Assembly: GCA_003455995.1 (NCBI GenBank)
Contig: DMPO01000006.1
Location: 38,397 to 102,396 of the forward strand
From: Candidatus Azambacteria bacterium
GTDB lineage: Bacteria > Patescibacteriota > Minisyncoccia > UBA10092
DNA length: 64,000 nt
Direction: 5' to 3'
Both the position numbers and the translations under genes were made by a program. Shown in pieces: positions 1 through 64,000 of this stretch; positions within the stretch are counted from its first letter, which is position 1, and the number at the start of each line of letters is the position of its first letter. The notes under the pieces are model-generated. The model saw nothing but the letters and a program-made list of their open reading frames with translations, was not told the origin of the DNA and ran no database searches.

Positions 1-26
1 TATAAAACAAAAAGATTGGCCGGTAA

Positions 27-1412
27 TTGCCAAAAAAATCACCGATGTTTATTTCTGCAAATAATAAAAAAACCTTTTGGCATTGGTGGTTTTTGGCGGC
101 CGCCATTTATCTGATTTTTGCCGTGGTTGTTACTTGGCGTTATGGCATAAGTTTTCTTATGCCCATGGGCGACGATACGGGTCATCATATCCAATTAGCT
201 AAAAATTTAATTGAATATCGAACTTTTTCTTTGGACGGGCTTGATGGTGCATATTCTGTAATGCCGCCGCAGCCGACAAACTTTTTAACGCCCGGTTACG
301 CATTTTGGTTGGCGCTGATATATCTTATTTTTAAGTCCTTTACGCCGGCGATTTTTATCGGCGCGATGGTTTTTGCCTTTTCAGCGCCTTTAACTTATTT
401 TTTGGCTAAGGAAATTACCGAAAATAACAAAATCGCTTTATGGTCGGCTCTTATCTTTATGATAGAGCCGCTGTCGATTTATCATTCCGGCTTGATGTTT
501 ACCGAGCAATTGTTCGTGCCTATTTTTTTAGCGGCTTGTTATGGTTTTATAAAATACTTAAACATCGGCGACAGAAAGTTTGTTTTTGGATCTTTATTTA
601 TTTTTTCATTGTCAACTCTCATCAGGCCGATTATTTTCTATCTTTTACCCATTTTATCTTTAATAGTTTTTATTAAAGAATCTAAATTTTCCTGGCGTCG
701 CGCCGCAATTTCGGGGATATTATCTTTAATTATCGCCTTTTCATTTGCCGGTGGTTGGCTTATCAGAAACAAAATTGTTTTAAATACCTGGCAAATTTCA
801 AGCAACCAAGGGGCACTTTTGTATGGTTATCATTATGAACTTCTAATGAGAAGTTTAGGACTCAATTCGGAAAGCCCCGATACGGGCAATCTTAATATTT
901 TTTCGGTCGCATATAATAACTTAAAAGGGGAATTTGCAACAGAAAAAATTTTGCAATATCGATGGAGTTATCTAAAACTTCATTTGACCTACATACCCAT
1001 TTTTTTCTTAAATAATGGTTATAGTGAGTTTTTTAGTCGATTAACCAACGCCATTGAACTTGATAAATATTTTAGACATGATTTGGCATTTGCCTTTTTA
1101 CAAGGTAATATTCTTAAAGGTGCACTGATGATTTCCGGCGCCCCAAATGAAATTTTTGTTTTAATTGGCGGAATTTTAATTTGGTTTTTAATATTCTCAC
1201 TGTCCATAGTGGGTTTTTGCGAATTATTTATAAAATTAAAAAGTAATCAAAAAATGATTATAAATATTATTGGCATTATAGTATTGTATTTTGCCGTTAT
1301 CGTTTCGCCGGGGGTAGTGGCGCGATATCGTTTGCCAATAAATCCTTTTGTTTTTATTTTCTTTGTCAGCGGCTTTTATGCTATTAAAGAAAAAATAAAA
1401 TTATGGATATAA
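27..1412 (+). CDS. Multi-pass membrane glycosyltransferase, GT-C fold (GT39/GT83, ArnT/PMT-like)
   Basis: 461 aa with many predicted TM helices. N-terminal region resembles PMT_2/ArnT polyprenyl-phosphate-sugar-dependent transferases. It lies next to a GT2 polyprenyl-P-sugar synthase gene. Confidence 0.55.
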   Translation: MPKKSPMFISANNKKTFWHWWFLAAAIYLIFAVVVTWRYGISFLMPMGDDTGHHIQLAKNLIEYRTFSLDGLDGAYSVMPPQPTNFLTPGYAFWLALIYLIFKSFTPAIFIGAMVFAFSAPLTYFLAKEITENNKIALWSALIFMIEPLSIYHSGLMFTEQLFVPIFLAACYGFIKYLNIGDRKFVFGSLFIFSLSTLIRPIIFYLLPILSLIVFIKESKFSWRRAAISGILSLIIAFSFAGGWLIRNKIVLNTWQISSNQGALLYGYHYELLMRSLGLNSESPDTGNLNIFSVAYNNLKGEFATEKILQYRWSYLKLHLTYIPIFFLNNGYSEFFSRLTNAIELDKYFRHDLAFAFLQGNILKGALMISGAPNEIFVLIGGILIWFLIFSLSIVGFCELFIKLKSNQKMIINIIGIIVLYFAVIVSPGVVARYRLPINPFVFIFFVSGFYAIKEKIKLWI

Positions 1413-2584
1413 GCAAAAAAACATTTATTAGGTTTATTATCGGACTAATTTTTTTAAGAATAATTTTGCTTTTTTTAATGATGAACAATGTTCCTTTTAC
1501 CGATATTCAGTCGGATTGGCGGCCGAATTTTGGCGGCTCCTATTGGCCGGATGAGGAAGTTTTTTTCAATCTGGCAAAATCTATGGCTGATTTTAAGCCG
1601 ATTATGAGTATTATATATATTGGCTATGCCATATTTTTAGCGCCATTTATATATTTTGTCGGCGCTACCGGCCCGGAAATGATCGCTCAAACAATGGTGA
1701 TAGTCCAAGGCATTATTCTTTTTTCCGCCGCTCTTATATTGATTGTATTTATTGGAGAAAAATTTTTTAAAAATAAAAAACTAGCGCTGGTAAGCGCCAC
1801 CTTGTTTCTTATTTATCCTTATTTGATGTTTGCGGTCTGGAAACTTATCGGTCACAAAAATGCCATTCCGACTTTTCACTACCAGATGTGGATTGTCATT
1901 TTGTCCGACTATTTATCGGCTCTTTTGGTAGTTTTAACTTTTTGGTTGTTTATTAAATTGATAGAACAATTTGAAGCAATAAATGCTAAGATTTATCATC
2001 TTGCTATTGTAATCGGAATTTTTGCCGGAGCGGCAGCTTTGGTAAGACCGCCGAATTTAGCGATACCGGCATTTTTATTTTTTTATCTTTTATACATCAA
2101 AAAATTTAAACCAGCGATTATTCTCGGCTTTTCTTCTTTTGCCGCTTATTTGCCGCAACTTATATACAACGCCTATTTTTTTGGTTGGCCATGGGTTTAC
2201 GGGAATATCGTTCTTGATTCCGGGTTGCAGCAAGGCGGTCCATTTTTTGGTCACTGGGTAAATCCGGCGAATTTTTGGCTGAATTTTAAACATTTTTCAC
2301 CTAATCACTATTTTATTTTTTTTCTTATTGCAGCCGCTTTTATGGTATCGATTTTTGTTTTAGGTAGGAGACATTTGGTTAAAACCAACAATAAATTTAT
2401 TACCGTATTTGTTTTTTGGTTTTTGTTTTATGCGCTTTTTTATGGTCAATTTAGCGGTTCCACCAGTCAATTGCGCTATTTTTTGCCCGCCATGCCAGTT
2501 TTCATTTACTTTTTTATCGCTGCTATGTTATATTTGCGCGCAAAACTAAAATTTAAAGAAAATTTAACACAAACAAATGTATAA
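1403..2584 (+). CDS. Integral membrane protein, putative second GT-C-type glycosyltransferase
   Basis: 393 aa and highly hydrophobic. Overlaps the neighbouring genes by a few nt (translational coupling). No sharper motif recognised. Confidence 0.4.
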   Translation: MDISKKTFIRFIIGLIFLRIILLFLMMNNVPFTDIQSDWRPNFGGSYWPDEEVFFNLAKSMADFKPIMSIIYIGYAIFLAPFIYFVGATGPEMIAQTMVIVQGIILFSAALILIVFIGEKFFKNKKLALVSATLFLIYPYLMFAVWKLIGHKNAIPTFHYQMWIVILSDYLSALLVVLTFWLFIKLIEQFEAINAKIYHLAIVIGIFAGAAALVRPPNLAIPAFLFFYLLYIKKFKPAIILGFSSFAAYLPQLIYNAYFFGWPWVYGNIVLDSGLQQGGPFFGHWVNPANFWLNFKHFSPNHYFIFFLIAAAFMVSIFVLGRRHLVKTNNKFITVFVFWFLFYALFYGQFSGSTSQLRYFLPAMPVFIYFFIAAMLYLRAKLKFKENLTQTNV

Positions 2585-3314
2585 AGAAAAAACAGTTTCA
2601 ATAGTTTTTGCTACTTATCGTGAAAAAGATTCAATAAGAATGGTTATTGAAAATTTTTTTAATACTGGTTTTGTGGATGAAGTTATAGTTGTTAATAATA
2701 ATGCCGAACCGGGAACGGTTGAAGAAATACAAAAAACCAAGGCTAGAATGGTTTATGAAAAAAGACAAGGATATGGCCATGCCTTCCAACGGGGCATGGA
2801 AGAGGCGAAAGGGGACTATATTTTCCTATGCGAACCGGATGGCACTTACACCGGCAAGGATTTGGAACGGTTTCTGGTCTATGCTCAAGATGGTTTTGAA
2901 GCTGTTTTAGGTTCGCGGACCGGTCAAAGCACGAAAATATCCGGAGCTGATATGGATTTTTTAAGAAAATTTGCCAATGTTTTTGAAGCTAAAACCATTG
3001 AATATTTATTCAATACCAATTCATTATCGGATATCGGATGCACTTATAAACTTTTTACTAAAGCGGGGATTAATAAAATCGCCCCCTTGTGGCGAACCAG
3101 AAACTCTCTTTTTGCCACCGAATTGGTGCTTTTAACCGCTGCCAAGAAAATACATTTCATTGAAATTCCCGTTACATTTAAAAAGCGCGTTGGCACTTCA
3201 ACTTTTGTAAGCACTTTTGCCAAAATGGCTAAGTGGGGTTTAAGAATCTACGCTTTTATTTTTATTTTTTGGTTTCGCTGGATTTTTAGAAAAATCTTTT
3301 CAAAAAACGCATGA
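2577..3314 (+). CDS. GT2 polyprenyl-phosphate sugar synthase (dolichyl-phosphate mannose synthase/ArnC/GtrB-like)
   Basis: N-terminal motifs VSIVFATYRE..EVIVVNNNAEPGT..YGHAFQRG..FLCEPDG are typical of GT2 DPM1-like enzymes. A C-terminal TM helix is present. Confidence 0.75.
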   Translation: MYKEKTVSIVFATYREKDSIRMVIENFFNTGFVDEVIVVNNNAEPGTVEEIQKTKARMVYEKRQGYGHAFQRGMEEAKGDYIFLCEPDGTYTGKDLERFLVYAQDGFEAVLGSRTGQSTKISGADMDFLRKFANVFEAKTIEYLFNTNSLSDIGCTYKLFTKAGINKIAPLWRTRNSLFATELVLLTAAKKIHFIEIPVTFKKRVGTSTFVSTFAKMAKWGLRIYAFIFIFWFRWIFRKIFSKNA

Positions 3315-4219
3315 ATTGTCCCATTTGCGATAATAATGATAGTCGGATAGTAAGATCGTTTTTCCCGAGATTTTATTATTGTCTTAATTGTGAGGGCCAT
3401 TTTCTCAGGGAAGATTCCGCGCCGGAATATGCCGAAGATTATTACGAACTTGAAAGCCGGAACTTGCTATCTAAATCAATCACAAGAGCGATTCGCGCAT
3501 TTTTTTTGCGCGCCAGATTTAAAAAAGTTAAATCGATTTTAAAAAATATTCCAAATAGCGTTGTTCTTGATTATGGCTGCGGTCCGGGAAATTTTGTTAA
3601 GTACGCCCTTAAAAAAAACCTAAAAATATTCGGTTACGAATCTTCAAAATCGGCTGTCCGCCTTGCGAAAGAAAATTCTCTTCCAGTATACGATTCGGTT
3701 GTTATTGCGCAGGGTAAATATGATCTGATTACGTTTTGGGGCAGTTTGGAGCATGCTGATAATCCCAAAGATATCGTTATTAAATGTCGCAATTACTTAA
3801 AAGAAGGAGGTAAGCTTCTTATCGCCCTGCAGAATGCCGATAGTTTTGAGGCGCGGCTGGCTAAGGAAAAATGGTTTCATTATGATTATCCTTTTCATCG
3901 CATCCAATTTACGCCTACGGCGCTTAAGAAAATACTTGAACAAAACGGCTACGAAGTAAGCTCGTTTGACTTTTTCTTTCCTGAATATACCGTATCCGGA
4001 TTAATACAAACATTTTTAAATTTTTTATTTCCCAAGAATGCCTTTTACTACGTTGTAAGCAACAGAAGATTAAGCGCCAGCAGCGCTAAAACAATTTTTA
4101 TCAACCTTTTTTCATTATTATCGCTTCTCGTTTTTTCGCCGATTTTATTATTATTCTTTCTAGTGGCTTTAGTTTTTAAAAAAACAGGAGCCATGGTCGT
4201 CCTTGCAAAAAAGGCGTAA
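3311..4219 (+). CDS. Class I SAM-dependent methyltransferase with N-terminal Cys4 zinc ribbon and C-terminal TM segment
   Basis: CPICDN...CLNCEG zinc ribbon. LDYGCGPGNF is SAM-binding motif I. The C-terminus is hydrophobic. Confidence 0.7.
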   Translation: MNCPICDNNDSRIVRSFFPRFYYCLNCEGHFLREDSAPEYAEDYYELESRNLLSKSITRAIRAFFLRARFKKVKSILKNIPNSVVLDYGCGPGNFVKYALKKNLKIFGYESSKSAVRLAKENSLPVYDSVVIAQGKYDLITFWGSLEHADNPKDIVIKCRNYLKEGGKLLIALQNADSFEARLAKEKWFHYDYPFHRIQFTPTALKKILEQNGYEVSSFDFFFPEYTVSGLIQTFLNFLFPKNAFYYVVSNRRLSASSAKTIFINLFSLLSLLVFSPILLLFFLVALVFKKTGAMVVLAKKA

Positions 4220-4237
4220 ATATTGTAAAAACTTACC

Positions 4238-4891
4238 ATGGCTAAGGAGCTTTATAATAAATATTTTGAGACGCATTTCCCGAAAGTAGAATACCGCGAC
4301 AAAATGTGGCACCCGGTAGTTGAATATTTACAGAAGAAATATGTTCCAAAAAACAGCATAGTGCTGGATTTAGGCGCCGGTTATTGTAATTTTATAAACC
4401 ATATTGTCGCTAAAGAAAAACATGCCAGTGATATTTCGGAAATTATCAAGCAAAATGCCGAGAAAGACGTAATTTGTCATATTCAAGACTGCGCCGAATT
4501 AAGTGATATTTCCGATGAAAAATTTGATATTGTTTTTGAGAGCAACCTTTTGGAACATTTAGATTCCGACCGTATTGAGAAAACACTAAAAGAAATTTTG
4601 AGAGTTTTAAAAAAGGGCGGCCGATTTATAGCCATGCAACCGAATTATAAATACTTTTACGCACATTATTTTGACGATTACACTCATAAGACAATTCTTT
4701 CCCATGTAAGCTTTGAGAATTTATTGAAAAATTACGGATTTGAAATAGAAAATATAGAACCGAAATTTTTACCGGCGACATTCAAACAAAAATTGCCGAA
4801 AATACCATTTTTGGTTAAATTATATCTAAGATCCCCTTGGCGACCGGCAGCCAAGCAAATGCTGGCAGTGGCCAAAAAACCAAATGTATAA
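4238..4891 (+). CDS. Class I SAM-dependent methyltransferase
   Basis: VLDLGAGYCNF is motif I. Length is consistent with Methyltransf_11/12-like proteins. Confidence 0.7.
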   Translation: MAKELYNKYFETHFPKVEYRDKMWHPVVEYLQKKYVPKNSIVLDLGAGYCNFINHIVAKEKHASDISEIIKQNAEKDVICHIQDCAELSDISDEKFDIVFESNLLEHLDSDRIEKTLKEILRVLKKGGRFIAMQPNYKYFYAHYFDDYTHKTILSHVSFENLLKNYGFEIENIEPKFLPATFKQKLPKIPFLVKLYLRSPWRPAAKQMLAVAKKPNV

Positions 4892-6113
4892 AACCAATAC
4901 TCATTGCCGAATGTGCAAAAGCGAAAATTTAAAGTTGTTTTTTGATTTGGGAGAAACGGCTTTGGCCAATTCTTTCCTGAAAAAAGAAGAACTTAACAAC
5001 CCCGAATCCAAGTATCCCTTGAGGGTATTTTTTTGCGAAGATTGCGGTTTAAGCCAGCTCGTGGATGTTGTCGACCCTTCGGTTTTATTCAGAAATTATG
5101 TTTATTTTTCTTCCGAAATGCCGGTTTTACCGGAACATTTTAAAAACTATGCCGAAGAGGCGGTTAATAATTTCGTAAAATCAAAGAACGGTTTGGTTGT
5201 GGAAATCGGCAGTAATGACGGGCTTCTTTTGGGCGCTATTAAAAATTTGGGCGCCAGAGTATTAGGCGTTGACCCTGCCGAAAATATTGCCAAAATTGCT
5301 AATGAAAGAGGGGTGGAAACAATTCCGGATTTTTTCAACGAAAAACTTGCCAAAGAAATCAAAGAAAAATATGGGCCAGCAAAAGTGATGATAGGAAATA
5401 ATGTTGTTGCTCATATTGATAATCATTATGATTTAATCAGCGGCGTCTCGACTCTTCTTGCCGACGGCGGGGTCTTCATGTTTGAAGCGCCGTATCTTGT
5501 GGATATGTTTGAAAATTATACTTTTGACACCATTTATCATGAACATCTTTCTTGTCTTTCGGTTAGGCCGCTTGTGAATCTTTTCAAACAATTTGGCATG
5601 GAACTTTTTGATGTGAAATTATTCCCCGTTCAAGGAAATTCCATAAGAGGATATGCCGGAAAAACGGGACAGCATGCAATTTCAATGAGAATCGGAGAAT
5701 TACTAGAAAAAGAAAAATCAATGGGATTAAATGATATTTCAACCTATTTTAAATTAGTAGACGATGTTGATGAAATGAGAAAAAAAGTTTTGACTATTCT
5801 TAAAGATTTGAAATTGCAAGGCAAGAAGATTTCCGGTTACGGCGCACCGGCTAAGGGCAATACTTTGCTTAGTTATTATGGTATTGGCGCGGATATTTTG
5901 GATTATGTAACCGATGAAACGACAAAAATTAATTTATATACGCCGGGCACTCATATTCCGGTAATAGATATTAAAGATGCCAGGAAAAATCCGCCTGATT
6001 ATTTTTTGCTTTTAGCTTGGAACTATAAGGATGCCATTTTGAAAAAAGAGGAAGACTTTAGGAAAAATGGCGGAAAATTTATCATGCCGGTCGGTAAAGT
6101 GGAGATTTTATAA
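4884..6113 (+). CDS. NDP-hexose C-methyltransferase family protein (TylCIII/TcaB9-like; Methyltransf_13 Zn-ribbon plus Methyltransf_14 C-terminal domain)
   Basis: N-terminal HCRMC...CEDC zinc-binding segment is followed by LFFDLGETALANSF, characteristic of sugar C-/O-methyltransferases of this family. It sits immediately upstream of rfbB. Confidence 0.6.
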   Translation: MYKTNTHCRMCKSENLKLFFDLGETALANSFLKKEELNNPESKYPLRVFFCEDCGLSQLVDVVDPSVLFRNYVYFSSEMPVLPEHFKNYAEEAVNNFVKSKNGLVVEIGSNDGLLLGAIKNLGARVLGVDPAENIAKIANERGVETIPDFFNEKLAKEIKEKYGPAKVMIGNNVVAHIDNHYDLISGVSTLLADGGVFMFEAPYLVDMFENYTFDTIYHEHLSCLSVRPLVNLFKQFGMELFDVKLFPVQGNSIRGYAGKTGQHAISMRIGELLEKEKSMGLNDISTYFKLVDDVDEMRKKVLTILKDLKLQGKKISGYGAPAKGNTLLSYYGIGADILDYVTDETTKINLYTPGTHIPVIDIKDARKNPPDYFLLLAWNYKDAILKKEEDFRKNGGKFIMPVGKVEIL

Positions 6114-6114
6114 T

Positions 6115-7167
6115 ATGCAACTTTCTTTTAAAAATATTTTGGTTTGCGGCGGGAGCGGATTTATCGGTTCAAATTTCATTCGTTATATTTATAACAAATA
6201 TCCCGATTGTAAAATATTTAATTTGGACTTGTTAACCTATGCCGGCAATCCGGCAAATCTTGCCGATATTGAAGAAAAAGAAAACAAGAGGAATCCAGCC
6301 AATCAAAGATGTCATTTTTTCCGCGGCGATATTTGCGATGGCGCTTTGCTTGCGAATATTTTTGAGAAATATAATTTTGACGCTGTTATTAATTTTGCCG
6401 CCGAAAGTCATGTCGATCGTTCTTTCGTGAGTGTTTTTGATTTTATAAGAACGAATGTTGAGGGCGTCAGATCTCTTATAGAAGCTACCAGGAAATATAA
6501 AGTTTCCAGATTTGTCCAAATTTCCACGGATGAAATTTACGGATCCGTGCCAGAAGGTTTTTCAACTGAAGACGCGCCTCTTAAACCGTCTAACCCGTAT
6601 GCCGCTTCCAAGGCCGCTGCTGATTTATTGGTTCAGTCATACATAAAGACGCATCAGGTTCCGGCGCTCATTGTTCGGGGTTCCAATAATTACGGCCCGT
6701 TTCAATATCCTGAAAAATTAATTCCTCTGGCGATATCAAATATTATTGAAGGCATTAAGGTGCCGATTCACGGTTCTGGGGAACACCGGCGCACATGGAT
6801 CCATGTAAATGATTTTTGCTCTGCTATTGACACCGCGCTTCATAAGGCGCCGGATTACAGTATCTATAACGCTTCTGGAGAAGAAAAAACCAATTTGGAA
6901 ATTCTTGAAATTATAGCTCGGCATCTTAAAAATTCAGAGGATTATAAAGAGCACACCAAAGACAGGCCCGGAGCGGATTTGCGTTATGCCCCGAATTCGT
7001 CAAAATTGAAATCAGAATTGGGCTGGCTTCCGCAATATCAAATAGAAAGCAGCATCGGGGAAGTCGTAAATTGGTATTTTAATAATCAAGATTGGTGGAA
7101 AAAAATTAAAAATTCGGAAGCTTTTCAATCTCATTATCAAAAACAATCTAAAGCGGAATATTATTGA
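6115..7167 (+). CDS. rfbB: dTDP-glucose 4,6-dehydratase
   Basis: MQLSFKNILVCGGSGFIGSNF Rossmann motif, DLLTYAGN, YAASKAAAD (YxxxK). The ORF track starts at 6067, but the ATG at 6115 directly follows the upstream stop and gives a canonical N-terminus. Confidence 0.85.
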   Translation: MQLSFKNILVCGGSGFIGSNFIRYIYNKYPDCKIFNLDLLTYAGNPANLADIEEKENKRNPANQRCHFFRGDICDGALLANIFEKYNFDAVINFAAESHVDRSFVSVFDFIRTNVEGVRSLIEATRKYKVSRFVQISTDEIYGSVPEGFSTEDAPLKPSNPYAASKAAADLLVQSYIKTHQVPALIVRGSNNYGPFQYPEKLIPLAISNIIEGIKVPIHGSGEHRRTWIHVNDFCSAIDTALHKAPDYSIYNASGEEKTNLEILEIIARHLKNSEDYKEHTKDRPGADLRYAPNSSKLKSELGWLPQYQIESSIGEVVNWYFNNQDWWKKIKNSEAFQSHYQKQSKAEYY

Positions 7168-8219
7168 TTATGGATATTAAAGAAAAAATAAATAAAATTC
7201 TAGTTACTGGCGGAGCCGGATATATTGGGGCGGTTCTGGTGCCGAAATTATTGAAAAAAGGCTATAAAGTCAGGGTTTTGGATAAAATGATTTTTGGTAA
7301 CGAGCCGATTAAAGAATTCAAAAATAAAATTGAATTGGTTGTTGGCGATTCCAGGCACGCCGGGCCGGAAATAATGGATGGGATTGACGCTGTGATTCAT
7401 TTAGCCGGATTCTCAACCGATCCGACTTCGCAATACGATCCTCGCCTTACCGATACGGTAAATCATATCGCCACGGAGCACTTAGCCAAATTGGCTCGGT
7501 CTCAAGGAATTAAAAGATTCGTTTACGCCTCTAGCTGTTCGGTTTATTTTACTTTAAACACTCCTTTGGAACCTCCCCTCTATAAAGAAGAGGATCCGAT
7601 CAATCCTATTTCTGCCTATGCTTTGAGCAAACGCTGTTCGGAACAAATTTTGTATGGGATGATAAATGATGATTTCCAGCCAACAATGTTTCGTAAAGGG
7701 ACGCTTTATGGCTGGTCGCCGAGAATGCGCTATGACTTGGTTTTCAATGCGTTTGTTAAAGACGCCTTTCATAAAAAACTCTTGACCGTTGACGCCGGCG
7801 GAGAAATTTGGCGGCCAATGATAGACATCCAAGATGCGACAGATACTTACATAAATGCCATAGAACTGCCGATTGAAAAGATCGGCGGTAAAATATTTAA
7901 TGTTGCCCATCAAAATTGGAGCATCGGCAATCTTGCCCGTGAAATCCAGAAAATTTTGAAAGAGAAAAAGGGTATTGATATTGCTTTGGATGTCAAGCCG
8001 ATAAGTTTGACAAGAAATTACAAGGCGGATACCCAAGCGTTTAATGAGGCCTTTAATTTTAAGCCGAGCCGTTCGTTTGAAGAAGCGGTTTTTGAAATAT
8101 GGGACCATTTGGAAAACGACTCGAATCACGATTCTAACCATGCGCGGCACTACGGCGATAAATGGTACAAACAATATTTTGAAACCGAAGAAGGTAAGGA
8201 ATTTAGGCGGCATGCGTAA
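7164..8219 (+). CDS. NAD-dependent epimerase/dehydratase (extended SDR family), sugar-nucleotide modifying
   Basis: ILVTGGAGYIG Rossmann motif and YALSK catalytic YxxxK. Substrate not assignable from sequence. Confidence 0.7.
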   Translation: MIMDIKEKINKILVTGGAGYIGAVLVPKLLKKGYKVRVLDKMIFGNEPIKEFKNKIELVVGDSRHAGPEIMDGIDAVIHLAGFSTDPTSQYDPRLTDTVNHIATEHLAKLARSQGIKRFVYASSCSVYFTLNTPLEPPLYKEEDPINPISAYALSKRCSEQILYGMINDDFQPTMFRKGTLYGWSPRMRYDLVFNAFVKDAFHKKLLTVDAGGEIWRPMIDIQDATDTYINAIELPIEKIGGKIFNVAHQNWSIGNLAREIQKILKEKKGIDIALDVKPISLTRNYKADTQAFNEAFNFKPSRSFEEAVFEIWDHLENDSNHDSNHARHYGDKWYKQYFETEEGKEFRRHA

Positions 8220-9072
8220 AGTTTTGATTATCGGCGCCAATGGCCAGTTGGCTTTTGATTTAATTAAAATTTTTGGCGATAGTTATGAAATTATAAAATC
8301 TGTTCGCAGTGATTTTGATGTTGCCGATAAAATGGCGGCAGAAAATTTTATAAAAAATTGCGCTCCGGATGTCATAATAAATACCGCTGCCTACCACAAA
8401 ACCGAGGAATGCGAACTAAATCCCGAAAAAAGTTTTGCCGTTAACGCCATAGGCGCTTTTAATGTTGCAAAGGTGGCAAAAGAAATCGGCGCCAAGGTAA
8501 TTTTCATAAGCACGGATTATGTTTTTGACGGCACGAAAGAATATTTTGTGGAATCCGATATTCCGAATCCTCTTAATGTCTATGGAGTGTCAAAATTGGC
8601 GGGGGAAAATCTAATAAAAATAGCCAATGAGGATTATTATATTATCAGGACAAGCTGGTTGTTTGGAATTCATAAATCTGGTAAGGGCAATAATTTTGTT
8701 ACTTTAATGCTTGAAAAAGAGAAAAACGGAGAAAACATAAAAGTTGTGGATGACCAGTTCGGTTCGCCGACATATACTTATGATTTGGCGTTAAAAATAA
8801 AAGAATTGGTTGATAAAAATGTTTTACCAGGAATGTACCATATAACAAATTCCGGTTCGTGTTCCTGGCATGAATTTACCCAAAAAATATTTGAATTATC
8901 AAATCTGAAGCCGAATCTTGAACAAGTTAAATCAGCAGACGGCCCTTCAAAAATAAAAAGACCGAAGTATTCAGTTTTGATAAGTGAAAATATGAAAAAA
9001 CAGGGGATTGAAAGTTTGAGACCATGGCAGGAGGCACTGGGCGATTTTATGTTAGAATATAATAAGAAATAA
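8212..9072 (+). CDS. rfbD: dTDP-4-dehydrorhamnose reductase
   Basis: MRKVLIIGANGQLAFDL, STDYVFDG and YGVSK motifs are typical of RmlD. Start moved to the internal ATG at 8212, which overlaps the upstream stop by 8 nt. Confidence 0.8.
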   Translation: MRKVLIIGANGQLAFDLIKIFGDSYEIIKSVRSDFDVADKMAAENFIKNCAPDVIINTAAYHKTEECELNPEKSFAVNAIGAFNVAKVAKEIGAKVIFISTDYVFDGTKEYFVESDIPNPLNVYGVSKLAGENLIKIANEDYYIIRTSWLFGIHKSGKGNNFVTLMLEKEKNGENIKVVDDQFGSPTYTYDLALKIKELVDKNVLPGMYHITNSGSCSWHEFTQKIFELSNLKPNLEQVKSADGPSKIKRPKYSVLISENMKKQGIESLRPWQEALGDFMLEYNKK

Positions 9073-9074
9073 AT

Positions 9075-9464
9075 ATGCCTCAATTTTACGAATACAGAAC
9101 TCATTCTGACAACCGCCGAAGTGGTTCTTACGATATTATCCCCGGTATAGAGGGCGACTTTAATTTCACCAAGCATCCGGCCAGTATAATTCCGGAAGAA
9201 TTGCATATGCACAAAAATCAGACTGATTATTTTATCGTGGTTTCCGGTAAAGTGCTGTTTAGGCTTGTTTCCGATGATGGTGAAGAAGAAAAATTTATAA
9301 TGACAGATAAAGATAATAAAACTTTAATTATTCAACCGGGAATCTGGCATGGTTACGTGGCGCTTGAACCGTCATGCATGGCTTTTTATTTAAGCCATAA
9401 GTTTGATTCTTCCGACGAGTTCAGAAAAAAAACCGACCCGTCAGAATGGAAATTGTCAAAATGA
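9075..9464 (+). CDS. Small cupin-fold sugar-nucleotide epimerase/isomerase (RmlC/FdtA/WxcM-C-like)
   Basis: 129 aa with beta-rich cupin-like composition. HxH-containing segments (HMHKN, WHGY). Positioned between rfbD and the next transferase. Confidence 0.45.
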   Translation: MPQFYEYRTHSDNRRSGSYDIIPGIEGDFNFTKHPASIIPEELHMHKNQTDYFIVVSGKVLFRLVSDDGEEEKFIMTDKDNKTLIIQPGIWHGYVALEPSCMAFYLSHKFDSSDEFRKKTDPSEWKLSK

Positions 9465-11035
9465 TGATAGAAAAATTAAAAGAACATAAAATAGAAATTT
9501 TGTGTCTAGCCGTTATTTTATTGTTGGCTAGTTTTTTTTATTTTTATAATATCACCCAAAAAGGATTTTTTGACCATGACGAAGCTTGGTTTTCTTTGAC
9601 CGGCAATACTTACGCCGCCGCCCCAAAGATTTTAATAAACCATATTTTACATCCGCAAATAAGCGTTGAAGACCTTATTGCGCAATATATACCCGGCCAT
9701 ATCTTGTTTGGCACCTCTTTCAGACCATTTTTTATTTTTGTGAATGCGCTGGGGATATCAATTTTTGGCTACCATGATTATTCTATCTTTATACTCAATA
9801 GTATTATCGGACTTGTTTCTCTTTTGGTTTTGTATTATCTGGCGAAATCAATAACAAAAAACAACATTCAAGCGCTATTAGCCGCGTTTTTATTGGCGAT
9901 TTCAGGATATCAGATTTTTTTCGCAAGAAGCGGCCTTGCTCAAGTATTGGTTGGTTTTTTGTTAATTTTGGGCGCGATATTTTACGTCAAAACTCTGAAT
10001 GTCCCCGCTGGTTCTGGTCAGGAAAACTATAAAAATCTTTTATGGGCGGGATTTTTTTGGGGCATAATGTCCGTTTCCCACTACAGTATTATTGTAATTT
10101 TATTGTTGATTCTGGTTTTTGAAATTGCATTCACTCGCTTTTATCTTAAGCAAAAAATATCAGTTGCCGTTAAGCGGCTTTTGTGTCTCTTTTTGCCGAT
10201 AGCGCTGATGCTATTAGGGATGCAGGCAATCTCTTTTTTGCGAAATTACGCCCTTGACGAAATAGGGTATCCCGGAAAACCCATGCTTTATTTTGAAGAA
10301 TTTTTTTATCATTTTAATTCAGTAAGTGGCACGGGGTTTAGCTTTAAAAGCGTCGATTTAATTTTTTATGTTAAATTATTGCGCGACCTCAATGGCTGGC
10401 TCTACACACTGTTATTTTTAATCAGCCCGATTATTTTCTTTTATAAGAGATGGTATAAAAATCCTTCGCTGTTTTTTGTTTTTTTTATCGCTTGGGGATT
10501 TTTTTCCAGTTTCAGCATTATTGCGTTTAAAGGTACTAGAAATTTGGCCTTGATAGACGTTCTTATAAGTTTTATTTCGGCTTTGGTTTTGTATGAGTTA
10601 TTTAAATTTTATCAAACCAGATATTATCGGATTTTAATCATAGTTTTCGTTGTGGGTCTCTTAGTCAGCCAGTTGCGGATTGATTGGCAAATCATCAATT
10701 TAAAAAGCGGCTATAAAGAAGTGGCGCGATATATTACGGAAAATAATATACCGACCGAGGATGTTTACGGCGAAAATTGGCCGATACTAGCTTTTTATTT
10801 AAATAAAAAAGTCCAAATTCTTGATAGAAATCCGCGCATAGCATATTACGCATTTGATTGGCTTGTGAAAAGTGAAAAAGAAAAGGAATTTTTTTACGAC
10901 CTTCAGCGCAGGGGAAAAGTTATAGCGACGTTCGATAATCCGCCTGCGAATACATCAGCCGTGCTCGGCGAAAACGTTATTGTGCCTAAAGAAGATTTTA
11001 ACAAGATAAAGATTTATAAAGTGGTGCAATACTAA
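9446..11035 (+). CDS. Multi-pass membrane glycosyltransferase, GT-C fold (ArnT/PMT-like)
   Basis: 529 aa with about 12 TM helices. N-terminal DHDEAWF region and loop organisation resemble GT39/GT83 enzymes. Confidence 0.5.
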   Translation: MEIVKMMIEKLKEHKIEILCLAVILLLASFFYFYNITQKGFFDHDEAWFSLTGNTYAAAPKILINHILHPQISVEDLIAQYIPGHILFGTSFRPFFIFVNALGISIFGYHDYSIFILNSIIGLVSLLVLYYLAKSITKNNIQALLAAFLLAISGYQIFFARSGLAQVLVGFLLILGAIFYVKTLNVPAGSGQENYKNLLWAGFFWGIMSVSHYSIIVILLLILVFEIAFTRFYLKQKISVAVKRLLCLFLPIALMLLGMQAISFLRNYALDEIGYPGKPMLYFEEFFYHFNSVSGTGFSFKSVDLIFYVKLLRDLNGWLYTLLFLISPIIFFYKRWYKNPSLFFVFFIAWGFFSSFSIIAFKGTRNLALIDVLISFISALVLYELFKFYQTRYYRILIIVFVVGLLVSQLRIDWQIINLKSGYKEVARYITENNIPTEDVYGENWPILAFYLNKKVQILDRNPRIAYYAFDWLVKSEKEKEFFYDLQRRGKVIATFDNPPANTSAVLGENVIVPKEDFNKIKIYKVVQY

Positions 11036-11050
11036 ACAAATTCGGCAAAA

Positions 11051-12115
11051 ATGAAAATTCTCGTTATTACTCAAAAATATGACATTAATGATTCCAATCT
11101 TGGCGTTTTTATTGATTGGTGGGACCGATTGGCGGATAAAATGGAAAAAGTCTATATTTTGGCGCTTGAAAAACAATCGGAACCGACATTGTCTAATATG
11201 GAAGTTATAAGCATGGGGAAGGAAAAAGGCGCGGGATTTTTTAGAAAAGTTTGGGGTTTTTATGCCGGATTATTTAAAACTATTGGCAAAACAGATGCGA
11301 TTTTAGTCCATATGATTCCGAAATATGTCATTTTAGCGGCGCCGGTGGCATTTTTTTATAAAAAACCAATATACATGTGGTATACAGGGGTGTCGGTTCA
11401 CTGGCAGTTGCGCCTTGCGGTTATTTTCTGTAAAAAAGTTTTTACCGCCCATGAAGCGGGGATGCGCGTTAATACGAAAAAAAGAATTATTATTGGTCAT
11501 GGAATAGACACGCAGAAATTTTCAATTTCTAATTTTCAATTTTCAAATAATAAAGATGAAATTACGATTTTATCTGTGGGGAGAATCACGCCAACCAAAG
11601 GGCACGATTTTGTTATACGCGCTGTAGCGGATTTAATAAAATCCGGTTACAATCTCAAACTAAAAATAATCGGCGGGATAATCCAAAATTACCACAAAGA
11701 ATATTCGGAATCTTTAAAAACATTGGCCAAGAATTTACAGGCAGAAAAAAGCATAGAATTTTTAGGTCCAGTTTCTTACAAAGATATGCCGAGTTATTTT
11801 CAAAAAGCCGATATTTTGATTAATGCCGTAACTTTCGGCGGGTTGGATAAAGTTGTGCTGGAAGCCATGGCCTCGGGCGTCATTCCGCTGACTTCTAACA
11901 GCGCGTTTCTTACGGTATTCTCGGAAGAGACGGCGCGGGATTTTGTTTTTAAAGCCGGAGACGGGGAGGATTTAAAAATAAAATTAAGGCATATTCTTGA
12001 TGGAAAGATTTACTTTGATCAAAATCTATGCTCTGCTTTAAGAGATATAGTTGTTAAGAATCACAATCTTGATAATTTAATTGAGCGGATAGTAAAGGAG
12101 GTGGCAAATGATTGA
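11051..12115 (+). CDS. GT4 family glycosyltransferase (Glycos_transf_1)
   Basis: C-terminal ILSVGRITPTKGHDF...EAMASGVIPL signature of GT-B retaining transferases. Confidence 0.75.
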   Translation: MKILVITQKYDINDSNLGVFIDWWDRLADKMEKVYILALEKQSEPTLSNMEVISMGKEKGAGFFRKVWGFYAGLFKTIGKTDAILVHMIPKYVILAAPVAFFYKKPIYMWYTGVSVHWQLRLAVIFCKKVFTAHEAGMRVNTKKRIIIGHGIDTQKFSISNFQFSNNKDEITILSVGRITPTKGHDFVIRAVADLIKSGYNLKLKIIGGIIQNYHKEYSESLKTLAKNLQAEKSIEFLGPVSYKDMPSYFQKADILINAVTFGGLDKVVLEAMASGVIPLTSNSAFLTVFSEETARDFVFKAGDGEDLKIKLRHILDGKIYFDQNLCSALRDIVVKNHNLDNLIERIVKEVAND

Positions 12116-12704
12116 TTATTTTTCGCAAAATTACAGCGATAAAAGGCGCTGGATGAGTTATTGGCATCAGATTCGGGAGATTTTAAGTTTCAAGCCCGAA
12201 AATGTTTTGATTATCGGCAAGGGCGATGGTTTAATCGCGGAATACCTGAAACTAAAAAACATTAAAATCATTACCCTTGACATTGATGAAAATATAAAAC
12301 CGGATATTGTCGCTTCGGTTATAAAAATGCCTTTTAATGATAATGAATTTGACGCTGTCTTATGCGCGCAGGTGCTGGAGCATTTGCCTTACGAGGACTT
12401 CGGAAAGGCGACTCTCGAAATAAAAAGAGTGGCAAAAAAAGGCGCGGTTATTTCTCTGCCTCATTTCGGCCCGGCAATCAGGATTTTTTTAAAAATCCCA
12501 TTTTTGCCGGAGTTAAAATTAAGCATAAAATTGCCCTATCCGATAAAGCATCGATTCAAAGGAGAGCATTATTGGGAAATAGGCAAAAGAAATTATCCAT
12601 TGAAATTAATCAAATCGGAAATGATAAAATCGGGCTTTTCCATAAAAAAAGATTATATCGTTTTTGAAAATCCGGCGCACCATTTTTTTATTTTGAAAAA
12701 ATAA
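12108..12704 (+). CDS. Class I SAM-dependent methyltransferase
   Basis: VLIIGKGDGLIAEYL is motif I. AVLCAQVLEHL is motif II-like. Confidence 0.65.
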   Translation: MIDYFSQNYSDKRRWMSYWHQIREILSFKPENVLIIGKGDGLIAEYLKLKNIKIITLDIDENIKPDIVASVIKMPFNDNEFDAVLCAQVLEHLPYEDFGKATLEIKRVAKKGAVISLPHFGPAIRIFLKIPFLPELKLSIKLPYPIKHRFKGEHYWEIGKRNYPLKLIKSEMIKSGFSIKKDYIVFENPAHHFFILKK

Positions 12705-12705
12705 A

Positions 12706-13851
12706 ATGAAAATAATTTACATAAGCAATTCCCGAATTCCCACAGAGAAAGCCAATGGGTTTCAAATTATGAAGATGTGCGAGGCATTTTCCAACGCCGG
12801 CGCCAAAGTGGAACTCTGGATTCCTAAAAGATTCAACCGGATTAAAGAAGATCCGTTTTCCTATTACAATGTTGGGAAGATATTCGATATAAAAAAAATT
12901 TCGGTTATAGATACCATTCCTTTGGAAAAATTTTTTGGATCGATTGCCGGTTTGGCGGAATCGATATCGTTTTCAATTTTTGTTTTGTTTCATATTCTGA
13001 AAAGAGAGCAAAAAAATCTAATTTATTCTCGTGATCAATTTATTTGTTGGTTTTTAAGTTTTTTTAACGAGAAATTTGTATATGAAATTCACAGTTTCCC
13101 AAAAAATTTTAGATTATACAAAAGATTATGGAGGAAAACGCATTGCGTAGTGGCGATAACTCAAGGACTGAAAAGCCTTCTTATTGAACATGGGATAGAT
13201 TCGGGGAAAATACTGGTCGCGTCCGATGGAGTTGATTTGGAATTTTTTAATTCCGTCAATCAACCCAAAGAAGATATCAGAATCGAATTGAATCTTCCGG
13301 CGGGTGATTTTTTAGTGGGGTATGTCGGTAAATTTAAAACATTAGGCATGGAAAAAGGCATAAAAACAATGATTTCGGCCATACCTCTTTTGGGTAAAGA
13401 AATCAAAATAGTTTTTGTCGGCGCCGAAGAATCCGAGATAAAAGAATATAAAAATATGGCCAATCGCCTCAACGCGCTTTCGCAATGTCTGATTATTAAT
13501 AATCAGCCGTATTTAAAAGCCGTAAAATATATGAAAGCCATGGACGCGCTTGTCATACCGTTTCCCAACGCGCCTCATTATGCTTTTTACGCTTCACCGC
13601 TTAAACTTTTTGAATATATGGCGGCGGGGAGGCCGATTATCGCTTCCGACCTGCCCGCTCTAAGGGAGATTTTGAACGACAAAAACGCTCTCTTTTTTAA
13701 GCCGGAAGATGTGGATGATTTGGCGCGCGCCGTTAAAATGCTGAAATTAAGCCAAACTCTTTGTTATCATTTAAGTGGGCAAGCGTTTTCCGATGTCAAA
13801 AATTATACTTGGGGAGCAAGAGCCAAAAAAATTTTAAATTTTCTGCCATGA
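12706..13851 (+). CDS. GT4 family glycosyltransferase
   Basis: GYVGKFKTLGMEKGI...EYMAAGRPIIASDL is typical GT4 architecture. Confidence 0.7.
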   Translation: MKIIYISNSRIPTEKANGFQIMKMCEAFSNAGAKVELWIPKRFNRIKEDPFSYYNVGKIFDIKKISVIDTIPLEKFFGSIAGLAESISFSIFVLFHILKREQKNLIYSRDQFICWFLSFFNEKFVYEIHSFPKNFRLYKRLWRKTHCVVAITQGLKSLLIEHGIDSGKILVASDGVDLEFFNSVNQPKEDIRIELNLPAGDFLVGYVGKFKTLGMEKGIKTMISAIPLLGKEIKIVFVGAEESEIKEYKNMANRLNALSQCLIINNQPYLKAVKYMKAMDALVIPFPNAPHYAFYASPLKLFEYMAAGRPIIASDLPALREILNDKNALFFKPEDVDDLARAVKMLKLSQTLCYHLSGQAFSDVKNYTWGARAKKILNFLP

Positions 13852-14549
13852 AAAATATTATAGTTCTTCCGACATACAATGAAAAAGAGAATGTCGCTCT
13901 CTTGGTGAAAGAAATATTCTTATCGCTTCCCGATATCGATATAATGGTGGTCGATGACAATTCGCCCGATGGCACCGCGGCAGAAGTTGAGAACTTGATG
14001 ATTCAATATGCCAATCTTTCTATTTTGAAACGGCCGATAAAAGACGGTTTGGGCAGAGCATATATTGACGGCTTTAAAAAATTGCTTGTTCGTGAAGATA
14101 TAGAAAATGTTATTACAATGGACTCGGATTTTTCTCATAATCCTAAATATTTACCCCAAATGCTTGAAGAAGCAAAAAGTCATGATTTGGTTGTTGGCTC
14201 CAGGTATATTAAAGGCGGGGGGATAACCAATTGGGAATTATGGCGCCGGTTTTTAAGCAAAGGAGGCAATTTTTATGTTGGAATGCTGCTCGGGAAAAAA
14301 ATCAACGACTGGTCATCGGGTTTTAATTGTATAAGAATTTCCGCTTTAAGAAAAATTAATCTGGATGGAATTGAATTTTACGGATACGCTTTTCTTAGCT
14401 GTCTCAAGTATTTTTTAGTAAAAGCGGGTGCACAAGCCAAGGAAATCCCGATAATTTTTGAAGAAAGAAGAAAAGGCAAGTCGAAAATGTCGGGAAGTAT
14501 AATCCGTGAAGGACTTATAGCGCCATGGAAAATATTATTTACAAAATAA
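13848..14549 (+). CDS. GT2 polyprenyl-phosphate sugar synthase (DPM synthase-like)
   Basis: MKNIIVLPTYNEKENV..DIMVVDDNSPDGT..DSDFSHNP motifs. Start set to the ATG at 13848, which overlaps the upstream stop as ATGA. The ORF-track start at 13761 lies inside the upstream gene. Confidence 0.75.
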   Translation: MKNIIVLPTYNEKENVALLVKEIFLSLPDIDIMVVDDNSPDGTAAEVENLMIQYANLSILKRPIKDGLGRAYIDGFKKLLVREDIENVITMDSDFSHNPKYLPQMLEEAKSHDLVVGSRYIKGGGITNWELWRRFLSKGGNFYVGMLLGKKINDWSSGFNCIRISALRKINLDGIEFYGYAFLSCLKYFLVKAGAQAKEIPIIFEERRKGKSKMSGSIIREGLIAPWKILFTK

Positions 14550-16213
14550 AACATCATTGGGTGGCAATCAGCGTTGCGATTATTCTTGGCGTCACGATGA
14601 TTGCCCCAATTTTTTATTTTCAAGCAAAACTCAACGAAAATTTTAGAGGAATCCCACCGAAAGTTGTAAATGATGTAGATTTTTATTACGCGCGCATCAA
14701 AGATGTTGTCGATGGGCATTCATTTTTAAGCAATGCTTATTTATTTGAACATAAAAACGGCCTGCCCCAACAAGTATTTTTCGCGGAATGGCTTTTAGCT
14801 CAACCGATAAAAATATTTAATCTGAATATCAACATCGTCCATCTTATCTATAATTTTTTATTGCCGGCGGTTGCTTTCATTCTAACTTATTTAGCGCTGT
14901 TTCTGATTTCAAAATCGCGATTTTGGTCAACAAGTTTATCCGTTTTTTTGTTTTTCGGACTATATTTATTATCTTTTATCCGGCCGGTAAGCCCGCAATT
15001 TAATTTTATTTTTTGGTTGACGCAGTTTATATTTCTTTGGCTGCTCATAATGGAGCAGAAAAAAAGGTGGGTTTGGTTCTCGGCGATTAATTTTGGTCTG
15101 CTTTTTTACATTTATCCTTACTATTGGACTTTTTATCTGATTTTTTTCGGTATTTTAACGGCTGTTTATTTTTGGAAAAACAAGGAACTTGCTCTCAGGA
15201 TTGCCATCATTGCCGCTGGCGGGCTTATCTTGGCTATCCCGTATTTTTATTTTAATTACTTATCGGCGCGATTGCCTTATTATACCGAAACATTGACGCG
15301 CCTGGGAATGATTTATTCCCATTTCCCGTCAGGATTCAGGATAATATTTTGGAGCGCGTTAGGTTTTGTGGTTTTTGGCTGGTTTTTATGGCGCAAAATT
15401 ATTACTTGGGACGCTAAAACACAATTTTTTATTTCAGGCATTATGGCGAGTATTATCGCAGTAAATCAGCATATTATAACCGGAAAAAATTTTGAATTTT
15501 CCAGCCATTATGATATGTCGGCCATGTTTTTTTTGATATTTGTCGCAGCTTATTTGATAAGCCAGTATAGTGCCAATTTAAAAATAATCTTAGGTATTGT
15601 CGTTTTTGTTTTTTCTATTTTAGGCATTAAAAATTATTCTGAGAGAGTTTTTGTCATTGATAAAAATGTCGTTTACCGGCAAAATTATGTGCCAATTTTT
15701 GATTGGCTTAGTAAAAACACCGAAAAAGACTCCGTAGTATACGCTAATATTGATATATCGGGACTAATTTCGGTTTATACTGCCAATAATATTTTTTATG
15801 TGCGTGAGGCTAATCTCTTTTTTATCTCCGACGCGGAAGTTTTGGACAGGTTTATTCTGAATAGTTTTTTCGAAAAATTTAATGAGGATTTCATCATTAA
15901 TAATGACAGGTCAATTTACGGCGTCAGATATATCGATGCGTTTGGGCATACGGTTCAAGCCAATAAATTACTCCGCCTTTTGGGCTTAAAATTAAAACCG
16001 GAAGTATATTTGCCGGAAGAAGCGATTGAAAAAGTTATAACGCGAGCCAAAGAGCTTCAAAAAAACGATTTCATAGATGAATTGAAAAAATTCCGTGTTG
16101 ATTACTTGATTTGGGATAAAAACAAAAATCCAAATTGGAAAATCAATGCTAAAAATTTTAAGCCCGTTTTTAAAAGCGACAATCTGATTATTTTTAAATT
16201 TTTAAGTTCATGA
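14525..16213 (+). CDS. Large polytopic membrane protein, putative GT-C-type transferase
   Basis: 562 aa with many TM helices. Directly follows a GT2 lipid-sugar synthase gene. No specific motif recognised. Confidence 0.45.
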   Translation: MENIIYKIKHHWVAISVAIILGVTMIAPIFYFQAKLNENFRGIPPKVVNDVDFYYARIKDVVDGHSFLSNAYLFEHKNGLPQQVFFAEWLLAQPIKIFNLNINIVHLIYNFLLPAVAFILTYLALFLISKSRFWSTSLSVFLFFGLYLLSFIRPVSPQFNFIFWLTQFIFLWLLIMEQKKRWVWFSAINFGLLFYIYPYYWTFYLIFFGILTAVYFWKNKELALRIAIIAAGGLILAIPYFYFNYLSARLPYYTETLTRLGMIYSHFPSGFRIIFWSALGFVVFGWFLWRKIITWDAKTQFFISGIMASIIAVNQHIITGKNFEFSSHYDMSAMFFLIFVAAYLISQYSANLKIILGIVVFVFSILGIKNYSERVFVIDKNVVYRQNYVPIFDWLSKNTEKDSVVYANIDISGLISVYTANNIFYVREANLFFISDAEVLDRFILNSFFEKFNEDFIINNDRSIYGVRYIDAFGHTVQANKLLRLLGLKLKPEVYLPEEAIEKVITRAKELQKNDFIDELKKFRVDYLIWDKNKNPNWKINAKNFKPVFKSDNLIIFKFLSS

Positions 16214-17580
16214 ATAAAAATAAACGGATTATTTTAATTTTTTTTATCGCCGTTTTGTCGGGGATTTTTTGGAATCAAAAAATGTTCGGTCAGTCGATTA
16301 GTTCCGATCAGCTAGGCTACGACGGTATTGCCATGGATATATTGAACAATGGGCAATTTACTGATTATGGGCAGCAAACATTCAGAGAACCTGGTTATTC
16401 TTTGTTTTTAGCTTTAATTTACAAAATTTTTGGTCACAATTATGATGCCGTCAGATTTATCCAGATTATTCTTTTTGGATTATTAGCCGTTATTATTTAT
16501 CTTCTGGCCAAAGATGTCTTTGGCCAGAAGATTGCGATTTTTTCAAGTTTAGGCACAGCGCTTTTTTACGGCCTTGCCAATCAGGCCGGTTTAATTATGA
16601 CCGAACTTTTATTCGCATTTCTAATTTGTCTTTTCATATTTTTCGCTTATAAGACATCCGCGGAGAACGGCAATAAATGGCTGATGTTTTCCGCGCTGGT
16701 TTTAGGGGTCGCGACTCTGGTTCGGGGCGTGGCCGAGTTTTTCTTCTTTTTTGCGATAGTTAATTTTTTCATCATTTTTAGAAGAAAAATTTCATATAAA
16801 AAGATTTTTGCCAAAATTATAATTTTCACGGTTTGTTTTTTTGTCGTTTTAACGCCATGGCTCGTCAAAAATAAATTTCGGAACGGCATTTCCGTTTCGC
16901 CGCTGATCGGCCATTTTCTGCTGCTGCAGACCGAACGAATGAAGGCGCTATACCCCCGCTACGCCGGCCATTTTGCGGGGTATTTACTAGGTTATTATAC
17001 CGCGGAACAATTGGGAATTTACGGTGGCTCGATCGACGATAAATATATTTCCCATTTTGAAGAGCCGATTCAGTTAAGAACTGAAGAATTTATTGCCGCC
17101 GGTTATGATTATGAAGATATCAGTAATATTTTTACCAAAGAAGCTTTGCCTAAAATCGCCAGGCATCCGATACAATTTTTATCCGTGTCGGTATTGAATT
17201 TCGTCAATTTTAATAGTCCGATTTTAATGCGCGGTCCGCTGTGGCAGAACGCGGCCGATCTTTATCCCCAATTCGCCGACGGCCGCCATCCGGAGATCCC
17301 CAGTTATCTTAAATTGATCATTGTTTTAACTCCGCGCCTGTTGTGGTTTTTATTATTCTTTTTCGTGATAAAGGCGGTAATAAAAAACATTTGCAATTGG
17401 AATAAAATTAGCTGGATCATTTTGATAATAGCTTATTTCAATATTATGTACGGCGTTTCTTCCGGCCTTAATCGTTACGCCTTGCCGATTTATCCTTTTT
17501 ATGTTATTCTGGCGGTTATTGGAATTTCAATCTTGTGGCAAAAAATCAAAGAAAAAAAATCGCTTTTATCACGGGAATAA
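16210..17580 (+). CDS. Membrane glycosyltransferase, GT-C fold (ArnT/GT83 or GT39-like)
   Basis: The segment [36 protein letters not shown] is characteristic of ArnT/PMT_2 family N-termini. Confidence 0.6.
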
Positions 17581-18518
17581 CCGGCCAAGACGGCTCGTAT
17601 TTAGCTGAACTTTTGTTGAAAAAAAAATATGAAGTTCACGGTTTAATCCGCCGTTCCAGCGTTTTTAACGCACAGAGAATAAATCATCTTGAATTATTCC
17701 TGCACTACGGCGATCTGGCGGATTCAGGTTCCTTGGAGGCCGTTTTATCCAAAGTTAAGCCGGATGAAATTTATAATTTAGCCGCTCAATCTCATGTTCA
17801 AATCAGTTTTGAAATTCCCGAGTATACCGCCGATGTTACGGGACTTGGGGTTTTGAGATTGCTTGAAGCGATGCGGAGGCACTGTCCAAGAGCCAAATTT
17901 TATCAAGCGTCATCGTCGGAAATGTTTGGCGCCGTTAAAGAAACGCCGCAAAATGAAAACACGCCTTTTAACGCCCAAAGCCCGTATGGCATTGCCAAGG
18001 TTTTCGCCCATGAGTCGGTTGGCTGCTACCGCGACGCCTACGGTTTGTTTGCCTGCTGCGGGGTTTCATTTAACCACGAAAGTCCGCGGCGTGGAGAGAA
18101 TTTTGTGACGCGAAAAATCACTAAAAGCATCGCCGGAATAAAAGCTGGGATTCAAGATGAAATTTTTTTGGGGAACTTGGATGCCAAACGCGACTGGGGT
18201 TTCGCGCCCGAATTCGCGGAAGCGATGTGGCTGATGCTCCAGCAGGAAAAACCGGATGATTTTGTTATCGCTACCGGCGAAGTCCATACAGTCAGAGAGT
18301 TTGTTAAAGCCGCTTTTAACTGCGCCGGAATCAAGAATTGGAAAAAATATATTGAAATAGATCCGCGGTTTTATCGTCCGAACGAAGTTAATGTCTTACA
18401 GGGGGACGCCTCAAAAGCCAGAAAAATTTTGGGCTGGAAGCCGCGAGTTACTTTTAAAGAATTGGTCGAAATAATGATGAAGGAAGAATTAAAAAATGAA
18501 AATCTGTTATCTGGTTGA
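17535..18518 (+). CDS. gmd: GDP-mannose 4,6-dehydratase
   Basis: [20 protein letters not shown] and the downstream SDR motifs are diagnostic of GMD. It overlaps the upstream gene by 46 nt across an A-rich tract. Confidence 0.85.
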
Positions 18519-19515
18519 TAACATGGAGCCCAAGCATGGCGGGGGAAGATATGCCGGCGATTTGATCGCCGCAGTTAAAGAAAGGGGTTATGATGCCGGC
18601 ATTTTAGAGGTAAATTCAATTTTAGACGCCGTTAAAGTCAGAAAATATTGCAAGAATTGCGATATTATCCACGCTATAGACGGCTATCCCTATGGAGTTG
18701 TCGCCGCGCTGGCCAATTTCGGATTGAACAAAAAAATTGTCATTACGGTCCAAGGCACTTACGCGGTGGCGCCGCTATACAGGTTCGGCAAAGCGGCGTT
18801 TGTCAAATGGGCGTATAGAAAAGCCGATAAGATTATTGCCATAAGCCGATATACCAAAAGAGAAATTTTAAAAAAAATTAATATCCAAAATATTGAAGTT
18901 ATTAACCACGGAGTTTATTTTAATGAATTTTATAAAGAGCCCATGGAATCGGAAGAAAAATTTATTTTAAGCGTCGGAGGTTTGAAGTATCGCAAGGGGT
19001 ATCATATTTCCATTCCGGCTTTTGCGCTGGCCAAAAAAGAAATTCCGGATTTAAAATATAAAATAATCAGCGGCTACAAAGACGAAGCGTATTTTGATGA
19101 ATTAAAAAAAATAGCGATGCGATGCGGAGTTGAGAAGGATATTGAATTTTTAAGCGGTTTAAGCGACGAATCGAGGAATAATTTATATAGGAAGGCAAAA
19201 CTTTTTATTTTAACCTCGGTAAACGAAAATCATCATTTTGAAGGGTTCGGCCTGGTATTTCTGGAAGCGGCCGCGGCGGGATTGCCGGTTATTGGGACGC
19301 TTGAAAACGGCATTGAAGACGCCGTAAAAAATAATTTTAACGGCACTTTAGTTTCTCAAAACGATATTAAAGCGACGGCCGAGGCGCTGTTAAAGATATT
19401 AAAAGATGAACAATGGCGCAAAGAATTGTCGCTTAATTCATTTTCCTGGGCGAAAGACAACGATTGGAGCCGAGTATGGCCCAAATATATCGAAATATAT
19501 CGAAATTTCGCCTAA
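18496..19515 (+). CDS. GT4 family glycosyltransferase
   Basis: [13 protein letters not shown]...[20 protein letters not shown] signature. Confidence 0.7.
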
Positions 19516-19519
19516 TTTT

Positions 19520-20185
19520 ATGTCAAAAAATTTTGCAAAATATTTTCAAAAAATAAAATGGGATGTATTGGCAAGAATTAAACCCAATTATTTTATTTAC
19601 TCCGATATAAAAAACAACGACGAAAGCAAATATATAAACAGCGGGCGAGAAGATGTCCAGAGGTTGATAATCAATGACGATATCTTGAAATCAAAAATTA
19701 ATTTCAGCAACTCTTCCATATTGGAAATAGGATGCGGCAACGGCAGAATGTCTCAATTTCTCAGCGAAAATTTTAAAAAAGTATATGCGGTTGACATTTC
19801 TCCCCGCATGATTGGTTTGGCGCGGCAGAGATTAGAAAGTTTTGAAAATATAGAATTTTTAACCACCAATGGCAGCAAGCTGCCCATCCAAAACAACGCC
19901 GTTGATTTTGTTTTTTCGTATATTGTTTTTCAGCACTTTCCGAATCTTTGGATGGTTGAAAGAAACCTTAGAGAAATAAAAAGAGTTTTAAAAGACGATG
20001 GGATAGCCAAAATACAATTTCGCGGAAAAATTTCCTCGGGAGGAATATTTAGAATGTTCAAATGGTATTATGGCGTATTTTTTTCCGAAAAAGAACTAAA
20101 CAATATCTTAGTGAGAAATGAGTTGAGGCCGTTAAAAATTTACAAGGGAAACGAAAAAGAATTGTGGGCGATATTCGGGAAATAG
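19520..20185 (+). CDS. Class I SAM-dependent methyltransferase
   Basis: ILEIGCGNGRMSQFL is motif I. Start moved to the ATG at 19520, just after the upstream stop. Confidence 0.65.
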   Translation: MSKNFAKYFQKIKWDVLARIKPNYFIYSDIKNNDESKYINSGREDVQRLIINDDILKSKINFSNSSILEIGCGNGRMSQFLSENFKKVYAVDISPRMIGLARQRLESFENIEFLTTNGSKLPIQNNAVDFVFSYIVFQHFPNLWMVERNLREIKRVLKDDGIAKIQFRGKISSGGIFRMFKWYYGVFFSEKELNNILVRNELRPLKIYKGNEKELWAIFGK

Positions 20186-20207
20186 AAACTGCCCGTTTTG
20201 AAAAGTA

Positions 20208-20281
20208 TTGACTATCATCATGGATTGTTATAGCATGATCGAAATCTAAAAAGTTGTTTAACATTTTTTAAAGGAGGGGAG
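20208..20281 (+). promoter_or_regulatory. Candidate promoter (TTGACT, -10-like element) plus strong Shine-Dalgarno (AAAGGAGGGG) ahead of the cytidylyltransferase gene
   Basis: This is the only sizable intergenic gap in the upstream plus-strand gene string. TTGACT at about 20208 is followed by a degenerate -10. GGAGGGGAG lies 6 nt before the ATG at 20282. Confidence 0.35.
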
Positions 20282-20737
20282 TTGATGAAGTTGATGAAAA
20301 AGAAAGCAAATGAAAGCGTAATAGGGTATGCCTATGTTTGCGCCGATTTATTGCATGCCGGTCACCTTGATCATTTGGAGTTCTGTAAAAAATTTTGCGA
20401 TAAATTGATAGTGGGGGTTCTTACCGATAATGCGGTAATGGAAAAAAAGCCAAGACCAATTTTTGGTTTTGAAGAACGATTGCGGCTGGTTCAGGCCTTG
20501 AAGTGCGTGGATATTGCCGTACCTCAAGAAACCTACTCGCCGCTTAATAACGCGCCCGTTATGGCGGATATTTTATTTGAAAGCGCCGATCATGGAGAAG
20601 GGGCGCTTGAAGAAGCGAAACGGGTTATGAGGGATATAGGCAAAAAGGTAATTGTTGACATATTTCGCCCTCGTCACAATAGACGACCGTCAAGCACCGC
20701 GATTAAGACCAAAATCAAAAAAGAGTGGCAAAAATAA
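20282..20737 (+). CDS. Cytidylyltransferase-like nucleotidyltransferase (glycerol-3-phosphate cytidylyltransferase TagD / RfaE domain II family)
   Basis: GYAYVCADLLHAGHLDHL carries the (T/H)xGH nucleotidyltransferase motif. 151 aa is the typical size. Confidence 0.65.
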   Translation: MMKLMKKKANESVIGYAYVCADLLHAGHLDHLEFCKKFCDKLIVGVLTDNAVMEKKPRPIFGFEERLRLVQALKCVDIAVPQETYSPLNNAPVMADILFESADHGEGALEEAKRVMRDIGKKVIVDIFRPRHNRRPSSTAIKTKIKKEWQK

Positions 20738-20756
20738 ATAATGGAGGTTTTGTTAG

Positions 20757-21992
20757 ATGGGGACAAGCATGCAAAAGTGGCAGAAAAGGATTTTATTTAT
20801 TTCGTGGATTACCTATGCCAGTTTTTATTTGTTAAGAGTTAACATTGCCGTGGCGATTCCCGGAATTTTGAGTGAATTTGGCATTTCAAAGACCGCCATG
20901 GGCGGAGTATTGACGGCCTTATTCGCGGCTTATGCCTTCGGGCAATTTGTAAACGGTACCATGGGGGATAAATTTGGAGCCAGGAGGATGGTAACAATTG
21001 GTTTACTGTCATCTGCTATTCTGAATATTGTCTTTGGGTTTACCCAGGGTTTTCTAATTGCGATGGTGGCTGTTTGGGGATTAAATGGTTTTTTCCAAGC
21101 CATGGGCTGGGGTCCGATTGTGAAAACAGTGGCTTGTTGGTTTCCGCCTCAAAAGAGGGGAATGGCCTCGGGTATTTTGGGGACTTCCTACATTCTGGGC
21201 AGTTCCATTTCTTTGCTTTTGGCCGGTTTTATCGCGGGTCATTTTGGCTGGCGCTGGGTTTTTTGGTTTCCCGCCATCATTACTATTATCGGCGCGCTTC
21301 ATTGGGCGCTAAGAATCAGAAATGGTTGTGAGAACGAAGGATTTGAGACCGTCGAGAGAATTGACGCGGCGTTAAAATATGCGGGCATTAAACATTCTCT
21401 CGGCATAATTCTTAAAGATAAAAAAGTATGGTTTGCTAGTTTATGTTTATTTGGTCTTAATATCGTGCGTTATGGTTTTTTAGATTGGGCTCCGACTTAT
21501 TTTTTCGAGGTTCAAAAAGCGAGTATTTCCATAGCCGCTTACAAAACCTTGATTTTTCCCATAGCGGGCGCGGTCGGCGCTTTAAGTTCCGGTTGGCTTG
21601 CCGAAAAAGTGTTTAAACAAAAAAAGGCGATAGTAGCCGCTATTATGTTGCTGATGTTGGCGGCAGCGATTTGGTTTTTTGTTAAAATTCCCGTCGGGAA
21701 TTGGGTTTTGAGCCTTGTTGTTTTAGCTATTATCGGTTTTTTGACTTTCGGTCCCCACATGATGATAGTGACTATTTTGCCGATGGATTTAGGCACAAAA
21801 GAGCGGGCATCATCCGTTGCCGGGTTCATAGACGGCTGGGGGTATATTGGCGCCGCCTTGACGGGCGTGGGGACGGGATTTTTGTTGGATCATTTTGGCT
21901 GGCATACCGCTTTTTATTTTTGGATATCGGGCGCGATTATTGCCGCCGCGTCGGTGGGGTATGTAATGGCGAGTTTAAAGAAAAAAATTTGA
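20757..21992 (+). CDS. MFS transporter, organophosphate:Pi antiporter (GlpT/UhpC-like) family
   Basis: 12 TM helices. The N-terminal YASFYLLRVNIAVAIP resembles GlpT/UhpC family N-termini. Confidence 0.55.
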   Translation: MGTSMQKWQKRILFISWITYASFYLLRVNIAVAIPGILSEFGISKTAMGGVLTALFAAYAFGQFVNGTMGDKFGARRMVTIGLLSSAILNIVFGFTQGFLIAMVAVWGLNGFFQAMGWGPIVKTVACWFPPQKRGMASGILGTSYILGSSISLLLAGFIAGHFGWRWVFWFPAIITIIGALHWALRIRNGCENEGFETVERIDAALKYAGIKHSLGIILKDKKVWFASLCLFGLNIVRYGFLDWAPTYFFEVQKASISIAAYKTLIFPIAGAVGALSSGWLAEKVFKQKKAIVAAIMLLMLAAAIWFFVKIPVGNWVLSLVVLAIIGFLTFGPHMMIVTILPMDLGTKERASSVAGFIDGWGYIGAALTGVGTGFLLDHFGWHTAFYFWISGAIIAAASVGYVMASLKKKI

Positions 21993-22005
21993 TTGATTTA
22001 TTCAG

Positions 22006-22040
22006 AAACCTCGATATCAATATCGAGGTTTTATTTTTTT
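22006..22040 (+). terminator. Rho-independent terminator
   Basis: AAACCTCGATA-TCAA-TATCGAGGTTT hairpin followed by a T8 run, directly after the MFS gene stop. Confidence 0.8.
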
Positions 22041-22043
22041 AGG

Positions 22044-22072
22044 TTGATTTTTAGAAAAAATAGATATATAAC
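22044..22072 (+). promoter_or_regulatory. Candidate sigma70-type promoter (TTGATT-N17-TATAAC)
   Basis: -35 TTGATT at 22044-22049, 17-nt spacer, -10 TATAAC at 22067-22072. The ATG at 22085 has no SD, which suggests a very short or leaderless transcript. Confidence 0.45.
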
Positions 22073-22084
22073 AATGTAAACTCC

Positions 22085-23395
22085 ATGCATGAGAATAAAC
22101 AAATTATCATAGACGGCTGGCGCGTTTATGATTTGCCGGTTGAATATAGCGACGCCGATTATGAAGAAGCGCGGGTTGAAATAACCAATCAAGTCCGCAA
22201 TACCCCGGGGCTTATCGCCTTGTTTGAATATGGCTGTATTCCTTTTCCCGGAATATCGGATATGGATTTTTGGGCGGTATTTTCGGATGATGCGGGAAAA
22301 ATGGGGCTTCCTTTACAACCTGCGCTTTCCGAAAAAACCAAATATTTAATGAGCCACCAAATCACGCTTTTTGCGGAAAAACATTATCGAAAAATGCTTT
22401 ACTTTGATCCTTGGACGACTTATGCCTGGCCCAATGGCCAAAGATTATTATATAAATCGGATGGTATTGAAAGGGATTTAAATTTTGAAAATATAAAATT
22501 TACCAAAGAGGAAAGAGATATTTTGAGCTTAGTTCTTGTTGAAGAATACTTGGGGTCGATAAATTCAACAATTTCCTTTTACGCCAAAAAAAAGTTGCCT
22601 GTGAGGCATATTCTGGAAACAATTAAAACCTGCGTTTATATCATTGAAGAAATCAATCTTATTACCGACAGAAAAATCAATTCTACTTTTCCGGAAGAAC
22701 TCAAAGATTTGAGATCCAAATGGTTTAAGATTGACCGGCAAGAAGCCGTAAAAAAACTAATAAAATTATTTTACGACGGATTACTTATCAGTTTTGAAGC
22801 CGCTTTTTCTTTGAGCAATTGGGCCAGTCGGCGTTCCGAATGGCTTCGTATTTCGGACTTGGGGGTGGAAAGAATAAATTTTTTAAACCATTTTTGTTTA
22901 GATAAAAAAGCCAAAAATATTTATCTTAACATTTTTAACGACTGGCGGGTTTTTACCGATTTCGCGCGCACTCCAGCGCAAGCATTGGAATTATCGATTA
23001 ATTCCTGCCGGGAAGTTGAAATAAAATTAGGACGATACTCCAAAGTGATTGATTTTTGCGTCGTTTTTCAACCGCTGGAATTGGCCGCTATTTATTTGGG
23101 TTTTATTTCCGAAAAAGGCTTATTGAGCGATAATTTGAGAAAAAACACTTTCAGCAATTTAGAAGAAGCACCGGTCTTCCGGCCCAAAATATTTCAGGAA
23201 AAAATAAAAATGATAAATGAGATCATTGAAATTTATAATAATAAACGGGTTGCGGATACAAGCGGGAAAGGATGGCATTTCGGAAACGGCAGTTTCCAAA
23301 ATTCTTTTGAACATAAAACGATTAAAAAGAAAATTTTGGTTTTTTGGCTTAAACAAAAATTTTGGCGCGCCATAAACGCGGCGATAAAAATTTAA
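22085..23395 (+). CDS. Hypothetical protein (possible minimal nucleotidyltransferase-fold N-terminus)
   Basis: 436 aa with no confident family assignment. The segment YGCIPFPGISDMDFWAVF loosely resembles a Pol-beta-type G[GS]...D.D motif. Confidence 0.35.
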   Translation: MHENKQIIIDGWRVYDLPVEYSDADYEEARVEITNQVRNTPGLIALFEYGCIPFPGISDMDFWAVFSDDAGKMGLPLQPALSEKTKYLMSHQITLFAEKHYRKMLYFDPWTTYAWPNGQRLLYKSDGIERDLNFENIKFTKEERDILSLVLVEEYLGSINSTISFYAKKKLPVRHILETIKTCVYIIEEINLITDRKINSTFPEELKDLRSKWFKIDRQEAVKKLIKLFYDGLLISFEAAFSLSNWASRRSEWLRISDLGVERINFLNHFCLDKKAKNIYLNIFNDWRVFTDFARTPAQALELSINSCREVEIKLGRYSKVIDFCVVFQPLELAAIYLGFISEKGLLSDNLRKNTFSNLEEAPVFRPKIFQEKIKMINEIIEIYNNKRVADTSGKGWHFGNGSFQNSFEHKTIKKKILVFWLKQKFWRAINAAIKI

Positions 23396-23398
23396 ATT

Positions 23399-24142
23399 AT
23401 GAAAAAAATTTTTGTAACCACAAGCTGGGATGACGGGCATAAGCTGGATTTAAAGGTGTCTGAACTTCTTACAAAATACGGCCTTACCGGAACTTTTTAT
23501 GTCGCGACAAATCAGGTTAATCGTCTTAACGATGATGATATTAGAGAAATTTCAAAAAGACATGAGATCGGAGCTCATACCGTGAATCATCCGCGCTTGA
23601 GCGCTATCAGCATTGATAAGGCCGCGGAGGAAATTAAAAATTCCAAAACAATTTTAGAAAATATTGTTGGCAAGCCGGTTGAGATGTTCGCTTATCCCTT
23701 CGGGGACTATAATGAGGAAGTTAAGTGCATTGTCGGTTCTTGTGGTTTTCGCGGCGCGCGAACAACCAAAGATTGGTCTTGGGATTTGCCGGAAGATGCT
23801 TTTGAAATGCCAACTTCTTTACATGTTTATCCTCATCCTTTAAGGCCGGGCGTTTCAAGCTTAAGAGCGCGGCTAAAACCGTTGTTCTATAATTTTCCTA
23901 AAATTATCCACCACCGGTTGCGGCCGGCGGCGATATTTTCTTGGCGAAATCTCGCCTTAGCAATGTTTGACCGCGCTTATGCCGAAGGCAGCGTCTTTCA
24001 TATTTGGGGCCATTCATGGGAAATTGAGAAATATGGGATGTGGAATGATTTTGAGGATTTACTTAAATATATTTCCTCGCATGTTGGTATAGTATATTCA
24101 ACAAATAGAGATATAATAAGGGCAAGTCTTGATAAAAAATAA
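23399..24142 (+). CDS. Polysaccharide deacetylase (CE4, NodB homology domain)
   Basis: TSWDDGH (TFDDG-like) and HTVNHPRLS His-His motifs. Confidence 0.7.
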   Translation: MKKIFVTTSWDDGHKLDLKVSELLTKYGLTGTFYVATNQVNRLNDDDIREISKRHEIGAHTVNHPRLSAISIDKAAEEIKNSKTILENIVGKPVEMFAYPFGDYNEEVKCIVGSCGFRGARTTKDWSWDLPEDAFEMPTSLHVYPHPLRPGVSSLRARLKPLFYNFPKIIHHRLRPAAIFSWRNLALAMFDRAYAEGSVFHIWGHSWEIEKYGMWNDFEDLLKYISSHVGIVYSTNRDIIRASLDKK

Positions 24143-24145
24143 ATA

Positions 24146-24796
24146 ATGCAATTCAAATCAATAAAATTAAAAAATACGCGCGAAGTTCTTAATCATACGC
24201 TTCATCACATTGGGGGCAAGGTTTTAGATTTAGGAGCTGGCGGCGCAAAATATAAAGGATTAATTTTGAAAAGAGCTGAGGAATATCGAGCTTGTGATGC
24301 CATAAAAAATGAAAGCATTGATGATATTTGCGATGTTCTGAATCTTAAATATCCTGAAGAGCATTTTGACACGATTGTTTCCACTCAAGTTATTGAGCAC
24401 ATACCCAATCCCTATCGTATGGTTTCTCAGATTAGAAAAGTTTTGAAAGTTGGCGGCAAAGCAATATTAACGGCGCCATTTTTGGTTCCAATGCATTCCG
24501 ATCCGGACGATTATTTCCGGTTTACGAAAGATGGTCTGTCAGAAATTTTTAAACAAGCGGGGTTTGAAATTTTAGAATCTGGCCATTATGGCGGATTTTT
24601 TATTGTTATGTCCGAAATGATTCATTTTTCCTGGTTTAATCCCTATAAATACCACAAGACAAGGATTAGTCGGTGGGGGGCCGGAGGGGGGCGGATTATG
24701 AAGTTAATTGAAAAAATAGCTACTTTTTTCGATAGATTTATTCCAACAAAATCGATTTTTGCAGGATCATATATTGTGGTAAGGAAATTAAAATAA
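24146..24796 (+). CDS. Class I SAM-dependent methyltransferase
   Basis: VLDLGAGGAKYKG is motif I. VIEHIPNP is the motif II region. Confidence 0.65.
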   Translation: MQFKSIKLKNTREVLNHTLHHIGGKVLDLGAGGAKYKGLILKRAEEYRACDAIKNESIDDICDVLNLKYPEEHFDTIVSTQVIEHIPNPYRMVSQIRKVLKVGGKAILTAPFLVPMHSDPDDYFRFTKDGLSEIFKQAGFEILESGHYGGFFIVMSEMIHFSWFNPYKYHKTRISRWGAGGGRIMKLIEKIATFFDRFIPTKSIFAGSYIVVRKLK

Positions 24797-24798
24797 TT

Positions 24799-26043
24799 AT
24801 GATGAAAATCATCATCTTGTCGGATTATTTTGATAATCGCGGAGGAGCCGTCAGTATCGCTAAAACAATGGCTTACGGCTTCAAACAAATGGGCCATAAT
24901 GTCGGCGTGATTACTACAGTCCAAGACAAGGCGCTCGCGGGCCAAAAAATAATTGATGGAGTTAAAATATGGTCTGTTTATTCCAATTATAATCTTTTTT
25001 GGCGCGCTTATCGCAGTTTATACAATCCCCAGACCGTAAAACATATCGCGAAAATTATTGAAGAAATAAAACCGGATGTGGTTCACGCCAATAATATCCA
25101 TGTCCACCTTTCATACCACGCCCTGAAAATTGCCCAAAAAAGCGGGGCCAGAGTATTTTTGACCGCTCACGATGTCATGCCTTTTCATTATGGTAAATTG
25201 ACAGAATTTATAAACCCGAATAATTTATCCTGTCCCGAAAAATTCAATTACAAAATCAGCGTTTGGCGGCAAATAAAAAGAGCGGGCAAAACCTATAACC
25301 CTTTTCGTAATTTAATCATTAGATATTATCTTGAATATGTCGATAAAATTTTTGCCGTTAGCGGCGCGTTGAAAAACGCGCTTAATGACAATGGAATAAA
25401 AAATGTTGAAGTAATTCATAACGGCATTGATGTTTCGGCATGGGCAGTAAACGAAGCGGCCATAGAAGTTTTCAAAGAGAAGCATAATATTCGAAACAAA
25501 AAGGTTGTTTTGTTTGGCGGACGCCTTGGTTGGCTGAAAGGAGGGCGTGAAATTTGCTTGGCGATGAAAAAGGTGATTGAAACAATACCCAACGCGGTTC
25601 TTTTGCTTGCCGGAAAAATAGACGAAGAAGTTAAAGAAATTCTTGATTTTGCCGACAAACTGGGAATTAACAAAAATATTATTGCCGCCGGCTGGCTTTC
25701 GGGTGGCGAGCTTAAAGCCGCCTATAATGTCGCGGATATCGTGACGGCGCCGTCGATTTGTTTCGATTCTTTTCCGACCGTAAATTTGGAAGCGATGGCT
25801 TGCAAAAAGCCGGTTATCGCCACCTGTTTTGGCGGAAGCCGCGAAGCGGTAATAGACGGCGAAACCGGCTATATCGTAAATCCGTTTAACATAGATAAGT
25901 TAGCAGATAAAATAATATATCTATTAAAAAATTCTGAAGTTGCCAGAAAATTCGGCGAAGCGGGGTATGAGAGGGTGAAAAAAGAATTCAGTTCGGAAAA
26001 AATGATCGGTGATTATTTAAATTGGTACGGAAAAATTTTTTAA
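24799..26043 (+). CDS. GT4 family glycosyltransferase
   Basis: VVLFGGRLGWLKGG...NLEAMACKKPVIATCFGG signature. Confidence 0.7.
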   Translation: MMKIIILSDYFDNRGGAVSIAKTMAYGFKQMGHNVGVITTVQDKALAGQKIIDGVKIWSVYSNYNLFWRAYRSLYNPQTVKHIAKIIEEIKPDVVHANNIHVHLSYHALKIAQKSGARVFLTAHDVMPFHYGKLTEFINPNNLSCPEKFNYKISVWRQIKRAGKTYNPFRNLIIRYYLEYVDKIFAVSGALKNALNDNGIKNVEVIHNGIDVSAWAVNEAAIEVFKEKHNIRNKKVVLFGGRLGWLKGGREICLAMKKVIETIPNAVLLLAGKIDEEVKEILDFADKLGINKNIIAAGWLSGGELKAAYNVADIVTAPSICFDSFPTVNLEAMACKKPVIATCFGGSREAVIDGETGYIVNPFNIDKLADKIIYLLKNSEVARKFGEAGYERVKKEFSSEKMIGDYLNWYGKIF

Positions 26044-27416
26044 TGAAAACTATTTTTATTACCGCTTATCATCCTTTTATCTCCAAAAACATTCTTAATA
26101 CGAATGTGTTTGGCATTTTGAAACAAAGAAAAAATTTAAGAATCATTCTTTTAGTTCCGGTTATTTTGAAAGATTTTTTTGAAAACAATTACCGTTTCGA
26201 CAATGTAGTGATTGAGAGTATCGATCTGGCGCCATTCTCAAAATCCCGCCTCAGCAATTTTTTTTCAAGAGCCGCTTTCTTTTTTACTTACAATCACTGG
26301 ATTAGATATAAAAGGATGGAATATTTAAATGCCCATTGGAGTTTTTATAACCTCGTGAAATTTCGTGTTTTTATGGTATTAACGCGAATTTTATCTGGGC
26401 ATAAAATTTTAAATAAAATTTTCAGATTTTTTGACTGGCGTTATTCGCCCAATAATTTTTATAAAGATTATTTTGAAAAATACAAACCCGATATTGTTTT
26501 TTCAACCGATGTTTATGACGATTTTGACCAGGCGCTGATTAAAGAAGCGAAAATAAGAAAGATCTTTGTTATCGGCATGATCCGCTCCTGGGATAATAAT
26601 ATCAGTAAAGGACTAATGAGATGCTTTCCGGATAAATTAATTGTTAATAATGAGGTAATTAAGAAAGAGGCGATAAAACTTCATAATTATCCAGAAGGAA
26701 ATATTTTCATCGGCGGCCTGCCGCAGTTTGACGATTATCTTAAGGCGCCTTTCAAAAGCCGAGAAGAGTTTTTCGAGTCGGCGGGCGGAGATCCCGAAAA
26801 AAGAACGGTTTTATTTTCACCCGGCAGCCGGGGAATTTCCGCGGATGCCAATATTATTATTTGCGAAGCGTTTAAAGCCGCAAAGGAAAGTGGTGATTTG
26901 CCCAAAGATATTCAATTTTTTATCAGAAACCATCCCACCAGGCCAGATAGGGCGCTGGAAAAATTCAAAAATGATTCCGATTTTATTATCGAAATGCCAG
27001 GAAAAATTAAAAATAGCGGGAAATTTCTCGAATTTTCACTTCAAGACAATCGCCATCTTATAGATACCATATATTATTCCGATGTTGTCGTCTGGATTGT
27101 AACCTCGATAGGACTGGACTCTTTAGTTTTTGATAAGCCGCAAATCGTAGTTGATTTTGACGGCCTTGAAAATAAGTCATACTGGTTAAGCGTCAAGCGG
27201 TTCAATGACGAAGAACACATGCTTTTATTCTTTGAAACAGGAGCCGTAAAAATAGCCGATAATTTGGAAAATTTAATTGTTTATATTAAAGAATATCTTG
27301 AAAATCCCTCCATTGATCGCGAAGGAAGAAAAAAAGCCGCTTTGCAACAGCTTTGGAAGGCGGATGGAAAATCAAGCGAAAGAATCGCAAATTTCATTTT
27401 ATCATTCCTTTTTTAA
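26043..27416 (+). CDS. Putative CDP-glycerol glycerophosphotransferase-like protein (TagB/TagF family), uncertain
   Basis: 458 aa soluble protein. The C-terminal half has a FFIRNHPTRPD segment reminiscent of the Glyphos_transf conserved His-Pro region. Context includes a cytidylyltransferase and an OPA transporter. Start placed at the TAATG overlap at 26043. Confidence 0.35.
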   Translation: MKTIFITAYHPFISKNILNTNVFGILKQRKNLRIILLVPVILKDFFENNYRFDNVVIESIDLAPFSKSRLSNFFSRAAFFFTYNHWIRYKRMEYLNAHWSFYNLVKFRVFMVLTRILSGHKILNKIFRFFDWRYSPNNFYKDYFEKYKPDIVFSTDVYDDFDQALIKEAKIRKIFVIGMIRSWDNNISKGLMRCFPDKLIVNNEVIKKEAIKLHNYPEGNIFIGGLPQFDDYLKAPFKSREEFFESAGGDPEKRTVLFSPGSRGISADANIIICEAFKAAKESGDLPKDIQFFIRNHPTRPDRALEKFKNDSDFIIEMPGKIKNSGKFLEFSLQDNRHLIDTIYYSDVVVWIVTSIGLDSLVFDKPQIVVDFDGLENKSYWLSVKRFNDEEHMLLFFETGAVKIADNLENLIVYIKEYLENPSIDREGRKKAALQQLWKADGKSSERIANFILSFLF

Positions 27417-28131
27417 GCTGGCGGAATTTATTTTCCATTTTCTCCCAGTCGGAAGGAATGTTGATGTCTTCATCGTAAAAATCGCTGACAATATAGGGCT
27501 CTTGCTTCTCGCCGCCGAAATAGCAGGGATTTTTTCCGTACAAAATTTTTGGCTTCAAAACAAAAACCAGATCATTTTTGACATAATATTTTGGCAGGAG
27601 CTGGCGGCGCGCCGGAGCGTATTTTACATTCTGGCCTATGGCGTTTAACAGTTCATAACTGTTGCCCCTTTTTACAGGCTGGACAATCCAATAAGGATGA
27701 TGATGGGCGGCCGATAATTCGGAAAGAGGGATCACCACATCTGGGTCTTTTTTCAAAAACAGTTCTATCGCCTCGTCAACCTGTTTAACGTTTCTTAAAG
27801 AATTGGGAGGCATCAGCAAGACGATGGCGTCGGTTTTATAATTTTCATATTTTTTCAGCCATTCTATGGCGTGCCTTAACACCGGCTCCATTTGCGTCGC
27901 GCTCCCGGCTAATTTTTTGGGGCGCAAAAAGGGCGTTTCGGCGCCGTATTTTTTTGCCACTTTGGCTATTTCGGGGCTATCGGTGGAAACAATGGTCCGG
28001 TTTATAAGAGGGCTTTTCAGAGCCGTCTCAATAGCCCAGGCAATCAACGGTTTACCGCAGAAATTTCTTATATTTTTTCCGGGAACCCCTTTTGAATCGC
28101 CCCGGGCAGGCACAATCGCCACGATTTTCAT
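27394..28131 (-). CDS. Acylneuraminate-type cytidylyltransferase (CMP-nonulosonic acid synthetase, NeuA/PseF/LegF family)
   Basis: MKIVAIVPARGDSKGVPGKNIRNFCGKPLIAWAIETA is the canonical CTP_transf_3 N-terminus. Confidence 0.8.
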   Translation of the reverse strand: MKIVAIVPARGDSKGVPGKNIRNFCGKPLIAWAIETALKSPLINRTIVSTDSPEIAKVAKKYGAETPFLRPKKLAGSATQMEPVLRHAIEWLKKYENYKTDAIVLLMPPNSLRNVKQVDEAIELFLKKDPDVVIPLSELSAAHHHPYWIVQPVKRGNSYELLNAIGQNVKYAPARRQLLPKYYVKNDLVFVLKPKILYGKNPCYFGGEKQEPYIVSDFYDEDINIPSDWEKMENKFRQLKKGMIK

Positions 28132-28158
28132 AATTTATGAAATAACATAAAATTAAAA

Positions 28159-28187
28159 ATCCCGCAACGAACGCGGGATTGTTTTTT
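28159..28187 (-). terminator. Hairpin terminator between B12-rSAM gene and CMP-sugar synthetase gene
   Basis: ATCCCGC-AACGAAC-GCGGGAT stem-loop flanked by A/T runs on both strands. Confidence 0.6.
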
Positions 28188-29847
28188 ACATTTCCAAAAT
28201 TTTATATATGTCGCCAGAATCAATGTATCCTCTGGCCTTGACGAAAATATCATCCGGCATGTCGCTGTAATTCAGCGGCTCGCCGGTCTTGGAATTGCGC
28301 AAAACCTTTGTGGCGTCATCCAGCTCCAAAATATACCGGCGCAGGTTTTCATCGCAAACCGGCTCGCCGACAAAATCAAAAGTAATTCCGAAAACTTCAC
28401 GCAGAATTTTTTGAACCTTGGATTGGTGGCCCATTTCCGTTCCCGGATACCAGGTGGCGGTGAACATTTTCTTGTTTACCGAGTCGGCGGACTTGCCGCG
28501 CGTACCATAAAATATCTCTTGCCACTCGATAAAAGCGACGCTCATTTTTAGGTCCTCAAGGGTCTCGGTTGGGTATCCCATTATCCAGGTGCAATTAGCG
28601 TGAATGCCGGCATTTTCGCAATCTATAACGCCCTCTATCATAGAGCTGGGGAATTCGCAAAATTTTCCATTGGCAATAATACCCTTAATCCCTTTTTTGA
28701 GAATAAATCCGCCTTTATTCATCGCTTTCAGGACTTTCGGCGAGGCGCTTTCGGCGCCGAAGCCGATATAAATGCATCCGGCTTCCGCCATTAAATTAAA
28801 TCCCTTTGATTCATCGAGGCGCGCGTGCGTCCCCCAGCGGATATTTAGCGGCTTAAGAAGGGGGACTAAATCAATGATTCTTTTATGGTCGATGGCGAAA
28901 TTATCGTCCACCATCCCAATGAAATCAACTCCATATTTTTCAATATGCATTCTGAATTCCTTGGCAAGATTTTGCGCTGATCGCGCGCCGTAATTTTTTT
29001 CGCCTTGCGCGCCGCGATAGCAGAAAGCGCAATTATACGGACAGCCCCGCGAAGAAACAAAGTTCGTGCTCCGATTCATCGTGAATGAAGCCGCTGAACT
29101 GTTGTTGGCGGAAGCGCCCCAAATTGGATTGCAGATATAGTATTCCAGAATCTTATTGCCAAAAACATCTTCTTTTAGAAAATCCAAATCGGCGAAAGGA
29201 ATGCAGTCCAAATCCCGCGGTCGGTCGCCTTCGTAAACGAAGCGATGCCGGCCGAATATTTCTCCTTTGCCGACTATCGAACCCAAATAATAGGGTTCCA
29301 ATTTTCCGGAATTAATCGCCCGCAAAAAACCCGTTTTTTTGAGAATTCTCGCGTCGTGGGCGGCTTTGACGATTACATCGTCGCCTTCGGAACGGACTAT
29401 GCCGTCCAGGTCGGGGATGTAATTGAAAAGCCCCGCTCTCAATTCGGTGGCGAGGCCGCCGCCGGAAACAAGAAAAACGATCGGCGCCAATTTGCGAACC
29501 ATTTTAGCGACTTTTTCCTGCCAGCGCAATGTGGTGATCATTCCCGAAAGGCCGACCAGATCCGGCTCGCCATGAACTTCAAAATGTTTTTTTATCAGTT
29601 CAAAAACTTCCTGTTCGGTAAGGTGCCGGCCGTTTATTCGATAGCCGTTCAAATCAACTATCGAAACATTAACCTCATAGTTATCGCGCAAATTAGTTGC
29701 CAGAAGCAGGGGGCCTTGGGGCGTGTTGTTTGGCGCCGCCGCTTCTCTTAAAGGCATATTGATAAAAACAACATTTAAGCCGCGCAGATCGGCCGGTTTG
29801 ATATCTTTGATGATATCCGCCGGGTGAATATAATCGCAACTTTTCAT
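28186..29847 (-). CDS. B12-binding domain radical SAM enzyme (class B rSAM, putative methyltransferase)
   Basis: CPYNCAFCY is the CxxxCxxC radical SAM cluster motif. The N-terminal ~150 aa has the cobalamin-binding Rossmann-like layout. The GGAGGAG SD is visible on the minus strand. Confidence 0.8.
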   Translation of the reverse strand: MKSCDYIHPADIIKDIKPADLRGLNVVFINMPLREAAAPNNTPQGPLLLATNLRDNYEVNVSIVDLNGYRINGRHLTEQEVFELIKKHFEVHGEPDLVGLSGMITTLRWQEKVAKMVRKLAPIVFLVSGGGLATELRAGLFNYIPDLDGIVRSEGDDVIVKAAHDARILKKTGFLRAINSGKLEPYYLGSIVGKGEIFGRHRFVYEGDRPRDLDCIPFADLDFLKEDVFGNKILEYYICNPIWGASANNSSAASFTMNRSTNFVSSRGCPYNCAFCYRGAQGEKNYGARSAQNLAKEFRMHIEKYGVDFIGMVDDNFAIDHKRIIDLVPLLKPLNIRWGTHARLDESKGFNLMAEAGCIYIGFGAESASPKVLKAMNKGGFILKKGIKGIIANGKFCEFPSSMIEGVIDCENAGIHANCTWIMGYPTETLEDLKMSVAFIEWQEIFYGTRGKSADSVNKKMFTATWYPGTEMGHQSKVQKILREVFGITFDFVGEPVCDENLRRYILELDDATKVLRNSKTGEPLNYSDMPDDIFVKARGYIDSGDIYKILEM

Positions 29848-29983
29848 AACTCTCCTCCGTTTTATTGTTAGATGTCAAAGACCGCTTTAATTGACGGAAA
29901 CGGTATCATAAAATTAAATCTTTGACAAGGCGATTATTTTATGGTAATTTTCAGTGTCAAAATTTCCCGAACTTTAACAACAA

Positions 29984-30014
29984 CCACCCTTCGGGTGGCC
30001 ACCCGTAGGGGTGG
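29984..30014 (+). promoter_or_regulatory. Twin stem-loop 5' leader element (CCACCC-UUCG-GGUGG then CCACCC-GUAG-GGGUGG) immediately upstream of the SD
   Basis: Two consecutive near-identical hairpins, one with a UUCG tetraloop, end 6 nt before AGGAGG (30021-30026) and the ATG at 30033. Confidence 0.4.
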
Positions 30015-30032
30015 AAAATTAGGAGGTTAAAA

Positions 30033-30911
30033 ATGAAAAAAATTGGATTCATTGGGTTGGGGACTATGGGTTTGCGGATGGTGCAGAGATTGCTTTCCGC
30101 CGGGTATAAGCTGACGGTATATAACCGGACGGCGGAAAAAGCGAACGCGCTGGTGGATAACGGCGCGCGATTTGCCGTCAATCCGAGGCAACTCGCGGAG
30201 CGTTCCGATGTAATTATTACAATGGTCAGTGATGGTCGGGCTGTTCGCGATGTTGCCGAGGGCGTATGGGGGGCATTTTCAGTAGCACAGCGGGGAACGG
30301 TTTTTATTGACTGCAGTACCATTTCGGTCGGGACAACCAAATATCTCGCTTTGAGAGCGGAAAATTTGGGATGCTATTGGCTGGACGCGCCGGCGCTTGG
30401 AGGCCCAGCGGCGGCTGAAGCCGGAGAATTGTCGTTCGTCGTTGGCGGGCCAAAAAATATTCTAGATGAAAATATAGAGATTTTTAACGCCCTCGGCAGA
30501 GTTACTTGGATGGGGGAGTGCGGCATGGGCCAGGCGGCCAAAATTGTCCATAATATGGCCTGCGGCATATCGTTAGCGGCATTCAGCGAAGCGATTATTC
30601 TGGGCGAAAAACTTGGTCTGGAAAGAAAACAAACGATAGAGACGCTATTAAACGGCGCGGTTGGAAGTCCTTTATTAAAGGTGAAGGCGCCTAAATTTGA
30701 AGAAAATGATTTTGAACCCGCTTTTGCGTTAACTATGATGTTAAAGGATTTAACCTTGGCGGAAGACGCCGCCAAAGAATCGGAACTGTTTCTCCCGGCG
30801 CTTTCGGCGGTCAAAAAGCTCTACAATTTAGCGAGAATACGCGGATTTGGCGACGAGGACTCGTCGGCCGTTATTAAAGCGTTTCAATTTTTGACGGAGG
30901 TGAAGCGATGA
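30033..30911 (+). CDS. NAD(P)-dependent beta-hydroxyacid dehydrogenase (HIBADH/tartronate-semialdehyde reductase/6PGDH-like family)
   Basis: MKKIGFIGLGTMGLRMVQRLLSAGYKLTVYNRT is the classic dinucleotide-binding N-terminus of this family. Confidence 0.75.
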   Translation: MKKIGFIGLGTMGLRMVQRLLSAGYKLTVYNRTAEKANALVDNGARFAVNPRQLAERSDVIITMVSDGRAVRDVAEGVWGAFSVAQRGTVFIDCSTISVGTTKYLALRAENLGCYWLDAPALGGPAAAEAGELSFVVGGPKNILDENIEIFNALGRVTWMGECGMGQAAKIVHNMACGISLAAFSEAIILGEKLGLERKQTIETLLNGAVGSPLLKVKAPKFEENDFEPAFALTMMLKDLTLAEDAAKESELFLPALSAVKKLYNLARIRGFGDEDSSAVIKAFQFLTEVKR

Positions 30912-32836
30912 ATGGCGCGGTGATAAAGATTATCCCCCAGTCGGAATTTGTCCGCGTTTGGCAAACAGGCGCAAATTTTTACGCTACGCTCTCTTTGATT
31001 GCCGACATGTGCCGCCTGAACGCGCTTTCGGCGGTTAAACGCGCCGGTTCCGGCCATCTTGGTTCCAGTTTCAGCGCGATGGATATTGTAACATATCTTT
31101 ATTGGTGGGAGATGAATACGATTCGGAAGGGCTTTGATAATCCGAATCGCGATATCTATTTTTCGTCAAAGGGACACGATGTTCCGGGGTTATACGCCGC
31201 GCTTTTTTCGCTTGGTATAATTTCGGAGGAACTTTTTCTGAAACTGCGCCGTCTCGGCGGCCTTCACGGCCATCCGGATATAAACAATTTAGGTATTGAG
31301 GCCAATTCTGGGTCGTTGGGAATGGGAATTTCCAAGGGCCGCGGAATGGCTTGGGCTAAAGAATATTTGGGATTGTCCGGACGAGTTTTCGTGATGACCG
31401 GCGATGGTGAGTTCCAGGAAGGGCAGAATTACGAGGCGCTTCAGGGAGCGGCGCAGTTAATGCAGGATCGCTTAATTGTGGTTATGGACCACAACAAGGT
31501 CCAAAGCGATAAATTGGTCAAAGAAATAGTTGACTTGGGCGATCTTGAAGCGAAGTTCTCGTCATTCGGTTGGTATGTTGAGCGTTGCAACGGCCATGAT
31601 TTTAAGGCGCTTGAAAAAACTTTCGCCAGAATCGATAAAATTACACAAAAACCAAAAATAATAATTGCCAACACAATCAAGGGCAAGGGCGTTTCTTTTA
31701 TGGAACACCCATATGCTCTTAAAGAAAATGGCATATATAAATGGCACGCCGGAGCGCCGGATGACGATTCTTACAAGGTAGCGTTTAAAGAATTGTTTGA
31801 AAAAATTAACACGCGGCTTGCAAAACTATTTTTGGATTCAATCACTACCAAAGAGGTGTGTGATGAAAAAGAGCCGGTCAATCAGAAAAAAGTATCCGGC
31901 GAATATATTGCCGATTCTTACGGCAAGGCGCTTGTGGCATTGGCCGCCGAGCGGGACGATTTCGTGGTATTGGACGCCGATTTGGCGGCGGATTGCCGAT
32001 TGCGCGATTTTGAAAAACAATTTCCGGAACGGTTTATCGAATGCGGCATCGCCGAGCAGGATATGGTGTCCATGGCCGGCGGCTTGGCGCGGCAGGGGAT
32101 TCTCCCGATTGTAAATTCCTTTGGAGCGTTTCTGTCATCGCGCGCCAATGAGCAAATTTACACCAACGCTTGCGAACGGTCCAAGATTATCTATGTTTGC
32201 CATTATGCCGGCCTCATTCCGGCCGGACCGGGAAAATCGCATCAGTGTCTTCGGGATGTCTCATTGTTCGGCGCGTTGCCGGATATGACTATCATTCAGC
32301 CATGCAATGCATGGGAGACGCGGCAGGCGCTTAATTATTGCGTCAATTTTACGGCCAACAGTTCTATGTTGCGTCTCAATATTGGTCCTTCTCCGCGCGT
32401 AATTGAGTTGCTGGCAGAATATGCTTTCACAAAAGGCATAGGCGCTGAACTGACAAAAGGGGAAGACGCGATTCTTTTCGCGTATGGGCCGGTGATGCTC
32501 AATGAAGCGCTTGCCGCTTCGGAGATATTGGCGAAAAAAGGATTTGGATTAAAAGTTGTCAATATGCCGTGGCTGAATTCAGTGGATGTTGAATGGTTAA
32601 GAGCGGTTTTAGGTCCGACTAAAAAAATATTCGTACTGGAAGACCACAATATAATCGGCGGTTTAGGAGATTTTCTGTTAAATCAATTTGTCACCAATAA
32701 ACTTTTGGAAGGGAAGACGTTCCGAAAATTCGGGATAACCGGATTGCCGGCCTGCGGCCGACCTGATGAAGTATTGAAATTTCACGGCCTTGATGGCGCA
32801 ACGTTTGCGAAAAAATCCAACAATAAGGAGGAATGA
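30908..32836 (+). CDS. Transketolase-family ThDP enzyme, fused N- and C-terminal halves
   Basis: GSGHLGSSFSAMDIV, GHPD...NSGSLGMGISKGRGMAWA and TGDGEFQEGQNYEAL in the N-terminal half. FIECGIAEQDMVSMAGGLA in the C-terminal half. An insertion of about 50 aa lies between the halves. Confidence 0.75.
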   Translation: MNGAVIKIIPQSEFVRVWQTGANFYATLSLIADMCRLNALSAVKRAGSGHLGSSFSAMDIVTYLYWWEMNTIRKGFDNPNRDIYFSSKGHDVPGLYAALFSLGIISEELFLKLRRLGGLHGHPDINNLGIEANSGSLGMGISKGRGMAWAKEYLGLSGRVFVMTGDGEFQEGQNYEALQGAAQLMQDRLIVVMDHNKVQSDKLVKEIVDLGDLEAKFSSFGWYVERCNGHDFKALEKTFARIDKITQKPKIIIANTIKGKGVSFMEHPYALKENGIYKWHAGAPDDDSYKVAFKELFEKINTRLAKLFLDSITTKEVCDEKEPVNQKKVSGEYIADSYGKALVALAAERDDFVVLDADLAADCRLRDFEKQFPERFIECGIAEQDMVSMAGGLARQGILPIVNSFGAFLSSRANEQIYTNACERSKIIYVCHYAGLIPAGPGKSHQCLRDVSLFGALPDMTIIQPCNAWETRQALNYCVNFTANSSMLRLNIGPSPRVIELLAEYAFTKGIGAELTKGEDAILFAYGPVMLNEALAASEILAKKGFGLKVVNMPWLNSVDVEWLRAVLGPTKKIFVLEDHNIIGGLGDFLLNQFVTNKLLEGKTFRKFGITGLPACGRPDEVLKFHGLDGATFAKKSNNKEE

Positions 32837-32840
32837 AGAT

Positions 32841-33347
32841 ATGGATTTTGAGTTGCTTGAAAAATTGCGAAAAATAAAACTTTTGGTGCTTGATTGCGAC
32901 GGCGTTCTGACTGACAGCTATGTCTATGTGAACAATGATGGCAATGAATTTTGTCGGTTTAGCCATCGCGATGGCAAGGGGATTCAACTGATTCGGGAAG
33001 CGGGGATTGAAGTGGCGATAATAACAAGCCAGAAAAGCCCCTATGTTAAAAAAAGATGCGATAAGATGGGCGTTGAATTTCACCAAGCCATTACGAACAA
33101 ACTAAGAAATCTTGGTGATATGCTTGAAGACAAAAAGATGCGTTTTCAAGAAGTTTGTTTTGTCGGCGACGATGTTAGCGACATCGCGGTAATGAATAAT
33201 GTCGGTTTGCCCATAGCGGTAGCCGATGCCGAAGAAGAAGTAAAAAAAATCACCGCATATATTACTAAAAGAAAAGGCGGCGAGCACGCCGTTCGCGAAG
33301 TTTGCAATCTGATTTTGGAAGCAAGAAGGTGTCGTAATGAATTCTGA
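32841..33347 (+). CDS. HAD-superfamily phosphatase, KdsC family (KDO-8-P / nonulosonate-9-P phosphatase type)
   Basis: LVLDCDGVLTD (DxDGV motif I) and FVGDDVSDIAVM (motif IV), about 170 aa. AAGGAGG SD before the ATG at 32841. Confidence 0.75.
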   Translation: MDFELLEKLRKIKLLVLDCDGVLTDSYVYVNNDGNEFCRFSHRDGKGIQLIREAGIEVAIITSQKSPYVKKRCDKMGVEFHQAITNKLRNLGDMLEDKKMRFQEVCFVGDDVSDIAVMNNVGLPIAVADAEEEVKKITAYITKRKGGEHAVREVCNLILEARRCRNEF

Positions 33348-34155
33348 AGCGTATAAAATGTTCTCGGTAGAGAACAAAGTGATTGTCATTACCGGCGGCG
33401 CCGGATTTCTTGGGATGCAATTTGCCAAAGCGTTAGGTTTGGCCGGCGCCCAGATTGTGATTTGGGACAATTGTGATTTCAGTTTTCTGCAATCGCAAGC
33501 CGTCTTGTTGAGGCAAAAAAATATCAAGTGCATTGCCCAAGATGTTGATTTAACGGATATGGTAGTAGTTAACAAAATGGCAAATTCGGTTATTGAAAAA
33601 TTTGACCGCATTGATGTTCTTATCAACAACGCCGCGCTCAATCCGGCTGTTGACAGCGCCGAAGCCGAGCAAATGTTCTCGCCTTACGAAAAATATCCCG
33701 TTGATCTGTTCAAGAAGGAGGTAGAAGTGGATTTGATTGGAACGCATCTTTGCATTCAGGCGGCGGCGCCGCAAATGATAAAGCGAAGATCGGGGGTGAT
33801 TTTAAATATCTCCTCCGAATACGCCAATATTGCCGCCGACAATCGAATCTACGGCGAAGGTCAGTTCAAGTCCATCGCCTATATTGCCGCCAAAAGTGGA
33901 GTTCTCGGACTCACTCGAGGCTGGGCGTCTTATCTGGGAGAGTATGGCGTTCGCGTTAACGCTTTTACTCCCGGTGGCATGCCCAAGCCGGAAGTGTCGG
34001 AAGAATTCCGACGAAAATATTCTTCACTAAATATGCTGGGGCGGACGGCAAATCCCGGAGAATATGACGGCGCGATTTTGTTCTTGTGTTCCGACGCTTC
34101 CTCATTTATGACCGGCAATCAGCTTGTCATGGATGGCGGCAAAAGCGCATGGTGA
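33337..34155 (+). CDS. Short-chain dehydrogenase/reductase (classical SDR)
   Basis: VIVITGGAGFLG Rossmann motif, NNAA, YIAAK catalytic YxxxK. The exact start is uncertain between 33337 and 33358. Confidence 0.7.
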   Translation: MNSEAYKMFSVENKVIVITGGAGFLGMQFAKALGLAGAQIVIWDNCDFSFLQSQAVLLRQKNIKCIAQDVDLTDMVVVNKMANSVIEKFDRIDVLINNAALNPAVDSAEAEQMFSPYEKYPVDLFKKEVEVDLIGTHLCIQAAAPQMIKRRSGVILNISSEYANIAADNRIYGEGQFKSIAYIAAKSGVLGLTRGWASYLGEYGVRVNAFTPGGMPKPEVSEEFRRKYSSLNMLGRTANPGEYDGAILFLCSDASSFMTGNQLVMDGGKSAW

Positions 34156-34169
34156 GAGAAGGAGGGCAT

Positions 34170-35042
34170 ATGGTAAAAATAGAAAACATATTTGTCGGAG
34201 ACGACCACCCATGTTTTATAGTCGCCGAAATCGGAATCAATCATAATGGCAGTTTGGAAATTGCCAAAAAGATGATTGATTTGGCGGCCGAATCCGGCTG
34301 CGATGCCGTGAAATTTCAAAAACGGACGCCGGATTTATGCGTTCCCGACGAACAGAAAAATATGATGTACGAAACCCCTTGGGGGTTGATACCGTATATC
34401 GAATACCGGCATAAGATTGAATTCGGGCAGAAGGGATATGAACAAATTGATGATTATTGCCGGAGGAAAGGAATCATGTGGTTCGCTTCCTGTTGGGACG
34501 AAGATAGCGTCGATTTTATCGAAAAGTTCGATCCTCCTTGCTACAAAATCGGCTCGGCGTCTTTAACCGACAGAAATCTTTTGCTCCATACTCGGTTTAA
34601 AAACAAGCCCGTTATTCTTTCAACGGGGATGAGCACGATGGAGCAGGTTTATGGCGCAGTTGATACTTTGGGGAGAGAGGACTTAATCCTCTTGCACTGT
34701 GTCGGGACTTATCCCGTGCCCGATCATGAAAATAATTTGAGGGTTATCAATACCCTGCGGGAAACATTTCCGGAAGTGCCGATTGGATACAGCGGGCATT
34801 GCCGCGGCACCACTTTGGGCGTTTGCGCCGTCGCCTTGGGCGCTTGCGTAGTAGAGAGGCACATCACGCTTGACCGCGAAATGTGGGGGTCCAATCAGGC
34901 GGCAAGCTTGGGGCCGGAGGGACTTAAGCTGATGGTCGGCAACATCCGCCGGCTGGAACTCGCTTTAGGCGACGGAGTCAAGAGAGTTTTAGAATCGGAG
35001 GTTCCTCTGATTATGAAGCTCCGCCGAAAAGTTGATTTTTGA
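34170..35042 (+). CDS. N-acylneuraminate/nonulosonate synthase family protein (NeuB-like TIM barrel), lacking C-terminal SAF domain
   Basis: MVKIENIFVGDDHPCFIVAEIGINHNGSLEIAKKMIDLAAESGCDAVKFQKR is the hallmark NeuB N-terminus. GAAGGAGGG SD before the ATG at 34170. 291 aa, shorter than typical ~340-aa NeuB. Confidence 0.75.
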   Translation: MVKIENIFVGDDHPCFIVAEIGINHNGSLEIAKKMIDLAAESGCDAVKFQKRTPDLCVPDEQKNMMYETPWGLIPYIEYRHKIEFGQKGYEQIDDYCRRKGIMWFASCWDEDSVDFIEKFDPPCYKIGSASLTDRNLLLHTRFKNKPVILSTGMSTMEQVYGAVDTLGREDLILLHCVGTYPVPDHENNLRVINTLRETFPEVPIGYSGHCRGTTLGVCAVALGACVVERHITLDREMWGSNQAASLGPEGLKLMVGNIRRLELALGDGVKRVLESEVPLIMKLRRKVDF

Positions 35043-35084
35043 CTATGTTACCAAAAATTGCTGTAGCAATTTTTGGTAACATAG
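35043..35084. other. 42-nt perfect palindrome (19-bp stem, 4-nt loop) directly after the NeuB-like gene stop
   Basis: CTATGTTACCAAAAATTGC-TGTA-GCAATTTTTGGTAACATAG. Unusually long and perfect for a terminator stem. Confidence 0.6.
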
Positions 35085-35091
35085 TAATTAC

Positions 35092-35115
35092 GCCCCGTTA
35101 ACTAACGGGGCTTTT
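35092..35115 (+). terminator. Rho-independent terminator (shared convergent-gene region)
   Basis: GCCCCGTTA-loop-TAACGGGGC followed by TTTT. Overlaps the stop codon of the minus-strand flippase gene. Confidence 0.65.
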
Positions 35116-36360
35116 GAATTTCCAAAGCGCGATGCTTATAAAAAATATGATGATATAATAAATCACCTGCGCCAGAACTAATCCCAAAATGCCGCCCCAA
35201 ATGCCGAGCGCCACATACAAAATTATTTTGACAATACTGGAAGAGATACTGCTTGACGCGATGGCTCCGAACATTTTTTGGGAGTTGATGGCCGTTCCGA
35301 TATAGCCCACCGGAGCGATGAAAATAAAAGATAATGCCAAAATTTGAGAATAGAAAATTGAGTCAATATATTTGGGCAATAAATATTTAAATACTAAAGG
35401 CGATACTAAAATATATCCGACGGCGAGAAGCGCTCCCAAACCGATTGCCTGAAATATTCTTTTGTAAAAAACTTCGTCTATCTCCTCGGTATTTTTAACG
35501 GCAAGCTTGGGCAGTCCGAGATTTATGATGCTTTTTATAAACGGCCCGACTTTATCCGGAATTGCTCGCGCCAGAGAATACACCGCCAATGGCGCCGGAC
35601 CCCAAAAATGAACAAGAACGATGCTATCGGTTTGCGCCACAATCGGGCCGATGAATCCCAAAAGCGTCAGCCGGCGGCCGTATTTGACGACATCTCCGGC
35701 CGGCGCCAACGGCGGATTAAAAATCTGCAGTGTTTTCCAATAAAAAAATATATTGGCAATCAGAGTAGTTAAAGCGTAGGCGATAATAAGCGGCAATATT
35801 TCCTTGCTTAACAGCGTTGCCAGCAACATTCCGGCGGCGTATATGGCGGTTGAAAAAATACTGAATAAATTATTGATTTTAAATTGTTTTTTGCCGTCAA
35901 GATACGCGCCGTAGGTATTGAACGCGAAAGTCAGGGGTGTAAATATGCCAAAAATAAGGAAAGAAATCGCAAGAATTTGATTATCGTTTAGAAAATAATA
36001 ACCTCCCAATCCCCACATAGCGATTGCCATCATAACATTCCATTTCAACTGGTATCTGACGGAAGTTCTTAACGCCCCTTCATTGCCGGTGGCCGTGGCT
36101 TGGCTGACCGCCGCGTTCATTCCGGTCATGGTAAAAACATTGAATATGCCCGCCAAAGACAAAATATAGCGGTAAAATCCGTAGGTTTCTTTCGGAAGCA
36201 AATTCGCGAAAGCGATTATCAAAAGGAAGGAAATCGAGCTATTCATTCCTTGTCCGAAAGCCGTCCAAAAACCGCCGCCGGCGAAATATTTTAAATCCAA
36301 GCCAAAAAATTCGGTGCCATAGTTTATGAATTTATGGTAAATTTCTTTTTTACTTTCCAT
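35098..36360 (-). CDS. Polysaccharide/O-antigen flippase (Wzx-like, MOP superfamily)
   Basis: 420 aa with about 12 TM helices. N-terminal pattern typical of Polysacc_synt proteins. Upstream of the initiating sugar transferase. Confidence 0.6.
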   Translation of the reverse strand: MESKKEIYHKFINYGTEFFGLDLKYFAGGGFWTAFGQGMNSSISFLLIIAFANLLPKETYGFYRYILSLAGIFNVFTMTGMNAAVSQATATGNEGALRTSVRYQLKWNVMMAIAMWGLGGYYFLNDNQILAISFLIFGIFTPLTFAFNTYGAYLDGKKQFKINNLFSIFSTAIYAAGMLLATLLSKEILPLIIAYALTTLIANIFFYWKTLQIFNPPLAPAGDVVKYGRRLTLLGFIGPIVAQTDSIVLVHFWGPAPLAVYSLARAIPDKVGPFIKSIINLGLPKLAVKNTEEIDEVFYKRIFQAIGLGALLAVGYILVSPLVFKYLLPKYIDSIFYSQILALSFIFIAPVGYIGTAINSQKMFGAIASSSISSSIVKIILYVALGIWGGILGLVLAQVIYYIIIFFISIALWKFKSPVS

Positions 36361-37690
36361 TGCCGGATAGTAAAATCTTGATGGTTTTTAGAATAATCGA
36401 AAAATCCAGAAATATTGAGCGATTTTTGAGATAATACAGATCATATTGAAGTTTCTCCATTGTTTCTTTGAAGGTTGGGCCGGCCTTAGGATTATGTAAT
36501 TGCGCCCAGCCGGCAATTCCCGGTTTTATCAAATGGCGCATTTCGTAGAAGGGGATTTCTTCCGATAGTTTTTCAACAAGTTCCGGCTTTTCGGGCCGAG
36601 GTCCGATAAATGACATCTGTCCCAATAAAATATTCCAGACCTGCGGCAGTTCATCTATGTGTGTTTTTCGCAAAAATCTGCCGACAAAAGTCATTTCTTC
36701 TTTCAAGGGCTTGCGCATTTCGTATTTGCCGCTCTTATCGCTGGATAGCGATCTGAATTTAGTTAGTGTAAATATCTTTCCGTTTTTTCCTACGCGGTGG
36801 CGTCTGAAAAAAATCGGTCCCGGATTGGAGATTTCTATGGCCAAAACAGCAAAAGGGAATATCAACAGCGCGATGGTTCCTAAAATAATTGAGCCGATAA
36901 TATCTATGATTCTCTTTACGATTTCGTAAAGATTTTTTTTGGATTGCCCGATATTTTCCAAAAACCACGCCTCCTGAATGATTGAAATTGGCACTCGGTC
37001 TGTTGTAAGTTCGTAAAACTTATCAAGGTCGTTAATAGCGGCGCCTTGCTTAAAATATCTGAAAAGCAAATAGGACAGTTTTTTTGAATGATCGAATTGT
37101 TCGGCCGAAATAATCAGTGAGAATCTTTTATCTCGCCAAAGGTTTTCCAGTTCGGAGGAATTATCAGGCGCCAAAATTCCGGCCACTCGATAGCCCAATT
37201 GCGGATTGTTGTTCAAAAATTCTTTCAACTCCAATATTTCCGGACTGGCGCCGATAAATACGACGCCGATCTTTAGCGCTTTTGTGGCCCACTTGTTAAA
37301 ATATTGCCTCCAATAATAAAGAATGGCCACGGTCAAAACTAGATCGATAAACAGATTTATTTTGGGCGTGATTATGAAATATGGTATAAAGTAGAAGAAG
37401 GAAATGGCGATTGCCGCGTTAACGCCGAATGTGATGATGAGATTTTTATAGAAGAATTCTTCATTCTTGAGTTTCAACAGATCATAGAGGCCGGCAGTCC
37501 AAAAAATAATTAGCCAAAAAGCGAATATTATGCTAAAAGGAACAAGATGAAGAGGGACAGAATTCAATAGCGTTGAAAAATCGCGTTCGATAACCGCATA
37601 TCGTATCAGAAGAGTCAACCCCAAGGCGACATAGAATATCACAAAGTCGCTAACAACAAGCAAAAATATCTTTAACCGTTTTCGCCACAT
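36350..37690 (-). CDS. Polyprenyl-phosphate sugar-1-phosphate transferase (WbaP/WcaJ-type initiating phosphoglycosyltransferase, Bac_transf domain)
   Basis: C-terminal PGPIFFRRHRVGKNGKIF...DELPQVWNILLGQMSFIGPRPE is diagnostic. N-terminal TM helices plus a central domain as in large PGTs. Confidence 0.8.
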   Translation of the reverse strand: MWRKRLKIFLLVVSDFVIFYVALGLTLLIRYAVIERDFSTLLNSVPLHLVPFSIIFAFWLIIFWTAGLYDLLKLKNEEFFYKNLIITFGVNAAIAISFFYFIPYFIITPKINLFIDLVLTVAILYYWRQYFNKWATKALKIGVVFIGASPEILELKEFLNNNPQLGYRVAGILAPDNSSELENLWRDKRFSLIISAEQFDHSKKLSYLLFRYFKQGAAINDLDKFYELTTDRVPISIIQEAWFLENIGQSKKNLYEIVKRIIDIIGSIILGTIALLIFPFAVLAIEISNPGPIFFRRHRVGKNGKIFTLTKFRSLSSDKSGKYEMRKPLKEEMTFVGRFLRKTHIDELPQVWNILLGQMSFIGPRPEKPELVEKLSEEIPFYEMRHLIKPGIAGWAQLHNPKAGPTFKETMEKLQYDLYYLKNRSIFLDFSIILKTIKILLSGNGK

Positions 37691-37718
37691 GGTTTAAGTG
37701 TAAAACTTAAAGCGAAAA

Positions 37719-39920
<2,202 letters not shown>

Positions 39921-39921
39921 T

Positions 39922-40779
39922 ATGGCAAATATGAAGTTTAGAATTGTTTTCGGTCTTATTCTGCTCATTCTGGTTTTTATCGGCTTTTTTGTCGGTCTGC
40001 CTTATTTTCTCCGGAAAATTCAGTTGAGCCCGATTTTTGAATTTCCCAAATTCACATTTATGTCCGCGCCCGCGCTATCTACATCCACGCCAGGATTTTG
40101 GAATTTTTTTAGTCCGGCGCAAGTTCAATCGCGGCGCCAATCCATTGTCCAATCCGGCAATTCGATATTTCAAAATAAAATCAATATCGCCGGCGTTTCC
40201 AAATACGGCAGAGAGAGCGTTAATTTGAGCAACGCTTCCCCCTCCCTGGTTAATATTACCGGATGGAGAATCAAGAGCAGAAACAGAGGGGAATTTGTTA
40301 TTGGCAAGGGGCTGGCGCTTCCCAATTTCAGCTCAGATCTTTCCGATGTTTGGCTTTCTGCGGGCGAATCGGCCGAAATCATAGCCGATATCAGCCCTTT
40401 GGCGAACAATTTCAGAATCAATAGTTGTTTCGGAGGTATAAGCGAATTATACAATTTGGGATATGGATTTAGTTGCCCGGCCATCGCGCCGATGGATTTC
40501 GCCGGCATGGACAGCGCCTGCCAGGATTTGATAATGCGCAGTTCGTCCTGCCGCGCGCCAAGCGACAATATATTGAACCAACAATCTTCAAAATGCCGGA
40601 CATGGTTTGAAAAAAATGTGAATTATCCAGCCTGCGTTTCCAAACATATCAACGACAGGAATTTCTATGGAGGATGGAAAATTTTTACCGGCAACAAAAT
40701 GCAAATTTTCGACCCGCTTCACGACAAAATCGAACTTCGCGATCGCGCGGGACTGGCGGTCGACTCTTATGAGTATTGA
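39922..40779 (+). CDS. Hypothetical signal-anchored protein, possible lamin-tail-like beta domain
   Basis: N-terminal TM helix. The segment NLSNASPSLVNITGWRIKSRNRGEFVIGKG weakly resembles LTD domains. Several Cys in the C-terminal half. Confidence 0.35.
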   Translation: MANMKFRIVFGLILLILVFIGFFVGLPYFLRKIQLSPIFEFPKFTFMSAPALSTSTPGFWNFFSPAQVQSRRQSIVQSGNSIFQNKINIAGVSKYGRESVNLSNASPSLVNITGWRIKSRNRGEFVIGKGLALPNFSSDLSDVWLSAGESAEIIADISPLANNFRINSCFGGISELYNLGYGFSCPAIAPMDFAGMDSACQDLIMRSSSCRAPSDNILNQQSSKCRTWFEKNVNYPACVSKHINDRNFYGGWKIFTGNKMQIFDPLHDKIELRDRAGLAVDSYEY

Positions 40780-40787
40780 ACGATTTT

Positions 40788-41399
40788 TTATTTTTTGGCG
40801 GTTATCCAAATATTCATGCCGCACTCAAAATAACCGGATCGCAAGTTTTCTTTGGCAAACGGGATTTTTCCAAATATTTTTTTAATTTCTAAAGGCGTAT
40901 AAGCATATTTATGCTCCGCGAGTTCCGTAGAACTCACCAAGCGCATTTTAGCCATTATTTTCAGCGGCAACACCGCCCATGTCGATGGAGTGGTTAAAAC
41001 GCATATTCCTTCGGGTTTTAATATTCTATAAATTTCGCCCACAATGGCGAGCGTTTTTTTTGGTTCAATATGTTCAAAAACCGCAAGAATGGTAATCGCG
41101 TCAAAAAAATTATTTTGATAGGGCAGATTGCTTTGACATTCAATATCGTATTCCAAAAAAGAAATCCCATTTTTTTTGAGAATATCTTTTTGGTTGTTGC
41201 CGATTTTATCCAAACCGTATTTTTCGGCAAAATCAACGCCGACAAGAAAAAGCGGAAAACTGCCGCAGCCGATATCGAGAATGCGCCCTTTTCTGCAATT
41301 TAAAGGAATCAGGTTATCGGCCATTTTGCTTCTTTTTTTAGCCAGAAATTTTTCAAGAAGACCGTATCCTCTGGTCACGGTCTGGTTAAAAGGGCTCAT
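40788..41399 (-). CDS. Class I SAM-dependent methyltransferase
   Basis: ILDIGCGSFPLF is motif I. ILAVFEHI is motif II. Confidence 0.65.
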   Translation of the reverse strand: MSPFNQTVTRGYGLLEKFLAKKRSKMADNLIPLNCRKGRILDIGCGSFPLFLVGVDFAEKYGLDKIGNNQKDILKKNGISFLEYDIECQSNLPYQNNFFDAITILAVFEHIEPKKTLAIVGEIYRILKPEGICVLTTPSTWAVLPLKIMAKMRLVSSTELAEHKYAYTPLEIKKIFGKIPFAKENLRSGYFECGMNIWITAKK

Positions 41400-42532
41400 T
41401 TAAGAAAGAGTTGAATAAAATAATCGATGTTAATCATGGGCAAAATATATTTATCCATCGAGAAATTCGCCAAAATGTAAATTATAAAAAACGGGGCGAA
41501 ATAATAAATTCGCGACTCATATTTTTTTAAGAAAATACACGATATTAAAATTACAAAAGGAATCGTAATAAAAAATATCCTTTGAATTATCCCCGGCCAT
41601 AGAAATATGGGCATGATGGAAAAAAACATGGCGGCAATAAAAATCCACCGCTCTTGATTGAATATTTTGACGCCCCGTTTTATTAAAACGCCAATTCCGC
41701 CGATAAATAAGAACCAGCCGAAAGTAAAAAGGGAACCGAAGACCTTGGCGTATGAAAGGAAGTCGAATGATGAATCTTTCATTAAATGTTTGTTAAAAAT
41801 AAGCCAGTCAAAATAACTGTAATGATAATTAACATATATCGAAGCGTGAACCAAAATGGCGGGCAAAACGGCCAAAGCGCCCAGCGGCAATAAATATTTT
41901 ATTAAGTTTTTGAAATTATATCCGCAATAAAATAACAAAGACAAAAAAATGGGAATAAATCCAAAATATCCATATTCTTTAAAAAGCCCGCCCAGTCCCG
42001 TCGCAAGCGCTCCCCATATTAAATATTTTACTTCCCACGTCTTTAAAAAGCGGAAAACAAGAAAAAAGGCGATAATATAAAACATCCAGCCGCCCATATC
42101 CATCAAATAAGCCGGCCCGAAAGTTATCATGGCGTAGTTGGCGGCCAAAAGAAGCATTCCGCAGAAGGCGACTTTTCGGCTTTCAAAAAATTCTTCCAAA
42201 AGCTTGTAAAAAAACAAATTCGCGATTATGTAAAAAACGATATTCATAAACAGCCAGGCATTCAATATATCGCCGAAAATATAGGAAAGAAAAATAACGG
42301 TTTGGAGGCCGGCAAAAGTCGTGAGAATCCTGTTAGGAACAAAATCCAAGGGAATTTTTCCGGTTTTTAAAACATCCACGCTTTTCAAATATGAAATGCT
42401 GTCGCCGAAAAGATGCGGCGGAATAATTATGAAAGAAACGCCGACCAGCGCCAAAAGGAAAATTGAGATGTACAAATAATGGAAACGGCCAATCATGATA
42501 ATAAATATAGCGGTTGTTTGCTTTTTTTTCAA
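41396..42532 (-). CDS. Polytopic membrane protein, putative GT-C-type transferase
   Basis: 378 aa and strongly hydrophobic. Divergent from a GT2 lipid-sugar synthase gene. Confidence 0.4.
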   Translation of the reverse strand: MKKKQTTAIFIIMIGRFHYLYISIFLLALVGVSFIIIPPHLFGDSISYLKSVDVLKTGKIPLDFVPNRILTTFAGLQTVIFLSYIFGDILNAWLFMNIVFYIIANLFFYKLLEEFFESRKVAFCGMLLLAANYAMITFGPAYLMDMGGWMFYIIAFFLVFRFLKTWEVKYLIWGALATGLGGLFKEYGYFGFIPIFLSLLFYCGYNFKNLIKYLLPLGALAVLPAILVHASIYVNYHYSYFDWLIFNKHLMKDSSFDFLSYAKVFGSLFTFGWFLFIGGIGVLIKRGVKIFNQERWIFIAAMFFSIMPIFLWPGIIQRIFFITIPFVILISCIFLKKYESRIYYFAPFFIIYILANFSMDKYILPMINIDYFIQLFLK

Positions 42533-42563
42533 TTTTGTTTACTATAAACATATTGCGATTACC

Positions 42564-43280
42564 ATGGATCATTCTAAACAATTCAAAAAACTTTCTATAA
42601 TTATTCCGGCTTACAATGAAGCCCGGACGCTACGGGAAATTATTCGCCGCGTTCAAGCGGTTCAGCTAACTGGCCTTGAAAAAGAGGTCATTGTCGTTGA
42701 CAATGGTTCAATTGACGACACTCCCCTGATTTTAAAGTCGCTTTCAGGAATTCGCGTTCTTACCTTAAACCCCAACCGAGGAAAAGGCGGGGCGGTTAAG
42801 GCCGGTTTTACCGCGGCAACCGGCGACATCCTGATTATTCAAGACGCCGATCTTGAGTACGAACCAAATGATTATCCGGCGGTTATTCGGCCGATTTTGG
42901 AAGGAAAGACCGAAGTAACCGTCGGCATAAGAATAAATCCGAGCATGGAAAGCCGCAGCAATAAATCGTTATACTGGTTAAGCTGGTTTGGCAATAAAAT
43001 GATTACCTGGACAACGAATCTGCTTTATGGAAACAAGGCGGGAGAATATGAGGGATGCTACAAAGCGTTTACCAAAGAACTCATAAGCCAAATTACGGTG
43101 CGCACCGACGATTTTGATTTTGATAATGAATTGATCTGCAAGATTTTGAAAAAGGGCTATAAAACCGTTGATGTCCCGATTCACTATTACCCTCGCAGCT
43201 ATCAAGAAGGAAAAAAAATAAACTGGAAGCACGGTTTTAAAATTCTTTGGACGATTATCAAATACCGTTTTATCAACTAA
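42564..43280 (+). CDS. GT2 polyprenyl-phosphate sugar synthase (DPM synthase-like)
   Basis: LSIIIPAYNEARTL..EVIVVDNGSIDDT..IIQDADLEYEP motifs. Start moved to the ATG at 42564, because the ORF-track start would lie in the divergent gene. Confidence 0.7.
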   Translation: MDHSKQFKKLSIIIPAYNEARTLREIIRRVQAVQLTGLEKEVIVVDNGSIDDTPLILKSLSGIRVLTLNPNRGKGGAVKAGFTAATGDILIIQDADLEYEPNDYPAVIRPILEGKTEVTVGIRINPSMESRSNKSLYWLSWFGNKMITWTTNLLYGNKAGEYEGCYKAFTKELISQITVRTDDFDFDNELICKILKKGYKTVDVPIHYYPRSYQEGKKINWKHGFKILWTIIKYRFIN

Positions 43281-43281
43281 A

Positions 43282-44172
43282 ATGAGATTATCGATAAAAA
43301 AATTAGTTATTCCGCTTGCCGGTTTTGGCATGCGGTTTTTGCCGGTCTCTAAAAACTATCCGAAGGAGATGATCAACTTGGTTGACAGGCCGATCGTACA
43401 ATACTTGGTTCAGGAGGCATGCGAAAGCGGCATTCGCGAAGTTATTTTTGTGGTGAATGGCGGTAAAGATATTATCAAACAATATTTTTCGTCCTACCAA
43501 TACTCGCGCCAGAAAAAGGCCTGCCGGGTCTCGCCAATCGCTTGCGAGAATTTAAAAGAACTTGAGAGCTTGCTTCGCGTTATACGTTTTAGGATCATCA
43601 AAAAAAATATGACGCTCGGCGACGGCCATTCAATTCTATGCGCGGAATCGTATCTTGTCCGCGAAAAGGCGTTCGCGGTTACTATGGGAGATCTGCTCGG
43701 CCTTGGTCCAAAGCCGTTCTTAAGCCAGCTTGCCGAACAATACGCTTTAACCGGCGCGCCGATGGTCTCCGTTGAAAGAGTGCCGAAAGAGGCCGTTTCG
43801 CGCTTTGGGATTATCGCGCCCGCCGAATCGCGCGCCGGATTGCATCGCGTGCTCGATGTGGTGGAGAAACCAAGGCCGGAAATCGCTCCCAGCAATTTGG
43901 CGCTCACCGGAAAATATATTCTGACTCCGGCAATCTTTCCCTATCTCAAGCGCGCCTATCGGGAAAAAACCGATAATGAAGTCCGTCTGGCCACGGCCTT
44001 GAAATTTTACGCCGCCGATTACCCGCTCTTCGCCTACGAATGCGAGGGAAAAATCCAAGACACCGGAAACAAATTGGATTTGCTGAAAGCGACGGTAAAT
44101 TTCGGTCTGACCCACAAAAATTTCGGCGCCGAATTTAAAAAATTTTTAAAATCTCTCCCGCTGGAGAATTAG
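43282..44172 (+). CDS. galU: UTP--glucose-1-phosphate uridylyltransferase
   Basis: KLVIPLAGFGMRFLPVSKNYPKEM..VDRPIVQYLVQEA and VVEKPRPEIAPSNLALTGKYIL match GalU family signatures. Confidence 0.8.
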   Translation: MRLSIKKLVIPLAGFGMRFLPVSKNYPKEMINLVDRPIVQYLVQEACESGIREVIFVVNGGKDIIKQYFSSYQYSRQKKACRVSPIACENLKELESLLRVIRFRIIKKNMTLGDGHSILCAESYLVREKAFAVTMGDLLGLGPKPFLSQLAEQYALTGAPMVSVERVPKEAVSRFGIIAPAESRAGLHRVLDVVEKPRPEIAPSNLALTGKYILTPAIFPYLKRAYREKTDNEVRLATALKFYAADYPLFAYECEGKIQDTGNKLDLLKATVNFGLTHKNFGAEFKKFLKSLPLEN

Positions 44173-44174
44173 CC

Positions 44175-44786
44175 ATGAAAGGACAACTTATTAAGATCAC
44201 GCCGATCTCAAAAAAATTCCATAATGTTTTTCGTTTCTCCCGGAGAACTGCCGAGGTTGCCTTGCGTGGCGGGAAAAAATATAGATTTGACCGGCATGTT
44301 TTTGAAACCGGTCCGGCAGTGAGCGTTTTGCCCTATTTTTTTGATGAACAAAAAAAAGAGTGGATGGTTGTTCTTGTCCGCCAATACCGTCCCGCAGTTG
44401 ACGCTCTTTGCCTTGAGGCCCCGGGCGGGCTTTTAGAAAAAGGAGTGAATCCGCGACTTGAGATGACTCGCGAGCTCTTTGAAGAGGCGGGGATTCGCGT
44501 TTCTTCTCAAAAAATTAAATACATGGGGTATCAGCATCTTGCCAGCTCTTTTTGCGATCAGGTCGTCCATTTAGGGAGCGCTCACCTTTCTGATGTGAAA
44601 AGCGCCGCTAATCTTTTAGCGAGTTTACGAATACACAATGGTTTAATGAGCGAGCATGAATTTACCGAGGTGGTAGTGGTTCCGCTTTTGGACGCTCTTC
44701 GGAAACCAAGGCTTGTAACATACACCTTGGCCAAATATCAAATTCTTCAGCTTGCCGATGAACTGAAAATTTCTTGGCATAAATAA
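44175..44786 (+). CDS. NUDIX hydrolase
   Basis: GGLLEKGVNPRLEMTRELFEEAGI matches the Nudix box GX5EX7REUXEEXGU. Confidence 0.65.
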   Translation: MKGQLIKITPISKKFHNVFRFSRRTAEVALRGGKKYRFDRHVFETGPAVSVLPYFFDEQKKEWMVVLVRQYRPAVDALCLEAPGGLLEKGVNPRLEMTRELFEEAGIRVSSQKIKYMGYQHLASSFCDQVVHLGSAHLSDVKSAANLLASLRIHNGLMSEHEFTEVVVVPLLDALRKPRLVTYTLAKYQILQLADELKISWHK

Positions 44787-44803
44787 AAACCTAGGCGGAA
44801 GGC

Positions 44804-46333
44804 CTAGGTCGGAACAGTTGAACGAAGAATATAAGGAGGGATTTTGCCTTTTGAAGCGTCGAAGGCGTTTTCGGGAACATCGGTTTGATATGGCTGGCCG
44901 AGCTTTTCCCTCAGTTCTCGTTCTGTGTCGTTTCGGAGGCGCCGCAAGTCGTCGGCCGAAAGCGTTTCGGTAAATGCGGAAACCTTTCCCAAACCCTTCC
45001 GGTCTCCCCGGTCGCCTTTGTAAAACATGAAGTCCGAAAAGTAGTCCGTCTCTCCGGAATAAAGCTTGTCGCCGGTTTTAGGCGCGCGATAAACCCAAAC
45101 ATCCTTACGGCCGAGGACGGGTTCGGCTTCATCGTAGTATGGCGTTCCGGGATAGACCGTGATTCGGGTAAGGTCAAACGATTCCGGTCGAACTTGCAGA
45201 ATAAAATCTTTTGTTTCTTTGATTGTTTTTTCGGTTTCTCCGGGATGGCCGATTGACATCAGGGCCTTAACGCGCAGGCCGTTTCGCCGGGCGGTTTCCG
45301 CGCATCTGTAATTGTCTTCAAGCGTTGCGCGCTTGTTGATGTTGCGAAGAATTCGCGGCGATCCCGATTCAAAACCGGTCAGAATTTCCCGGAAACCAGC
45401 TTCATACATCGCTGTGGCTTGGCGGTCATTAAATAACTCCGCCTTAATGAAGCCGCGCAGCCGCCACTTAATGTCCAATTCTTTGCCAAGGGATATGATG
45501 GCATTCATTAATCGGACCAAATTATCGCCGCCGATATTCAGTTCGTCATCGTAGAACATCGCGCCGCACTCTTGGGCCACTTTTTCTTTATAGGCCGTCT
45601 GCATAAACCGATATACTTCCCGCAGTTCGGCAATAACATTATCCGCGCTTCGGAAACGAAGCGTTCGGAGAAACGCCGTATTCCGCCCGCCGCAAAAACC
45701 GCATCCGAAAGGGCACCCCAGCTGGGCAATGACGCTCGTTGTCGGGGCCCCGTCAATTAAGTAGCGGTAACTGCCGAGATCAATTAAATCCCGCGCCGGA
45801 AAAGGCAAATTCTCTAATTCTTCTCGTTTCAGAAAAAGGCTGGAATTTCGATTGTCGGCGTCAATAATTTGGCCATGCTTCGCTTGAAAAATATCAAAAA
45901 CAGCTCGTTCTCCATCTCCTGCGACTAAAACATCAAAATAATCGAAGATGCGCCGCAATGCTCGGGTTGCCCTTCCGGCAATTTTCTTTTCGCGCTCCCG
46001 GCGATAAGCGGCGTTCACGAGCGTGCCGTGCGGTCCGCCCAAAACCAGCTTGGCCGATGGCCGCATGCGTCTGATGGTCTCGGCAATGAAGCCGCTTGCC
46101 GGAAGCTGGGGGCTTGTCGCCGTAATCCCAAAAATATCCGTATTGTTTTCTTGGCAGTATTGTCCAACAACTTCCAAGTAGCGAGCCACTCCGGATAAGT
46201 CAAGCAGGTCAACATCGATTTGATTTCTTCGCAGCATAGCCGCGACCTTTAAAATACCTAAATGCGGGATCATCCGATCGTCGGAAAGGATGAGCGATGA
46301 AGGAATAACCAGGCACATTTTCATTGAGTCCAC
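44804..46333 (-). CDS. B12-binding domain radical SAM enzyme (class B rSAM)
   Basis: QLGCPFGCGFCGG is the CxxxCxxC motif. N-terminal cobalamin-binding-like domain. Visibly GC-rich relative to flanking genes. Confidence 0.8.
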   Translation of the reverse strand: MDSMKMCLVIPSSLILSDDRMIPHLGILKVAAMLRRNQIDVDLLDLSGVARYLEVVGQYCQENNTDIFGITATSPQLPASGFIAETIRRMRPSAKLVLGGPHGTLVNAAYRREREKKIAGRATRALRRIFDYFDVLVAGDGERAVFDIFQAKHGQIIDADNRNSSLFLKREELENLPFPARDLIDLGSYRYLIDGAPTTSVIAQLGCPFGCGFCGGRNTAFLRTLRFRSADNVIAELREVYRFMQTAYKEKVAQECGAMFYDDELNIGGDNLVRLMNAIISLGKELDIKWRLRGFIKAELFNDRQATAMYEAGFREILTGFESGSPRILRNINKRATLEDNYRCAETARRNGLRVKALMSIGHPGETEKTIKETKDFILQVRPESFDLTRITVYPGTPYYDEAEPVLGRKDVWVYRAPKTGDKLYSGETDYFSDFMFYKGDRGDRKGLGKVSAFTETLSADDLRRLRNDTERELREKLGQPYQTDVPENAFDASKGKIPPYILRSTVPT

Positions 46334-46390
46334 CTCCGTTAAATATTTTTTAGTGTTAAAGTTCTACCGTTAAGTTATCCACAGATTTAA

Positions 46391-46418
46391 TGGACAATCA
46401 AGTTTTATGTTCTATAAT
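46391..46418 (+). promoter_or_regulatory. Candidate sigma70 promoter TGGACA-N16-TATAAT
   Basis: -35 at 46391-46396 and a perfect -10 at 46413-46418, upstream of the signal-peptide start at 46482. Confidence 0.4.
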
Positions 46419-46481
46419 AAACAACGAGCGCGTGAAAACGCAAGTAAGAATTTTATAATTAATTTAATTAAAATAAATACA

Positions 46482-48395
46482 ATGTTACGAAAACATTTGG
46501 TAATTGTCGGGCTATTTTTGGCTGTAGGTGTTTTGTTTTTTAATGTTTCATCCGCCAATGCCATTATCAGAAGTTGGAACGGCGCGGGCGATGGAATGAC
46601 TTGGACAGATCCTCTAAACTGGGGCGGCGTGTCAAATGCCAATTATCCCGGTGAACTTGCTCCCGATGATGCGGTAATCGCATCCAGCACATCTGCGCTT
46701 GGTCCGCTTGGAGTCAATGCCACTTCCACAATTCCTTTTGGCGTTAACACACTGCAGATTAAAAACGGCTGGACTCTTTACATCGGCGGCACTCTGGGAG
46801 CGTCAAGCACGGTTTCTGTTTTGGGCACCAGCACCTTGAAACTCGCTACCAGCACTTACGGCTCCGGCACTCTGAATCTTGGCCAAACCGATCCTGGAGC
46901 TCCTTTATCTATAGCGACTGCCAATGCTACCTTTACTGCGGCAACTGGCACAGTTGCTTATATCGGTGGTGGCACTGCTAGTATTATTGTTGCTACAACC
47001 ACATTTTATAATTTAAGCTTAACCCCAACCTCTACTACCGCCACGGCGGCGATTCGCACTTATATATTTGGATCACCTACCGCAGCTCAAGTGCGGCAGG
47101 TAGCTACTACGACGGTATCCAATGTTTTTACTGTTAGTAGTGGCGCGAAAGCGGATTTTAATGGCCTGACCGATCTTTTGCTTTCCGGTTCCGGAACAGC
47201 GTTTTCCAAAGCCAATGGCGACTTTATACAAAGTTCCAAAATTGTTTATTCTTCGGCTTCAGCCACCAATATCGCCACGGGCACTTATGCCAATCTTGAA
47301 TTGACCGGCGCGGCGACAAAAACGCTTTTAGGCAATACTACCGCGACCAGCACGGTGACGATTCCGGCTAGCGGCACTTTGGCCATCAGCACCTATACAT
47401 TTACCGCCACCGGCGCTACTTGGACTAATAGCGGCACCGTAACGGAAAACACGGGCGGTAAAATTACGCTCGCCGCCGCCGGCGTACTCTCCAATTCCGC
47501 GGGCGGTTCGGCCGTAACGGCTTTCGGCAATGCCGATACTCTTCCGGTGATTCATATACAGATTACGGATACCAGTTTGAATCTTTTGGCGGCATCGGCC
47601 GAAACCCAAACGGCCACGGTAACTGGGACGAGCGGTATCACCGATTCCGAAACGGTTACTTTGACTGAAACGGGAATTGCCACGGGCATCTTCAGAGGCA
47701 GTCTTTCTTTCCAGCTTTCTGGCACCGATGTTAGTGGAGCCGTGGATTTCCAAGGAGGCGGCACCCTTAGCTATGCTTACACCGATTCGCAGGACTCAAG
47801 CGACACTCAATCCGGTTCAGCGTCATTTACCGGTACCGCGCCCGGAAGCGGCAGTGGTAGCGTGATCGTCTCGGTCACTCCGACTACTCCAGCGACACCA
47901 GCGGTGCCAGCTACCCCGGCTGTTTCGGGAGAATCTCCTGCCACTCCAGCAACGCCTGCGACTCCGGCTGCGCCTTCTCTTGAAAGCGTTCAAACCAAGA
48001 TCGCGAGCGTGATTGCTAAAATGGCAACTTTATCGGCGAGTCCCTCCGCCTCCGAGTTAACCGATGTTCAGGCGCAGATTGCGGCGATTTTGGCGGACAT
48101 TCAGGCCATTCAGACAACGGCGGCTCCTCAAGGCGCGGCTCTCGGTTATAATTTTGTTCGACCGCTCGCTTTGGGCATTAGGCATGGCGATGTAACAAAT
48201 CTTCAAAAGGCTCTAAAAACCGATTCGTCCATTTATCCTGAAGGAAAAGTAACGGGATACTTTGGTCCGGCGACGCTATCGGCAGTTAAGAAGTTTCAGG
48301 AGAAATACGGAATCGCTTCCAAAGGCCAGTCGGGATATGGCGTGGTTGGTCCGAAGACCAGAACGAAACTAAACGAACTTTACGGCGCGAAATAA
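46482..48395 (+). CDS. Secreted repeat-rich surface protein with C-terminal peptidoglycan-binding domain (PG_binding_1)
   Basis: Signal peptide MLRKHLVIVGLFLAVGVLFFNVSSANA. Long Thr/Ser/Gly/Ala-rich beta-repeat region. PATPAVPATPA proline linker. The C-terminal segment LALGIRHGDVTNLQKALK...GYFGPATLSAVKKFQEKYG is typical PG_binding_1. The ORF-track start at 46407 is probably too far upstream. Confidence 0.6.
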   Translation: MLRKHLVIVGLFLAVGVLFFNVSSANAIIRSWNGAGDGMTWTDPLNWGGVSNANYPGELAPDDAVIASSTSALGPLGVNATSTIPFGVNTLQIKNGWTLYIGGTLGASSTVSVLGTSTLKLATSTYGSGTLNLGQTDPGAPLSIATANATFTAATGTVAYIGGGTASIIVATTTFYNLSLTPTSTTATAAIRTYIFGSPTAAQVRQVATTTVSNVFTVSSGAKADFNGLTDLLLSGSGTAFSKANGDFIQSSKIVYSSASATNIATGTYANLELTGAATKTLLGNTTATSTVTIPASGTLAISTYTFTATGATWTNSGTVTENTGGKITLAAAGVLSNSAGGSAVTAFGNADTLPVIHIQITDTSLNLLAASAETQTATVTGTSGITDSETVTLTETGIATGIFRGSLSFQLSGTDVSGAVDFQGGGTLSYAYTDSQDSSDTQSGSASFTGTAPGSGSGSVIVSVTPTTPATPAVPATPAVSGESPATPATPATPAAPSLESVQTKIASVIAKMATLSASPSASELTDVQAQIAAILADIQAIQTTAAPQGAALGYNFVRPLALGIRHGDVTNLQKALKTDSSIYPEGKVTGYFGPATLSAVKKFQEKYGIASKGQSGYGVVGPKTRTKLNELYGAK

Positions 48396-48416
48396 TACGG
48401 AAAGCAAGTAATAAAA

Positions 48417-48447
48417 ACTTCCCCCGCTTGCGGGGGAAGTTTTTATT
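48417..48447 (+). terminator. Rho-independent terminator
   Basis: ACTTCCCCCG-CTTG-CGGGGGAAGT 10-bp stem followed by TTTTATT. Confidence 0.85.
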
Positions 48448-48478
48448 GTGATAACATAGAGAAATAATTAATAAAAAT

Positions 48479-49162
48479 ATGGAAGAACAAAATAAATTTT
48501 TGATACCGGCAGCAATTGTTTTTGCCGGCATTGTCATCGCGGTGGCGGTGGTCTATTCAACCAATGATAAATCGCGAAATGCCAATACGGATAATACGAA
48601 AATAGCGGCGCTGACGGCATTGCCGGCAATTTCTTCAAGCGATTTCGTTTTAGGCGAACAAAATGCGCCGGTAACGGTGATAGAATACGGCGATTTTCAA
48701 TGTCCGTTTTGCGGCAAGTTTTTTAGAGATACCGAATCGGTATTGCGGGAAAAATATATCAAAACCGGCAAAGTGAGATTTATTTATCGCGATTTTGCCT
48801 TTTTGGGGCAAGAATCAACTTGGGCGTCCAACGCCGCGCGATGCGCCGGAGAACAGAATAAATTCTGGCAATATCACGATTATCTCTATAATAACCAACA
48901 GGGGGAAAATCAAGGCGCTTTCGGCAAGGAAAATTTAAAAAAGTTCGCGTCGGCTTTGGGACTCGATAGAAGTAAATTCGACACTTGTCTCGATTCGGAA
49001 AAATATAATGATTTGATCCAGAAAGAAACCAAAGAAGGCGGCGAAGCCGGAGTGCAGGGGACGCCGGCAAATTTTGTGAATGGCGCGCTTTATGCGGGCG
49101 CTTTGCCGGTCGCTTCATTTACTAAAATTATTGACGACGAATTGAGCAAATTGGGAAAATAA
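48479..49162 (+). CDS. DsbA-like thiol:disulfide oxidoreductase (thioredoxin fold), membrane-anchored
   Basis: N-terminal TM helix. FQCPFCGKF is the CxxC active site. The rest is DsbA/Thioredoxin_4-like. Confidence 0.7.
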   Translation: MEEQNKFLIPAAIVFAGIVIAVAVVYSTNDKSRNANTDNTKIAALTALPAISSSDFVLGEQNAPVTVIEYGDFQCPFCGKFFRDTESVLREKYIKTGKVRFIYRDFAFLGQESTWASNAARCAGEQNKFWQYHDYLYNNQQGENQGAFGKENLKKFASALGLDRSKFDTCLDSEKYNDLIQKETKEGGEAGVQGTPANFVNGALYAGALPVASFTKIIDDELSKLGK

Positions 49163-49166
49163 AATT

Positions 49167-49403
49167 ATGCCGAAAATTAGGATATACACAACGCCCGAGT
49201 GCGTTTACTGCAGAATGGCAAAGGAATTTTTTGAAAAAAACAACATTTCTTATGAAGAAAAAGATGTTTCAGTTGATGATGAGGCGCGCGAAGAAATGAT
49301 TGAAAAATCCGGCCAGATGGGCGCGCCGGTTATGGATATTGACGGTAAGATTATCATCGGGTTTGATGAAGAGGAGTTATCAAAAATTTTAGCCGTAAAA
49401 TAA
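49167..49403 (+). CDS. Glutaredoxin-like protein (NrdH/YruB type)
   Basis: 78 aa. YTTPECVYCRMAKEFF is the CxxC motif. Glutaredoxin fold length. Confidence 0.7.
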   Translation: MPKIRIYTTPECVYCRMAKEFFEKNNISYEEKDVSVDDEAREEMIEKSGQMGAPVMDIDGKIIIGFDEEELSKILAVK

Positions 49404-49404
49404 C

Positions 49405-50328
49405 ATGTACGATTTGATTATTATCGGCGGCGGCCCCGCCGGGGCCGCCGCCGGAATATACGCGGCGCGGAAAAAATTAAAAACCTTAATGATCGCCGCC
49501 GATTTCGGCGGACAAGCGCTGGCTTCCGGCAATATCGAGAATTGGATTGGCGTTGAAAAAATGACGGGTCTTGAATTTGCCAAAATGCTCGAAAAACATG
49601 TTCGAGCGCAAGAAAGCATTGAAATAAAAATTTCGGAGAAAGTTGTTACCGTTGAAAAAATATCGGACGGGTTCGATATTGTAACCGACAAAAATAATAA
49701 TTATCAGGCCAAGGTCTTAATTATCGCTTCCGGAGGCCATCGCCGCCGCTTGGATGTTCCAGGCGGCGCCCAATTTGAAGGCAAGGGCGTTTCTTATTGC
49801 GCTACCTGCGACGCGCCGGTTTTTAAAAACAAGCGGGTGGCGGTTATCGGCGGCGGCAATGCCGGCTTGGAGACGGCAATCGACCTAATGCCGTATGCCG
49901 AAAAAATTTACCTGATAAACAGAAAGAATTTTTTTACCGGGGATGATGCGTTGCGGGAAAAAATAAAGCGGTTTAGTAAAATAAGCGCCATAATGAATGC
50001 GGATGTTCAGAAAATTTCTGGCGAAAAATTTGTTTCGGGTATAGAATATCTGGATGGAGGCGATAATTTGGTTAAAAAGTTGGAAGTGGAAGGAGTGTTT
50101 GTTGAGATTGGTTCGGTTCCGAATTCCGAGTTTGTAAAACATCTTGTGGAAACAAATCCAAAGGGGGAGGTTATTGTTAACCATAAAACGGGAGCCGCAA
50201 GTTGTCCCGGAGTATTTGCGGCCGGCGATGTTACCGACGCGATTTACAAGCAAAATAATGTTTCCGCCGGGGACGCCATTAAAGCCGTTCTCTCGGCGCA
50301 TAATTATTTACTCAACATTAAAATATGA
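49405..50328 (+). CDS. trxB: Thioredoxin-disulfide reductase
   Basis: IIGGGPAGAAAGIYAAR is the FAD motif. CATCDAPVF is the redox-active disulfide. GGGNAGLETA is the NADPH motif. Confidence 0.85.
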   Translation: MYDLIIIGGGPAGAAAGIYAARKKLKTLMIAADFGGQALASGNIENWIGVEKMTGLEFAKMLEKHVRAQESIEIKISEKVVTVEKISDGFDIVTDKNNNYQAKVLIIASGGHRRRLDVPGGAQFEGKGVSYCATCDAPVFKNKRVAVIGGGNAGLETAIDLMPYAEKIYLINRKNFFTGDDALREKIKRFSKISAIMNADVQKISGEKFVSGIEYLDGGDNLVKKLEVEGVFVEIGSVPNSEFVKHLVETNPKGEVIVNHKTGAASCPGVFAAGDVTDAIYKQNNVSAGDAIKAVLSAHNYLLNIKI

Positions 50329-51383
50329 CTCGAATAGCAATTAACGGTTTTGGGCGGATCGGAAGGGTCTTTTTTCGTTGCGCTTTTGGCCAATCGGATA
50401 TAGAAATTGTCGCCATAAATGATTTGGGCGCCGCCGAAAATATGGCGTATCTTTTGAAATATGACTCGGTTTACGGCCCTTATGAAAAATCGGTAGAGTC
50501 CGGTCCGGAAGTTCTGATTGTTGACGGCAAAGAAATTAAAATGATGCGGCAAAAAGATCCCGCTCTATTGCCATGGGGCGATTTGAATATCGATATCGTC
50601 ATCGAATCGACCGGGGTTTTTGAAACGTATGAAAAATCGGCGGCGCATTTAACCGCCGGCGCCAAGCGCGTGATTATTGCCGCGCCCGCCAAAGATGACG
50701 CTACCCCTACGGCTACTCCGAATGTCGGGGAAGAATTTTTGAAATTGAATAAAATAACTTCGGCCGCTTCTTGCACCACTAACGCGGCGACTCCGATAAT
50801 GTCTGCGCTGTCAAAAAATCCCGGCATTAAAAAAGCCGTTTTGAATACCGTCCATGCCTATACGGCGTCCCAAAAGGTAATTGATGGTTCCGATAATAAT
50901 AATGATTACAGAAAAAACAGAGCGGCGGCGCAAAATATTATTCCTTCGACAACCGGCGCCGCGCTTACGGCTACAAAGGTCTTTCCGCCGCTAGAAGGAA
51001 AATTTGATGGCGTCTCTTTAAGGGTGCCGGTAATTTGCGGTTCCATTATTGATTTTACTTTTGTAGCCGAAAGACCGACTTCCGTTGAAGAAATAAACAA
51101 TATTTTGAAAAAAGCCGCGCAAGAAAAACAATGGCAGGAAATTCTGGCGGTTACCGAAGAACAGCTGGTTTCCAGCGACATTCTTAAAAATCCCAATGGT
51201 TCCATCGTCGATCTCAATATGACCAAGGTCGTTGACGGCGATTTGGTTAAAATTTTATCATGGTATGACAATGAATGGGGGTATGCAAACCGTTTAGTAG
51301 AACAGGTAATTAGAGTAGGAAGAACACTAGAAGGTGGAATAGCTCCAACTGACCCATTAACTCTAAGTCATACAAATGGATAA
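50325..51383 (+). CDS. gap: Glyceraldehyde-3-phosphate dehydrogenase (type I)
   Basis: INGFGRIGR, ASCTTN (catalytic Cys), WYDNEWGY C-terminal motif. The last ~25 codons form an unusual C-terminal extension written in a different codon style. Confidence 0.85.
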   Translation: MTRIAINGFGRIGRVFFRCAFGQSDIEIVAINDLGAAENMAYLLKYDSVYGPYEKSVESGPEVLIVDGKEIKMMRQKDPALLPWGDLNIDIVIESTGVFETYEKSAAHLTAGAKRVIIAAPAKDDATPTATPNVGEEFLKLNKITSAASCTTNAATPIMSALSKNPGIKKAVLNTVHAYTASQKVIDGSDNNNDYRKNRAAAQNIIPSTTGAALTATKVFPPLEGKFDGVSLRVPVICGSIIDFTFVAERPTSVEEINNILKKAAQEKQWQEILAVTEEQLVSSDILKNPNGSIVDLNMTKVVDGDLVKILSWYDNEWGYANRLVEQVIRVGRTLEGGIAPTDPLTLSHTNG

Positions 51384-51996
51384 ATCTAAAAATAAAAAAA
51401 AGATAAAACAAATTAGTTATTTTGGTTTTGCAGATGCAGCTCCTAATGATCCACTTTATAAAGAAGCTTTTGAAGTTGCCAAATATATGGCCGAAAAAGG
51501 TTTTGTTGCAATAAATGGAGGAGGACCTGGAACAATGAGAGCAGTTTCAGAAGGAGCCAAAGCTGGTAAAGGAACCGCAGTTGGGGTTACTTTTTATCCT
51601 AAAGATATTACAAATTTTGAAGGAAGAGATCCTGAAAATCCAATGGATATGGAAATAAAATGTCCTAATTATCTTGAAAGAACTTTAAAACTTTTAGAAT
51701 TAGGTGATGCATATGTCTTTTTTAGAGGAGGGACAGGAACAATTTCTGAATTTGGTATGGCATGGGGCTTAGCTAGACTTTATTTTGGCCATCACAAGCC
51801 TCTAATTTTATTTGGAGATTATTGGAACAATATTATTAAAAGTTTTATAGATAATATGAGAATAAGATCGGAAGACTTGAAAGTATATAAAGTTGTTAAT
51901 AGTCCAGAAGAAATTATTGACGCTATTGAATACTTTGATAGGGTGTTAACTGAAAACAAAGTTATTCATAATGATGAGAAGGCTTTTCAGATATAA
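51376..51996 (+). CDS. LOG family protein (TIGR00730 Rossmann-fold nucleotide-binding / cytokinin riboside 5'-monophosphate phosphoribohydrolase-like)
   Basis: INGGGPGTMRAVSEGA and FRGGTGTISEF are the two conserved LOG motifs. Confidence 0.7.
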   Translation: MDKSKNKKKIKQISYFGFADAAPNDPLYKEAFEVAKYMAEKGFVAINGGGPGTMRAVSEGAKAGKGTAVGVTFYPKDITNFEGRDPENPMDMEIKCPNYLERTLKLLELGDAYVFFRGGTGTISEFGMAWGLARLYFGHHKPLILFGDYWNNIIKSFIDNMRIRSEDLKVYKVVNSPEEIIDAIEYFDRVLTENKVIHNDEKAFQI

Positions 51997-52025
51997 ATTT
52001 TAGTTTATTTTTATATTTAATATTC

Positions 52026-52874
52026 ATGAAATACACAATTGAAGATCTGGAGAAAATTGCTATAGAGGTAAGAGAGGATATTGTCAAAATGATTTTAAAA
52101 GCAGGTGCAGGACATCCTGCAGGATCTTTAGGTATGGTTGAAGTCTTTGTGGCACTTTACTATGCCATTTTAAATCATGATCCTAAAAATCCCAATTGGG
52201 AAGATAGGGATAGATTAATTCTTTCAAATGGCCATATTTGTCCCGCTCGTTATGCAGTAATGAGTCATGTAGGTTATTTTGAACATAAAGAACTTTTAAA
52301 ATTTGGTGGATTTGGCAGAATTTTGCAAGGTCATCCGGACAAAAGATTTTTACCTTCTCTTGAAACAACTTCGGGGCCATTAGGCTGTGGACTTGCTCAA
52401 GGATGTGGTATTGCCATAGGGGCTAAGATGGATAAAAAAAGGTTTAGAACTTTTGTAATAACTTCAGATGGGGAACATGATGAAGGAAATCATTGGGAGG
52501 CTGTTGCCTTTGCTGGGAAAAACAATTTAAGTAATTTAACTTTAATTGTTGATAGAAATAATATTCAGATTGATGGATTTACTGAAAATGTGATGCCACT
52601 TGAACCTTTAGCTTCTAAATACCAAGCTTTTGGTTGGTCTACTATAGAAATTGATGGTCATAATTTTTCTGAAATTGTTAATGCAGCAAATAAAGCTCGT
52701 GCAATTTATGAAAACCCAACAGTAATTATTGCAAAAACAATTCCAGGTAAAGGAGTTCCTTTTATGGAGGGAAATCCTAATTGGCATGCAAAGGCACCAA
52801 GTTCAGATGAAGCAAAACAGGCAATTATTGATATCAGAACAATGCAGGGGAAAATCAAAACTTATGGGGAATAA
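52026..52874 (+). CDS. Transketolase, N-terminal (ThDP-binding) subunit
   Basis: GHPAGSLGMVEV, DRLILSNGHICPARYAV, GHPD...TSGPLGCGLAQGCGIAIG and SDGEHDEGNHWEA are split-transketolase signatures. Confidence 0.85.
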   Translation: MKYTIEDLEKIAIEVREDIVKMILKAGAGHPAGSLGMVEVFVALYYAILNHDPKNPNWEDRDRLILSNGHICPARYAVMSHVGYFEHKELLKFGGFGRILQGHPDKRFLPSLETTSGPLGCGLAQGCGIAIGAKMDKKRFRTFVITSDGEHDEGNHWEAVAFAGKNNLSNLTLIVDRNNIQIDGFTENVMPLEPLASKYQAFGWSTIEIDGHNFSEIVNAANKARAIYENPTVIIAKTIPGKGVPFMEGNPNWHAKAPSSDEAKQAIIDIRTMQGKIKTYGE

Positions 52875-52886
52875 ATAAAAATTATT

Positions 52887-53882
52887 ATGGTTAACAATAA
52901 ATTAAACTTATCAGATCAATTATTTAAAAAAGATATAGAAAAAAAATTCATGAGAGACGGATTTGGTGAGGGACTTTTAACGGCAGGTGAAAAGGATGAA
53001 AGAATTGTTGTTTTAACAGCTGATTTAAAAGAATCAACAAGGGTTAATCTTTTTGCAGATTCCTTTCCAGAAAGATTTATTGAAGTTGGAGTTTCCGAAC
53101 AAGCGATGGTAACAATTGCATCAGGTCTTGCTAATTACGGAAAAATTCCATTTTGCAGTTCATATGCTGTCTTTAGCCCGGGAAGAAATTGGGAACAGAT
53201 TAGAACAACAATTGGAATAGATAATTATCCTGTAAAAATAATTGGAGCGCAATCAGGACTTAATATTGGTCATTATGGAGTAACACATCAAGGCCTGGAA
53301 GACATTGCTCTTGCCCGTGTTATTCCAAACATGAATGCTATCGTTCCAAGTGATTATATTGAGGCAAAAAAAGCGACTTTAGAGATTGCAAAGAGTGATA
53401 AACCTTACTATATGAGACTACCTAGAATTGATAGTCCTGTCTATACCACAGATAAAACTCCATTTAAAATTGGAAAGGCCAATATTTTAACTGAAAGTAA
53501 AATTCCAGAAGTAGCAATTATTGCAACTGGTTTATTGGTTTATAAAGCGCTTTTAGCATATAAAGAACTAGAAAAAAATGGAATAGAAACAATTGTAGTA
53601 AATATGCATACAATAAAACCTTTAGATGAAGAAACAGTTATAAGAAGTGCAAAATTAACAGGAGCTGTTGTTACAGTTGAAGAACATCAGATAATTGGTG
53701 GATTGGGATCCGCGATATCAGAAAGTTTATCTAAAAATTTTCCTGTACCAATGGAAATATTGGGAGTAAAAGATAGGTTTGGACAATCAGGAACTCCAAA
53801 AGAGTTATTTGAAGAATATAATTTGACTAAGGAAGACATTATTAAAGCCGTTAAAAAAGTTATAAGCAGGAAAAATTCTTAA
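52887..53882 (+). CDS. Transketolase, C-terminal (pyrimidine-binding) subunit
   Basis: FIEVGVSEQAMVTIASGLA and the downstream TK_C-like domain. Follows the N-terminal subunit after a 12-nt gap. Confidence 0.85.
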   Translation: MVNNKLNLSDQLFKKDIEKKFMRDGFGEGLLTAGEKDERIVVLTADLKESTRVNLFADSFPERFIEVGVSEQAMVTIASGLANYGKIPFCSSYAVFSPGRNWEQIRTTIGIDNYPVKIIGAQSGLNIGHYGVTHQGLEDIALARVIPNMNAIVPSDYIEAKKATLEIAKSDKPYYMRLPRIDSPVYTTDKTPFKIGKANILTESKIPEVAIIATGLLVYKALLAYKELEKNGIETIVVNMHTIKPLDEETVIRSAKLTGAVVTVEEHQIIGGLGSAISESLSKNFPVPMEILGVKDRFGQSGTPKELFEEYNLTKEDIIKAVKKVISRKNS

Positions 53883-53884
53883 AA

Positions 53885-54163
53885 TTAATAAGCTCCACCT
53901 TTAAAATCGGGGTAATTCAATTTATACCAATTCATTGCTTCTTTACTACAATCATTCTTTACTGTCTCAATTGTAGGCATACAATCTATCCAGCCACCTT
54001 CAGGACAAGAATATGATGATACTTTAGGTTTATTGGTTGGAAGTATTTTGACTATTTTATTTTTTGGGTATACGAAAAAGAGAGCAACTAAGGTAGAAAG
54101 TAAAACTAAGATGGAGAGTAAAATGATCAAAAATTTTTTATCACCACTAGAGTTTTTACTCAT
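53885..54163 (-). CDS. Small signal-anchored Cys-containing protein (hypothetical)
   Basis: 92 aa. N-terminal KKFLIILLSILVLLSTLVALFF anchor resembles the anchors of the two PBP-associated paralogs. Confidence 0.35.
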   Translation of the reverse strand: MSKNSSGDKKFLIILLSILVLLSTLVALFFVYPKNKIVKILPTNKPKVSSYSCPEGGWIDCMPTIETVKNDCSKEAMNWYKLNYPDFKGGAY

Positions 54164-54186
54164 AATGTCATTATAATGTATATCAT

Positions 54187-55149
54187 ATGCAAGAAACTGT
54201 CCAGAAAATTTTAACGTCTAATAGAGGTATTTTAGCTGCAGATGAATCAACAAATACAATTACAAAAAGATTTTTATCATTAGGTTTAACTTCAACCCCA
54301 GAACTTAATAAAAAATACAGAGAAGTGCTTTTTTCAACTCCAGATCTCGAAAAATACATAAGTGGAGTGATTTTATTTGATGAAACAATTAGGCAAGGAT
54401 TAGGTCAAATGTTAAATCAAAAGGGAATATTAATTGGTATTAAAGTTGATGGGGGTTTAGAAAACTTTAATAATACGGAAGAACAAGTCACAAAAGGATT
54501 AGATGGTTTGTCAATTAGACTTGATGAATATAAAAAAATGGGTGCAACTTTTACTAAATGGAGGGGAGTAATTAAAATTTCAGATATTTTTCCAACAGAT
54601 CAATTTTTAGATGAAACTTTAGGAGGAATGGTCAAGTATGCAAAATTAGTTCAGGAAAAGGAAATGATTCCAATAGTTGAACCTGAAATACTTTTAGATG
54701 GAAATCACACAACAACAAGATGTGGAGAGATAACTGGGAAAACATTAAAAAGATTATTTGAATTACTTTTAAAAGAAGGAGTTGACTTGACTAAAGTAAT
54801 TTTAAAGACAAATATGGTTTTACCTGGAAAAGATAGTGGAGTTACAGCAGCCCCATTAGAAGTTGCTGGTGCAACCTTAAGGATATTAAATTTATCTGTT
54901 CCTAAAGAAATTCCAGGAATTGTTTTTCTTTCTGGTGGGCAAACTCCTGATCAAGCAACAAATAATTTAAATGAGATAGTTAAAACCAAAGGAGATTCTC
55001 CTTGGGATATTTCATTTTCATATGGTAGGGCTTTACAAGAAGAAGCAATGAAGACATGGGGTGGAAAAGATGAAAATAAACTTAATGCTCAAGAAGTTTT
55101 TACAAAAAGACTTCAAATTGTTTCTAAGGCTAGGATGGGAGAACTTTAG
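54187..55149 (+). CDS. Fructose-bisphosphate aldolase, class I
   Basis: GILAADESTNTITKRF is the hallmark of class I (Schiff-base) aldolases. Confidence 0.8.
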   Translation: MQETVQKILTSNRGILAADESTNTITKRFLSLGLTSTPELNKKYREVLFSTPDLEKYISGVILFDETIRQGLGQMLNQKGILIGIKVDGGLENFNNTEEQVTKGLDGLSIRLDEYKKMGATFTKWRGVIKISDIFPTDQFLDETLGGMVKYAKLVQEKEMIPIVEPEILLDGNHTTTRCGEITGKTLKRLFELLLKEGVDLTKVILKTNMVLPGKDSGVTAAPLEVAGATLRILNLSVPKEIPGIVFLSGGQTPDQATNNLNEIVKTKGDSPWDISFSYGRALQEEAMKTWGGKDENKLNAQEVFTKRLQIVSKARMGEL

Positions 55150-55151
55150 AT

Positions 55152-56144
55152 ATGAGTAATCTTGATTTACTTTCTGTAGGAGATGCTAATTTAGATGCAT
55201 TTATTACACCTTCTGAATCAGAATCTCTTTGTGACATTAATACTAAGGAGTGTCTAATTGCTTTTTCGTATGCAGATAAAATTCCTGTTAAAAATTTAGA
55301 ATTTTCTGTTGGTGGAAATGCTGCAAATAATTTAGTTGGAACTAAAAGATTAGGAGTTAATTCTGGTGCAGTACTAACCTTGGGGGATGATAGTACAGGA
55401 GTCCAAATTATTGAAAAATTAAGGCAGGAGAGTGTTGACTTAACCTATGTTATTCAACAACCATCGACGCTTTCAAACTTTAATATGGTAATTTCATATA
55501 CAGGGGAGCGAACAATTTTTACATATCATGCCCCAAGATCATATGAATTTCCAGTAAATCTACCTAAAGTTCCTTGGATGTATTTAACTTCGATGGGAGA
55601 ATCTTTTAAACCTTTCTATAATCATATAACTGAGTGGTTAGTTAAAAATCCAGAAACTAAGCTTTCCTTTAATCCAGGAACTTGGCAATTAAGAGGTGGA
55701 ATTGATGCAATTGAAAATGTATTTAAACTTTCTACTTTGGTTTTTGTAAATAAACAAGAAGCAGAGAAACTAACAGGATTTGAAGCTAAAGATAAAGTTA
55801 CTAAAGAACTTCTAATGGCCCTTTCAGGATTGGGACCAAAAATAGCAGTTATTACTGATGGTGGAAACGGATCATTTGTTTTTGATGGTAATAGATTTTT
55901 ACACTGTGGAATACTTCCGGTTGATGCATATGAAAGAACTGGAGCAGGAGATGCTTTTGGATCAGGATTTTTGTCAGCTGTAATCAAAGGCAAAACTTTA
56001 GAAGAAGCTTTAATTTGGGGAACAGTTAATTCAGCTTCAGTTATTGGTTATACAGGAGCACAAAGAGGATTATTAACAGAAGATGATATGAGTACATGGG
56101 TTGACAGGGCAAAATCTTCGGGAGTTATGGTTGAGGAGATGTAG
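55152..56144 (+). CDS. PfkB-family carbohydrate kinase (ribokinase/fructokinase/phosphofructokinase-like)
   Basis: GGNAAN N-terminal motif and ERTGAGDAFGSGFL C-terminal PfkB signature. Confidence 0.75.
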   Translation: MSNLDLLSVGDANLDAFITPSESESLCDINTKECLIAFSYADKIPVKNLEFSVGGNAANNLVGTKRLGVNSGAVLTLGDDSTGVQIIEKLRQESVDLTYVIQQPSTLSNFNMVISYTGERTIFTYHAPRSYEFPVNLPKVPWMYLTSMGESFKPFYNHITEWLVKNPETKLSFNPGTWQLRGGIDAIENVFKLSTLVFVNKQEAEKLTGFEAKDKVTKELLMALSGLGPKIAVITDGGNGSFVFDGNRFLHCGILPVDAYERTGAGDAFGSGFLSAVIKGKTLEEALIWGTVNSASVIGYTGAQRGLLTEDDMSTWVDRAKSSGVMVEEM

Positions 56145-56850
56145 TTGGTTCGGATTCAATAAACTTAATAGTAGATAGAATTTGATCAAAAACTTGAAAA
56201 AGATTTGGATCCTCTGTGCCTAGTTGGAAATAGTATCGTATTCCATTATGGTCAAGCAAAACAAAAATTAGGTTTGGTCCTTTAAGGATTATTGATTTTT
56301 CCCCACCAAGTTCTGACTCAAATTTTTCTGTTCCAGGTTCTGCTCCAGGTTGGTTTAGTCTGTATGTTGCGTCTTGATCGAGTGATTTTTCTGGATTTTC
56401 ATAAGAAAAAAGATAGAGGGTGGCAATCAAACCCTCTACCTCAACACTTTGGGAGCTGGGGTTGTCTACTGGGTAAGATATCCACGATCCATATCCACCA
56501 TCGGGGGACCCTAATACTTCTTTGTGTGTATACCATTTTTCGGGTAATGCAATCGAGAGCCCTATTTTTGAGAAAATATGGACTTTCCAATCTGTAGTTG
56601 GATCTGTTGTTGGTATTGGTTCAGTCGATGTAATCGGAGTAGGGATAACCTGTAATTTTGTAATTTCTTTAACTAAATTTTGTGTTTGATATGCAAAAAA
56701 ACCTGCAATTAAAACAGAAATGATAAGTAAAATTGAAAGTAAAATTACTAAAAAGCTACTATTTTTTTTAGGTTCAGCTGTTTCCATTTTTTGTGCTGGT
56801 TCTATTTGTGGTGTTGGTGTTTGTGTATTTGTGGTTATATTTTGTTCCAT
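56125..56850 (-). CDS. Hypothetical signal-anchored extracytoplasmic protein (paralog of 61711-62424)
   Basis: Pro/Thr-rich N-terminus, then anchor KKNSSFLVILLSILLIISVLIAGFFAYQTQNLVKEITKLQ that is shared with the paralog. Beta-rich C-terminal domain. Confidence 0.45.
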   Translation of the reverse strand: MEQNITTNTQTPTPQIEPAQKMETAEPKKNSSFLVILLSILLIISVLIAGFFAYQTQNLVKEITKLQVIPTPITSTEPIPTTDPTTDWKVHIFSKIGLSIALPEKWYTHKEVLGSPDGGYGSWISYPVDNPSSQSVEVEGLIATLYLFSYENPEKSLDQDATYRLNQPGAEPGTEKFESELGGEKSIILKGPNLIFVLLDHNGIRYYFQLGTEDPNLFQVFDQILSTIKFIESEPTTSPQP

Positions 56851-56887
56851 GCTTTAATAATAACATAGGAAATGTTAAATTTAATGT

Positions 56888-57874
56888 ATGAAAGTCTTTG
56901 TAACCAGAAAAATTCCTGGAGAATCTCTTGAAGAACTTAAAAAAAATAATTTTGAAGTTACTGTCTCAGAATTTGATAGACCATTAACTTCTGAGGAACT
57001 TTTAGAAAAATCAAAAGGAGTTGATGCACTTCTCTGTCTTTTAACAGACAAAATTGATGGTGATTTAATGGATGCAATTGGACCACAACTTAAAATTATT
57101 AGTAACTATGCAGTTGGTTTTGACAATATAAACATTGCTGACGCAACTGATCGTGGAATTGTTGTTACTAATACCTCATGTGTAGAAGTAGATGAAGCAG
57201 TAGCTGAACACACTTGGGCTTTAATTGCATCACTTACTAGAAGAATAGTTGAGGCAGATGAAACAACCAGAAGGGGAGCATTTAAGGGTTGGGAACCAAA
57301 TATATTTTTAGGAGTTTCTTTAATTGGAAAAACCTTAGGAATTATTGGTTTAGGAGGAATTGGGACCATGGTAGCAAGACGAGCAATAGGCTACAAGATG
57401 AATGTTATTTATAACAAAAGGAAAAGAGACGAAGAAGCAGAAAAAAATCTAGGAGTTAGATATTCCGACTTAGATACACTCTTTAAAGAAAGTGATGTTG
57501 TCACACTTCATGTTCCATTAACAGATGAAACTAGGCACATGATTAATAAAGAAACTCTTAATAAAATGAAAAAAGGAAGTTTTTTGGTTAATACTGCAAG
57601 AGGACCTATTGTTGATGAACATTCCTTAGTTGAAAGTTTAAAAGATGGACATTTAACTGGTGCTGCACTAGATGTATTTGATAACGAACCAAATATAGAC
57701 CCAGAACTTATTGGTATGCCAAATGTTATTACAACCCCACACATTGCATCTGCAACACATGAAGCAAGGGAAGCAATGGGAAAATTGGCAGTTTCAGCAA
57801 TTTTAGAAACTTTTTCTTCTAAGGAACCTATTAATATTGTTAATAAAGAGGTTTGGGAAAAAAGGAGAAAATGA
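56888..57874 (+). CDS. D-isomer-specific 2-hydroxyacid dehydrogenase (glyoxylate/hydroxypyruvate reductase / D-glycerate dehydrogenase-like)
   Basis: GIIGLGGIGTMVARRA is the NAD motif. Catalytic-domain signatures of the D-2-HDH family. Confidence 0.8.
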   Translation: MKVFVTRKIPGESLEELKKNNFEVTVSEFDRPLTSEELLEKSKGVDALLCLLTDKIDGDLMDAIGPQLKIISNYAVGFDNINIADATDRGIVVTNTSCVEVDEAVAEHTWALIASLTRRIVEADETTRRGAFKGWEPNIFLGVSLIGKTLGIIGLGGIGTMVARRAIGYKMNVIYNKRKRDEEAEKNLGVRYSDLDTLFKESDVVTLHVPLTDETRHMINKETLNKMKKGSFLVNTARGPIVDEHSLVESLKDGHLTGAALDVFDNEPNIDPELIGMPNVITTPHIASATHEAREAMGKLAVSAILETFSSKEPINIVNKEVWEKRRK

Positions 57875-58866
57875 TATTTTCAAGAGGAAAGGATGCTGAT
57901 TTTGAAGATGAAGTTGAGGAAGAAGAGATTCCTAAGAGAAAATTTAGAGATTTAAGACCAGAAAACCGTAGAGCTCGTAAAGAACCTCCAAAGCCGTGGG
58001 GTAAAAAAGAAAGATTAATTGTTTTAATAATACTTTTAGTTACAGTATTAACTTCAGGAATATTAGCTTTAACTGCAAGAAATTTTAAATTACCAAATTT
58101 TCCCAAAATTGGCATTCCGAATCTTTCTAATTTTAATATTTTTAAAGAACAGGTAATAATTGTGGGGAATAAGGGGACAAAGGTAAACTTAGCTAAAATT
58201 GAAAACACCAAAAAACAATTTAAAAGTTTAACTGATGATTATTCAGGAATTTATGCATTTTATATCTATGATCTAAATGGAAATTATTTTTATGGAGAAA
58301 ATTATCAAGAAAAAATGCAAGCAGCATCATTAATTAAACTGCCTGTAATTTACTTAACATACCTAGAAAGTCAAAAAGGAAACCTTGATATAAATGAATA
58401 TAGGTCTTACTTAGAAGCAATGGGTAAAAGATCAGATAATCAAGCTTTTATAAAAATGGTTTCTATTTTAGGCAAAGAAAATATTAATAAAGCAATAATT
58501 AATCTTGGAATGAGTAAAACCTCTTTAGAGGAAAATATTACAACACCTGAAGATATCGGTTTGTTTTTTAAGAAACTAAAAAATTATGAAATTTTAAATA
58601 AAGAAAATACAGATGAATTTTTAGAATTTTTAACTGATACTTCTTTTGAAAAATGGCTAAGACCAGGAATACCATCTGAAATTAGACTTGCCCATAAATA
58701 TGGTAGAGAAGTACATGCAGTAAATGATGCTGGGATAGTTTTTAGTGATAAACCTTTTGTTCTTGTAATAATGACTGATGGAGTAGTAGAAAGTGAAGCT
58801 GATAAAATATTTCCAGAACTTAGTAAATTATTGTATAATGATCAAATAAATGAAAAAACCAATTGA
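57871..58866 (+). CDS. Membrane-anchored serine hydrolase with class A beta-lactamase/penicillin-binding fold
   Basis: ASLIK (SxxK), RSDN (SDN) and a HKYG (KTG-like) motif. N-terminal TM helix. Start set to the ATG at 57871, which overlaps the upstream stop as ATGA and has an AAAGGAGA SD. Confidence 0.5.
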   Translation: MIFSRGKDADFEDEVEEEEIPKRKFRDLRPENRRARKEPPKPWGKKERLIVLIILLVTVLTSGILALTARNFKLPNFPKIGIPNLSNFNIFKEQVIIVGNKGTKVNLAKIENTKKQFKSLTDDYSGIYAFYIYDLNGNYFYGENYQEKMQAASLIKLPVIYLTYLESQKGNLDINEYRSYLEAMGKRSDNQAFIKMVSILGKENINKAIINLGMSKTSLEENITTPEDIGLFFKKLKNYEILNKENTDEFLEFLTDTSFEKWLRPGIPSEIRLAHKYGREVHAVNDAGIVFSDKPFVLVIMTDGVVESEADKIFPELSKLLYNDQINEKTN

Positions 58867-59515
58867 GTACATAAAGGAATCTTGGACTATCTACACTAAA
58901 AGAGAAAATTTTCTATTTTTCTCAAAAGTCATGGCTATCCTTGTAATTGTTTCCACAGGTTTAAGTTATCTAATTAATTACCTTTATCCAATTAATGTCT
59001 GGAAAGATTTTAAGTTTGATAATACTCCAATGTTAGTTGGTTTTACTTTTTTAATGTTACTTTCAATCGTAATTGGATTCTGGGTTAAAACGGTAACCTA
59101 TTTGGCTATCTTAACTAAACCTACTGATGATATAAAAACTTTCTTTAAAAAAGGATTAAAAAGTATTTGGAAGTTTTACTTAATTTCTCTAGTAATTGGA
59201 ATATTGATATTTTTAGGAAGTTTACTATTAATTATTCCAGGGATTATTTTCGCGGTTTGGTTTTCCTTCTCAATCTTTTTAATTTTAGATAAAAATTTAA
59301 AAATTAAAGACTCTTTATTAAAAAGTAAGTCGTTAGTTAAAGGAAAGTTTTTAAAAATCTTTGGAAGATTTATTGTATTTGGTTTTGTGATCTTAATAAT
59401 CCAAACCATATTAGGCTTAATTCCATATATGGGGACAATATTAGTAAGTTTTCTGGCTCCTCTTTTTATACTTCCTTTCTATTTACTTTATAGAGATCTA
59501 CTCGTTAGTAGTTGA
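58850..59515 (+). CDS. Hypothetical polytopic membrane protein
   Basis: 221 aa with 5-6 predicted TM helices. No recognisable motif. Confidence 0.4.
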   Translation: MKKPIEYIKESWTIYTKRENFLFFSKVMAILVIVSTGLSYLINYLYPINVWKDFKFDNTPMLVGFTFLMLLSIVIGFWVKTVTYLAILTKPTDDIKTFFKKGLKSIWKFYLISLVIGILIFLGSLLLIIPGIIFAVWFSFSIFLILDKNLKIKDSLLKSKSLVKGKFLKIFGRFIVFGFVILIIQTILGLIPYMGTILVSFLAPLFILPFYLLYRDLLVSS

Positions 59516-61672
59516 GGGGGCTGGTTCTAAAATTTTAGGGCAAGACAGTTGTTTTTCTTCTAAAAACCATTCCATTCTACTAAAACATTCTTTTTTTATT
59601 AATCCTTCTGGTGGAATCCAATTAACAGAATCTTTGTTATTAAGTAGGCTTCTTGTAATTTTATTCCAAATTGGTGCAGCTCCTGTTATTCCTGAGGCAA
59701 TTCTACTCATTGGTGTTCCATCATTATTTCCTACCCAAACAGCAACTAAATAATCTTTATTAAATCCAATTGTTAAATTGTCTTTTAAGTCATTACTGGT
59801 TCCAGTCTTAACTGCAACTTCAGGATGGTTTGGAATAACCAACATAGAATTTAATCCAAACGATGGAGATCTTGCTATATTATCTTTAAGTACATCTATT
59901 AACAAAAATGCAACTCTTGGATCAAGAACTTTTAAATCTTCAACATTAAATCTACTCTCCTTTTGAGATAAGAGATTCTCTTTATAATTTTTAACTTCAG
60001 TAATTACTTTAATTTCATTTTTAACTCCCATATTTGCAATAACAGAATAAACTTGTGCTAAATCTACTAATTTTACTTCTCCTCCACCCAGTGTTAATGA
60101 AAGGCCAAATCTAGATCTATCGGTCCAGGTAGTAATTCCCATTTTTTCACCCAGATCAATCATCTTACTAACCCCGTAGGAAGCCAATATTTTAACTGCT
60201 GGAATATTTCTAGATTCAGCTAGAGCTGATCTTACTGAAATCTTACCTCTATAAGTTCCATCATAGTTTTTGGGAGTGTAAGGAGGAAGTCCAGAAACTG
60301 AAAAAGTTATTGGAGAATCATCAATAGTTGAGGCAAGTGTTAAACTATTTGACAAGCTTAAAGCATAGTTTATTACTTTTATTGAAGAGCCAGGTTGTCT
60401 TAATCTTGTTGTAACATTTACATTTCCTCCGTTTTTTGTATCAAAATAATCTTTACTTCCAACCATGGCTAATACCTCACCATTTTTAGGATCAACTACT
60501 AAAACAGCTGCATTTCCTACGTTTAAATTTTTAAGTTTTTCTAACTCTTCTTTAACTACTTTTTCAGCCATTTCCTGGATTTTAAGATCAAGAGTAGTTG
60601 TAACAATTAAACCTCCTTTTAAAACCATTTCTTCACCATATTCATCAATAAGTTTTTCTCTAACATACATTACAAAATGGGGGGCTTTGATGTCAGTTTT
60701 ATTAGGAGCAAAAGTAATTCTTTCTGATAAAAAAACCTCTTCTTCTTCGGAAGTTATAAACTTGTTAACTCTCATTAGGTGTAAAACTTCTCTTTGTCTT
60801 GAAAAAGTTAGATCAGGATTTGGTCCAAAAGGGGAATATCTGGTAGGACTTTGGGGAAGCCCTGCTAATAGTGCTGACTCTGAAAGAGTTAGACTCCCAA
60901 CATCTTTTCCAAAATAAAGTCTGGCTGCTTCTTGTATTCCATATGCAGTACCTCCATAAGAAACTTCATTTAGGTACATTTCCAGTATTTGGTCTTTAGA
61001 AAAATTTAATTCAACACCGATTGATAAAATTAATTCTCTTAATTTTCTAACATATGTTTTCTCAGATGATAAAAGTGCGTTTTTAACAAGCTGTTGGGTT
61101 ATGGTTGAGCCACCATTAAGTTTTCCTTCCTTAAGATTTTTAATTGAAGCTCGAATTATTCCTCTAATTGAAAAGCCGGGATGTTGATAAAATTCAGCAT
61201 CTTCTGCGGCTAAAGTTGCAAGTCGTGTATTTTCTGGTATTTGGGATAGAGTTACTGGAGTCCTGTTTTTATCTTTGTAGATGGTATATAAAAGTTCACC
61301 GTTTCTATCATATATTTTTGTAGAAACTGATTGTTCTCTGGTAATTAAGTCTCTAGGGGAGGGAAGGCCTTTTAAAACTAAAAAGTAGAAGGTAAAAGAA
61401 AAAACTAATAGAAAAATAAAAGGCAATAATAATCTTTTTTTAATTTTAAATTTTGGTAATTTAACACTAACTTTAGGAATAGAAATTTTAATAGGTTTTA
61501 ATTTTATTTTAAAAGTTAAATTAATAATTCGTCCTATTGCATAGAAAATAAAGATAGTAGCTATTAAAATATGGGTTAGGCAAAAATAAAAAGGTTTACC
61601 TACAACAATTAAGATTTTAGTAAGTAAACTAAAGGCAGTGGTGGTTTTTTTAATTTTTCCAGCCACAGGCAT
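59498..61672 (-). CDS. Class A penicillin-binding protein 1A (bifunctional glycosyltransferase GT51 / transpeptidase)
   Basis: AEDAEFYQHPGFS, GGSTITQQLVK (GT51). PGSSIKVINYA (SxxK), SRN, KTGTSND (transpeptidase). Confidence 0.85.
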   Translation of the reverse strand: MPVAGKIKKTTTAFSLLTKILIVVGKPFYFCLTHILIATIFIFYAIGRIINLTFKIKLKPIKISIPKVSVKLPKFKIKKRLLLPFIFLLVFSFTFYFLVLKGLPSPRDLITREQSVSTKIYDRNGELLYTIYKDKNRTPVTLSQIPENTRLATLAAEDAEFYQHPGFSIRGIIRASIKNLKEGKLNGGSTITQQLVKNALLSSEKTYVRKLRELILSIGVELNFSKDQILEMYLNEVSYGGTAYGIQEAARLYFGKDVGSLTLSESALLAGLPQSPTRYSPFGPNPDLTFSRQREVLHLMRVNKFITSEEEEVFLSERITFAPNKTDIKAPHFVMYVREKLIDEYGEEMVLKGGLIVTTTLDLKIQEMAEKVVKEELEKLKNLNVGNAAVLVVDPKNGEVLAMVGSKDYFDTKNGGNVNVTTRLRQPGSSIKVINYALSLSNSLTLASTIDDSPITFSVSGLPPYTPKNYDGTYRGKISVRSALAESRNIPAVKILASYGVSKMIDLGEKMGITTWTDRSRFGLSLTLGGGEVKLVDLAQVYSVIANMGVKNEIKVITEVKNYKENLLSQKESRFNVEDLKVLDPRVAFLLIDVLKDNIARSPSFGLNSMLVIPNHPEVAVKTGTSNDLKDNLTIGFNKDYLVAVWVGNNDGTPMSRIASGITGAAPIWNKITRSLLNNKDSVNWIPPEGLIKKECFSRMEWFLEEKQLSCPKILEPAPSTTNE

Positions 61673-61710
61673 ATTATATCAAATTATGGGATAAAGTGGA
61701 TATGAGAAAG

Positions 61711-62424
61711 TTAATCTGTTAATTTAAAAGTTGAGAGGATTTGGTTTATTAAAGATTCCTGTGGCTCATTTGATGTAAAATCTGAAGTATTAAAATTAAT
61801 AACGTAGTTTTTATTTGTGGTAATTAAATAGTTACTTAAGCCAGTACTTTGTAATTTAAAATAAACAGGATCTTGAGATGCCCAAACAAAATTGTTATTT
61901 TTAATATTAAGATTAACAAAACTTACGTATTTACTAATACTTTGTGGATCTTGAGGGTCAATCTGTCTCAAAAAGTAATCTTTAGTAGGATATTTGTCAC
62001 CATTATATCCAATAATAACTGTGATAGCTTTGTTTTGATCGATTAAAGTAAACGTTGTGTTAGTAGTATCTCCTAGAATTTTAGTGTTATTTGGGTAACG
62101 AAATGAGAAACCATATTTATCACTTGTATACATCTTTGTATTTATATTTGGTTCAGGAGTTGTGTTTGGTGTAATTGTAGGTTCAATTTGGACAACTGGA
62201 GTCGGAGTTGAAGTACCTACTGTTTTTAATTCTGTTAGTTCCTTTGTTAATTTCTGTGTTTGAAATATTAGAAAACCTATTATAGTTATAGAAACAAACA
62301 AAAGAATTGATAATAAAATAGTTAGAAAATTACTTTTTTTGGGTTTTTCTGGTGTTACCATCTGTTGGTTATCAACTACAGGTATTGTTGATGTTGCTGG
62401 TATTGTAGATATTTGATTTTCCAT
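61711..62424 (-). CDS. Hypothetical signal-anchored extracytoplasmic protein (paralog of 56125-56850)
   Basis: Anchor KKSNFLTILLSILLFVSITIIGFLIFQTQKLTKELTELK is shared with the paralog. Asn/Thr-rich beta domain. Confidence 0.45.
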   Translation of the reverse strand: MENQISTIPATSTIPVVDNQQMVTPEKPKKSNFLTILLSILLFVSITIIGFLIFQTQKLTKELTELKTVGTSTPTPVVQIEPTITPNTTPEPNINTKMYTSDKYGFSFRYPNNTKILGDTTNTTFTLIDQNKAITVIIGYNGDKYPTKDYFLRQIDPQDPQSISKYVSFVNLNIKNNNFVWASQDPVYFKLQSTGLSNYLITTNKNYVINFNTSDFTSNEPQESLINQILSTFKLTD

Positions 62425-62448
62425 ACTTTTTTAAATTATATATTTAAT

Positions 62449-64000
62449 TTATTTTAACGGATATCTGATCATTGCGCTAGAGGAAGCAATTGGACAGTTC
62501 ATACAATATATCGTTTTTAATGGATCTGTGTATGTTGGTCTATTTTGGGTTTCAATGTTTTCTGGAGGAGTATCTTTTCCTGAAATCTGTCCTGTTGTTT
62601 TATCCAACTGTAAATCTAATGGAACAATATTTGAAGTTGTTGGCACGGTTCCTTCTATAAAATATTCAAATCTTAAAGGACATCCTGCCTGGGCAGGGTC
62701 AGTTGAAAGTGGTGCTCCTCCAGTGTCTGCACAAATATTAGCTCCAACTACACCACTTGGCTGTAATGGCCAAGAGTGTCCATCATCCTCTGAATCGTAA
62801 GTTCCTTTTTCTGATCTATCAAGTGTAAATTTCATAATTTTATTCCAGATAGGAGACGCTCCTGATACTCCAGAAACTGCTCCACCCATCGGGGTGTTGT
62901 TATTATTTCCAACCCAAACAACAACAACTGCTTGTTTGGTGTAACCAACTGTCCAATTGTCTTTTCTATCATTAGTGGTACCTGTTTTAACAGATACCTC
63001 GGGATGATTCTTAACAACTAAATATGAGTTTTCTCCAAAAGCTTGGCTTCTGGCGTTATTATCGTAAAGGATGTGAGAAATTAGAAAAGTTACGGTTGAA
63101 TCAATTATCCTTTCTCCTGTTAATTTGTTATTTGAGACTTTATATTCTTCTAAAACTTTTCCTCTCCAATCGGCTACTTTAGTTATTGCAACAAGTTCTT
63201 GTTTGATTCCATCATTTGCAAAAACACCAAAAGCACTTGCCATATCGTATGGTCTTACTTCTCCACCACCTAAAGTTAACGATAGACCGTAATTTTCAGG
63301 ATCAATAAAAGTTGTTAAACCCATTTTATTTGCAAATTCAACAAAGTTTTCAAGTCCATTTAAGGCTAGTGTTCTTACGGCTGGAATATTATATGAATTA
63401 CCTAGTGCAAAACGGGTTTGAGTAAGTCCGTGATATGTTCCATCATAGTTTCTGGGGCAATAAAGAGATTGACCAGCAACTGAAAAACAAGTTGGTACAT
63501 CAGTAAAAGTTGTAGCAGCAGTAATTTTTTTATCTTTCAAAGCTAGTGCGTAGTTAATAGGTTTTATAGAAGAACCTGGTTGTCTTTTGGAAAGAATGAC
63601 ATTTACTTTTCCATCTTCATCTTCTGCAAAATAGTCTTTACTTCCAACCATTGCCAAGATTTCTCCTGTTGATGGATGAACGACAATTGCAGCACCATTT
63701 CCAACTTTTTGTTTTTTTAATTTAGCAACCTCTGTAGCTACCTGATCCTGGGCAAATTCTTGTAGGTCTAAATCAAGAGTGGTTGTGACACGAAGTCCAC
63801 CCTGTTCAACCATTCTCTCTCCATATTTTTCAACTAATTGATCTTTTACCCAAAGTGCAAAATGGGGGGCTTTGGGCGTCTCTATTTTTGCATATTTTAA
63901 TTCTTCCTTAGCTGCATTATCTGCTTCTTCTTGTGTTAAGTATTTATTATCCACCATTTGTTTTAGAACTTGGGCTTGTCTTTCCTTCGCCAGTTCTGGA
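62449..64000 (-). CDS. Second class A PBP1A paralog, 5'-truncated by the window end (transpeptidase domain and part of linker present)
   Basis: PGSSIKPINYA (SxxK), SYN, KTGTTND. The reading frame stays open upstream of the annotated Met through position 64000 (…PELAKERQAQVLKQMVDNKYL…), so the GT51 domain must lie beyond the window. Confidence 0.75.
   Translation of the reverse strand, partial: PELAKERQAQVLKQMVDNKYLTQEEADNAAKEELKYAKIETPKAPHFALWVKDQLVEKYGERMVEQGGLRVTTTLDLDLQEFAQDQVATEVAKLKKQKVGNGAAIVVHPSTGEILAMVGSKDYFAEDEDGKVNVILSKRQPGSSIKPINYALALKDKKITAATTFTDVPTCFSVAGQSLYCPRNYDGTYHGLTQTRFALGNSYNIPAVRTLALNGLENFVEFANKMGLTTFIDPENYGLSLTLGGGEVRPYDMASAFGVFANDGIKQELVAITKVADWRGKVLEEYKVSNNKLTGERIIDSTVTFLISHILYDNNARSQAFGENSYLVVKNHPEVSVKTGTTNDRKDNWTVGYTKQAVVVVWVGNNNNTPMGGAVSGVSGASPIWNKIMKFTLDRSEKGTYDSEDDGHSWPLQPSGVVGANICADTGGAPLSTDPAQAGCPLRFEYFIEGTVPTTSNIVPLDLQLDKTTGQISGKDTPPENIETQNRPTYTDPLKTIYCMNCPIASSSAMIRYPLK

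Follow-up and report, generated by a model that had tools for sequence, protein, structure and literature searches.

Wall polymers of monoderm bacteria are glycosylated outside the cell by multi-component systems such as CsbB/GtcA/YfhO, GtlA/GtlB, CsdAB/CD/EF, and GacI-GacJ/GacK/GacL, in which a GT-A enzyme of family GT2 makes a C55-P-sugar and a GT-C enzyme transfers the sugar to the polymer (PMC8035078). In the GacI/GacK variant the GT-A is soluble and the flippase is of the Wzx type (PMC8035078). In PfDPMS, R117, R131, and S135 are ligands of the Dol-P phosphate, while R202 and K208 belong to the A-loop, and the enzyme is still membrane-targeted and active after removal of its TM domain, with interface helices binding the lipid phosphate (PMC5526996).

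The window analyzed here, a stretch of 64,000 nucleotides from Candidatus Azambacteria (Parcubacteria/Patescibacteria, CPR), contains the core of a cell-envelope glycan locus of ~55 kb, which includes a further ~8.6 kb upstream of the window. Gene order is identical in a 21-kb stretch of MEZB01000001.1 (NCBI GCA_001774215.1). The ORFs match the coordinates of the initial annotation, and the three groupings that it described were recovered: the window contains three short GT2 genes, GT2a (2577-3314), GT2b (13848-14549), and GT2c (42564-43280), all matching PF00535 above cut-off and each adjoining genes for multi-pass membrane proteins. As six GT-C enzymes accompany the three GT2s, the pairings are not one-to-one. 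We read the locus as three modules of the known multi-component (three-component) transmembrane glycosylation type, with a probability of roughly 0.78. The surplus of GT-Cs, the weak likeness of GT2a to solved enzymes, and the lack of a GtrA-type flippase gene in the window speak against it. The parts are tied to this type by natural GT2::GT-C and GtrA::GT-C fusions and by gene order conserved across Patescibacteria. This agrees with the core of the earlier reading, in which a GT2 enzyme loads polyprenyl phosphate with a sugar that a GT-C enzyme then passes on beyond the membrane.

The co-directional packing initially annotated for nearly all genes at 27-27416 was confirmed; the run comprises 27 genes with junctions of ≤20 nt in 24 of 26 cases and overlaps at 13. 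The proposal of one very long polycistronic unit is weakened by two gaps of ~95 nt, one of 96 nt (20186-20281) and one of 92 nt (21993-22084), the latter holding a T-tailed, terminator-like hairpin with a 12-bp stem (22005-22032). The run is probably divided into two to three transcription units. A promoter scan was uninformative (67 sites vs. 65 expected).

Module 1 lies on the plus strand and opens with two GT-C genes, both of which precede GT2a instead of flanking it as had been annotated. The first (27..1412) encodes a PMT-like protein of 461 aa with ~10 TM helices, a K/R-rich N-tail, and Asp49-Asp50 after TM1, scoring 27.5 bits against Pfam PMT (cut-off 22.7) and weakly against PMT_2; its homologues lie directly upstream of GT2a orthologues in three other loci. 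The second (1403..2584, 393 aa) belongs to a small uncatalogued family with an invariant Asp50 and a nearly invariant Glu51. GT2a (245 aa, PF00535 63 bits) has no TM helices but a hydrophobic, aromatic C-terminal helix. The best PDB matches of its family profile were DPMS (4e-7) and ArnC (2.6e-5 over residues 4-208), a weak likeness, since ordinary GT2s score nearly as high. The family is highly conserved among CPR bacteria, and within a 10-kb range its relatives are accompanied by a C-methyltransferase in 18 of 18 loci, RmlB in 14, and RmlD in 15. GT2a is a candidate polyprenyl-phosphate glycosyltransferase genetically tied to a C-methyl-deoxysugar pathway. It is followed by two class-I SAM methyltransferases, at 3311..4219 (Methyltransf_23 78.7 bits; N-terminal CxxC..CxxC and a C-terminal TM helix at 257-288) and 4238..4891 (Methyltransf_11 46.5 bits), and a TylC3-type sugar C-methyltransferase (4884..6113; Methyltransf_14 168 bits, Methyltransf_13 84 bits). 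The first of these is 27% identical to a methyltransferase encoded between the GT2b and GT-C orthologues of another locus, L002. Pfam and NCBIfam models assign 6115..9464 to dTDP-6-deoxyhexose tailoring by RmlB (dTDP-glucose 4,6-dehydratase, 393.6, cut-off 365.1), an SDR epimerase/reductase, RmlD (300.9, cut-off 224), and a WbuC/FdtA-like cupin with a Pfam FdtA match. A GT-C of 529 aa (9446..11035; PMT_2 36.1 bits, cut-off 26.1) with Asp43-x-Asp45-Glu46 after TM1 ends the block. The order GT-C(393)-GT2a-MT-C-MT-RmlB-RmlD-cupin-GT-C(529) is syntenic in five other loci (L071, L072, L077, L078, and L080), and the 529-aa GT-C closes the deoxysugar block in L072, L077, L078, and L080.

Module 2, also on the plus strand, is preceded by two GT4 glycosyltransferases (Glycos_transf_1 95 and 69 bits) with a class-I methyltransferase between them (Methyltransf_11 48.7 bits; 11051..13851). 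GT2b (13848..14549, 233 aa) is DPM1-like and without TM helices. It aligns with PfDPMS (5mlz) at E 2.9e-32 over residues 1-223 and retains E12, D39, D89xD91, H94, R117, R131, S135, F177, R202, and K208, and so, judged by alignment, carries the DxD, Arg117, Arg131, Ser135, and A-loop Arg202 (PfDPMS numbering) characteristic of DPMS, DPM1, and Ppm1. The initial annotation had made its reading depend on lipid-binding C-terminal helices in the GT2s; such TM helices are absent, while in GT2b R117, R131, S135, R202, and K208 are kept. The absence is not decisive, because TM-deleted PfDPMS remains active and membrane-targeted (PMC5526996). GT2b is a putative polyprenyl-phosphate hexose synthase, probably for mannose. 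Next to it lies a GT-C of 562 aa (14525..16213) from a large uncatalogued Patescibacteria family, with a TM domain, a nearly invariant Asp50, and a C-terminal soluble domain that is presumably extracytoplasmic, followed by a GT-C of 456 aa (16210..17580; PMT_2 61.2 bits) with Asp33 and Asp38 after TM1. The adjoining GDP-mannose 4,6-dehydratase (17535..18518; NCBIfam gmd 478.7, cut-off 415) shows that the locus encodes GDP-mannose metabolism beside this module. From Pfam matches, the co-directional remainder (18496..27416) encodes first a GT4, a methyltransferase, a cytidylyltransferase, an MFS protein, and an unknown 436-aa protein, and then a polysaccharide deacetylase, a methyltransferase, a GT4, and a TagF-like glycerophosphotransferase. 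The coupling between GT2b and the 562-aa GT-C family is close: the GT-A and GT-C genes overlap in the window, a GT2b orthologue lies ≤3 kb upstream of the GT-C in 33 of 59 loci (directly adjacent in 11), and the two are naturally fused in three proteins (P0064, P0069, and P0074). A further protein (P0329) is a GtrA::GT-C fusion involving the same GT-C family, and L002 has a GtrA gene near the module. GT2/GT-C adjacency is kept across divergent CPR classes.

In module 3, GT2c (42564-43280, plus strand, 238 aa, no TM helices) is ArnC/AglJ-like, matching ArnC (9hwj) at E 4.8e-21 over residues 7-217, through the interface region, and DPMS at 4.5e-16; its AglJ score (117 bits) is under the cut-off. 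It is followed by a GalU-like UTP-glucose-1-phosphate uridylyltransferase (within 42564..44172, plus strand; GalU 216.8 bits, under the cut-off of 326.8). On the minus strand, a GT-C of 378 aa (41396-42532; PMT_2 32.7 bits, Asp44 after TM1) is followed by a class-I methyltransferase (40788-41399; Methyltransf_11 42.3 bits). Among solved structures, PfDPMS and/or ArnC come closest to each of the three GT2s, and by homology GT2b and GT2c would be polyprenyl-monophosphate-sugar GT-A enzymes, GT2a more weakly so.

Pfam PMT/PMT_2 gathering scores were passed by four of the six GT-Cs. The other two, of 393 and 562 aa, belong to families without a Pfam or NCBIfam model, one of which runs to 915 or more clusters at 50% identity. 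Neither sequence nor profile searches against the PDB gave a match for these families, and hhalign against the PMT_2 paralogues returned weak loop-1 alignments alone (probability ≤10%); their assignment accordingly rests on predicted structure. AF2 models of the two proteins had pLDDT values of 94.2 and 90.8, and all 22 Foldseek matches at E≤1e-3 were GT-C enzymes, so that the possibility that the membrane proteins might be transporters was not borne out. Over its full length the 562-aa protein was structurally closest to AftA (434 residues aligned). All six have an N-tail rich in K/R and an Asp lying 3-20 residues past TM1. D50 is invariant or nearly so in both orphan families, whose extracytoplasmic loops also hold many conserved polar residues. 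In fold, multiple membrane spans, and acidic motif of an extracytoplasmic loop, the proteins correspond to GT-C transferases. An assignment as N-oligosaccharyltransferases (STT3/AglB/PglB, GT66) was rejected, as the WWDxG motif that these enzymes carry in the C-terminal domain is missing: neither WWD nor W[WYF]D[YWFN]G occurs in the six GT-Cs. Their fold nevertheless resembles STT3 and AglB.

The common locus also encodes polymer machinery: an initiating polyprenyl glycosylphosphotransferase (PGT, minus strand; Bac_transf, TIGR03025 305.7, cut-off 295.55) and a Wzy_C+TPR polymerase/ligase-like protein (plus strand; Wzy_C), both within 35098..39920, a Wzx-type flippase (35098-36360, minus strand; Polysacc_synt), five GT4s, and TagF-like genes. 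There are seven methyltransferases in total, six class-I enzymes (starting at 3311, 4238, 12108, 19406/19520, 24146, and, on the minus strand, 40788) and the C-methyltransferase at 4884; the initial annotation counted the TylC3-type enzyme in addition to seven others. Four of the seven lie within 27-17580. The two B12-rSAM proteins that it listed are present at 28186-29847 and 44804-46333 (both minus strand).

Under the multi-component reading, GT2a, GT2b, and GT2c would each load one sugar from a nucleotide sugar onto polyprenyl phosphate at the cytoplasmic face, with amphipathic interface helices, in place of TM helices, keeping the enzymes at the membrane. GT2b would most likely convert GDP-mannose to polyprenyl-P-mannose, GT2c, given the adjacent GalU-like gene, may make polyprenyl-P-glucose, and the sugar handled by GT2a may come from the adjoining dTDP-6-deoxyhexose and C-methyltransferase pathway. 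The lipid-linked sugars would then be flipped by Wzx, the MFS protein (20757-21992), or a GtrA encoded elsewhere, and used outside the membrane by the six GT-Cs, with the Asp in the first extracytoplasmic loop as putative catalytic residue. The class-I methyltransferases may O-methylate the sugars. The most likely acceptor is the lipid-PP-linked polymer made by the PGT/Wzx/Wzy machinery, a wall glycopolymer built by the GT4s of this locus, and proteins anchored in the wall and rich in Ser/Thr may be a second one.

On an alternative reading, at least some of the GT-Cs would modify not a glycopolymer but Ser/Thr residues of secreted wall-anchored, S-layer, or pilin proteins in a Ppm/PMT-like manner, which we consider rather unlikely, though worth weighing. 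It fits the PF02366 match of 27-1412 above cut-off, the DPM1-like character of GT2b, and the PG_binding_1 proteins that bracket the locus; of these, the secreted protein at 46407..48395 (plus strand), with 26% Ser+Thr, a PATPATPATP linker, and a C-terminal PG_binding_1 peptidoglycan-binding domain, is a candidate protein acceptor. The linker resembles actinobacterial O-mannosylation sites. However, the PMT match covers profile positions 89-171 of 245 without a PMT_4TMC or MIR domain, the complete PGT/Wzx/Wzy/GT4 pathway provides an obvious glycan acceptor, and AftA, to which the 562-aa enzyme is structurally closest, acts on a polysaccharide. It is improbable that the GT2s are ordinary cytoplasmic enzymes extending a lipid-PP repeat unit, with the GT-C donors made elsewhere or the GT-Cs acting as polymerase/ligase, and adjacency reflecting the clustering of glycan genes. 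The close ranking of non-PPGT GT2s behind the weak PDB matches of GT2a, the NCBIfam equivalog scores far under cut-off throughout, and the lack of TM helices would suit this explanation, but all Dol-P phosphate ligands of PfDPMS are kept in GT2b, GT2c aligns with ArnC through the interface region (E 5e-21), the fusions exist, adjacency is retained in divergent CPR classes, and dedicated Wzy_C proteins already fill the polymerase/ligase role. Least probable of all is that some GT-C-fold proteins have no catalytic role and instead tether or scaffold the TM-less GT2s in the membrane, as GacJ does with GacI or DPM3 with DPM1: the need for a membrane tether, the fusions in some lineages, and the two-to-one ratio of GT-C to GT2 would be explained, but the (nearly) invariant loop-1 Asp and the conserved polar loop residues argue against it, and anchoring and catalysis are not mutually exclusive.

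We also put forward two doubtful proposals. The first is that GT2a might load polyprenyl phosphate with a C-methyl-branched 6-deoxyhexose from a nucleotide sugar. Glycosylation outside the membrane would then draw on a branched deoxysugar linked to lipid monophosphate, a donor of which we know no description. The second is that the 562-aa GT-C, which in some lineages forms one polypeptide with its GT2, might also serve this TM-less GT2 as membrane anchor and perhaps as translocation path; the pair would then be a self-contained two-protein system.

CPR bacteria (Patescibacteria), an abundant group with few cultured members, are thought to live attached to host cells, and very little has been learned of their surface composition; a literature search gave nothing specific on CPR glycosylation systems. 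The longest contig with the locus is 585 kb and a typical CPR genome is near 1 Mb, so a few percent of the genome is given to a ~55-kb block that, judged from its gene content, serves the coating of the cell surface with methylated sugars. The type of mechanism is already known. The outcome is a set of concrete, testable enzyme assignments, including the two GT-C families missed by current domain databases; with both added to Pfam or CAZy, CPR genomes could be better annotated by the thousand. For biochemistry, the GT2::GT-C and GtrA::GT-C fusions are convenient constructs.

Compared with the systems invoked in the initial annotation, ArnC/ArnT and Ppm/PMT, the likeness is in mechanism, as orthology fails curated cut-offs. 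ArnT (GT83) gave 19.7 bits vs. 567 (PRK13279) and ArnC at most 72 vs. 529 (PRK10714), and the window has no ArnA, ArnB, ArnD, or lipid A genes. CPR bacteria are regarded as monoderms; for both reasons the acceptor must differ from that of ArnT. PMT (GT39) orthology was rejected likewise, as the sole PF02366 match, in 27-1412, is partial and none of the six GT-Cs has PMT_4TMC or MIR. AftA, the mycobacterial arabinofuranosyltransferase (GT85), is just 10% identical, the decaprenyl-P-arabinose pathway genes are absent here, and, unlike in the AftA system, the donor-forming enzyme is a GT2. The alignment of GT2b with PfDPMS takes in the entire catalytic domain as well as the region of the interface helices, but GT2b differs in having no TM domain, Ser and Leu in place of Q93 and K178, and, presumably, undecaprenyl-P instead of dolichyl-P as lipid. 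Human DPM1 and the mycobacterial Ppm1 catalytic domain are likewise TM-less forms. With the monoderm systems the locus shares the division of labour between GT2 and GT-C and the presence of several GT-A/GT-C pairs per genome, and its proposed mechanism agrees with theirs, the GacI/GacK variant included (PMC8035078). It differs from them in having no YfhO match and two GT-Cs of unmodelled families, in its TM-less GT2s, with no GacJ-like partner, GtrA homologue, or small multi-TM ORF found in a search of the window, in its six GT-Cs per three GT2s, and in that the Azambacteria modules are embedded among genes for deoxysugar synthesis, C-methylation, and O-methylation.

The Pfam and NCBIfam scans of the window ORFs, whose map agrees with the gene coordinates of the initial annotation, show what is predicted to be a large envelope-glycan locus. 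It comprises three short GT2 genes (GT2a, 2577-3314; GT2b, 13848-14549; GT2c, 42564-43280), six multi-pass membrane proteins (27-1412, 1403-2584, 9446-11035, 14525-16213, 16210-17580, and 41396-42532), five GT4 enzymes, six class-I SAM methyltransferases, a TylC3-type C-methyltransferase (4884-6113), RmlB, RmlD, and Gmd (each above its NCBIfam cut-off), a cupin, a TagF-like enzyme, a small cytidylyltransferase, an initiating phosphoglycosyltransferase, Wzx, a Wzy_C+TPR protein, a NeuB/KdsC/PseF-like sub-cluster, and two B12-radical-SAM proteins. Housekeeping genes take over from ~48 kb on. Exact protein matches were found in groundwater metagenome assemblies and in GCA_001774215.1. The locus reaches ~8.6 kb further upstream than the window start, with three further GT4s, the start of a fourth GT4 that ends in the first bases of the window, a DUF2334 protein, a methyltransferase, a second Wzy_C+TPR protein, and a 1159-aa PG_binding_1 protein. 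This one locus has two Wzy_C+TPR fusion proteins (window 37719-39920, 733 aa; sequence L074 671-2743, 690 aa), and other CPR genomes (L002, L115) show the same architecture beside GT2/GT-C modules. The sub-cluster at 27394-35042 has a GC content of 0.45-0.48, against 0.35-0.39 upstream, and codes for a PseF-like cytidylyltransferase, a B12-radical-SAM protein, a 2-hydroxy-3-oxopropionate-reductase-like dehydrogenase, a full-length transketolase-like protein, a KdsC-like phosphatase, an SDR, and a NeuB-like synthase; this set resembles a pathway of ulosonic-acid type in which the transketolase and B12-radical-SAM partners are unusual.

The region 27-27416 holds 27 co-directional genes, with 24 of the 26 junctions at 20 nt or less and 13 overlaps (starts consistent with the gene calls). 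The initial annotation read this run as a single long polycistronic unit. The very tight packing was confirmed, but the run is broken by gaps of 96 nt (20186-20281) and 92 nt (21993-22084), the second holding a terminator-like, T-tailed hairpin with a 12-bp stem (22005-22032), and the run more probably comprises two to three transcription units than a single one. A promoter scan was uninformative. The strongest hairpin of the terminator scan was a perfect 34-nt palindrome at 16499-16532, ATCTTCTGGCCAAAGATGTCTTTGGCCAGAAGAT, with a 15-bp stem, located within the coding sequence of the GT-C gene at 16210-17580. The first gene past the terminator-like hairpin (22085-23395) encodes a soluble 436-aa protein with a nucleotidyltransferase-like motif, GISDMDFWAVF, and with zero matches in Pfam and NCBIfam.

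Four of the six membrane proteins passed the Pfam gathering scores of PMT or PMT_2. The remaining two, of 562 aa (14525-16213) and 393 aa (1403-2584), gave no match in Pfam, NCBIfam, or PDB in sequence and profile searches, and for these orphan families homologues were gathered and aligned and structures were predicted (pLDDT of 94.2 and 90.8, respectively). In Foldseek, all 22 matches of the 562-aa model at E≤1e-3 were GT-C enzymes, while transporters scored a probability <0.2 and TM ≤0.13. Each of the six starts with a K/R-rich N-terminus, indicating N-in topology, and carries an Asp 3-20 residues past TM1; the family alignments show no variation at D50 in the 393-aa family and almost none in the 562-aa family. 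None of the six contains WWDxG, the oligosaccharyltransferase motif. Given the GT-C-type fold matches and the shared N-in and Asp features, the alternative that these proteins are transporters fails, and their initial assignment as GT-C enzymes is upheld.

The GT2 enzymes had been expected to carry lipid-phosphate-binding C-terminal helices. Read literally, this expectation fails, as no TM helix is predicted in GT2a, GT2b, or GT2c. The expectation itself is invalid, however, because the Dol-P-mannose synthase of P. furiosus (PfDPMS) holds the lipid phosphate by Arg117, Arg131, and Ser135 in the catalytic domain together with interface helix 1, and a variant lacking the whole TM domain is still active and membrane-targeted (PMC5526996). 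GT2b aligns with PfDPMS over 223 residues (E 2.9e-32) and keeps E12, D39, D89xD91, H94, R117, R131, S135, F177, R202, and K208 (PfDPMS numbering). GT2c matches ArnC across the catalytic and interface regions (E 4.8e-21) and DPMS at 4.5e-16. Of the three putative polyprenyl-phosphate glycosyltransferases, the case is weakest for GT2a, whose family profile matches DPMS at 4e-7 in the N-terminal half and ArnC at 2.6e-5 over residues 4-208, a stretch that takes in the R-x-G-x-S loop; ordinary GT2s score almost equally against this profile. The C-terminal helix of GT2a is aromatic and strongly hydrophobic.

The 562-aa GT-C family has many members, with 2575, 1927, and 915 representatives at 50% identity (E≤1e-3, 1e-10, and 1e-30, respectively). 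In the GTDB genome scan it was found near-exclusively in MAGs labelled Patescibacteria/CPR, the exceptions being five loci from four binned MAGs labelled Gammaproteobacteria and several labelled just "bacterium". The nearest source-named homologues of the orphan GT-Cs are labelled Candidatus Azambacteria, Parcubacteria, or Patescibacteria. Upstream DNA was available for 59 loci. In 11 of them the gene directly upstream of the 562-aa family gene is a GT2b orthologue (≥43% identity), and in 33 such an orthologue lies within 3 kb upstream in the same orientation, often separated from it by a single methyltransferase. In some lineages both enzymes are joined in a single polypeptide (P0064, P0069, and P0074), with 47-48% identity to GT2b and 46-50% to the 562-aa GT-C; the GT2 is N-terminal there, as would suit a cytoplasmic GT2 ahead of an N-in TM1. 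Further fusions to GT-C are GtrA_DPMS_TM in P0329 (PF04138, 72 bits) and Polysacc_deac_1 in P0430 of the 562-aa family. In the 562-aa homologue P0019, residues 198-309 are interrupted by a PD-(D/E)XK nuclease domain (PF13366), which looks like an element inserted within the gene. At its N-terminus the class-I methyltransferase at 3311-4219 carries a CxxC..CxxC motif, and the window copy also has a TM helix at the C-terminus. In L002/L003 a relative (L002 5116-5994) separates the GT2b orthologue from the GT-C orthologue, and many other loci have a gap the size of one gene at this position; the enzyme may methylate a lipid-linked sugar at the membrane.

The 393-aa family co-occurs with GT2a orthologues (67-77% identity) in a conserved block ordered GT-C, GT2a, two methyltransferases, C-methyltransferase, RmlB, RmlD, cupin, and PMT_2 GT-C. 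A metagenome scan seeded with GT2a gave 18 loci (16 unique) with sufficient flanking sequence. A C-methyltransferase lay within 10 kb of the orthologue in every one of them, RmlB in 14 and RmlD in 15 of the 18, and a recognisable GT-C in at least 13 of the 16 unique loci. The 393-family member P0128 has a 230-aa C-terminal extension without Pfam match. In other CPR contigs, GT2a orthologues adjoin multi-TM proteins of 476-576 aa without Pfam match (L089 7907-9451, L101 7889-9457, L128 13874-15496, and L099 11036-15802), which may be further uncatalogued GT-C families.

The system is predicted to follow the known multi-component scheme of transmembrane glycosylation, in which a GT-A enzyme would synthesize C55-P-sugar, a flippase would move it across the membrane, and a GT-C enzyme would transfer the sugar to an extracytoplasmic acceptor. 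No GtrA was found in the window; a variant with a soluble GT-A and a Wzx-type flippase is documented (PMC8035078). Neighbouring genes and homology suggest the donor sugars. The DPMS-like guanine-binding Asp and mannose-contacting residues of GT2b, and Gmd located two genes downstream beyond both GT-C genes, point to mannose; an adjoining GalU-like gene suggests glucose for GT2c, and synteny a C-methyl-6-deoxyhexose for GT2a. The simplest candidate acceptor is the polymer made by the co-encoded phosphoglycosyltransferase, Wzx, Wzy, and GT4s. PG_binding_1 proteins lie at both ends of the glycan locus (L074 1-453 and window 46407-48395). The latter is a secreted, peptidoglycan-binding protein with 26% Ser+Thr and a PATPAVPATPA...PATPATPATP linker; on these features it could be an O-glycosylation substrate, and it is a plausible protein acceptor.

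New here are two GT-C families that Pfam and NCBIfam lack, one being very large; GT2s that have neither TM helices nor a recognised anchor; natural GT2::GT-C and GtrA::GT-C fusions among relatives; and a GT2/GT-C module tightly coupled to a C-methyl-deoxysugar pathway. For CPR surface biology this amounts to well-supported progress in annotation, not a new mechanism. Orthology to ArnC/ArnT, PMT, or STT3 was rejected because the proteins did not reach the curated cut-offs and motifs. In its working mode, the predicted system is instead like CsbB/YfhO, GtlA/GtlB, Csd, and GacI/GacL of monoderm bacteria, and like Ppm1 with GT-Cs in actinobacteria.

What the first reader, a model, noticed from the sequence alone, without database searches (positions are those of the whole stretch)
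4884..9464. Likely pathway to a C-methylated dTDP-6-deoxyhexose (rfbB plus TylCIII-like C-methyltransferase plus cupin epimerase plus rfbD), with no rmlA in the window
The gene order is C-methyltransferase, RfbB, SDR epimerase/dehydratase, RfbD, small cupin. This mirrors antibiotic deoxysugar pathways in which TDP-4-keto-6-deoxyglucose is C-methylated before epimerisation and reduction, as in mycarose, evalose or virenose-type sugars. A 3-C-methyl-6-deoxy-L-hexose in a cell-surface glycan would be unusual outside actinomycete natural products and Coxiella LPS. No glucose-1-phosphate thymidylyltransferase is visible. Only galU at 43282 is present, so the nucleotide carrier is uncertain.
Basis: inference. 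Interest (0 to 1): 0.5.

Follow-up and report, generated by a model that had tools for sequence, protein, structure and literature searches.

The report
Branched methyl-deoxysugar operon in CPR bacterium
A tightly packed set of genes in an uncultivated groundwater bacterium (Candidatus Azambacteria) very probably makes a nucleotide-activated 6-deoxy sugar with an extra carbon-linked methyl branch for its cell-surface glycan. The chemistry is a known kind, but two of the parts are unusual.

Summary
Window 4884-9464 holds five co-directional, abutting or overlapping genes:
- a TylC3/TcaB9-type sugar C-methyltransferase
- a dTDP-glucose 4,6-dehydratase (RfbB)
- a GalE/Cj1427-like NAD SDR
- a true RmlD 4-ketoreductase
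- a 129-aa cupin

No rmlA and no canonical rmlC occur in the 64 kb. The only glucose-1-phosphate nucleotidyltransferase is a GalU-type enzyme at 43282.

The window comes from a Candidate Phyla Radiation bacterium (Azambacteria). The cassette sits in a glycan locus of at least 44 kb.

Synteny across about 19 non-redundant related loci shows a conserved core: class-I methyltransferase, C-methyltransferase, [RfbB and/or SDR], RmlD, cupin. The cupin stays linked to the C-methyltransferase even at 30-38% identity.

The cupin is neither a canonical RmlC nor a canonical FdtA. Its closest solved fold is the C-terminal cupin domain of CapF; CapF epimerises C3 and reduces C4 of a 4-keto sugar. The cupin keeps a classic His/His/Asp/His cupin motif.

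Best reading (about 0.7): a pathway to an NDP-(most likely dTDP-)3-C-methyl-6-deoxyhexose, probably O-methylated further, like nogalose or vinelose. The exact stereochemistry, the carrier nucleotide and the role of the extra SDR remain inferred.

C-methyltransferase homologues are abundant in metagenomes, so genomically this is not rare. I class it as a new variant of a known kind, of moderate interest.

The parts
3311..4219 (+). Class I SAM methyltransferase (302 aa). It is the conserved upstream partner of the C-methyltransferase and a candidate sugar O-methyltransferase.
   Evidence: Matches PF13489, 78.7 bits. A homologue lies immediately upstream of the C-MT in L005, L006, L010, L013, L015, L020, L022, L025, L028 and L034. 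No informative solved homologue was found. The function is inferred.
4238..4891 (+). Second class I SAM methyltransferase (217 aa). It overlaps the C-MT start by 8 nt and is a candidate O-methyltransferase.
   Evidence: Matches PF08241 and PF13489. It is present next to the cassette in L017, L018, L025 and L012. The function is inferred.
4884..6113 (+). NDP-4-keto-hexose C-methyltransferase of the TylC3/TcaB9/MtmC family (409 aa).
   Evidence: Matches PF08421, PF13489 and PF08484. PDB hits: MtmC 7e-100, KijD1 5.5e-78, TcaB9 9e-77. Conserved residues are Cys8/11/51/54 and Y72, H177, Y218, E220, H221, which correspond to KijD1 C15/18/56/59 and Y78, H183, Y224, E226, H227.
6115..7167 (+). dTDP-glucose 4,6-dehydratase (RfbB/RmlB, 350 aa).
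   Evidence: TIGR01181 scores 393 bits against a cut-off of 365. The best PDB hit is 6bi4 at 8e-97, and every hit at E<=1e-40 is deposited as a dTDP-glucose 4,6-dehydratase. The T-D-E and YxxxK motifs are visible in the sequence.
7170..8219 (+). Extended SDR (349 aa), a nucleotide-sugar C4 oxidoreductase that is not a dehydratase. It is either a 4-epimerase of the finished sugar or a Cj1427-like C4 dehydrogenase.
8212..9072 (+). dTDP-4-dehydrorhamnose reductase-type 4-ketoreductase (RmlD, 286 aa).
   Evidence: TIGR01214 scores 300 bits against a cut-off of 224. PDB hits: 3sc6 at 1.6e-62 and 1vl0 at 1.9e-59.
9075..9464 (+). Small cupin (129 aa), a probable epimerase of the NDP-4-keto sugar. It belongs to a distinct family lying between the RmlC, FdtA and CapF C-terminal cupins.
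9446..11035 (+). GT-C (PMT_2) membrane glycosyltransferase. It overlaps the cupin stop by 19 nt and is a candidate transferase for the product, or for the glycan that carries it.
   Evidence: Matches PF13231, 36 bits. A homologue directly follows the cupin in L006, L010, L015, L017, L018/19, L020 and L025. The role is inferred.
43282..44172 (+). GalU-type UTP-glucose-1-phosphate uridylyltransferase. It is the only glucose-1-P nucleotidyltransferase in the window and is context, not part of the cassette.
   Evidence: TIGR01099 scores 217 bits, below the cut-off of 327. PDB UGPases hit at 9e-54 and no RmlA structure reaches E<=1e-5.
17535..18518 (+). [quoted passage not shown] It is context: a second source of an NDP-4-keto-6-deoxyhexose in the same locus.
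   Evidence: TIGR01472 scores 479 bits against a cut-off of 415.

Best explanation
The five genes, together with the two class-I methyltransferases just upstream, form one operon segment. It builds a nucleotide-activated, C-methyl-branched 6-deoxyhexose for the cell-surface glycan of a CPR (Azambacteria) bacterium.

Proposed route:
1. RfbB converts dTDP-glucose to dTDP-4-keto-6-deoxy-D-glucose. This is shown at the level of family membership.
2. The TylC3/TcaB9-type enzyme deprotonates the carbon next to the 4-keto group, most likely C3, and transfers a methyl group from SAM. The family and its catalytic residues are shown; the regiochemistry is inferred from its closest solved relatives.
3. 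The small cupin epimerises a remaining acidic centre. C5 is the only one left if C3 is already quaternary. This step is inferred.
4. RmlD reduces the 4-keto group with NAD(P)H. The family is shown; the substrate is inferred.

The product would be a 3-C-methyl-6-deoxyhexose of the 3-C-methyl-rhamnose/talose type, as in nogalose, vinelose, evalose or virenose.

The neighbouring class-I methyltransferases probably add O-methyl groups. The GT-C enzyme that overlaps the cupin gene probably takes part in transfer.

The extra NAD-type SDR most likely either interconverts C4 epimers of the finished sugar (like Tle/WbiB) or supplies a 4-keto sugar by plain C4 oxidation (like Cj1427).

The thymidylyltransferase is presumably encoded elsewhere in the genome.
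For: - Family assignments above curated cut-offs for RfbB and RmlD and strong Pfam matches for the C-MT.
- C-MT best hits are the three solved sugar 3-C-methyltransferases, with the zinc site and catalytic residues intact.
- Gene packing is operon-like: gaps of 1-2 nt or overlaps of 8-19 nt.
- The cassette recurs in Azambacteria, other Parcubacteria/Paceibacterota, a Saccharibacteria MAG and an 'Elusimicrobia' MAG.
- Minimal versions with only C-MT, RfbB, RmlD and cupin exist (L017, L034, L039). That is exactly the four activities the pathway needs.
- The cupin stays adjacent to a C-MT down to 30-38% identity (L042, L043, L046-49, L057-59).
- In L043 the C-MT, cupin and RmlD-like genes lie 4-5 kb from an RmlA-like NTP_transferase and an RfbB-like gene. 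A separate genuine FdtA is also present there, so this cupin type is not the ketoisomerase.
- The cupin model matches the CapF cupin best by two methods. CapF as a whole epimerises C3 and reduces C4 of a 4-keto-6-deoxy sugar (PMC3699295).
- RfbB is closest to dTDP-specific dehydratases.
- The surrounding 44 kb is a glycan locus containing GT2/GT4/GT-C enzymes, Wzx, Wzy_C and an initiating Bac_transf.
Against: - There is no biochemical evidence and no glycan composition for any of these uncultivated organisms.
- No rmlA lies in the window or within the fetched flanks (up to 10 kb) of about 19 close loci, so the carrier nucleotide is unproven.
- The cupin fails the RmlC threshold. It lacks the RmlC C-terminal segment, and it has Phe at the position where, in my by-eye comparison with RmlC, the catalytic Tyr would fall. 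That position is Tyr or Phe across the family. Its epimerase activity and target carbon are therefore conjecture.
- The cupin keeps the FdtA-type His-x-His, which would also fit a ketoisomerase.
- About half of the related cassettes lack RfbB and carry only the SDR. The 6-deoxy route may therefore not be the ancestral or sole role of the core.
- C5-methylating members of this C-MT family (NovU type; from my own knowledge) could not be compared.
Confidence: 0.7

Rival explanations
1. Dehydratase-independent core. The conserved unit is C-MT, Cj1427-like SDR, RmlD-like reductase and cupin. The SDR oxidises C4 of an NDP-hexose without removing the 6-OH. The C-MT methylates C3, the cupin epimerises and the reductase closes the cycle, giving a 3-C-methyl-hexose that is not a 6-deoxy sugar. 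In this window RfbB adds a parallel 6-deoxy branch, so two related branched sugars are made.
For: - Between the C-MT and RmlD, related loci carry RfbB only (L017, L034, L039), the SDR only (L005, L011/24, L020, L022/23, L027, L035/36, L038, L013/31) or both. This is the pattern expected of alternative suppliers of the keto sugar.
- No other dehydratase lies in the fetched flanks (up to 10 kb) of the SDR-only loci.
- Cj1427 works in an oxidase, cupin epimerase, C4-reductase pathway (PMC10680097).
Against: - The SDR-only genomes may encode rfbB elsewhere; this was not testable.
- Net C4 oxidation needs an electron acceptor, as Cj1427 needs alpha-ketoglutarate, and nothing here indicates one.
Confidence: 0.15
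2. Ordinary dTDP-L-rhamnose or 6-deoxy-L-talose synthesis. RfbB, a minimal RmlC-like cupin and RmlD make the usual sugar, and the SDR acts as a 4-epimerase. The C-methyltransferase serves another substrate, or only a minor branch.
For: - RfbB and RmlD are canonical.
- There is no other RmlC in the window, so the cupin would be the only candidate epimerase for rhamnose.
- dTDP-L-rhamnose 4-epimerases of the SDR class are known in 6-deoxy-sugar loci (PMC11549994).
Against: - The cupin family is tied to the C-MT far more tightly than to RfbB, down to about 30% identity.
- The family is small, with 349 cluster representatives among 1.84 billion, and it is not the widespread RmlC.
- The C-MT start overlaps the preceding gene, and its stop is 1 nt from the rfbB start.
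Confidence: 0.1
3. The cupin is an FdtA/QdtA-like 3,4-ketoisomerase that yields a 3-keto-6-deoxyhexose. The C-MT then methylates a carbon flanking the 3-keto group (C2 or C4), and an SDR reduces C3.
For: - The cupin passes Pfam's FdtA threshold.
- It aligns its H44-x-H46-K47 with the His-x-His-Lys motif of QdtA, E 6e-4. That these are the catalytic histidines of FdtA/QdtA is from my own knowledge.
Against: - No aminotransferase or 3-ketoreductase accompanies the cassette.
- In L043 this cupin type co-occurs with a separate, strong FdtA (119 bits).
- The solved C-MT relatives all act next to a 4-keto group.
Confidence: 0.05

Closest known systems
Actinomycete branched deoxysugar pathways that retain the 2-OH: L-nogalose (SnogF/SnogG2/SnogC), D-evalose (AviG1), and the mycarose enzymes TylC3/EryBIII/MtmC. 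The pathway details are from my own knowledge; the MtmC, KijD1 and TcaB9 structures were matched here.
   Same: - A dTDP-glucose 4,6-dehydratase, a TylC3-family C-methyltransferase, a cupin epimerase and a 4-ketoreductase.
- Additional methyltransferases nearby, as for the tri-O-methylated nogalose.
- The C-MT is 42.7% identical to MtmC with all catalytic residues conserved.
   Different: - The host is a CPR bacterium, and the genes sit in a surface-glycan locus rather than a polyketide cluster.
- There are no 2,3-dehydratase or 3-ketoreductase genes.
- The epimerase is a 129-aa cupin of a separate family instead of an RmlC-family enzyme.
- An extra Cj1427/GalE-like SDR is present.
- No rmlA is linked.
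Virenose (6-deoxy-3-C-methyl-gulose) biosynthesis in the Coxiella burnetii O-antigen (in-silico model, PMC3539893).
   Same: - A TylCIII-like C-methyltransferase placed in a surface-polysaccharide locus and acting on an NDP-4-keto-6-deoxyhexose.
- The carrier nucleotide is likewise unresolved (dTDP versus GDP).
- A gmd is present in the same locus, as in this window.
   Different: - The Coxiella model uses gmd and a GMER-type epimerase/reductase, with no RmlD and no small cupin.
- Here the dehydratase next to the C-MT is of the dTDP type.
CapF (Cap5F/WbjC/FnlB type) of UDP-L-FucNAc synthesis.
   Same: - CapF is an SDR 4-reductase joined to a cupin; the enzyme epimerises C3 and then reduces C4 (PMC3699295).
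- 30 of 50 broader family members hit PF14667.
   Different: - There are two separate genes rather than a fusion.
- No CapF-like fusions appear among the best 150 family representatives.
- Sequence identity is only about 20%.
- The reductase is a true RmlD.
- The substrates are probably dTDP sugars without an N-acetyl group.
Campylobacter jejuni capsular heptose modification: Cj1427 C4-dehydrogenase, Cj1430 cupin epimerase, Cj1428 C4-reductase (PMC10680097).
   Same: The logic is SDR oxidase, cupin epimerase, SDR reductase. The window's extra SDR has Cj1427 as its best solved relative.
   Different: - The substrates there are GDP-heptoses, there is no C-methyltransferase, and the cupins are RmlC-like and about 180 aa long.
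- The similarity of the SDR to Cj1427 is modest and equals its similarity to 4-epimerases.

Membership tests
TylC3/TcaB9/MtmC sugar C-methyltransferases (PF08421 + class I MT + PF08484) | Three-domain architecture: an N-terminal zinc ribbon, a class I SAM-binding domain and a C-terminal Methyltransf_14 domain. | tested here: met
   PF08421 covers residues 8-69 (84 bits), PF13489 covers 91-241, and PF08484 covers 248-403 (168 bits). The protein aligns end to end with MtmC, KijD1 and TcaB9.
TylC3/TcaB9/MtmC sugar C-methyltransferases (PF08421 + class I MT + PF08484) | Four zinc-binding cysteines and the active-site Tyr, His and Tyr-x-Glu-His residues. In TcaB9 these are Y76, H181, Y222, E224 and H225; that numbering is from my own knowledge and is offset by 2 from KijD1. 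| tested here: met
   C8, C11, C51 and C54, and Y72, H177, Y218, E220 and H221, align with KijD1 C15/18/56/59 and Y78, H183, Y224, E226, H227.
TylC3/TcaB9/MtmC sugar C-methyltransferases (PF08421 + class I MT + PF08484) | SAM-dependent C-methylation at C3 of an NDP-4-keto sugar. | not testable with these tools
   This needs an enzyme assay. C5-methylating relatives (NovU type) could not be compared because no sequences were available here.
dTDP-glucose 4,6-dehydratase (RmlB, TIGR01181) | A score above the curated equivalog cut-off, plus the catalytic T-D-E and YxxxK motifs. | tested here: met
   Scores 393.4 bits against 365.1. 'STDEIYG' and 'YAASK' are present in the sequence. The best PDB hit is 6bi4 at 8e-97. 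Specificity for dTDP over UDP was not tested.
dTDP-4-dehydrorhamnose reductase (RmlD, TIGR01214) | A score above the curated equivalog cut-off and full-length similarity to solved RmlD structures. | tested here: met
   Scores 300 bits against 224. Hits 3sc6 at 1.6e-62 over residues 3-282.
dTDP-4-dehydrorhamnose 3,5-epimerase (RmlC, PF00908) | A score above Pfam's gathering threshold, a length of about 180 aa with the C-terminal segment carrying the Asp of the His-Asp dyad, and a catalytic Tyr. | tested here: not met
   Scores 20.4 bits against a cut-off of 27. The protein ends at residue 129. The position I equate with the catalytic Tyr, by eye against RmlC, is F110 here and Tyr or Phe across the family. 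tblastn with Salmonella RmlC finds nothing in the window. Some distant family members do pass PF00908.
FdtA/QdtA 3,4-ketoisomerases (PF05523) | A score above the gathering threshold and the His-x-His pair, which is catalytic in FdtA/QdtA (from my own knowledge). | tested here: met
   Scores 36.5 bits against a cut-off of 23. H44-x-H46-K47 aligns with the HSHK of QdtA.
FdtA/QdtA 3,4-ketoisomerases (PF05523) | Genomic partnership with a 3-aminotransferase or another enzyme that uses a 3-keto sugar, and orthology to characterised FdtA. | tested here: not met
CapF C-terminal / WbuC-type cupins | Sequence membership (TIGR04366 or PF14667) and a cupin His/His/acid/His motif. | tested here: inconclusive
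   TIGR04366 scores 33.8 bits, below its cut-off of 42. The window protein itself does not hit PF14667, but 30 of 50 family members do. H44, H46, D51 and H92 are invariant. CapF is the top structural hit. Metal binding was not tested.
Cj1427-type nucleotide-sugar C4-dehydrogenases | Net C4 oxidation with a tightly bound nicotinamide cofactor that is recycled by alpha-ketoglutarate. | not testable with these tools

The most novel reading that the evidence does not exclude
CPR/Patescibacteria carry a previously undescribed four-enzyme module: a TylC3-type C-methyltransferase, a Cj1427-like C4-dehydrogenase, an RmlD-like reductase and a small, possibly metal-dependent, CapF-like cupin. This module would install a C-methyl branch on nucleotide sugars without needing a 4,6-dehydratase. 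RfbB would be an optional add-on that yields the 6-deoxy version. These ultra-small bacteria would then coat themselves with heavily methylated branched sugars of the nogalose or vinelose type.
Probability: 0.2. Interest if true: 0.6.

Novelty: new variant of a known kind. Interest (0 to 1): 0.4.

Why it matters
C-methyl-branched sugars are well known in antibiotics, but only a handful of surface glycans are known to carry them: Coxiella virenose (PMC3539893) and, from my own knowledge, Azotobacter vinelose and Helicobacter 3-C-methyl-mannose.

This locus, and the thousands of homologous methyltransferases in metagenomes, suggest that branched and heavily methylated sugars may be a common surface feature of uncultivated CPR bacteria. 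The envelope chemistry of these bacteria is essentially unknown, and it matters for their epibiotic lifestyle.

The locus also points to two enzymes worth characterising:
- a small cupin family that always travels with the C-methyltransferase
- an SDR that alternates with the 4,6-dehydratase

Both could be useful for glyco-engineering of branched sugars. None of this overturns current knowledge of deoxysugar chemistry.

Tried and rejected
- Whole-genome search for rmlA: not possible.
- 'Split CapF' at sequence level: a profile search of 1.84 billion representatives found no roughly 370-aa SDR-cupin fusions among the best 150. The CapF relation therefore rests on fold and on PF14667 hits of relatives only.
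- PDB search for the 302-aa methyltransferase: only generic class I methyltransferases.
- Literature: the TcaB9, KijD1 and MtmC papers and the two Cj1427 papers are not held. One search was wasted because 'EvaC' matched 'evacuation'. No paper was found on C-methyl sugars in CPR bacteria.
- GalU at 43282 as a disguised RmlA: rejected. It matches UGPases at 9e-54, and no RmlA structure appears at E<=1e-5.
- The SDR as a second dehydratase: rejected. It has S-C-S where dehydratases have T-D-E.
- A GMER-like Cys/His epimerase reading of the SDR's 'SSC' motif: considered, but the Cys is not at the GMER position and the GDP-fucose synthase model does not match.

Full report
**Source and context**

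The C-methyltransferase sequence of the window occurs, identical, on NCBI MAG contigs DOQJ01000014.1 (GCA_003512535.1) and MEYU01000015.1 (GCA_001775875.1). It also occurs on Rifle groundwater metagenome contigs, the longest of which is reported as 585 kb. The cupin is identical to a protein of 'Candidatus Azambacteria bacterium GW2011_GWE1_42_9'. The window therefore comes from a Candidate Phyla Radiation (Parcubacteria) bacterium.

From position 27 to about 27,400 every gene is on the + strand. The first 44 kb form one large glycan locus:
- GT2, GT4 and GT-C/PMT_2 glycosyltransferases
- at least six class-I methyltransferases
- gmd
- a Wzx-like flippase
- a Wzy_C protein
- an initiating Bac_transf
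- a polyprenyl-phosphate-hexose-synthase-like GT2
- GalU

**The observation**

- The C-methyltransferase (4884-6113) has the PF08421 zinc ribbon, a class-I methyltransferase domain and the PF08484 C-terminal domain.
- RfbB most probably starts at 6115 and passes the TIGR01181 equivalog cut-off (393 against 365 bits).
- The SDR runs from 7170 to 8219.
- RmlD most probably starts at 8212 and passes TIGR01214 (300 against 224 bits).
- The cupin (9075-9464) passes Pfam's FdtA threshold (36.5 against 23) but not RmlC's (20.4 against 27).

Gaps between the genes are 1-2 nt, or the genes overlap by 8-19 nt. The preceding methyltransferase and the following GT-C gene also overlap the cassette.

No rmlA and no canonical rmlC is present in the 64 kb. 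This rests on family scans of nearly all ORFs of 100 aa or more (the four between 58.8 and 64.0 kb were not scanned) and on tblastn of the whole window with recalled E. coli RmlA and Salmonella RmlC sequences. The gene at 43282 is a GalU-type uridylyltransferase.

**The methyltransferase**

Its best solved relatives are MtmC (D-mycarose 3-C-methyltransferase, E 7e-100, 42.7% identity), KijD1 and TcaB9. The four zinc cysteines are conserved. So are the residues that align with KijD1 Y78, H183, Y224, E226 and H227; from my own knowledge these correspond to TcaB9 Y76, H181, Y222, E224 and H225.

C3 regiochemistry is the reading by homology. A NovU-like C5 methylation cannot be excluded, because no such sequence was available for comparison.

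**The cupin**

This is the least canonical part.

- By sequence, the profile of its family hits QdtA (1.5e-4) and several RmlC structures (2.5e-4 to 4e-4) about equally.
- H44-x-H46-K47 aligns with the HSHK of QdtA. The second half resembles RmlC ('IPPGxxHGxxALE').
- The protein stops where RmlC still has about 35 more residues. By my by-eye comparison with RmlC, the position of the catalytic Tyr is F110 here, and Tyr or Phe across the family.
- CapF is an N-terminal SDR joined to a C-terminal cupin; the enzyme epimerises C3 and then reduces C4 of a 4-keto-6-deoxy sugar (PMC3699295).
- H44, H46, D51 and H92 are invariant even among relatives at 24-36% identity. They form the classical cupin metal motif HxH(x4)D(x6)G ... 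PGxxH, so metal dependence is possible but untested.
- Of 50 broader family members, 30 hit PF00908, 30 hit PF14667 and 29 hit PF05523. I recall PF14667 as the CapF C-terminal domain; I did not verify this here.
- The family is small: 349 cluster representatives at E<=1e-3 among 1.84 billion, almost all of them stand-alone proteins of 110-190 aa.

The accurate description, though, is a separate family of nucleotide-sugar cupins lying between RmlC, FdtA and the CapF C-terminal domain.

**Synteny**

The cupin profile retrieved 5 loci from species-representative genomes and 50 from metagenomes. I mapped these by tblastn with the window's proteins.

Among about 19 non-redundant close loci (284 kb), the order is: class-I methyltransferase, C-MT, X, RmlD, cupin, often followed by the GT-C gene. 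X varies:
- RfbB plus SDR: this window, L006, L009, L010, L015, L018/19, L025, L028
- RfbB alone: L017, L034, L039
- SDR alone: L005, L011/24, L020, L022/23, L027, L035/36, L038, L013/31

None of these loci has an rmlA.

At 30-38% cupin identity the cupin is still next to a C-MT (L042, L043, L046-49, L057-59).

In L043 the C-MT and cupin are followed by a separate genuine FdtA (119 bits), a 2OG oxygenase, an RmlD-like gene, a methyltransferase, an RmlA-like NTP_transferase and an RfbB-like gene. This shows two things: this cupin is not the ketoisomerase, and the pair can sit in a dTDP context.

The RfbB-only cassettes contain exactly the four activities that the proposed pathway needs.

**The extra SDR**

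It has the GxxGxxG motif, a 'VLD' NAD-type signature and YxxxK. It has S-C-S where dehydratases have T-D-E, so it is not a dehydratase.

Two roles fit:
- a C4 epimerase of the finished 6-deoxy sugar, as Tle/WbiB do for dTDP-L-rhamnose (PMC11549994)
- a Cj1427-like supplier of a 4-keto sugar (PMC10680097)

The second role would explain why the SDR and RfbB alternate between cassettes. I cannot decide between the two.

**Carrier nucleotide**

RfbB is closest to dTDP-specific dehydratases (6bi4, 8e-97). The Mimivirus R141 enzyme (6vlo), which I recall as UDP-glucose specific, scores only 6.5e-56. dTDP is therefore the most likely carrier, with rmlA encoded elsewhere in the genome.

The same locus also encodes GalU and gmd. 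A sister Azambacteria genome has CDP-glucose genes (rfbF/G/H) 7-10 kb from its cassette. Other carriers therefore cannot be excluded.

**Conclusion**

It differs from those routes in four ways:
- the host is a CPR bacterium
- the epimerase is a distinct small cupin
- an extra C4-oxidoreductase SDR is present
- no thymidylyltransferase is linked

The exact sugar is inferred, not shown: the branch position, whether it is D or L, the C4 configuration and any O-methylation.

Because the chemistry is known and the methyltransferase family is abundant in environmental genomes, I rate the interest as moderate. I class the finding as a new variant of a known kind.

Noticed in passing
window 27394-35042: This stretch has a higher GC content (0.45-0.48, against 0.35-0.39 around it). 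It encodes a PseF-like cytidylyltransferase, a B12-binding radical-SAM methyltransferase (28186-29847, minus strand), an HIBADH-like dehydrogenase, a transketolase-like protein (30908-32836), an SDR and a NeuB/PseI-like synthase (34086-35042). It may be a second unusual sugar pathway, possibly acquired horizontally.
   Followed up: no
window 44804-46333 (-): A second B12-binding radical-SAM enzyme lies in another GC-rich stretch (0.48-0.50), next to a 662-aa protein with a peptidoglycan-binding domain (46407-48395).
   Followed up: no
window 17535-18518: A GDP-mannose 4,6-dehydratase (TIGR01472, 479 bits) has no recognisable fcl/rmd partner next to it. It could feed a GDP-6-deoxy sugar, or even the C-methyltransferase, as has been proposed for Coxiella virenose.
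   Followed up: partly
window 20282-21992: A small cytidylyltransferase-family protein is followed by a GlpT/PgtP-like MFS transporter. This suggests a CDP-glycerol-type decoration built from imported glycerol-3-phosphate.
   Followed up: no
window 27-1412, 9446-11035, 41396-42532 (-), 42495-44786: Three GT-C/PMT_2-type membrane glycosyltransferases occur together with an AglJ/Dpm1-like GT2, GalU and a NUDIX protein. This points to glycosylation on the outer face of the membrane from polyprenyl-phosphate sugars.
   Followed up: no
L010 17377-20346 (-): The sister genome Azambacteria GW2011_GWA2_42_9 carries CDP-glucose pathway genes 7-10 kb from its copy of the cassette: glucose-1-P cytidylyltransferase, CDP-glucose 4,6-dehydratase and an RfbH-like gene. 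It also carries a second RmlD.
   Followed up: partly
L043 8156-16238: A marine metagenome locus has this gene order: PhyH-like oxygenase, C-MT, small cupin (passes PF00908), genuine FdtA, 2OG oxygenase, RmlD-like, methyltransferase, two unknown genes, RmlA-like, RfbB-like. It is a richer branched-sugar cluster with both cupin types.
   Followed up: partly
L054, L055, L056 (around the cupin match): A triad of gmd (50% identical to the window's gmd), a cupin (33%) and a short RmlD-like gene, with no C-methyltransferase. It is a GDP-linked relative of the module.
   Followed up: no
P0311: A 1,346-aa protein gives 11 partial matches to the cupin profile (best stretch covers profile positions 9-46). 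It may be a repeat protein built from the N-terminal part of this cupin.
   Followed up: no
window 8100-8219 (SDR C-terminus): The SDR has a C-terminal extension of about 40 residues that is rich in His, Asp and Asn ('NDSNHDSNHARHYGDKWYKQYFETEEGKEFRRHA'). It is partly conserved in the family (Y328, D330 and W332 are invariant or nearly so) and is modelled as helices. Its function is unknown.
   Followed up: no

What the first reader, a model, noticed from the sequence alone, without database searches (positions are those of the whole stretch)
20282..27416. CDP-glycerol/teichoic-acid-like module (cytidylyltransferase plus OPA-type MFS plus TagF-like protein plus CE4 deacetylase) with its own promoter and SD
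A TagD/RfaE-like cytidylyltransferase with a strong SD follows the only clear promoter-like gap. It is immediately followed by a GlpT/UhpC-like organophosphate transporter. Downstream come a polysaccharide deacetylase, a GT4 and a possible TagB/F-like glycerophosphotransferase. Together they suggest import of glycerol-3-phosphate (or a sugar-phosphate), its CDP-activation and polymerisation into a polyol-phosphate glycopolymer. The 436-aa protein at 22085-23395 is unassigned. It has its own TTGATT-N17-TATAAC promoter and a near-leaderless start.
Basis: partly seen in the sequence, partly recalled or inferred. Interest (0 to 1): 0.5.

Follow-up and report, generated by a model that had tools for sequence, protein, structure and literature searches.

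The report
Head-group salvage cassette feeding glycan decoration
In this tiny groundwater bacterium, a transporter plus activating enzyme sit exactly where sister genomes carry genes for making a carbon-phosphorus compound, so the cell probably scavenges a small phosphorus head-group and attaches it to its surface sugar polymer with a previously undescribed enzyme family.

Summary
The genes are real and at the stated coordinates. The window comes from a Candidatus Azambacteria (CPR/Parcubacteria) genome. The CDP-glycerol/teichoic-acid reading is only partly right.

There are two transcription units. The first is cytidylyltransferase plus OPA-type MFS, closed by a strong terminator.

The cytidylyltransferase is not an orthologue of TagD, HldC/RfaE or Fom1. 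In sister genomes with the same flanking gene order, cytidylyltransferase plus MFS is replaced by Fom1-like cytidylyltransferase–PEP mutase, phosphonopyruvate decarboxylase and Fe-alcohol dehydrogenase. That cassette makes CMP-2-hydroxyethylphosphonate.

U436 is a family with no Pfam or NCBIfam model. It has a pol-β nucleotidyltransferase fold and an invariant G…GxSDxD motif. In all 14 informative loci it lies next to a nucleotide-activating cassette.

Best reading: a small organophosphonate or organophosphate is imported, CMP-activated, and transferred by U436 onto a GlcN-bearing glycan intermediate. The TagF-like protein tracks a convergent CMP-sugar synthetase and may add an ulosonic acid. 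The substrate is unproven.

The parts
20208..20236 (+). Promoter-like site TTGACT-N17-TAGCAT in the 96-nt gap upstream of the cytidylyltransferase. The SD AAAGGAGGGGAG follows at about 20270-20281.
   Evidence: The -35 hexamer is conserved in L003. Consensus match only.
20285..20737 (+). Small stand-alone cytidylyltransferase (PF01467, HxGH = H25-A-G-H28). It belongs to a distinct subfamily found widely in CPR bacteria and DPANN archaea.
   Evidence: Best PDB hit is human ethanolamine-phosphate cytidylyltransferase 3elb (E 3e-15). TagD, HldC and Fom1 all score only 28-43 bits.
20757..21992 (+). MFS transporter of the organophosphate:phosphate antiporter type. It is the putative importer of the head-group.
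   Evidence: GlpT 1pw4 scores 159.8 bits. R45, R269, Y270 and Y393 are conserved. K46, K80, N162, H165 and Y266 are replaced. Orthologues at 59-64% identity pair with either a PF01467 or a LicC-like cytidylyltransferase.
22005..22040 (+). Intrinsic terminator (12-bp hairpin plus T-run) that closes the cytidylyltransferase-MFS unit.
   Evidence: dG -15.3, z -5.0. A compensatory change is present in L030.
22044..22072 (+). Promoter TTGATT-N17-TATAAC, 12 nt upstream of ATG 22085, giving a near-leaderless transcript.
   Evidence: Both hexamers and the spacing are identical in L030 while flanking bases differ.
22085..23395 (+). U436, a member of an undescribed protein family with a pol-beta nucleotidyltransferase-like N-terminal domain plus helical and beta domains. 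It is the proposed transferase of the CMP-activated head-group.
   Evidence: Gene context.
23399..24142 (+). Cytosolic CE4 deacetylase with no signal peptide. Motifs: TSWDDGH at residues 8-14, H60-T-V-N-H64, and FAYPFG.
   Evidence: It follows U436 in most loci.
24146..24796 (+).
   Evidence: Its presence varies among relatives.
24799..26043 (+). GT4 retaining glycosyltransferase. Its weak best matches are BshA, MshA and GlgA-like families.
   Evidence: It is 49-76% identical across U436 loci.
26043..27416 (+). TagF-like GT-B protein (PF04464). Invariant residues include the H297-P298 motif and R181-S-W-D-N185.
27394..28131 (-). CMP-ulosonic/nonulosonic acid synthetase-like cytidylyltransferase (PF02348), convergent with and overlapping the TagF-like gene.
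   Evidence: PseF model 136.9 bits, below its 205.7 cut-off. Its adjacency to the TagF-like gene is conserved in L008, L011, L014, L028, L029 and L030.
28186..29847 (-). B12-binding radical SAM enzyme, probably a methyltransferase. Its target is unknown.
   Evidence: It is conserved next to the CMP-sugar synthetase in relatives.

Best explanation
The region is a head-group decoration module of a large Wzx/Wzy-type glycan cluster in a Candidatus Azambacteria genome. It has two units.

**Unit 1 (20285-21992): salvage and activation cassette.** The OPA-type MFS imports a small organophosphonate or organophosphate, probably in exchange for phosphate. The adjacent cytidylyltransferase joins it to CMP using CTP.

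**Unit 2 (22085-27416): use of the activated donor on the cytoplasmic face.**
- The GT4 adds an N-acetyl-hexosamine to a lipid-linked intermediate.
- The cytosolic CE4 removes the acetyl group.
- The methyltransferase tailors the product.
- U436, a pol-beta-fold enzyme with a G...GxSDxD metal-binding motif, transfers the phosphono/phospho head-group from the CMP conjugate to the glycan and releases CMP. This is the chemistry LicD and fukutin perform with the same superfold.
- The TagF-like GT-B protein most likely adds the CMP-activated ulosonic acid made by the convergent synthetase and the NeuB cluster.

**Likely head-group.** The favoured candidate is 2-hydroxyethylphosphonate or a close analogue such as 2-aminoethylphosphonate. 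Sister genomes make CMP-HEP de novo at this exact position.

**Shown:** domain identities, operon structure, cassette swap, family-wide gene coupling, fold.

**Inferred:** direction of transport, identity of the head-group, the transferase activity of U436, and the acceptor.
For: 1. **Synteny swap.** L029 (U436 72% identical) has the same gene order as the window on both sides. The order is PMT_2, GDP-Man-dehydratase-like, GT4, MT | cassette | U436, CE4, GT4, TagF-like, CMP-synthetase(-), rSAM(-). Flanking proteins are 69-88% identical. L029 carries NUDIX + Fom1-like + Ppd::Fe-ADH where the window has cytidylyltransferase + MFS. L030 (75%) has cytidylyltransferase + MFS like the window.
2. **The swapped-in cassette is genuine.** Its PEP mutase scores 381 bits against TIGR02320 (cut-off 319.6). 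All five copies carry the EDKxxxxxNS motif. Its Ppd scores 485.6 against a cut-off of 312.5. Its N-terminal domain hits the Fom1 CyTase structure 5x3d at 202.8 bits.
3. **Family-wide coupling.** In 14 of 14 dereplicated U436 loci with readable flanks, a nucleotide-activating cassette is adjacent:
   - PF01467 + MFS: 4 loci.
   - Fom1-Ppd-ADH: 8 loci, plus 1 partial.
   - LicC/PntC-like + orthologous MFS: 1 locus.
   - ADP-heptose genes: 1 locus.
4. **Phylogeny.** On an NJ tree of U436, the phosphonate type is basal and widespread. The salvage type arises twice.
5. **Active site unchanged.** None of the 99 columns invariant in the nine phosphonate-linked U436 proteins differs in the window clade.
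6. **U436 fold.** The model has pLDDT 90. The best Foldseek hits are ANT(4') (prob 0.93), LinB (0.89) and Tam41. G50, G56, D59 and D61 are invariant down to 15% identity. Eleven of 50 relatives hit PF01909 below threshold.
7. **Transporter.** The MFS keeps the phosphate-binding arginines of GlpT but not the other substrate residues. Published AepP, a GlpT-like 2-aminoethylphosphonate permease, shows the same pattern (PMC8316502; PMC4598623).
8. **Literature.** Nucleotidyl activation is the rule in phosphonate tailoring, and the downstream transferases are largely unknown (PMC6697681). HEP occurs in glycans and is thought to be abundant in the environment (PMC8942020; PMC13576164).
Against: - The window's cytidylyltransferase is only about 30% identical to Fom1-type domains. 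Its best solved relative is a phosphoethanolamine enzyme, so the donor could be a phosphate ester.
- The cytidylyltransferase-MFS pair also occurs without U436, for example in Woesearchaeota L027. Cytidylyltransferase homologues sit in other contexts in L025 and L026. The cassette is therefore not tied to U436.
- One U436 locus (L024) follows ADP-heptose genes.
- Absence of PEP mutase was tested only in the 64-kb window, not in the whole genome.
- The loci were collected by searching with U436 itself, so the coupling is measured from that side only.
- There are no biochemical data.
Confidence: 0.45

Rival explanations
1. The MFS imports glycerol-3-phosphate. The cytidylyltransferase is a TagD analogue that makes CDP-glycerol. 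The TagF-like protein adds or polymerises glycerol-phosphate into a teichoic-acid-like polymer. U436 is unrelated.
For: - PF04464 hit above threshold.
- The MFS is closest to GlpT.
- Some database sources name cytidylyltransferase homologues 'glycerol-3-phosphate cytidylyltransferase'.
- The TagF-like gene is in the same operon as U436.
Against: - The TagD equivalog scores 43.3 against a cut-off of 165.4.
- GlpT residues K46, K80, N162, H165 and Y266 are not conserved.
- The TagF-like gene is equally present in loci that carry the phosphonate cassette instead (L008, L013, L028, L029). It is absent from more distant cytidylyltransferase+MFS or LicC+MFS loci (L022, L004). It therefore does not co-vary with the cytidylyltransferase.
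- The TagF-like gene stays next to the CMP-sugar synthetase even when it is separated from U436, as in L028.
- No TagO, TagA or TagGH genes were seen in the window.
Confidence: 0.15
2. The architecture is the same as in the best explanation, but the salvaged head-group is an ordinary phosphate ester taken from host lipids or the environment, such as phosphoethanolamine or phosphocholine. U436 would transfer it as LicD transfers phosphocholine.
For: - The best solved relative of the cytidylyltransferase is human ethanolamine-phosphate cytidylyltransferase (E 3e-15, about 45% identity over 67 residues).
- The alternative partner of the orthologous MFS in L004 is closest to LicC, the phosphocholine cytidylyltransferase (50.2 bits). 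PntC scores 33.2 bits.
- CPR bacteria are thought to depend on hosts for lipids (general knowledge).
Against: - The cassette it replaces makes a phosphonate, and the window's U436 keeps all 99 residues invariant in the phosphonate-linked homologues.
- A genuine Fom1 HEP cytidylyltransferase domain also has the ethanolamine-phosphate enzyme as its second-best PDB hit, at 75 bits. That similarity therefore does not discriminate between substrates.
Confidence: 0.2
3. U436 is a conventional NTP-dependent nucleotidyltransferase of the ANT/LinB type. It would adenylylate or cytidylylate a sugar hydroxyl or a small molecule. Its position next to activating enzymes would reflect shared glycan-cluster membership, not substrate channelling. 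The product of the cytidylyltransferase would be consumed by the TagF-like or another enzyme.
For: - The closest folds are aminoglycoside and lincosamide nucleotidyltransferases.
- Relatives give sub-threshold PF01909 and PF18765 hits, and none hits LicD.
- The L024 context is ADP-heptose, not a small head-group.
Against: - Start/stop overlaps tie U436 to the last gene of the phosphonate cassette (L006, L023, L029).
- U436 is adjacent to three or four non-homologous activating enzymes in 14 of 14 informative loci. That is hard to explain without a functional link.
- The structural matches are weak.
Confidence: 0.12
4. This is the heptose reading. The cytidylyltransferase is an HldC/RfaE-domain-II-type heptose-1-phosphate adenylyltransferase, and the MFS imports a heptose phosphate.
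For: - The top NCBIfam hit is rfaE_dom_II (66.9 bits).
- One U436 locus (L024) carries GmhA, HldA and an HldC-GmhB fusion in the same slot.
Against: - 66.9 bits is far below the 181.5 cut-off.
- It equals the 66.4 bits scored by a bona fide Fom1 cytidylyltransferase domain. The genuine CPR HldC scores 165.3.
- The window's cytidylyltransferase is closer to Fom1-type domains (E 4e-15) than to HldC (E 1e-9 to 4e-11).
Confidence: 0.04

Closest known systems
Phosphonyl tailoring (Pnt) pathways of cell-surface phosphonoglycans: PntC or Fom1-type cytidylyltransferases coupled to PEP mutase (Rice et al. 2019, PMC6697681; Li & Horsman 2022, PMC8942020)
   Same: - A small head-group is activated as a CMP conjugate by a PF01467 or PF12804 enzyme encoded inside a glycan cluster.
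- Sister loci of the window carry the full Fom1-like, Ppd and Fe-ADH (HEP) route immediately upstream of the same downstream genes.
   Different: - The window has no PEP mutase, Ppd or Fe-ADH within 64 kb. An OPA-type MFS and a non-orthologous stand-alone cytidylyltransferase take their place, which implies salvage rather than synthesis.
- The candidate transferase is not LicD-like or sulfatase-like. It belongs to an undescribed pol-beta-fold family.
Lic pathway of Streptococcus pneumoniae and Haemophilus: LicB uptake, LicC activation, LicD transfer of phosphocholine
   Same: - The logic is the same: import a head-group, activate it with CMP, and transfer it to a surface glycopolymer with a nucleotidyltransferase-superfold enzyme.
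- One relative (L004) uses a LicC-like enzyme with the orthologous MFS.
   Different: - There is no LicA kinase, which implies an already phosphorylated or phosphonylated substrate.
- The transporter is of OPA/GlpT type, not a LicB-type choline permease.
- U436 has no LicD (PF04991) homology.
Wall teichoic acid machinery: TagD, TagB/TagF and TarL
   Same: - A PF01467 cytidylyltransferase and a PF04464 GT-B protein lie in one cluster.
   Different: - The cytidylyltransferase fails the TagD equivalog threshold.
- Sequence similarity of the TagF-like family to solved TagF/TarL is marginal (E 0.91).
- The TagF-like gene pairs with a CMP-sugar synthetase.
- It also matches the BFO_1060 family of TagB-like nonulosonic-acid transferases (PMC5420450).
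AepP, the GlpT-related 2-aminoethylphosphonate permease of Pseudomonas putida (Murphy et al. 2021, PMC8316502)
   Same: It is an OPA-family MFS in which the phosphate-binding residues of GlpT are kept and other substrate-contacting residues are not. It imports a phosphonate.
   Different: - AepP serves catabolism. Here the transporter is paired with an anabolic cytidylyltransferase.
Aminoglycoside and lincosamide nucleotidyltransferases ANT(4') and LinB
   Same: Both have an N-terminal pol-beta nucleotidyltransferase domain with a G-x-S/DxD motif followed by a helical domain. They are the best Foldseek matches.
   Different: - TM-scores are only 0.2-0.34 and sequence identity is 11-13%.
- U436 is about 180 residues longer and has extra beta-rich C-terminal elements.
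- Its genomic context points to CMP-conjugate donors rather than NTPs.

Membership tests
TagD, glycerol-3-phosphate cytidylyltransferase (TIGR01518) | Score at or above the equivalog cut-off (165.4 bits) | tested here: not met
   43.3 bits. PDB TagD 1coz scores 35.7 bits.
TagD, glycerol-3-phosphate cytidylyltransferase (TIGR01518) | HxGH nucleotide-binding motif of the PF01467 superfamily | tested here: met
   H25-A-G-H28 in the translation. PF01467 scores 44.8 bits against a cut-off of 21. The motif is shared by the whole superfamily, so it is not specific to TagD.
HldC / RfaE domain II, heptose-1-phosphate adenylyltransferase (TIGR02199) | Score at or above the equivalog-domain cut-off (181.5 bits) | tested here: not met
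   66.9 bits. Calibration: a Fom1-type domain scores 66.4 and a genuine CPR HldC scores 165.3.
Fom1-type HEP cytidylyltransferase | Close similarity to the Fom1 CyTase domain, and fusion or adjacency to PEP mutase | tested here: not met
   37.8 bits to 5x3d, against 202.8 bits for CPR Fom1-like domains. No PEP mutase in the window. About 30% identity to CPR Fom1 domains.
Organophosphate:phosphate antiporter (OPA) family of MFS: GlpT, UhpT, PgtP | Paired substrate-binding arginines (GlpT R45 and R269) in TM1 and TM7 | tested here: met
   Both align to Arg in the phmmer alignment with 1pw4. Y270 and Y393 are also kept.
Organophosphate:phosphate antiporter (OPA) family of MFS: GlpT, UhpT, PgtP | Membership of a specific equivalog (GlpT, UhpT, UhpC or PgtP) by curated cut-off | tested here: not met
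   TIGR00881 scores 242.7 against a cut-off of 407.75. GlpT scores 198.6 against 632.55. UhpC scores 184.1 against 564. K46>V, K80>Q, N162>G, H165>Y, Y266>N.
TagB/TagF/TarL CDP-alditol phosphotransferases (PF04464) | Pfam gathering threshold and GT-B fold resembling TagF | tested here: met
TagB/TagF/TarL CDP-alditol phosphotransferases (PF04464) | Catalytic histidines equivalent to those of TagF/TarL, and a CDP-glycerol or CDP-ribitol supply | tested here: inconclusive
   The family has an invariant H297-P298 and a near-invariant H214. These could not be mapped, because the profile-to-PDB alignment is marginal (E 0.91). No TagD or TarI orthologue was identified.
BFO_1060 family, TagB-like nonulosonic acid transferases of Tannerella (NF046086) | Curated cut-off (200 bits) | tested here: not met
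   49.4 bits, over residues 146-265 only.
BFO_1060 family, TagB-like nonulosonic acid transferases of Tannerella (NF046086) | HP motif, and association with CMP-nonulosonic acid synthesis genes | tested here: met
   Invariant H297-P298. A convergent PF02348 synthetase is conserved in seven relatives, with NeuB nearby. Motif definition from PMC5420450.
LicD / fukutin phosphotransferases (PF04991) | Sequence match to the LicD model | tested here: not met
   No hit for U436 or for any of 50 relatives at E up to 1.
Pol-beta nucleotidyltransferase superfamily | G-[SG]-x(7-13)-D-x-[DE] motif on the conserved strand-turn-strand, and the matching fold | tested here: met
CE4 polysaccharide deacetylases (PF01522) | Pfam threshold plus the catalytic Asp-Asp and His-x3-His metal motifs | tested here: met
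   80.1 bits against a cut-off of 23.1. D11-D12 lie in TSWDDG, and H60/H64 lie in HTVNH.
De novo phosphonate biosynthesis cluster (Ppm-Ppd based) | PEP mutase carrying the EDKxxxxxNS motif | tested here: not met
   tblastn of Fom1-like, Ppd and Fe-ADH against the 64-kb window finds only the cytidylyltransferase. The motif is present in sister loci. The rest of the genome was not available.

The most novel reading that the evidence does not exclude
Some CPR bacteria have lost carbon-phosphorus bond synthesis but still decorate their surface glycan with a phosphonate. They would import free 2-hydroxyethyl- or 2-aminoethylphosphonate through a GlpT-like antiporter, cytidylylate it with a stand-alone ECT-like enzyme, and install it with U436. 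U436 would then be the first member of a new pol-beta-fold family of phosphonyl transferases, the missing last step of phosphonoglycan biosynthesis. The same transporter-cytidylyltransferase cassette is shared with DPANN archaea, which implies cross-domain exchange of a head-group salvage device among ultra-small symbionts.
Probability: 0.3. Interest if true: 0.75.

Novelty: new variant of a known kind. Interest (0 to 1): 0.6.

Why it matters
- **The transferase gap.** About half of microbial phosphonate pathways are thought to decorate cell surfaces. The enzymes that move the activated phosphonate onto glycans are still largely unknown (PMC6697681, PMC8942020). U436 is a concrete, testable candidate. 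The natural cassette swap (synthesis versus salvage in otherwise syntenic genomes) works like a ready-made genetic experiment linking it to CMP-activated head-groups.
- **CPR biology.** The result suggests that CPR bacteria carry phosphonate- or phospho-decorated surface glycans. It also suggests that genome reduction replaced a three-enzyme C-P pathway with a transporter. Both bear on how these episymbionts depend on their surroundings and present their surface to hosts. No paper in the searched library links phosphonate biosynthesis to CPR bacteria.
- **Annotation.** 'CDP-glycerol glycerophosphotransferase' labels on CPR PF04464 proteins, and 'glycerol-3-phosphate cytidylyltransferase' or 'rfaE' labels on this cytidylyltransferase subfamily, are probably over-specific.

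Tried and rejected
1. **Direct sequence assignment of U436.** Pfam, NCBIfam and PDB phmmer gave nothing.
3. **afdb50 fold library.** Not available.
4. **Heptose reading.** Rejected after calibrating rfaE_dom_II scores on genuine Fom1 and HldC domains from related loci.
5. **Fom1 orthology of the window's cytidylyltransferase.** Rejected: 37.8 bits against 202.8 bits to 5x3d.
6. **Convergent specificity-changing substitutions in U436 between salvage and synthesis loci.** None found.
7. **Mapping the TagF/TarL catalytic histidines onto the TagF-like protein.** The profile search against PDB gave an alignment too weak to use.
8. **Source names for distant U436 relatives.** Uninformative.
9. **Rfam scan of the window.** No riboswitch or other RNA found.
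10. **The paper on GlpT selectivity residues (PMC2749764).** Not held. PMC4598623 and PMC8316502 were used instead.
11. **Genome and metagenome scans with the U436 profile.** Only 15 loci were returned.

Full report
**Source and setting.**
- The 436-aa protein occurs with identical sequence on 514-583-kb contigs from Rifle aquifer metagenomes and on GCA_036517875.1.
- The TagF-like protein is identical to one from Candidatus Azambacteria bacterium RIFCSPLOWO2_02_FULL_42_10.
- The window is therefore a piece of a CPR/Parcubacteria genome.
- Positions 1 to about 48,000 form one very large glycan cluster. It contains:
  - many GT4, GT2 and PMT_2-type glycosyltransferases;
  - at least seven SAM methyltransferases;
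  - sugar-nucleotide enzymes;
  - a Wzx flippase, a Bac_transf initiating transferase and a Wzy_C/O-antigen-ligase-like protein.
- No TagO, TagA or TagGH-type genes were seen.

**Checking the observation.**
- Four corrections are needed:
  1. A SAM methyltransferase at 24146-24796 was missed.
  2. The TagF-like gene probably starts at ATG 26043.
  3. The cytidylyltransferase probably starts at ATG 20285.
  4. A 12-bp hairpin at 22005-22032 followed by a T-run lies directly after the MFS gene. It has dG -15.3 kcal/mol and z -5.0 against shuffles.
- The TTGATT-N17-TATAAC promoter at 22044-22072 ends 12 nt before ATG 22085.
- In L030 the proteins are 75-85% identical to those of the window. There the hairpin carries a compensatory T>C/A>G pair, and both promoter hexamers are unchanged while neighbouring bases differ.
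- The region is therefore two transcription units: cytidylyltransferase plus MFS, then U436-CE4-MT-GT4-TagF-like.

**The cytidylyltransferase.**
- It has the HxGH motif and passes PF01467.
- It passes no specific equivalog: rfaE_dom_II 66.9 bits (cut-off 181.5) and TagD 43.3 bits (cut-off 165.4).
- Against solved structures it is roughly equidistant from all characterised subfamilies:
  - human ethanolamine-phosphate cytidylyltransferase, best, E 3e-15;
  - HldC;
  - the Fom1 CyTase domain;
  - TagD;
  - choline-phosphate cytidylyltransferase.
A Fom1-type domain from L012 scores 66.4 on rfaE_dom_II and 51.8 on TagD, the same pattern as the window protein. The genuine HldC of L024 scores 165.3.
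- The rfaE hit is therefore generic, and neither heptose nor glycerol chemistry is indicated.
- The enzyme is also not a Fom1 orthologue: 37.8 bits to 5x3d, against 202.8 for CPR Fom1-like domains.
- It belongs to a subfamily of stand-alone enzymes at 50-80% identity, common in CPR bacteria and DPANN archaea.

**The transporter.**
- It is closest to GlpT (1pw4, 159.8 bits) and below every NCBIfam equivalog cut-off.
- In the alignment with 1pw4, native residue numbers equal the chain index plus one.
- R45, R269, Y270 and Y393 are conserved. K46, K80, N162, H165 and Y266 are replaced by V, Q, G, Y and N.
- R45 is essential for substrate binding in GlpT. K46, K80, R269 and H165 contribute (PMC4598623).
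- The published 2-aminoethylphosphonate permease AepP is a GlpT relative. It keeps the phosphate-binding residues but not those that affect binding of the glycerol moiety (PMC8316502).
- The window's MFS is thus an organophosph(on)ate carrier of undetermined specificity, and glycerol-3-phosphate is not favoured.

**The 436-aa protein (U436).**
- It has 46 close homologues, all from Parcubacteria-type metagenomes and all unannotated.
- A profile search of 1.84 billion representatives finds 919 relatives at E ≤ 1e-3 and 234 at E ≤ 1e-10. They share mainly the N-terminal 250 residues.
- The AlphaFold model is confident: pLDDT 90, pTM 0.90.
- Foldseek ranks ANT(4'), LinB, ANT(4')-IIb, Tam41 and Pol mu first, with probabilities 0.93 and 0.89 for the top two.
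- G50, G56, D59 and D61 are invariant in a 50-sequence alignment reaching 15% identity. S58, H91 and R174 are nearly invariant.
- Eleven of 50 relatives touch PF01909 and eight touch PF18765, all below threshold. None touches LicD.
- U436 is therefore a new family within the pol-beta nucleotidyltransferase superfold.

**Gene context, the decisive evidence.** I fetched 30 loci and compared their ORFs with reference proteins. After dereplication, 14 U436 loci have readable flanks. All 14 have a nucleotide-activating cassette next to U436.

| Cassette next to U436 | Loci |
|---|---|
| Stand-alone PF01467 cytidylyltransferase + OPA-type MFS | window, L030, L022, L020 |
| Fom1-like cytidylyltransferase–PEP mutase + phosphonopyruvate decarboxylase + Fe-alcohol dehydrogenase | L006, L008, L012, L013, L018, L023, L028, L029; L017 partial |
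| LicC/PntC-like nucleotidyltransferase + orthologous MFS (64% identical to the window's) | L004 |
| GmhA, HldA and an HldC-GmhB fusion | L024 |

- The Fom1-like proteins are genuine:
  - PEP mutase equivalog passed, 381 bits against 319.6;
  - EDKxxxxxNS motif present in all five;
  - Ppd equivalog passed, 485.6 bits against 312.5;
  - 202.8 bits to the Fom1 CyTase structure.
- By analogy with fosfomycin biosynthesis, that cassette makes CMP-2-hydroxyethylphosphonate (PMC6697681; PMC8942020).

**The cassette swap.**
- L029 (Parcubacteria GCA_016186325.1) has the same gene order as the window on both sides, with flanking proteins 69-88% identical. It carries NUDIX, Fom1-like and a Ppd::Fe-ADH fusion exactly where the window has cytidylyltransferase and MFS.
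- On an NJ tree of U436, the phosphonate-synthesis type is basal and scattered throughout. The cytidylyltransferase-MFS type appears twice, once in the window+L030 clade nested among synthesis-type loci and once in L022.
- Of the 99 alignment columns invariant in the nine synthesis-linked U436 proteins, none differs in the window clade. Nothing suggests that the window's U436 changed its donor.
- No PEP mutase, Ppd or Fe-ADH is present in the 64-kb window. The rest of the genome could not be checked.
- The simplest reading is that the cytidylyltransferase-MFS pair supplies, by import, the same or a very similar CMP-activated head-group that sister genomes synthesise.
- HEP is known in actinomycete phosphonoglycans and is argued to be environmentally abundant (PMC8942020; PMC13576164).

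**Cautions.**
- The stand-alone cytidylyltransferase is only about 30% identical to Fom1-type domains.
- The cytidylyltransferase-MFS pair also exists without U436 in a Woesearchaeota contig. There the MFS is 59-62% identical and the cytidylyltransferase 56% identical.
- The cassette therefore evolved independently of U436, and its native substrate may be a phosphate ester such as phosphoethanolamine or phosphocholine.
- The L004 partner enzyme is closer to LicC than to PntC.
- The L024 context is ADP-heptose. It fits only if U436 transfers 'phospho-X' from NMP-P-X donors in general, or if the adjacency there is incidental.
- U436's nearest folds are NTP-using enzymes. The proposed LicD-like chemistry (attack on the distal phosphorus with CMP release) is inferred from context, not shown.

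**The downstream genes.**
- CE4 and GT4 follow U436 in most loci.
- The CE4 has no signal peptide and has intact Asp-Asp and His-x3-His motifs.
- The GT4 weakly resembles the BshA and MshA GlcNAc transferases.
- A GT4 plus deacetylase pair suggests that a hexosamine with a free amine is made on the cytoplasmic face. This is inferred.

**The TagF-like protein.**
- It passes PF04464.
- Its sequence similarity to solved TagF/TarL is marginal.
- It has more than 500 homologues across Parcubacteria, far more than U436.
- It occurs in both phosphonate-type and salvage-type loci of the window's clade. It is absent from more distant U436 loci.
- It stays next to a convergent PF02348 CMP-sugar synthetase even when separated from U436, as in L028.
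- It also hits the BFO_1060 family (49.4 bits). Members of that family are TagB-like pseudaminic/legionaminic acid transferases of Tannerella (PMC5420450).
- I therefore favour a CMP-ulosonic acid transferase role. Use of the cytidylyltransferase's product cannot be excluded.

**Verdict.**
- The teichoic-acid label is too specific and probably wrong in its chemistry.
- The overlooked 436-aa protein is the most interesting element.
- Confidence is moderate for the architecture (salvage, CMP activation, transfer by U436) and lower for the phosphonate identity of the head-group.
- No paper in the held library connects phosphonate biosynthesis with CPR bacteria. That is not proof of novelty.

Noticed in passing
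window 30033-35042 (+), together with 27394-28131 (-): An unusual ulosonic-acid-type gene set. It comprises a 3-hydroxyisobutyrate-dehydrogenase-like protein, a fused full-length transketolase (642 aa), a KdsC-like HAD phosphatase, an SDR, a NeuB-family synthase and a CMP-sugar synthetase. This does not match the canonical Neu5Ac, Pse, Leg or Kdo pathways.
   Followed up: partly
window 28186-29847 (-) and 44804-46333 (-); also L004 and L024: B12-binding radical SAM enzymes are embedded in the glycan cluster. Locus L004 has five. Their weak best matches include P-methyltransferase families (PhpK, Sden_1168). In L022 one directly follows U436. A Fom3-like methylation of a CMP-phosphonate, or C-methylation of sugars, are both possible.
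   Followed up: no
L027 5457-7744 (Woesearchaeota, GCA_019322485.1): The cytidylyltransferase-MFS pair is conserved as a unit in a DPANN archaeon. Its MFS is 59-62% identical and its cytidylyltransferase 56% identical to the CPR versions. A second PF01467 gene, a weak CDP-alcohol phosphatidyltransferase hit and an LPG_synthase_TM protein lie beside it. This suggests cross-domain transfer of the cassette.
   Followed up: partly
L008 7728-9995, L012 7722-9986, L013 7713-9986, L029 6794-9004: Phosphonopyruvate decarboxylase and the Fe-alcohol dehydrogenase are fused into one polypeptide of about 740-755 aa in the window's sister clade. They are separate genes in L006, L018 and L023.
   Followed up: partly
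L024 5356-9174: In one Nealsonbacteria-like contig, U436 directly follows a complete ADP-heptose set: GmhA, HldA and an HldC-GmhB fusion. The HldC-GmhB fusion itself is unusual.
   Followed up: partly
window 14525-16213 (+) and 1403-2584 (+): Two sizeable proteins (562 aa and 393 aa) inside the glycan cluster have no Pfam match. The 562-aa protein is conserved at 68-72% identity in L028 and L029.
   Followed up: no
window 1-64000: Base composition is patchy. GC is 0.45-0.50 at about 28-36 kb and 44-50 kb, 0.35-0.40 over most of the cluster, and 0.27-0.31 at 58-62 kb. Cumulative GC skew rises almost monotonically. This may indicate a mosaic origin for parts of the glycan cluster.
   Followed up: no
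window 37719-40779 (+): A Wzy_C/O-antigen-ligase-like protein fused to TPR repeats (733 aa) is followed by a protein with a weak lamin-tail-domain hit.
   Followed up: no
L026 6001-8648 (Verrucomicrobia, Lacunisphaera): A 65%-identical homologue of the cytidylyltransferase lies close upstream (about 0.8 kb) of a sulfatase-family (PF00884) protein. That superfamily contains LtaS- and EptA-type phospho-head-group transferases. This points to a different transferase partner for the same activating enzyme.
   Followed up: no
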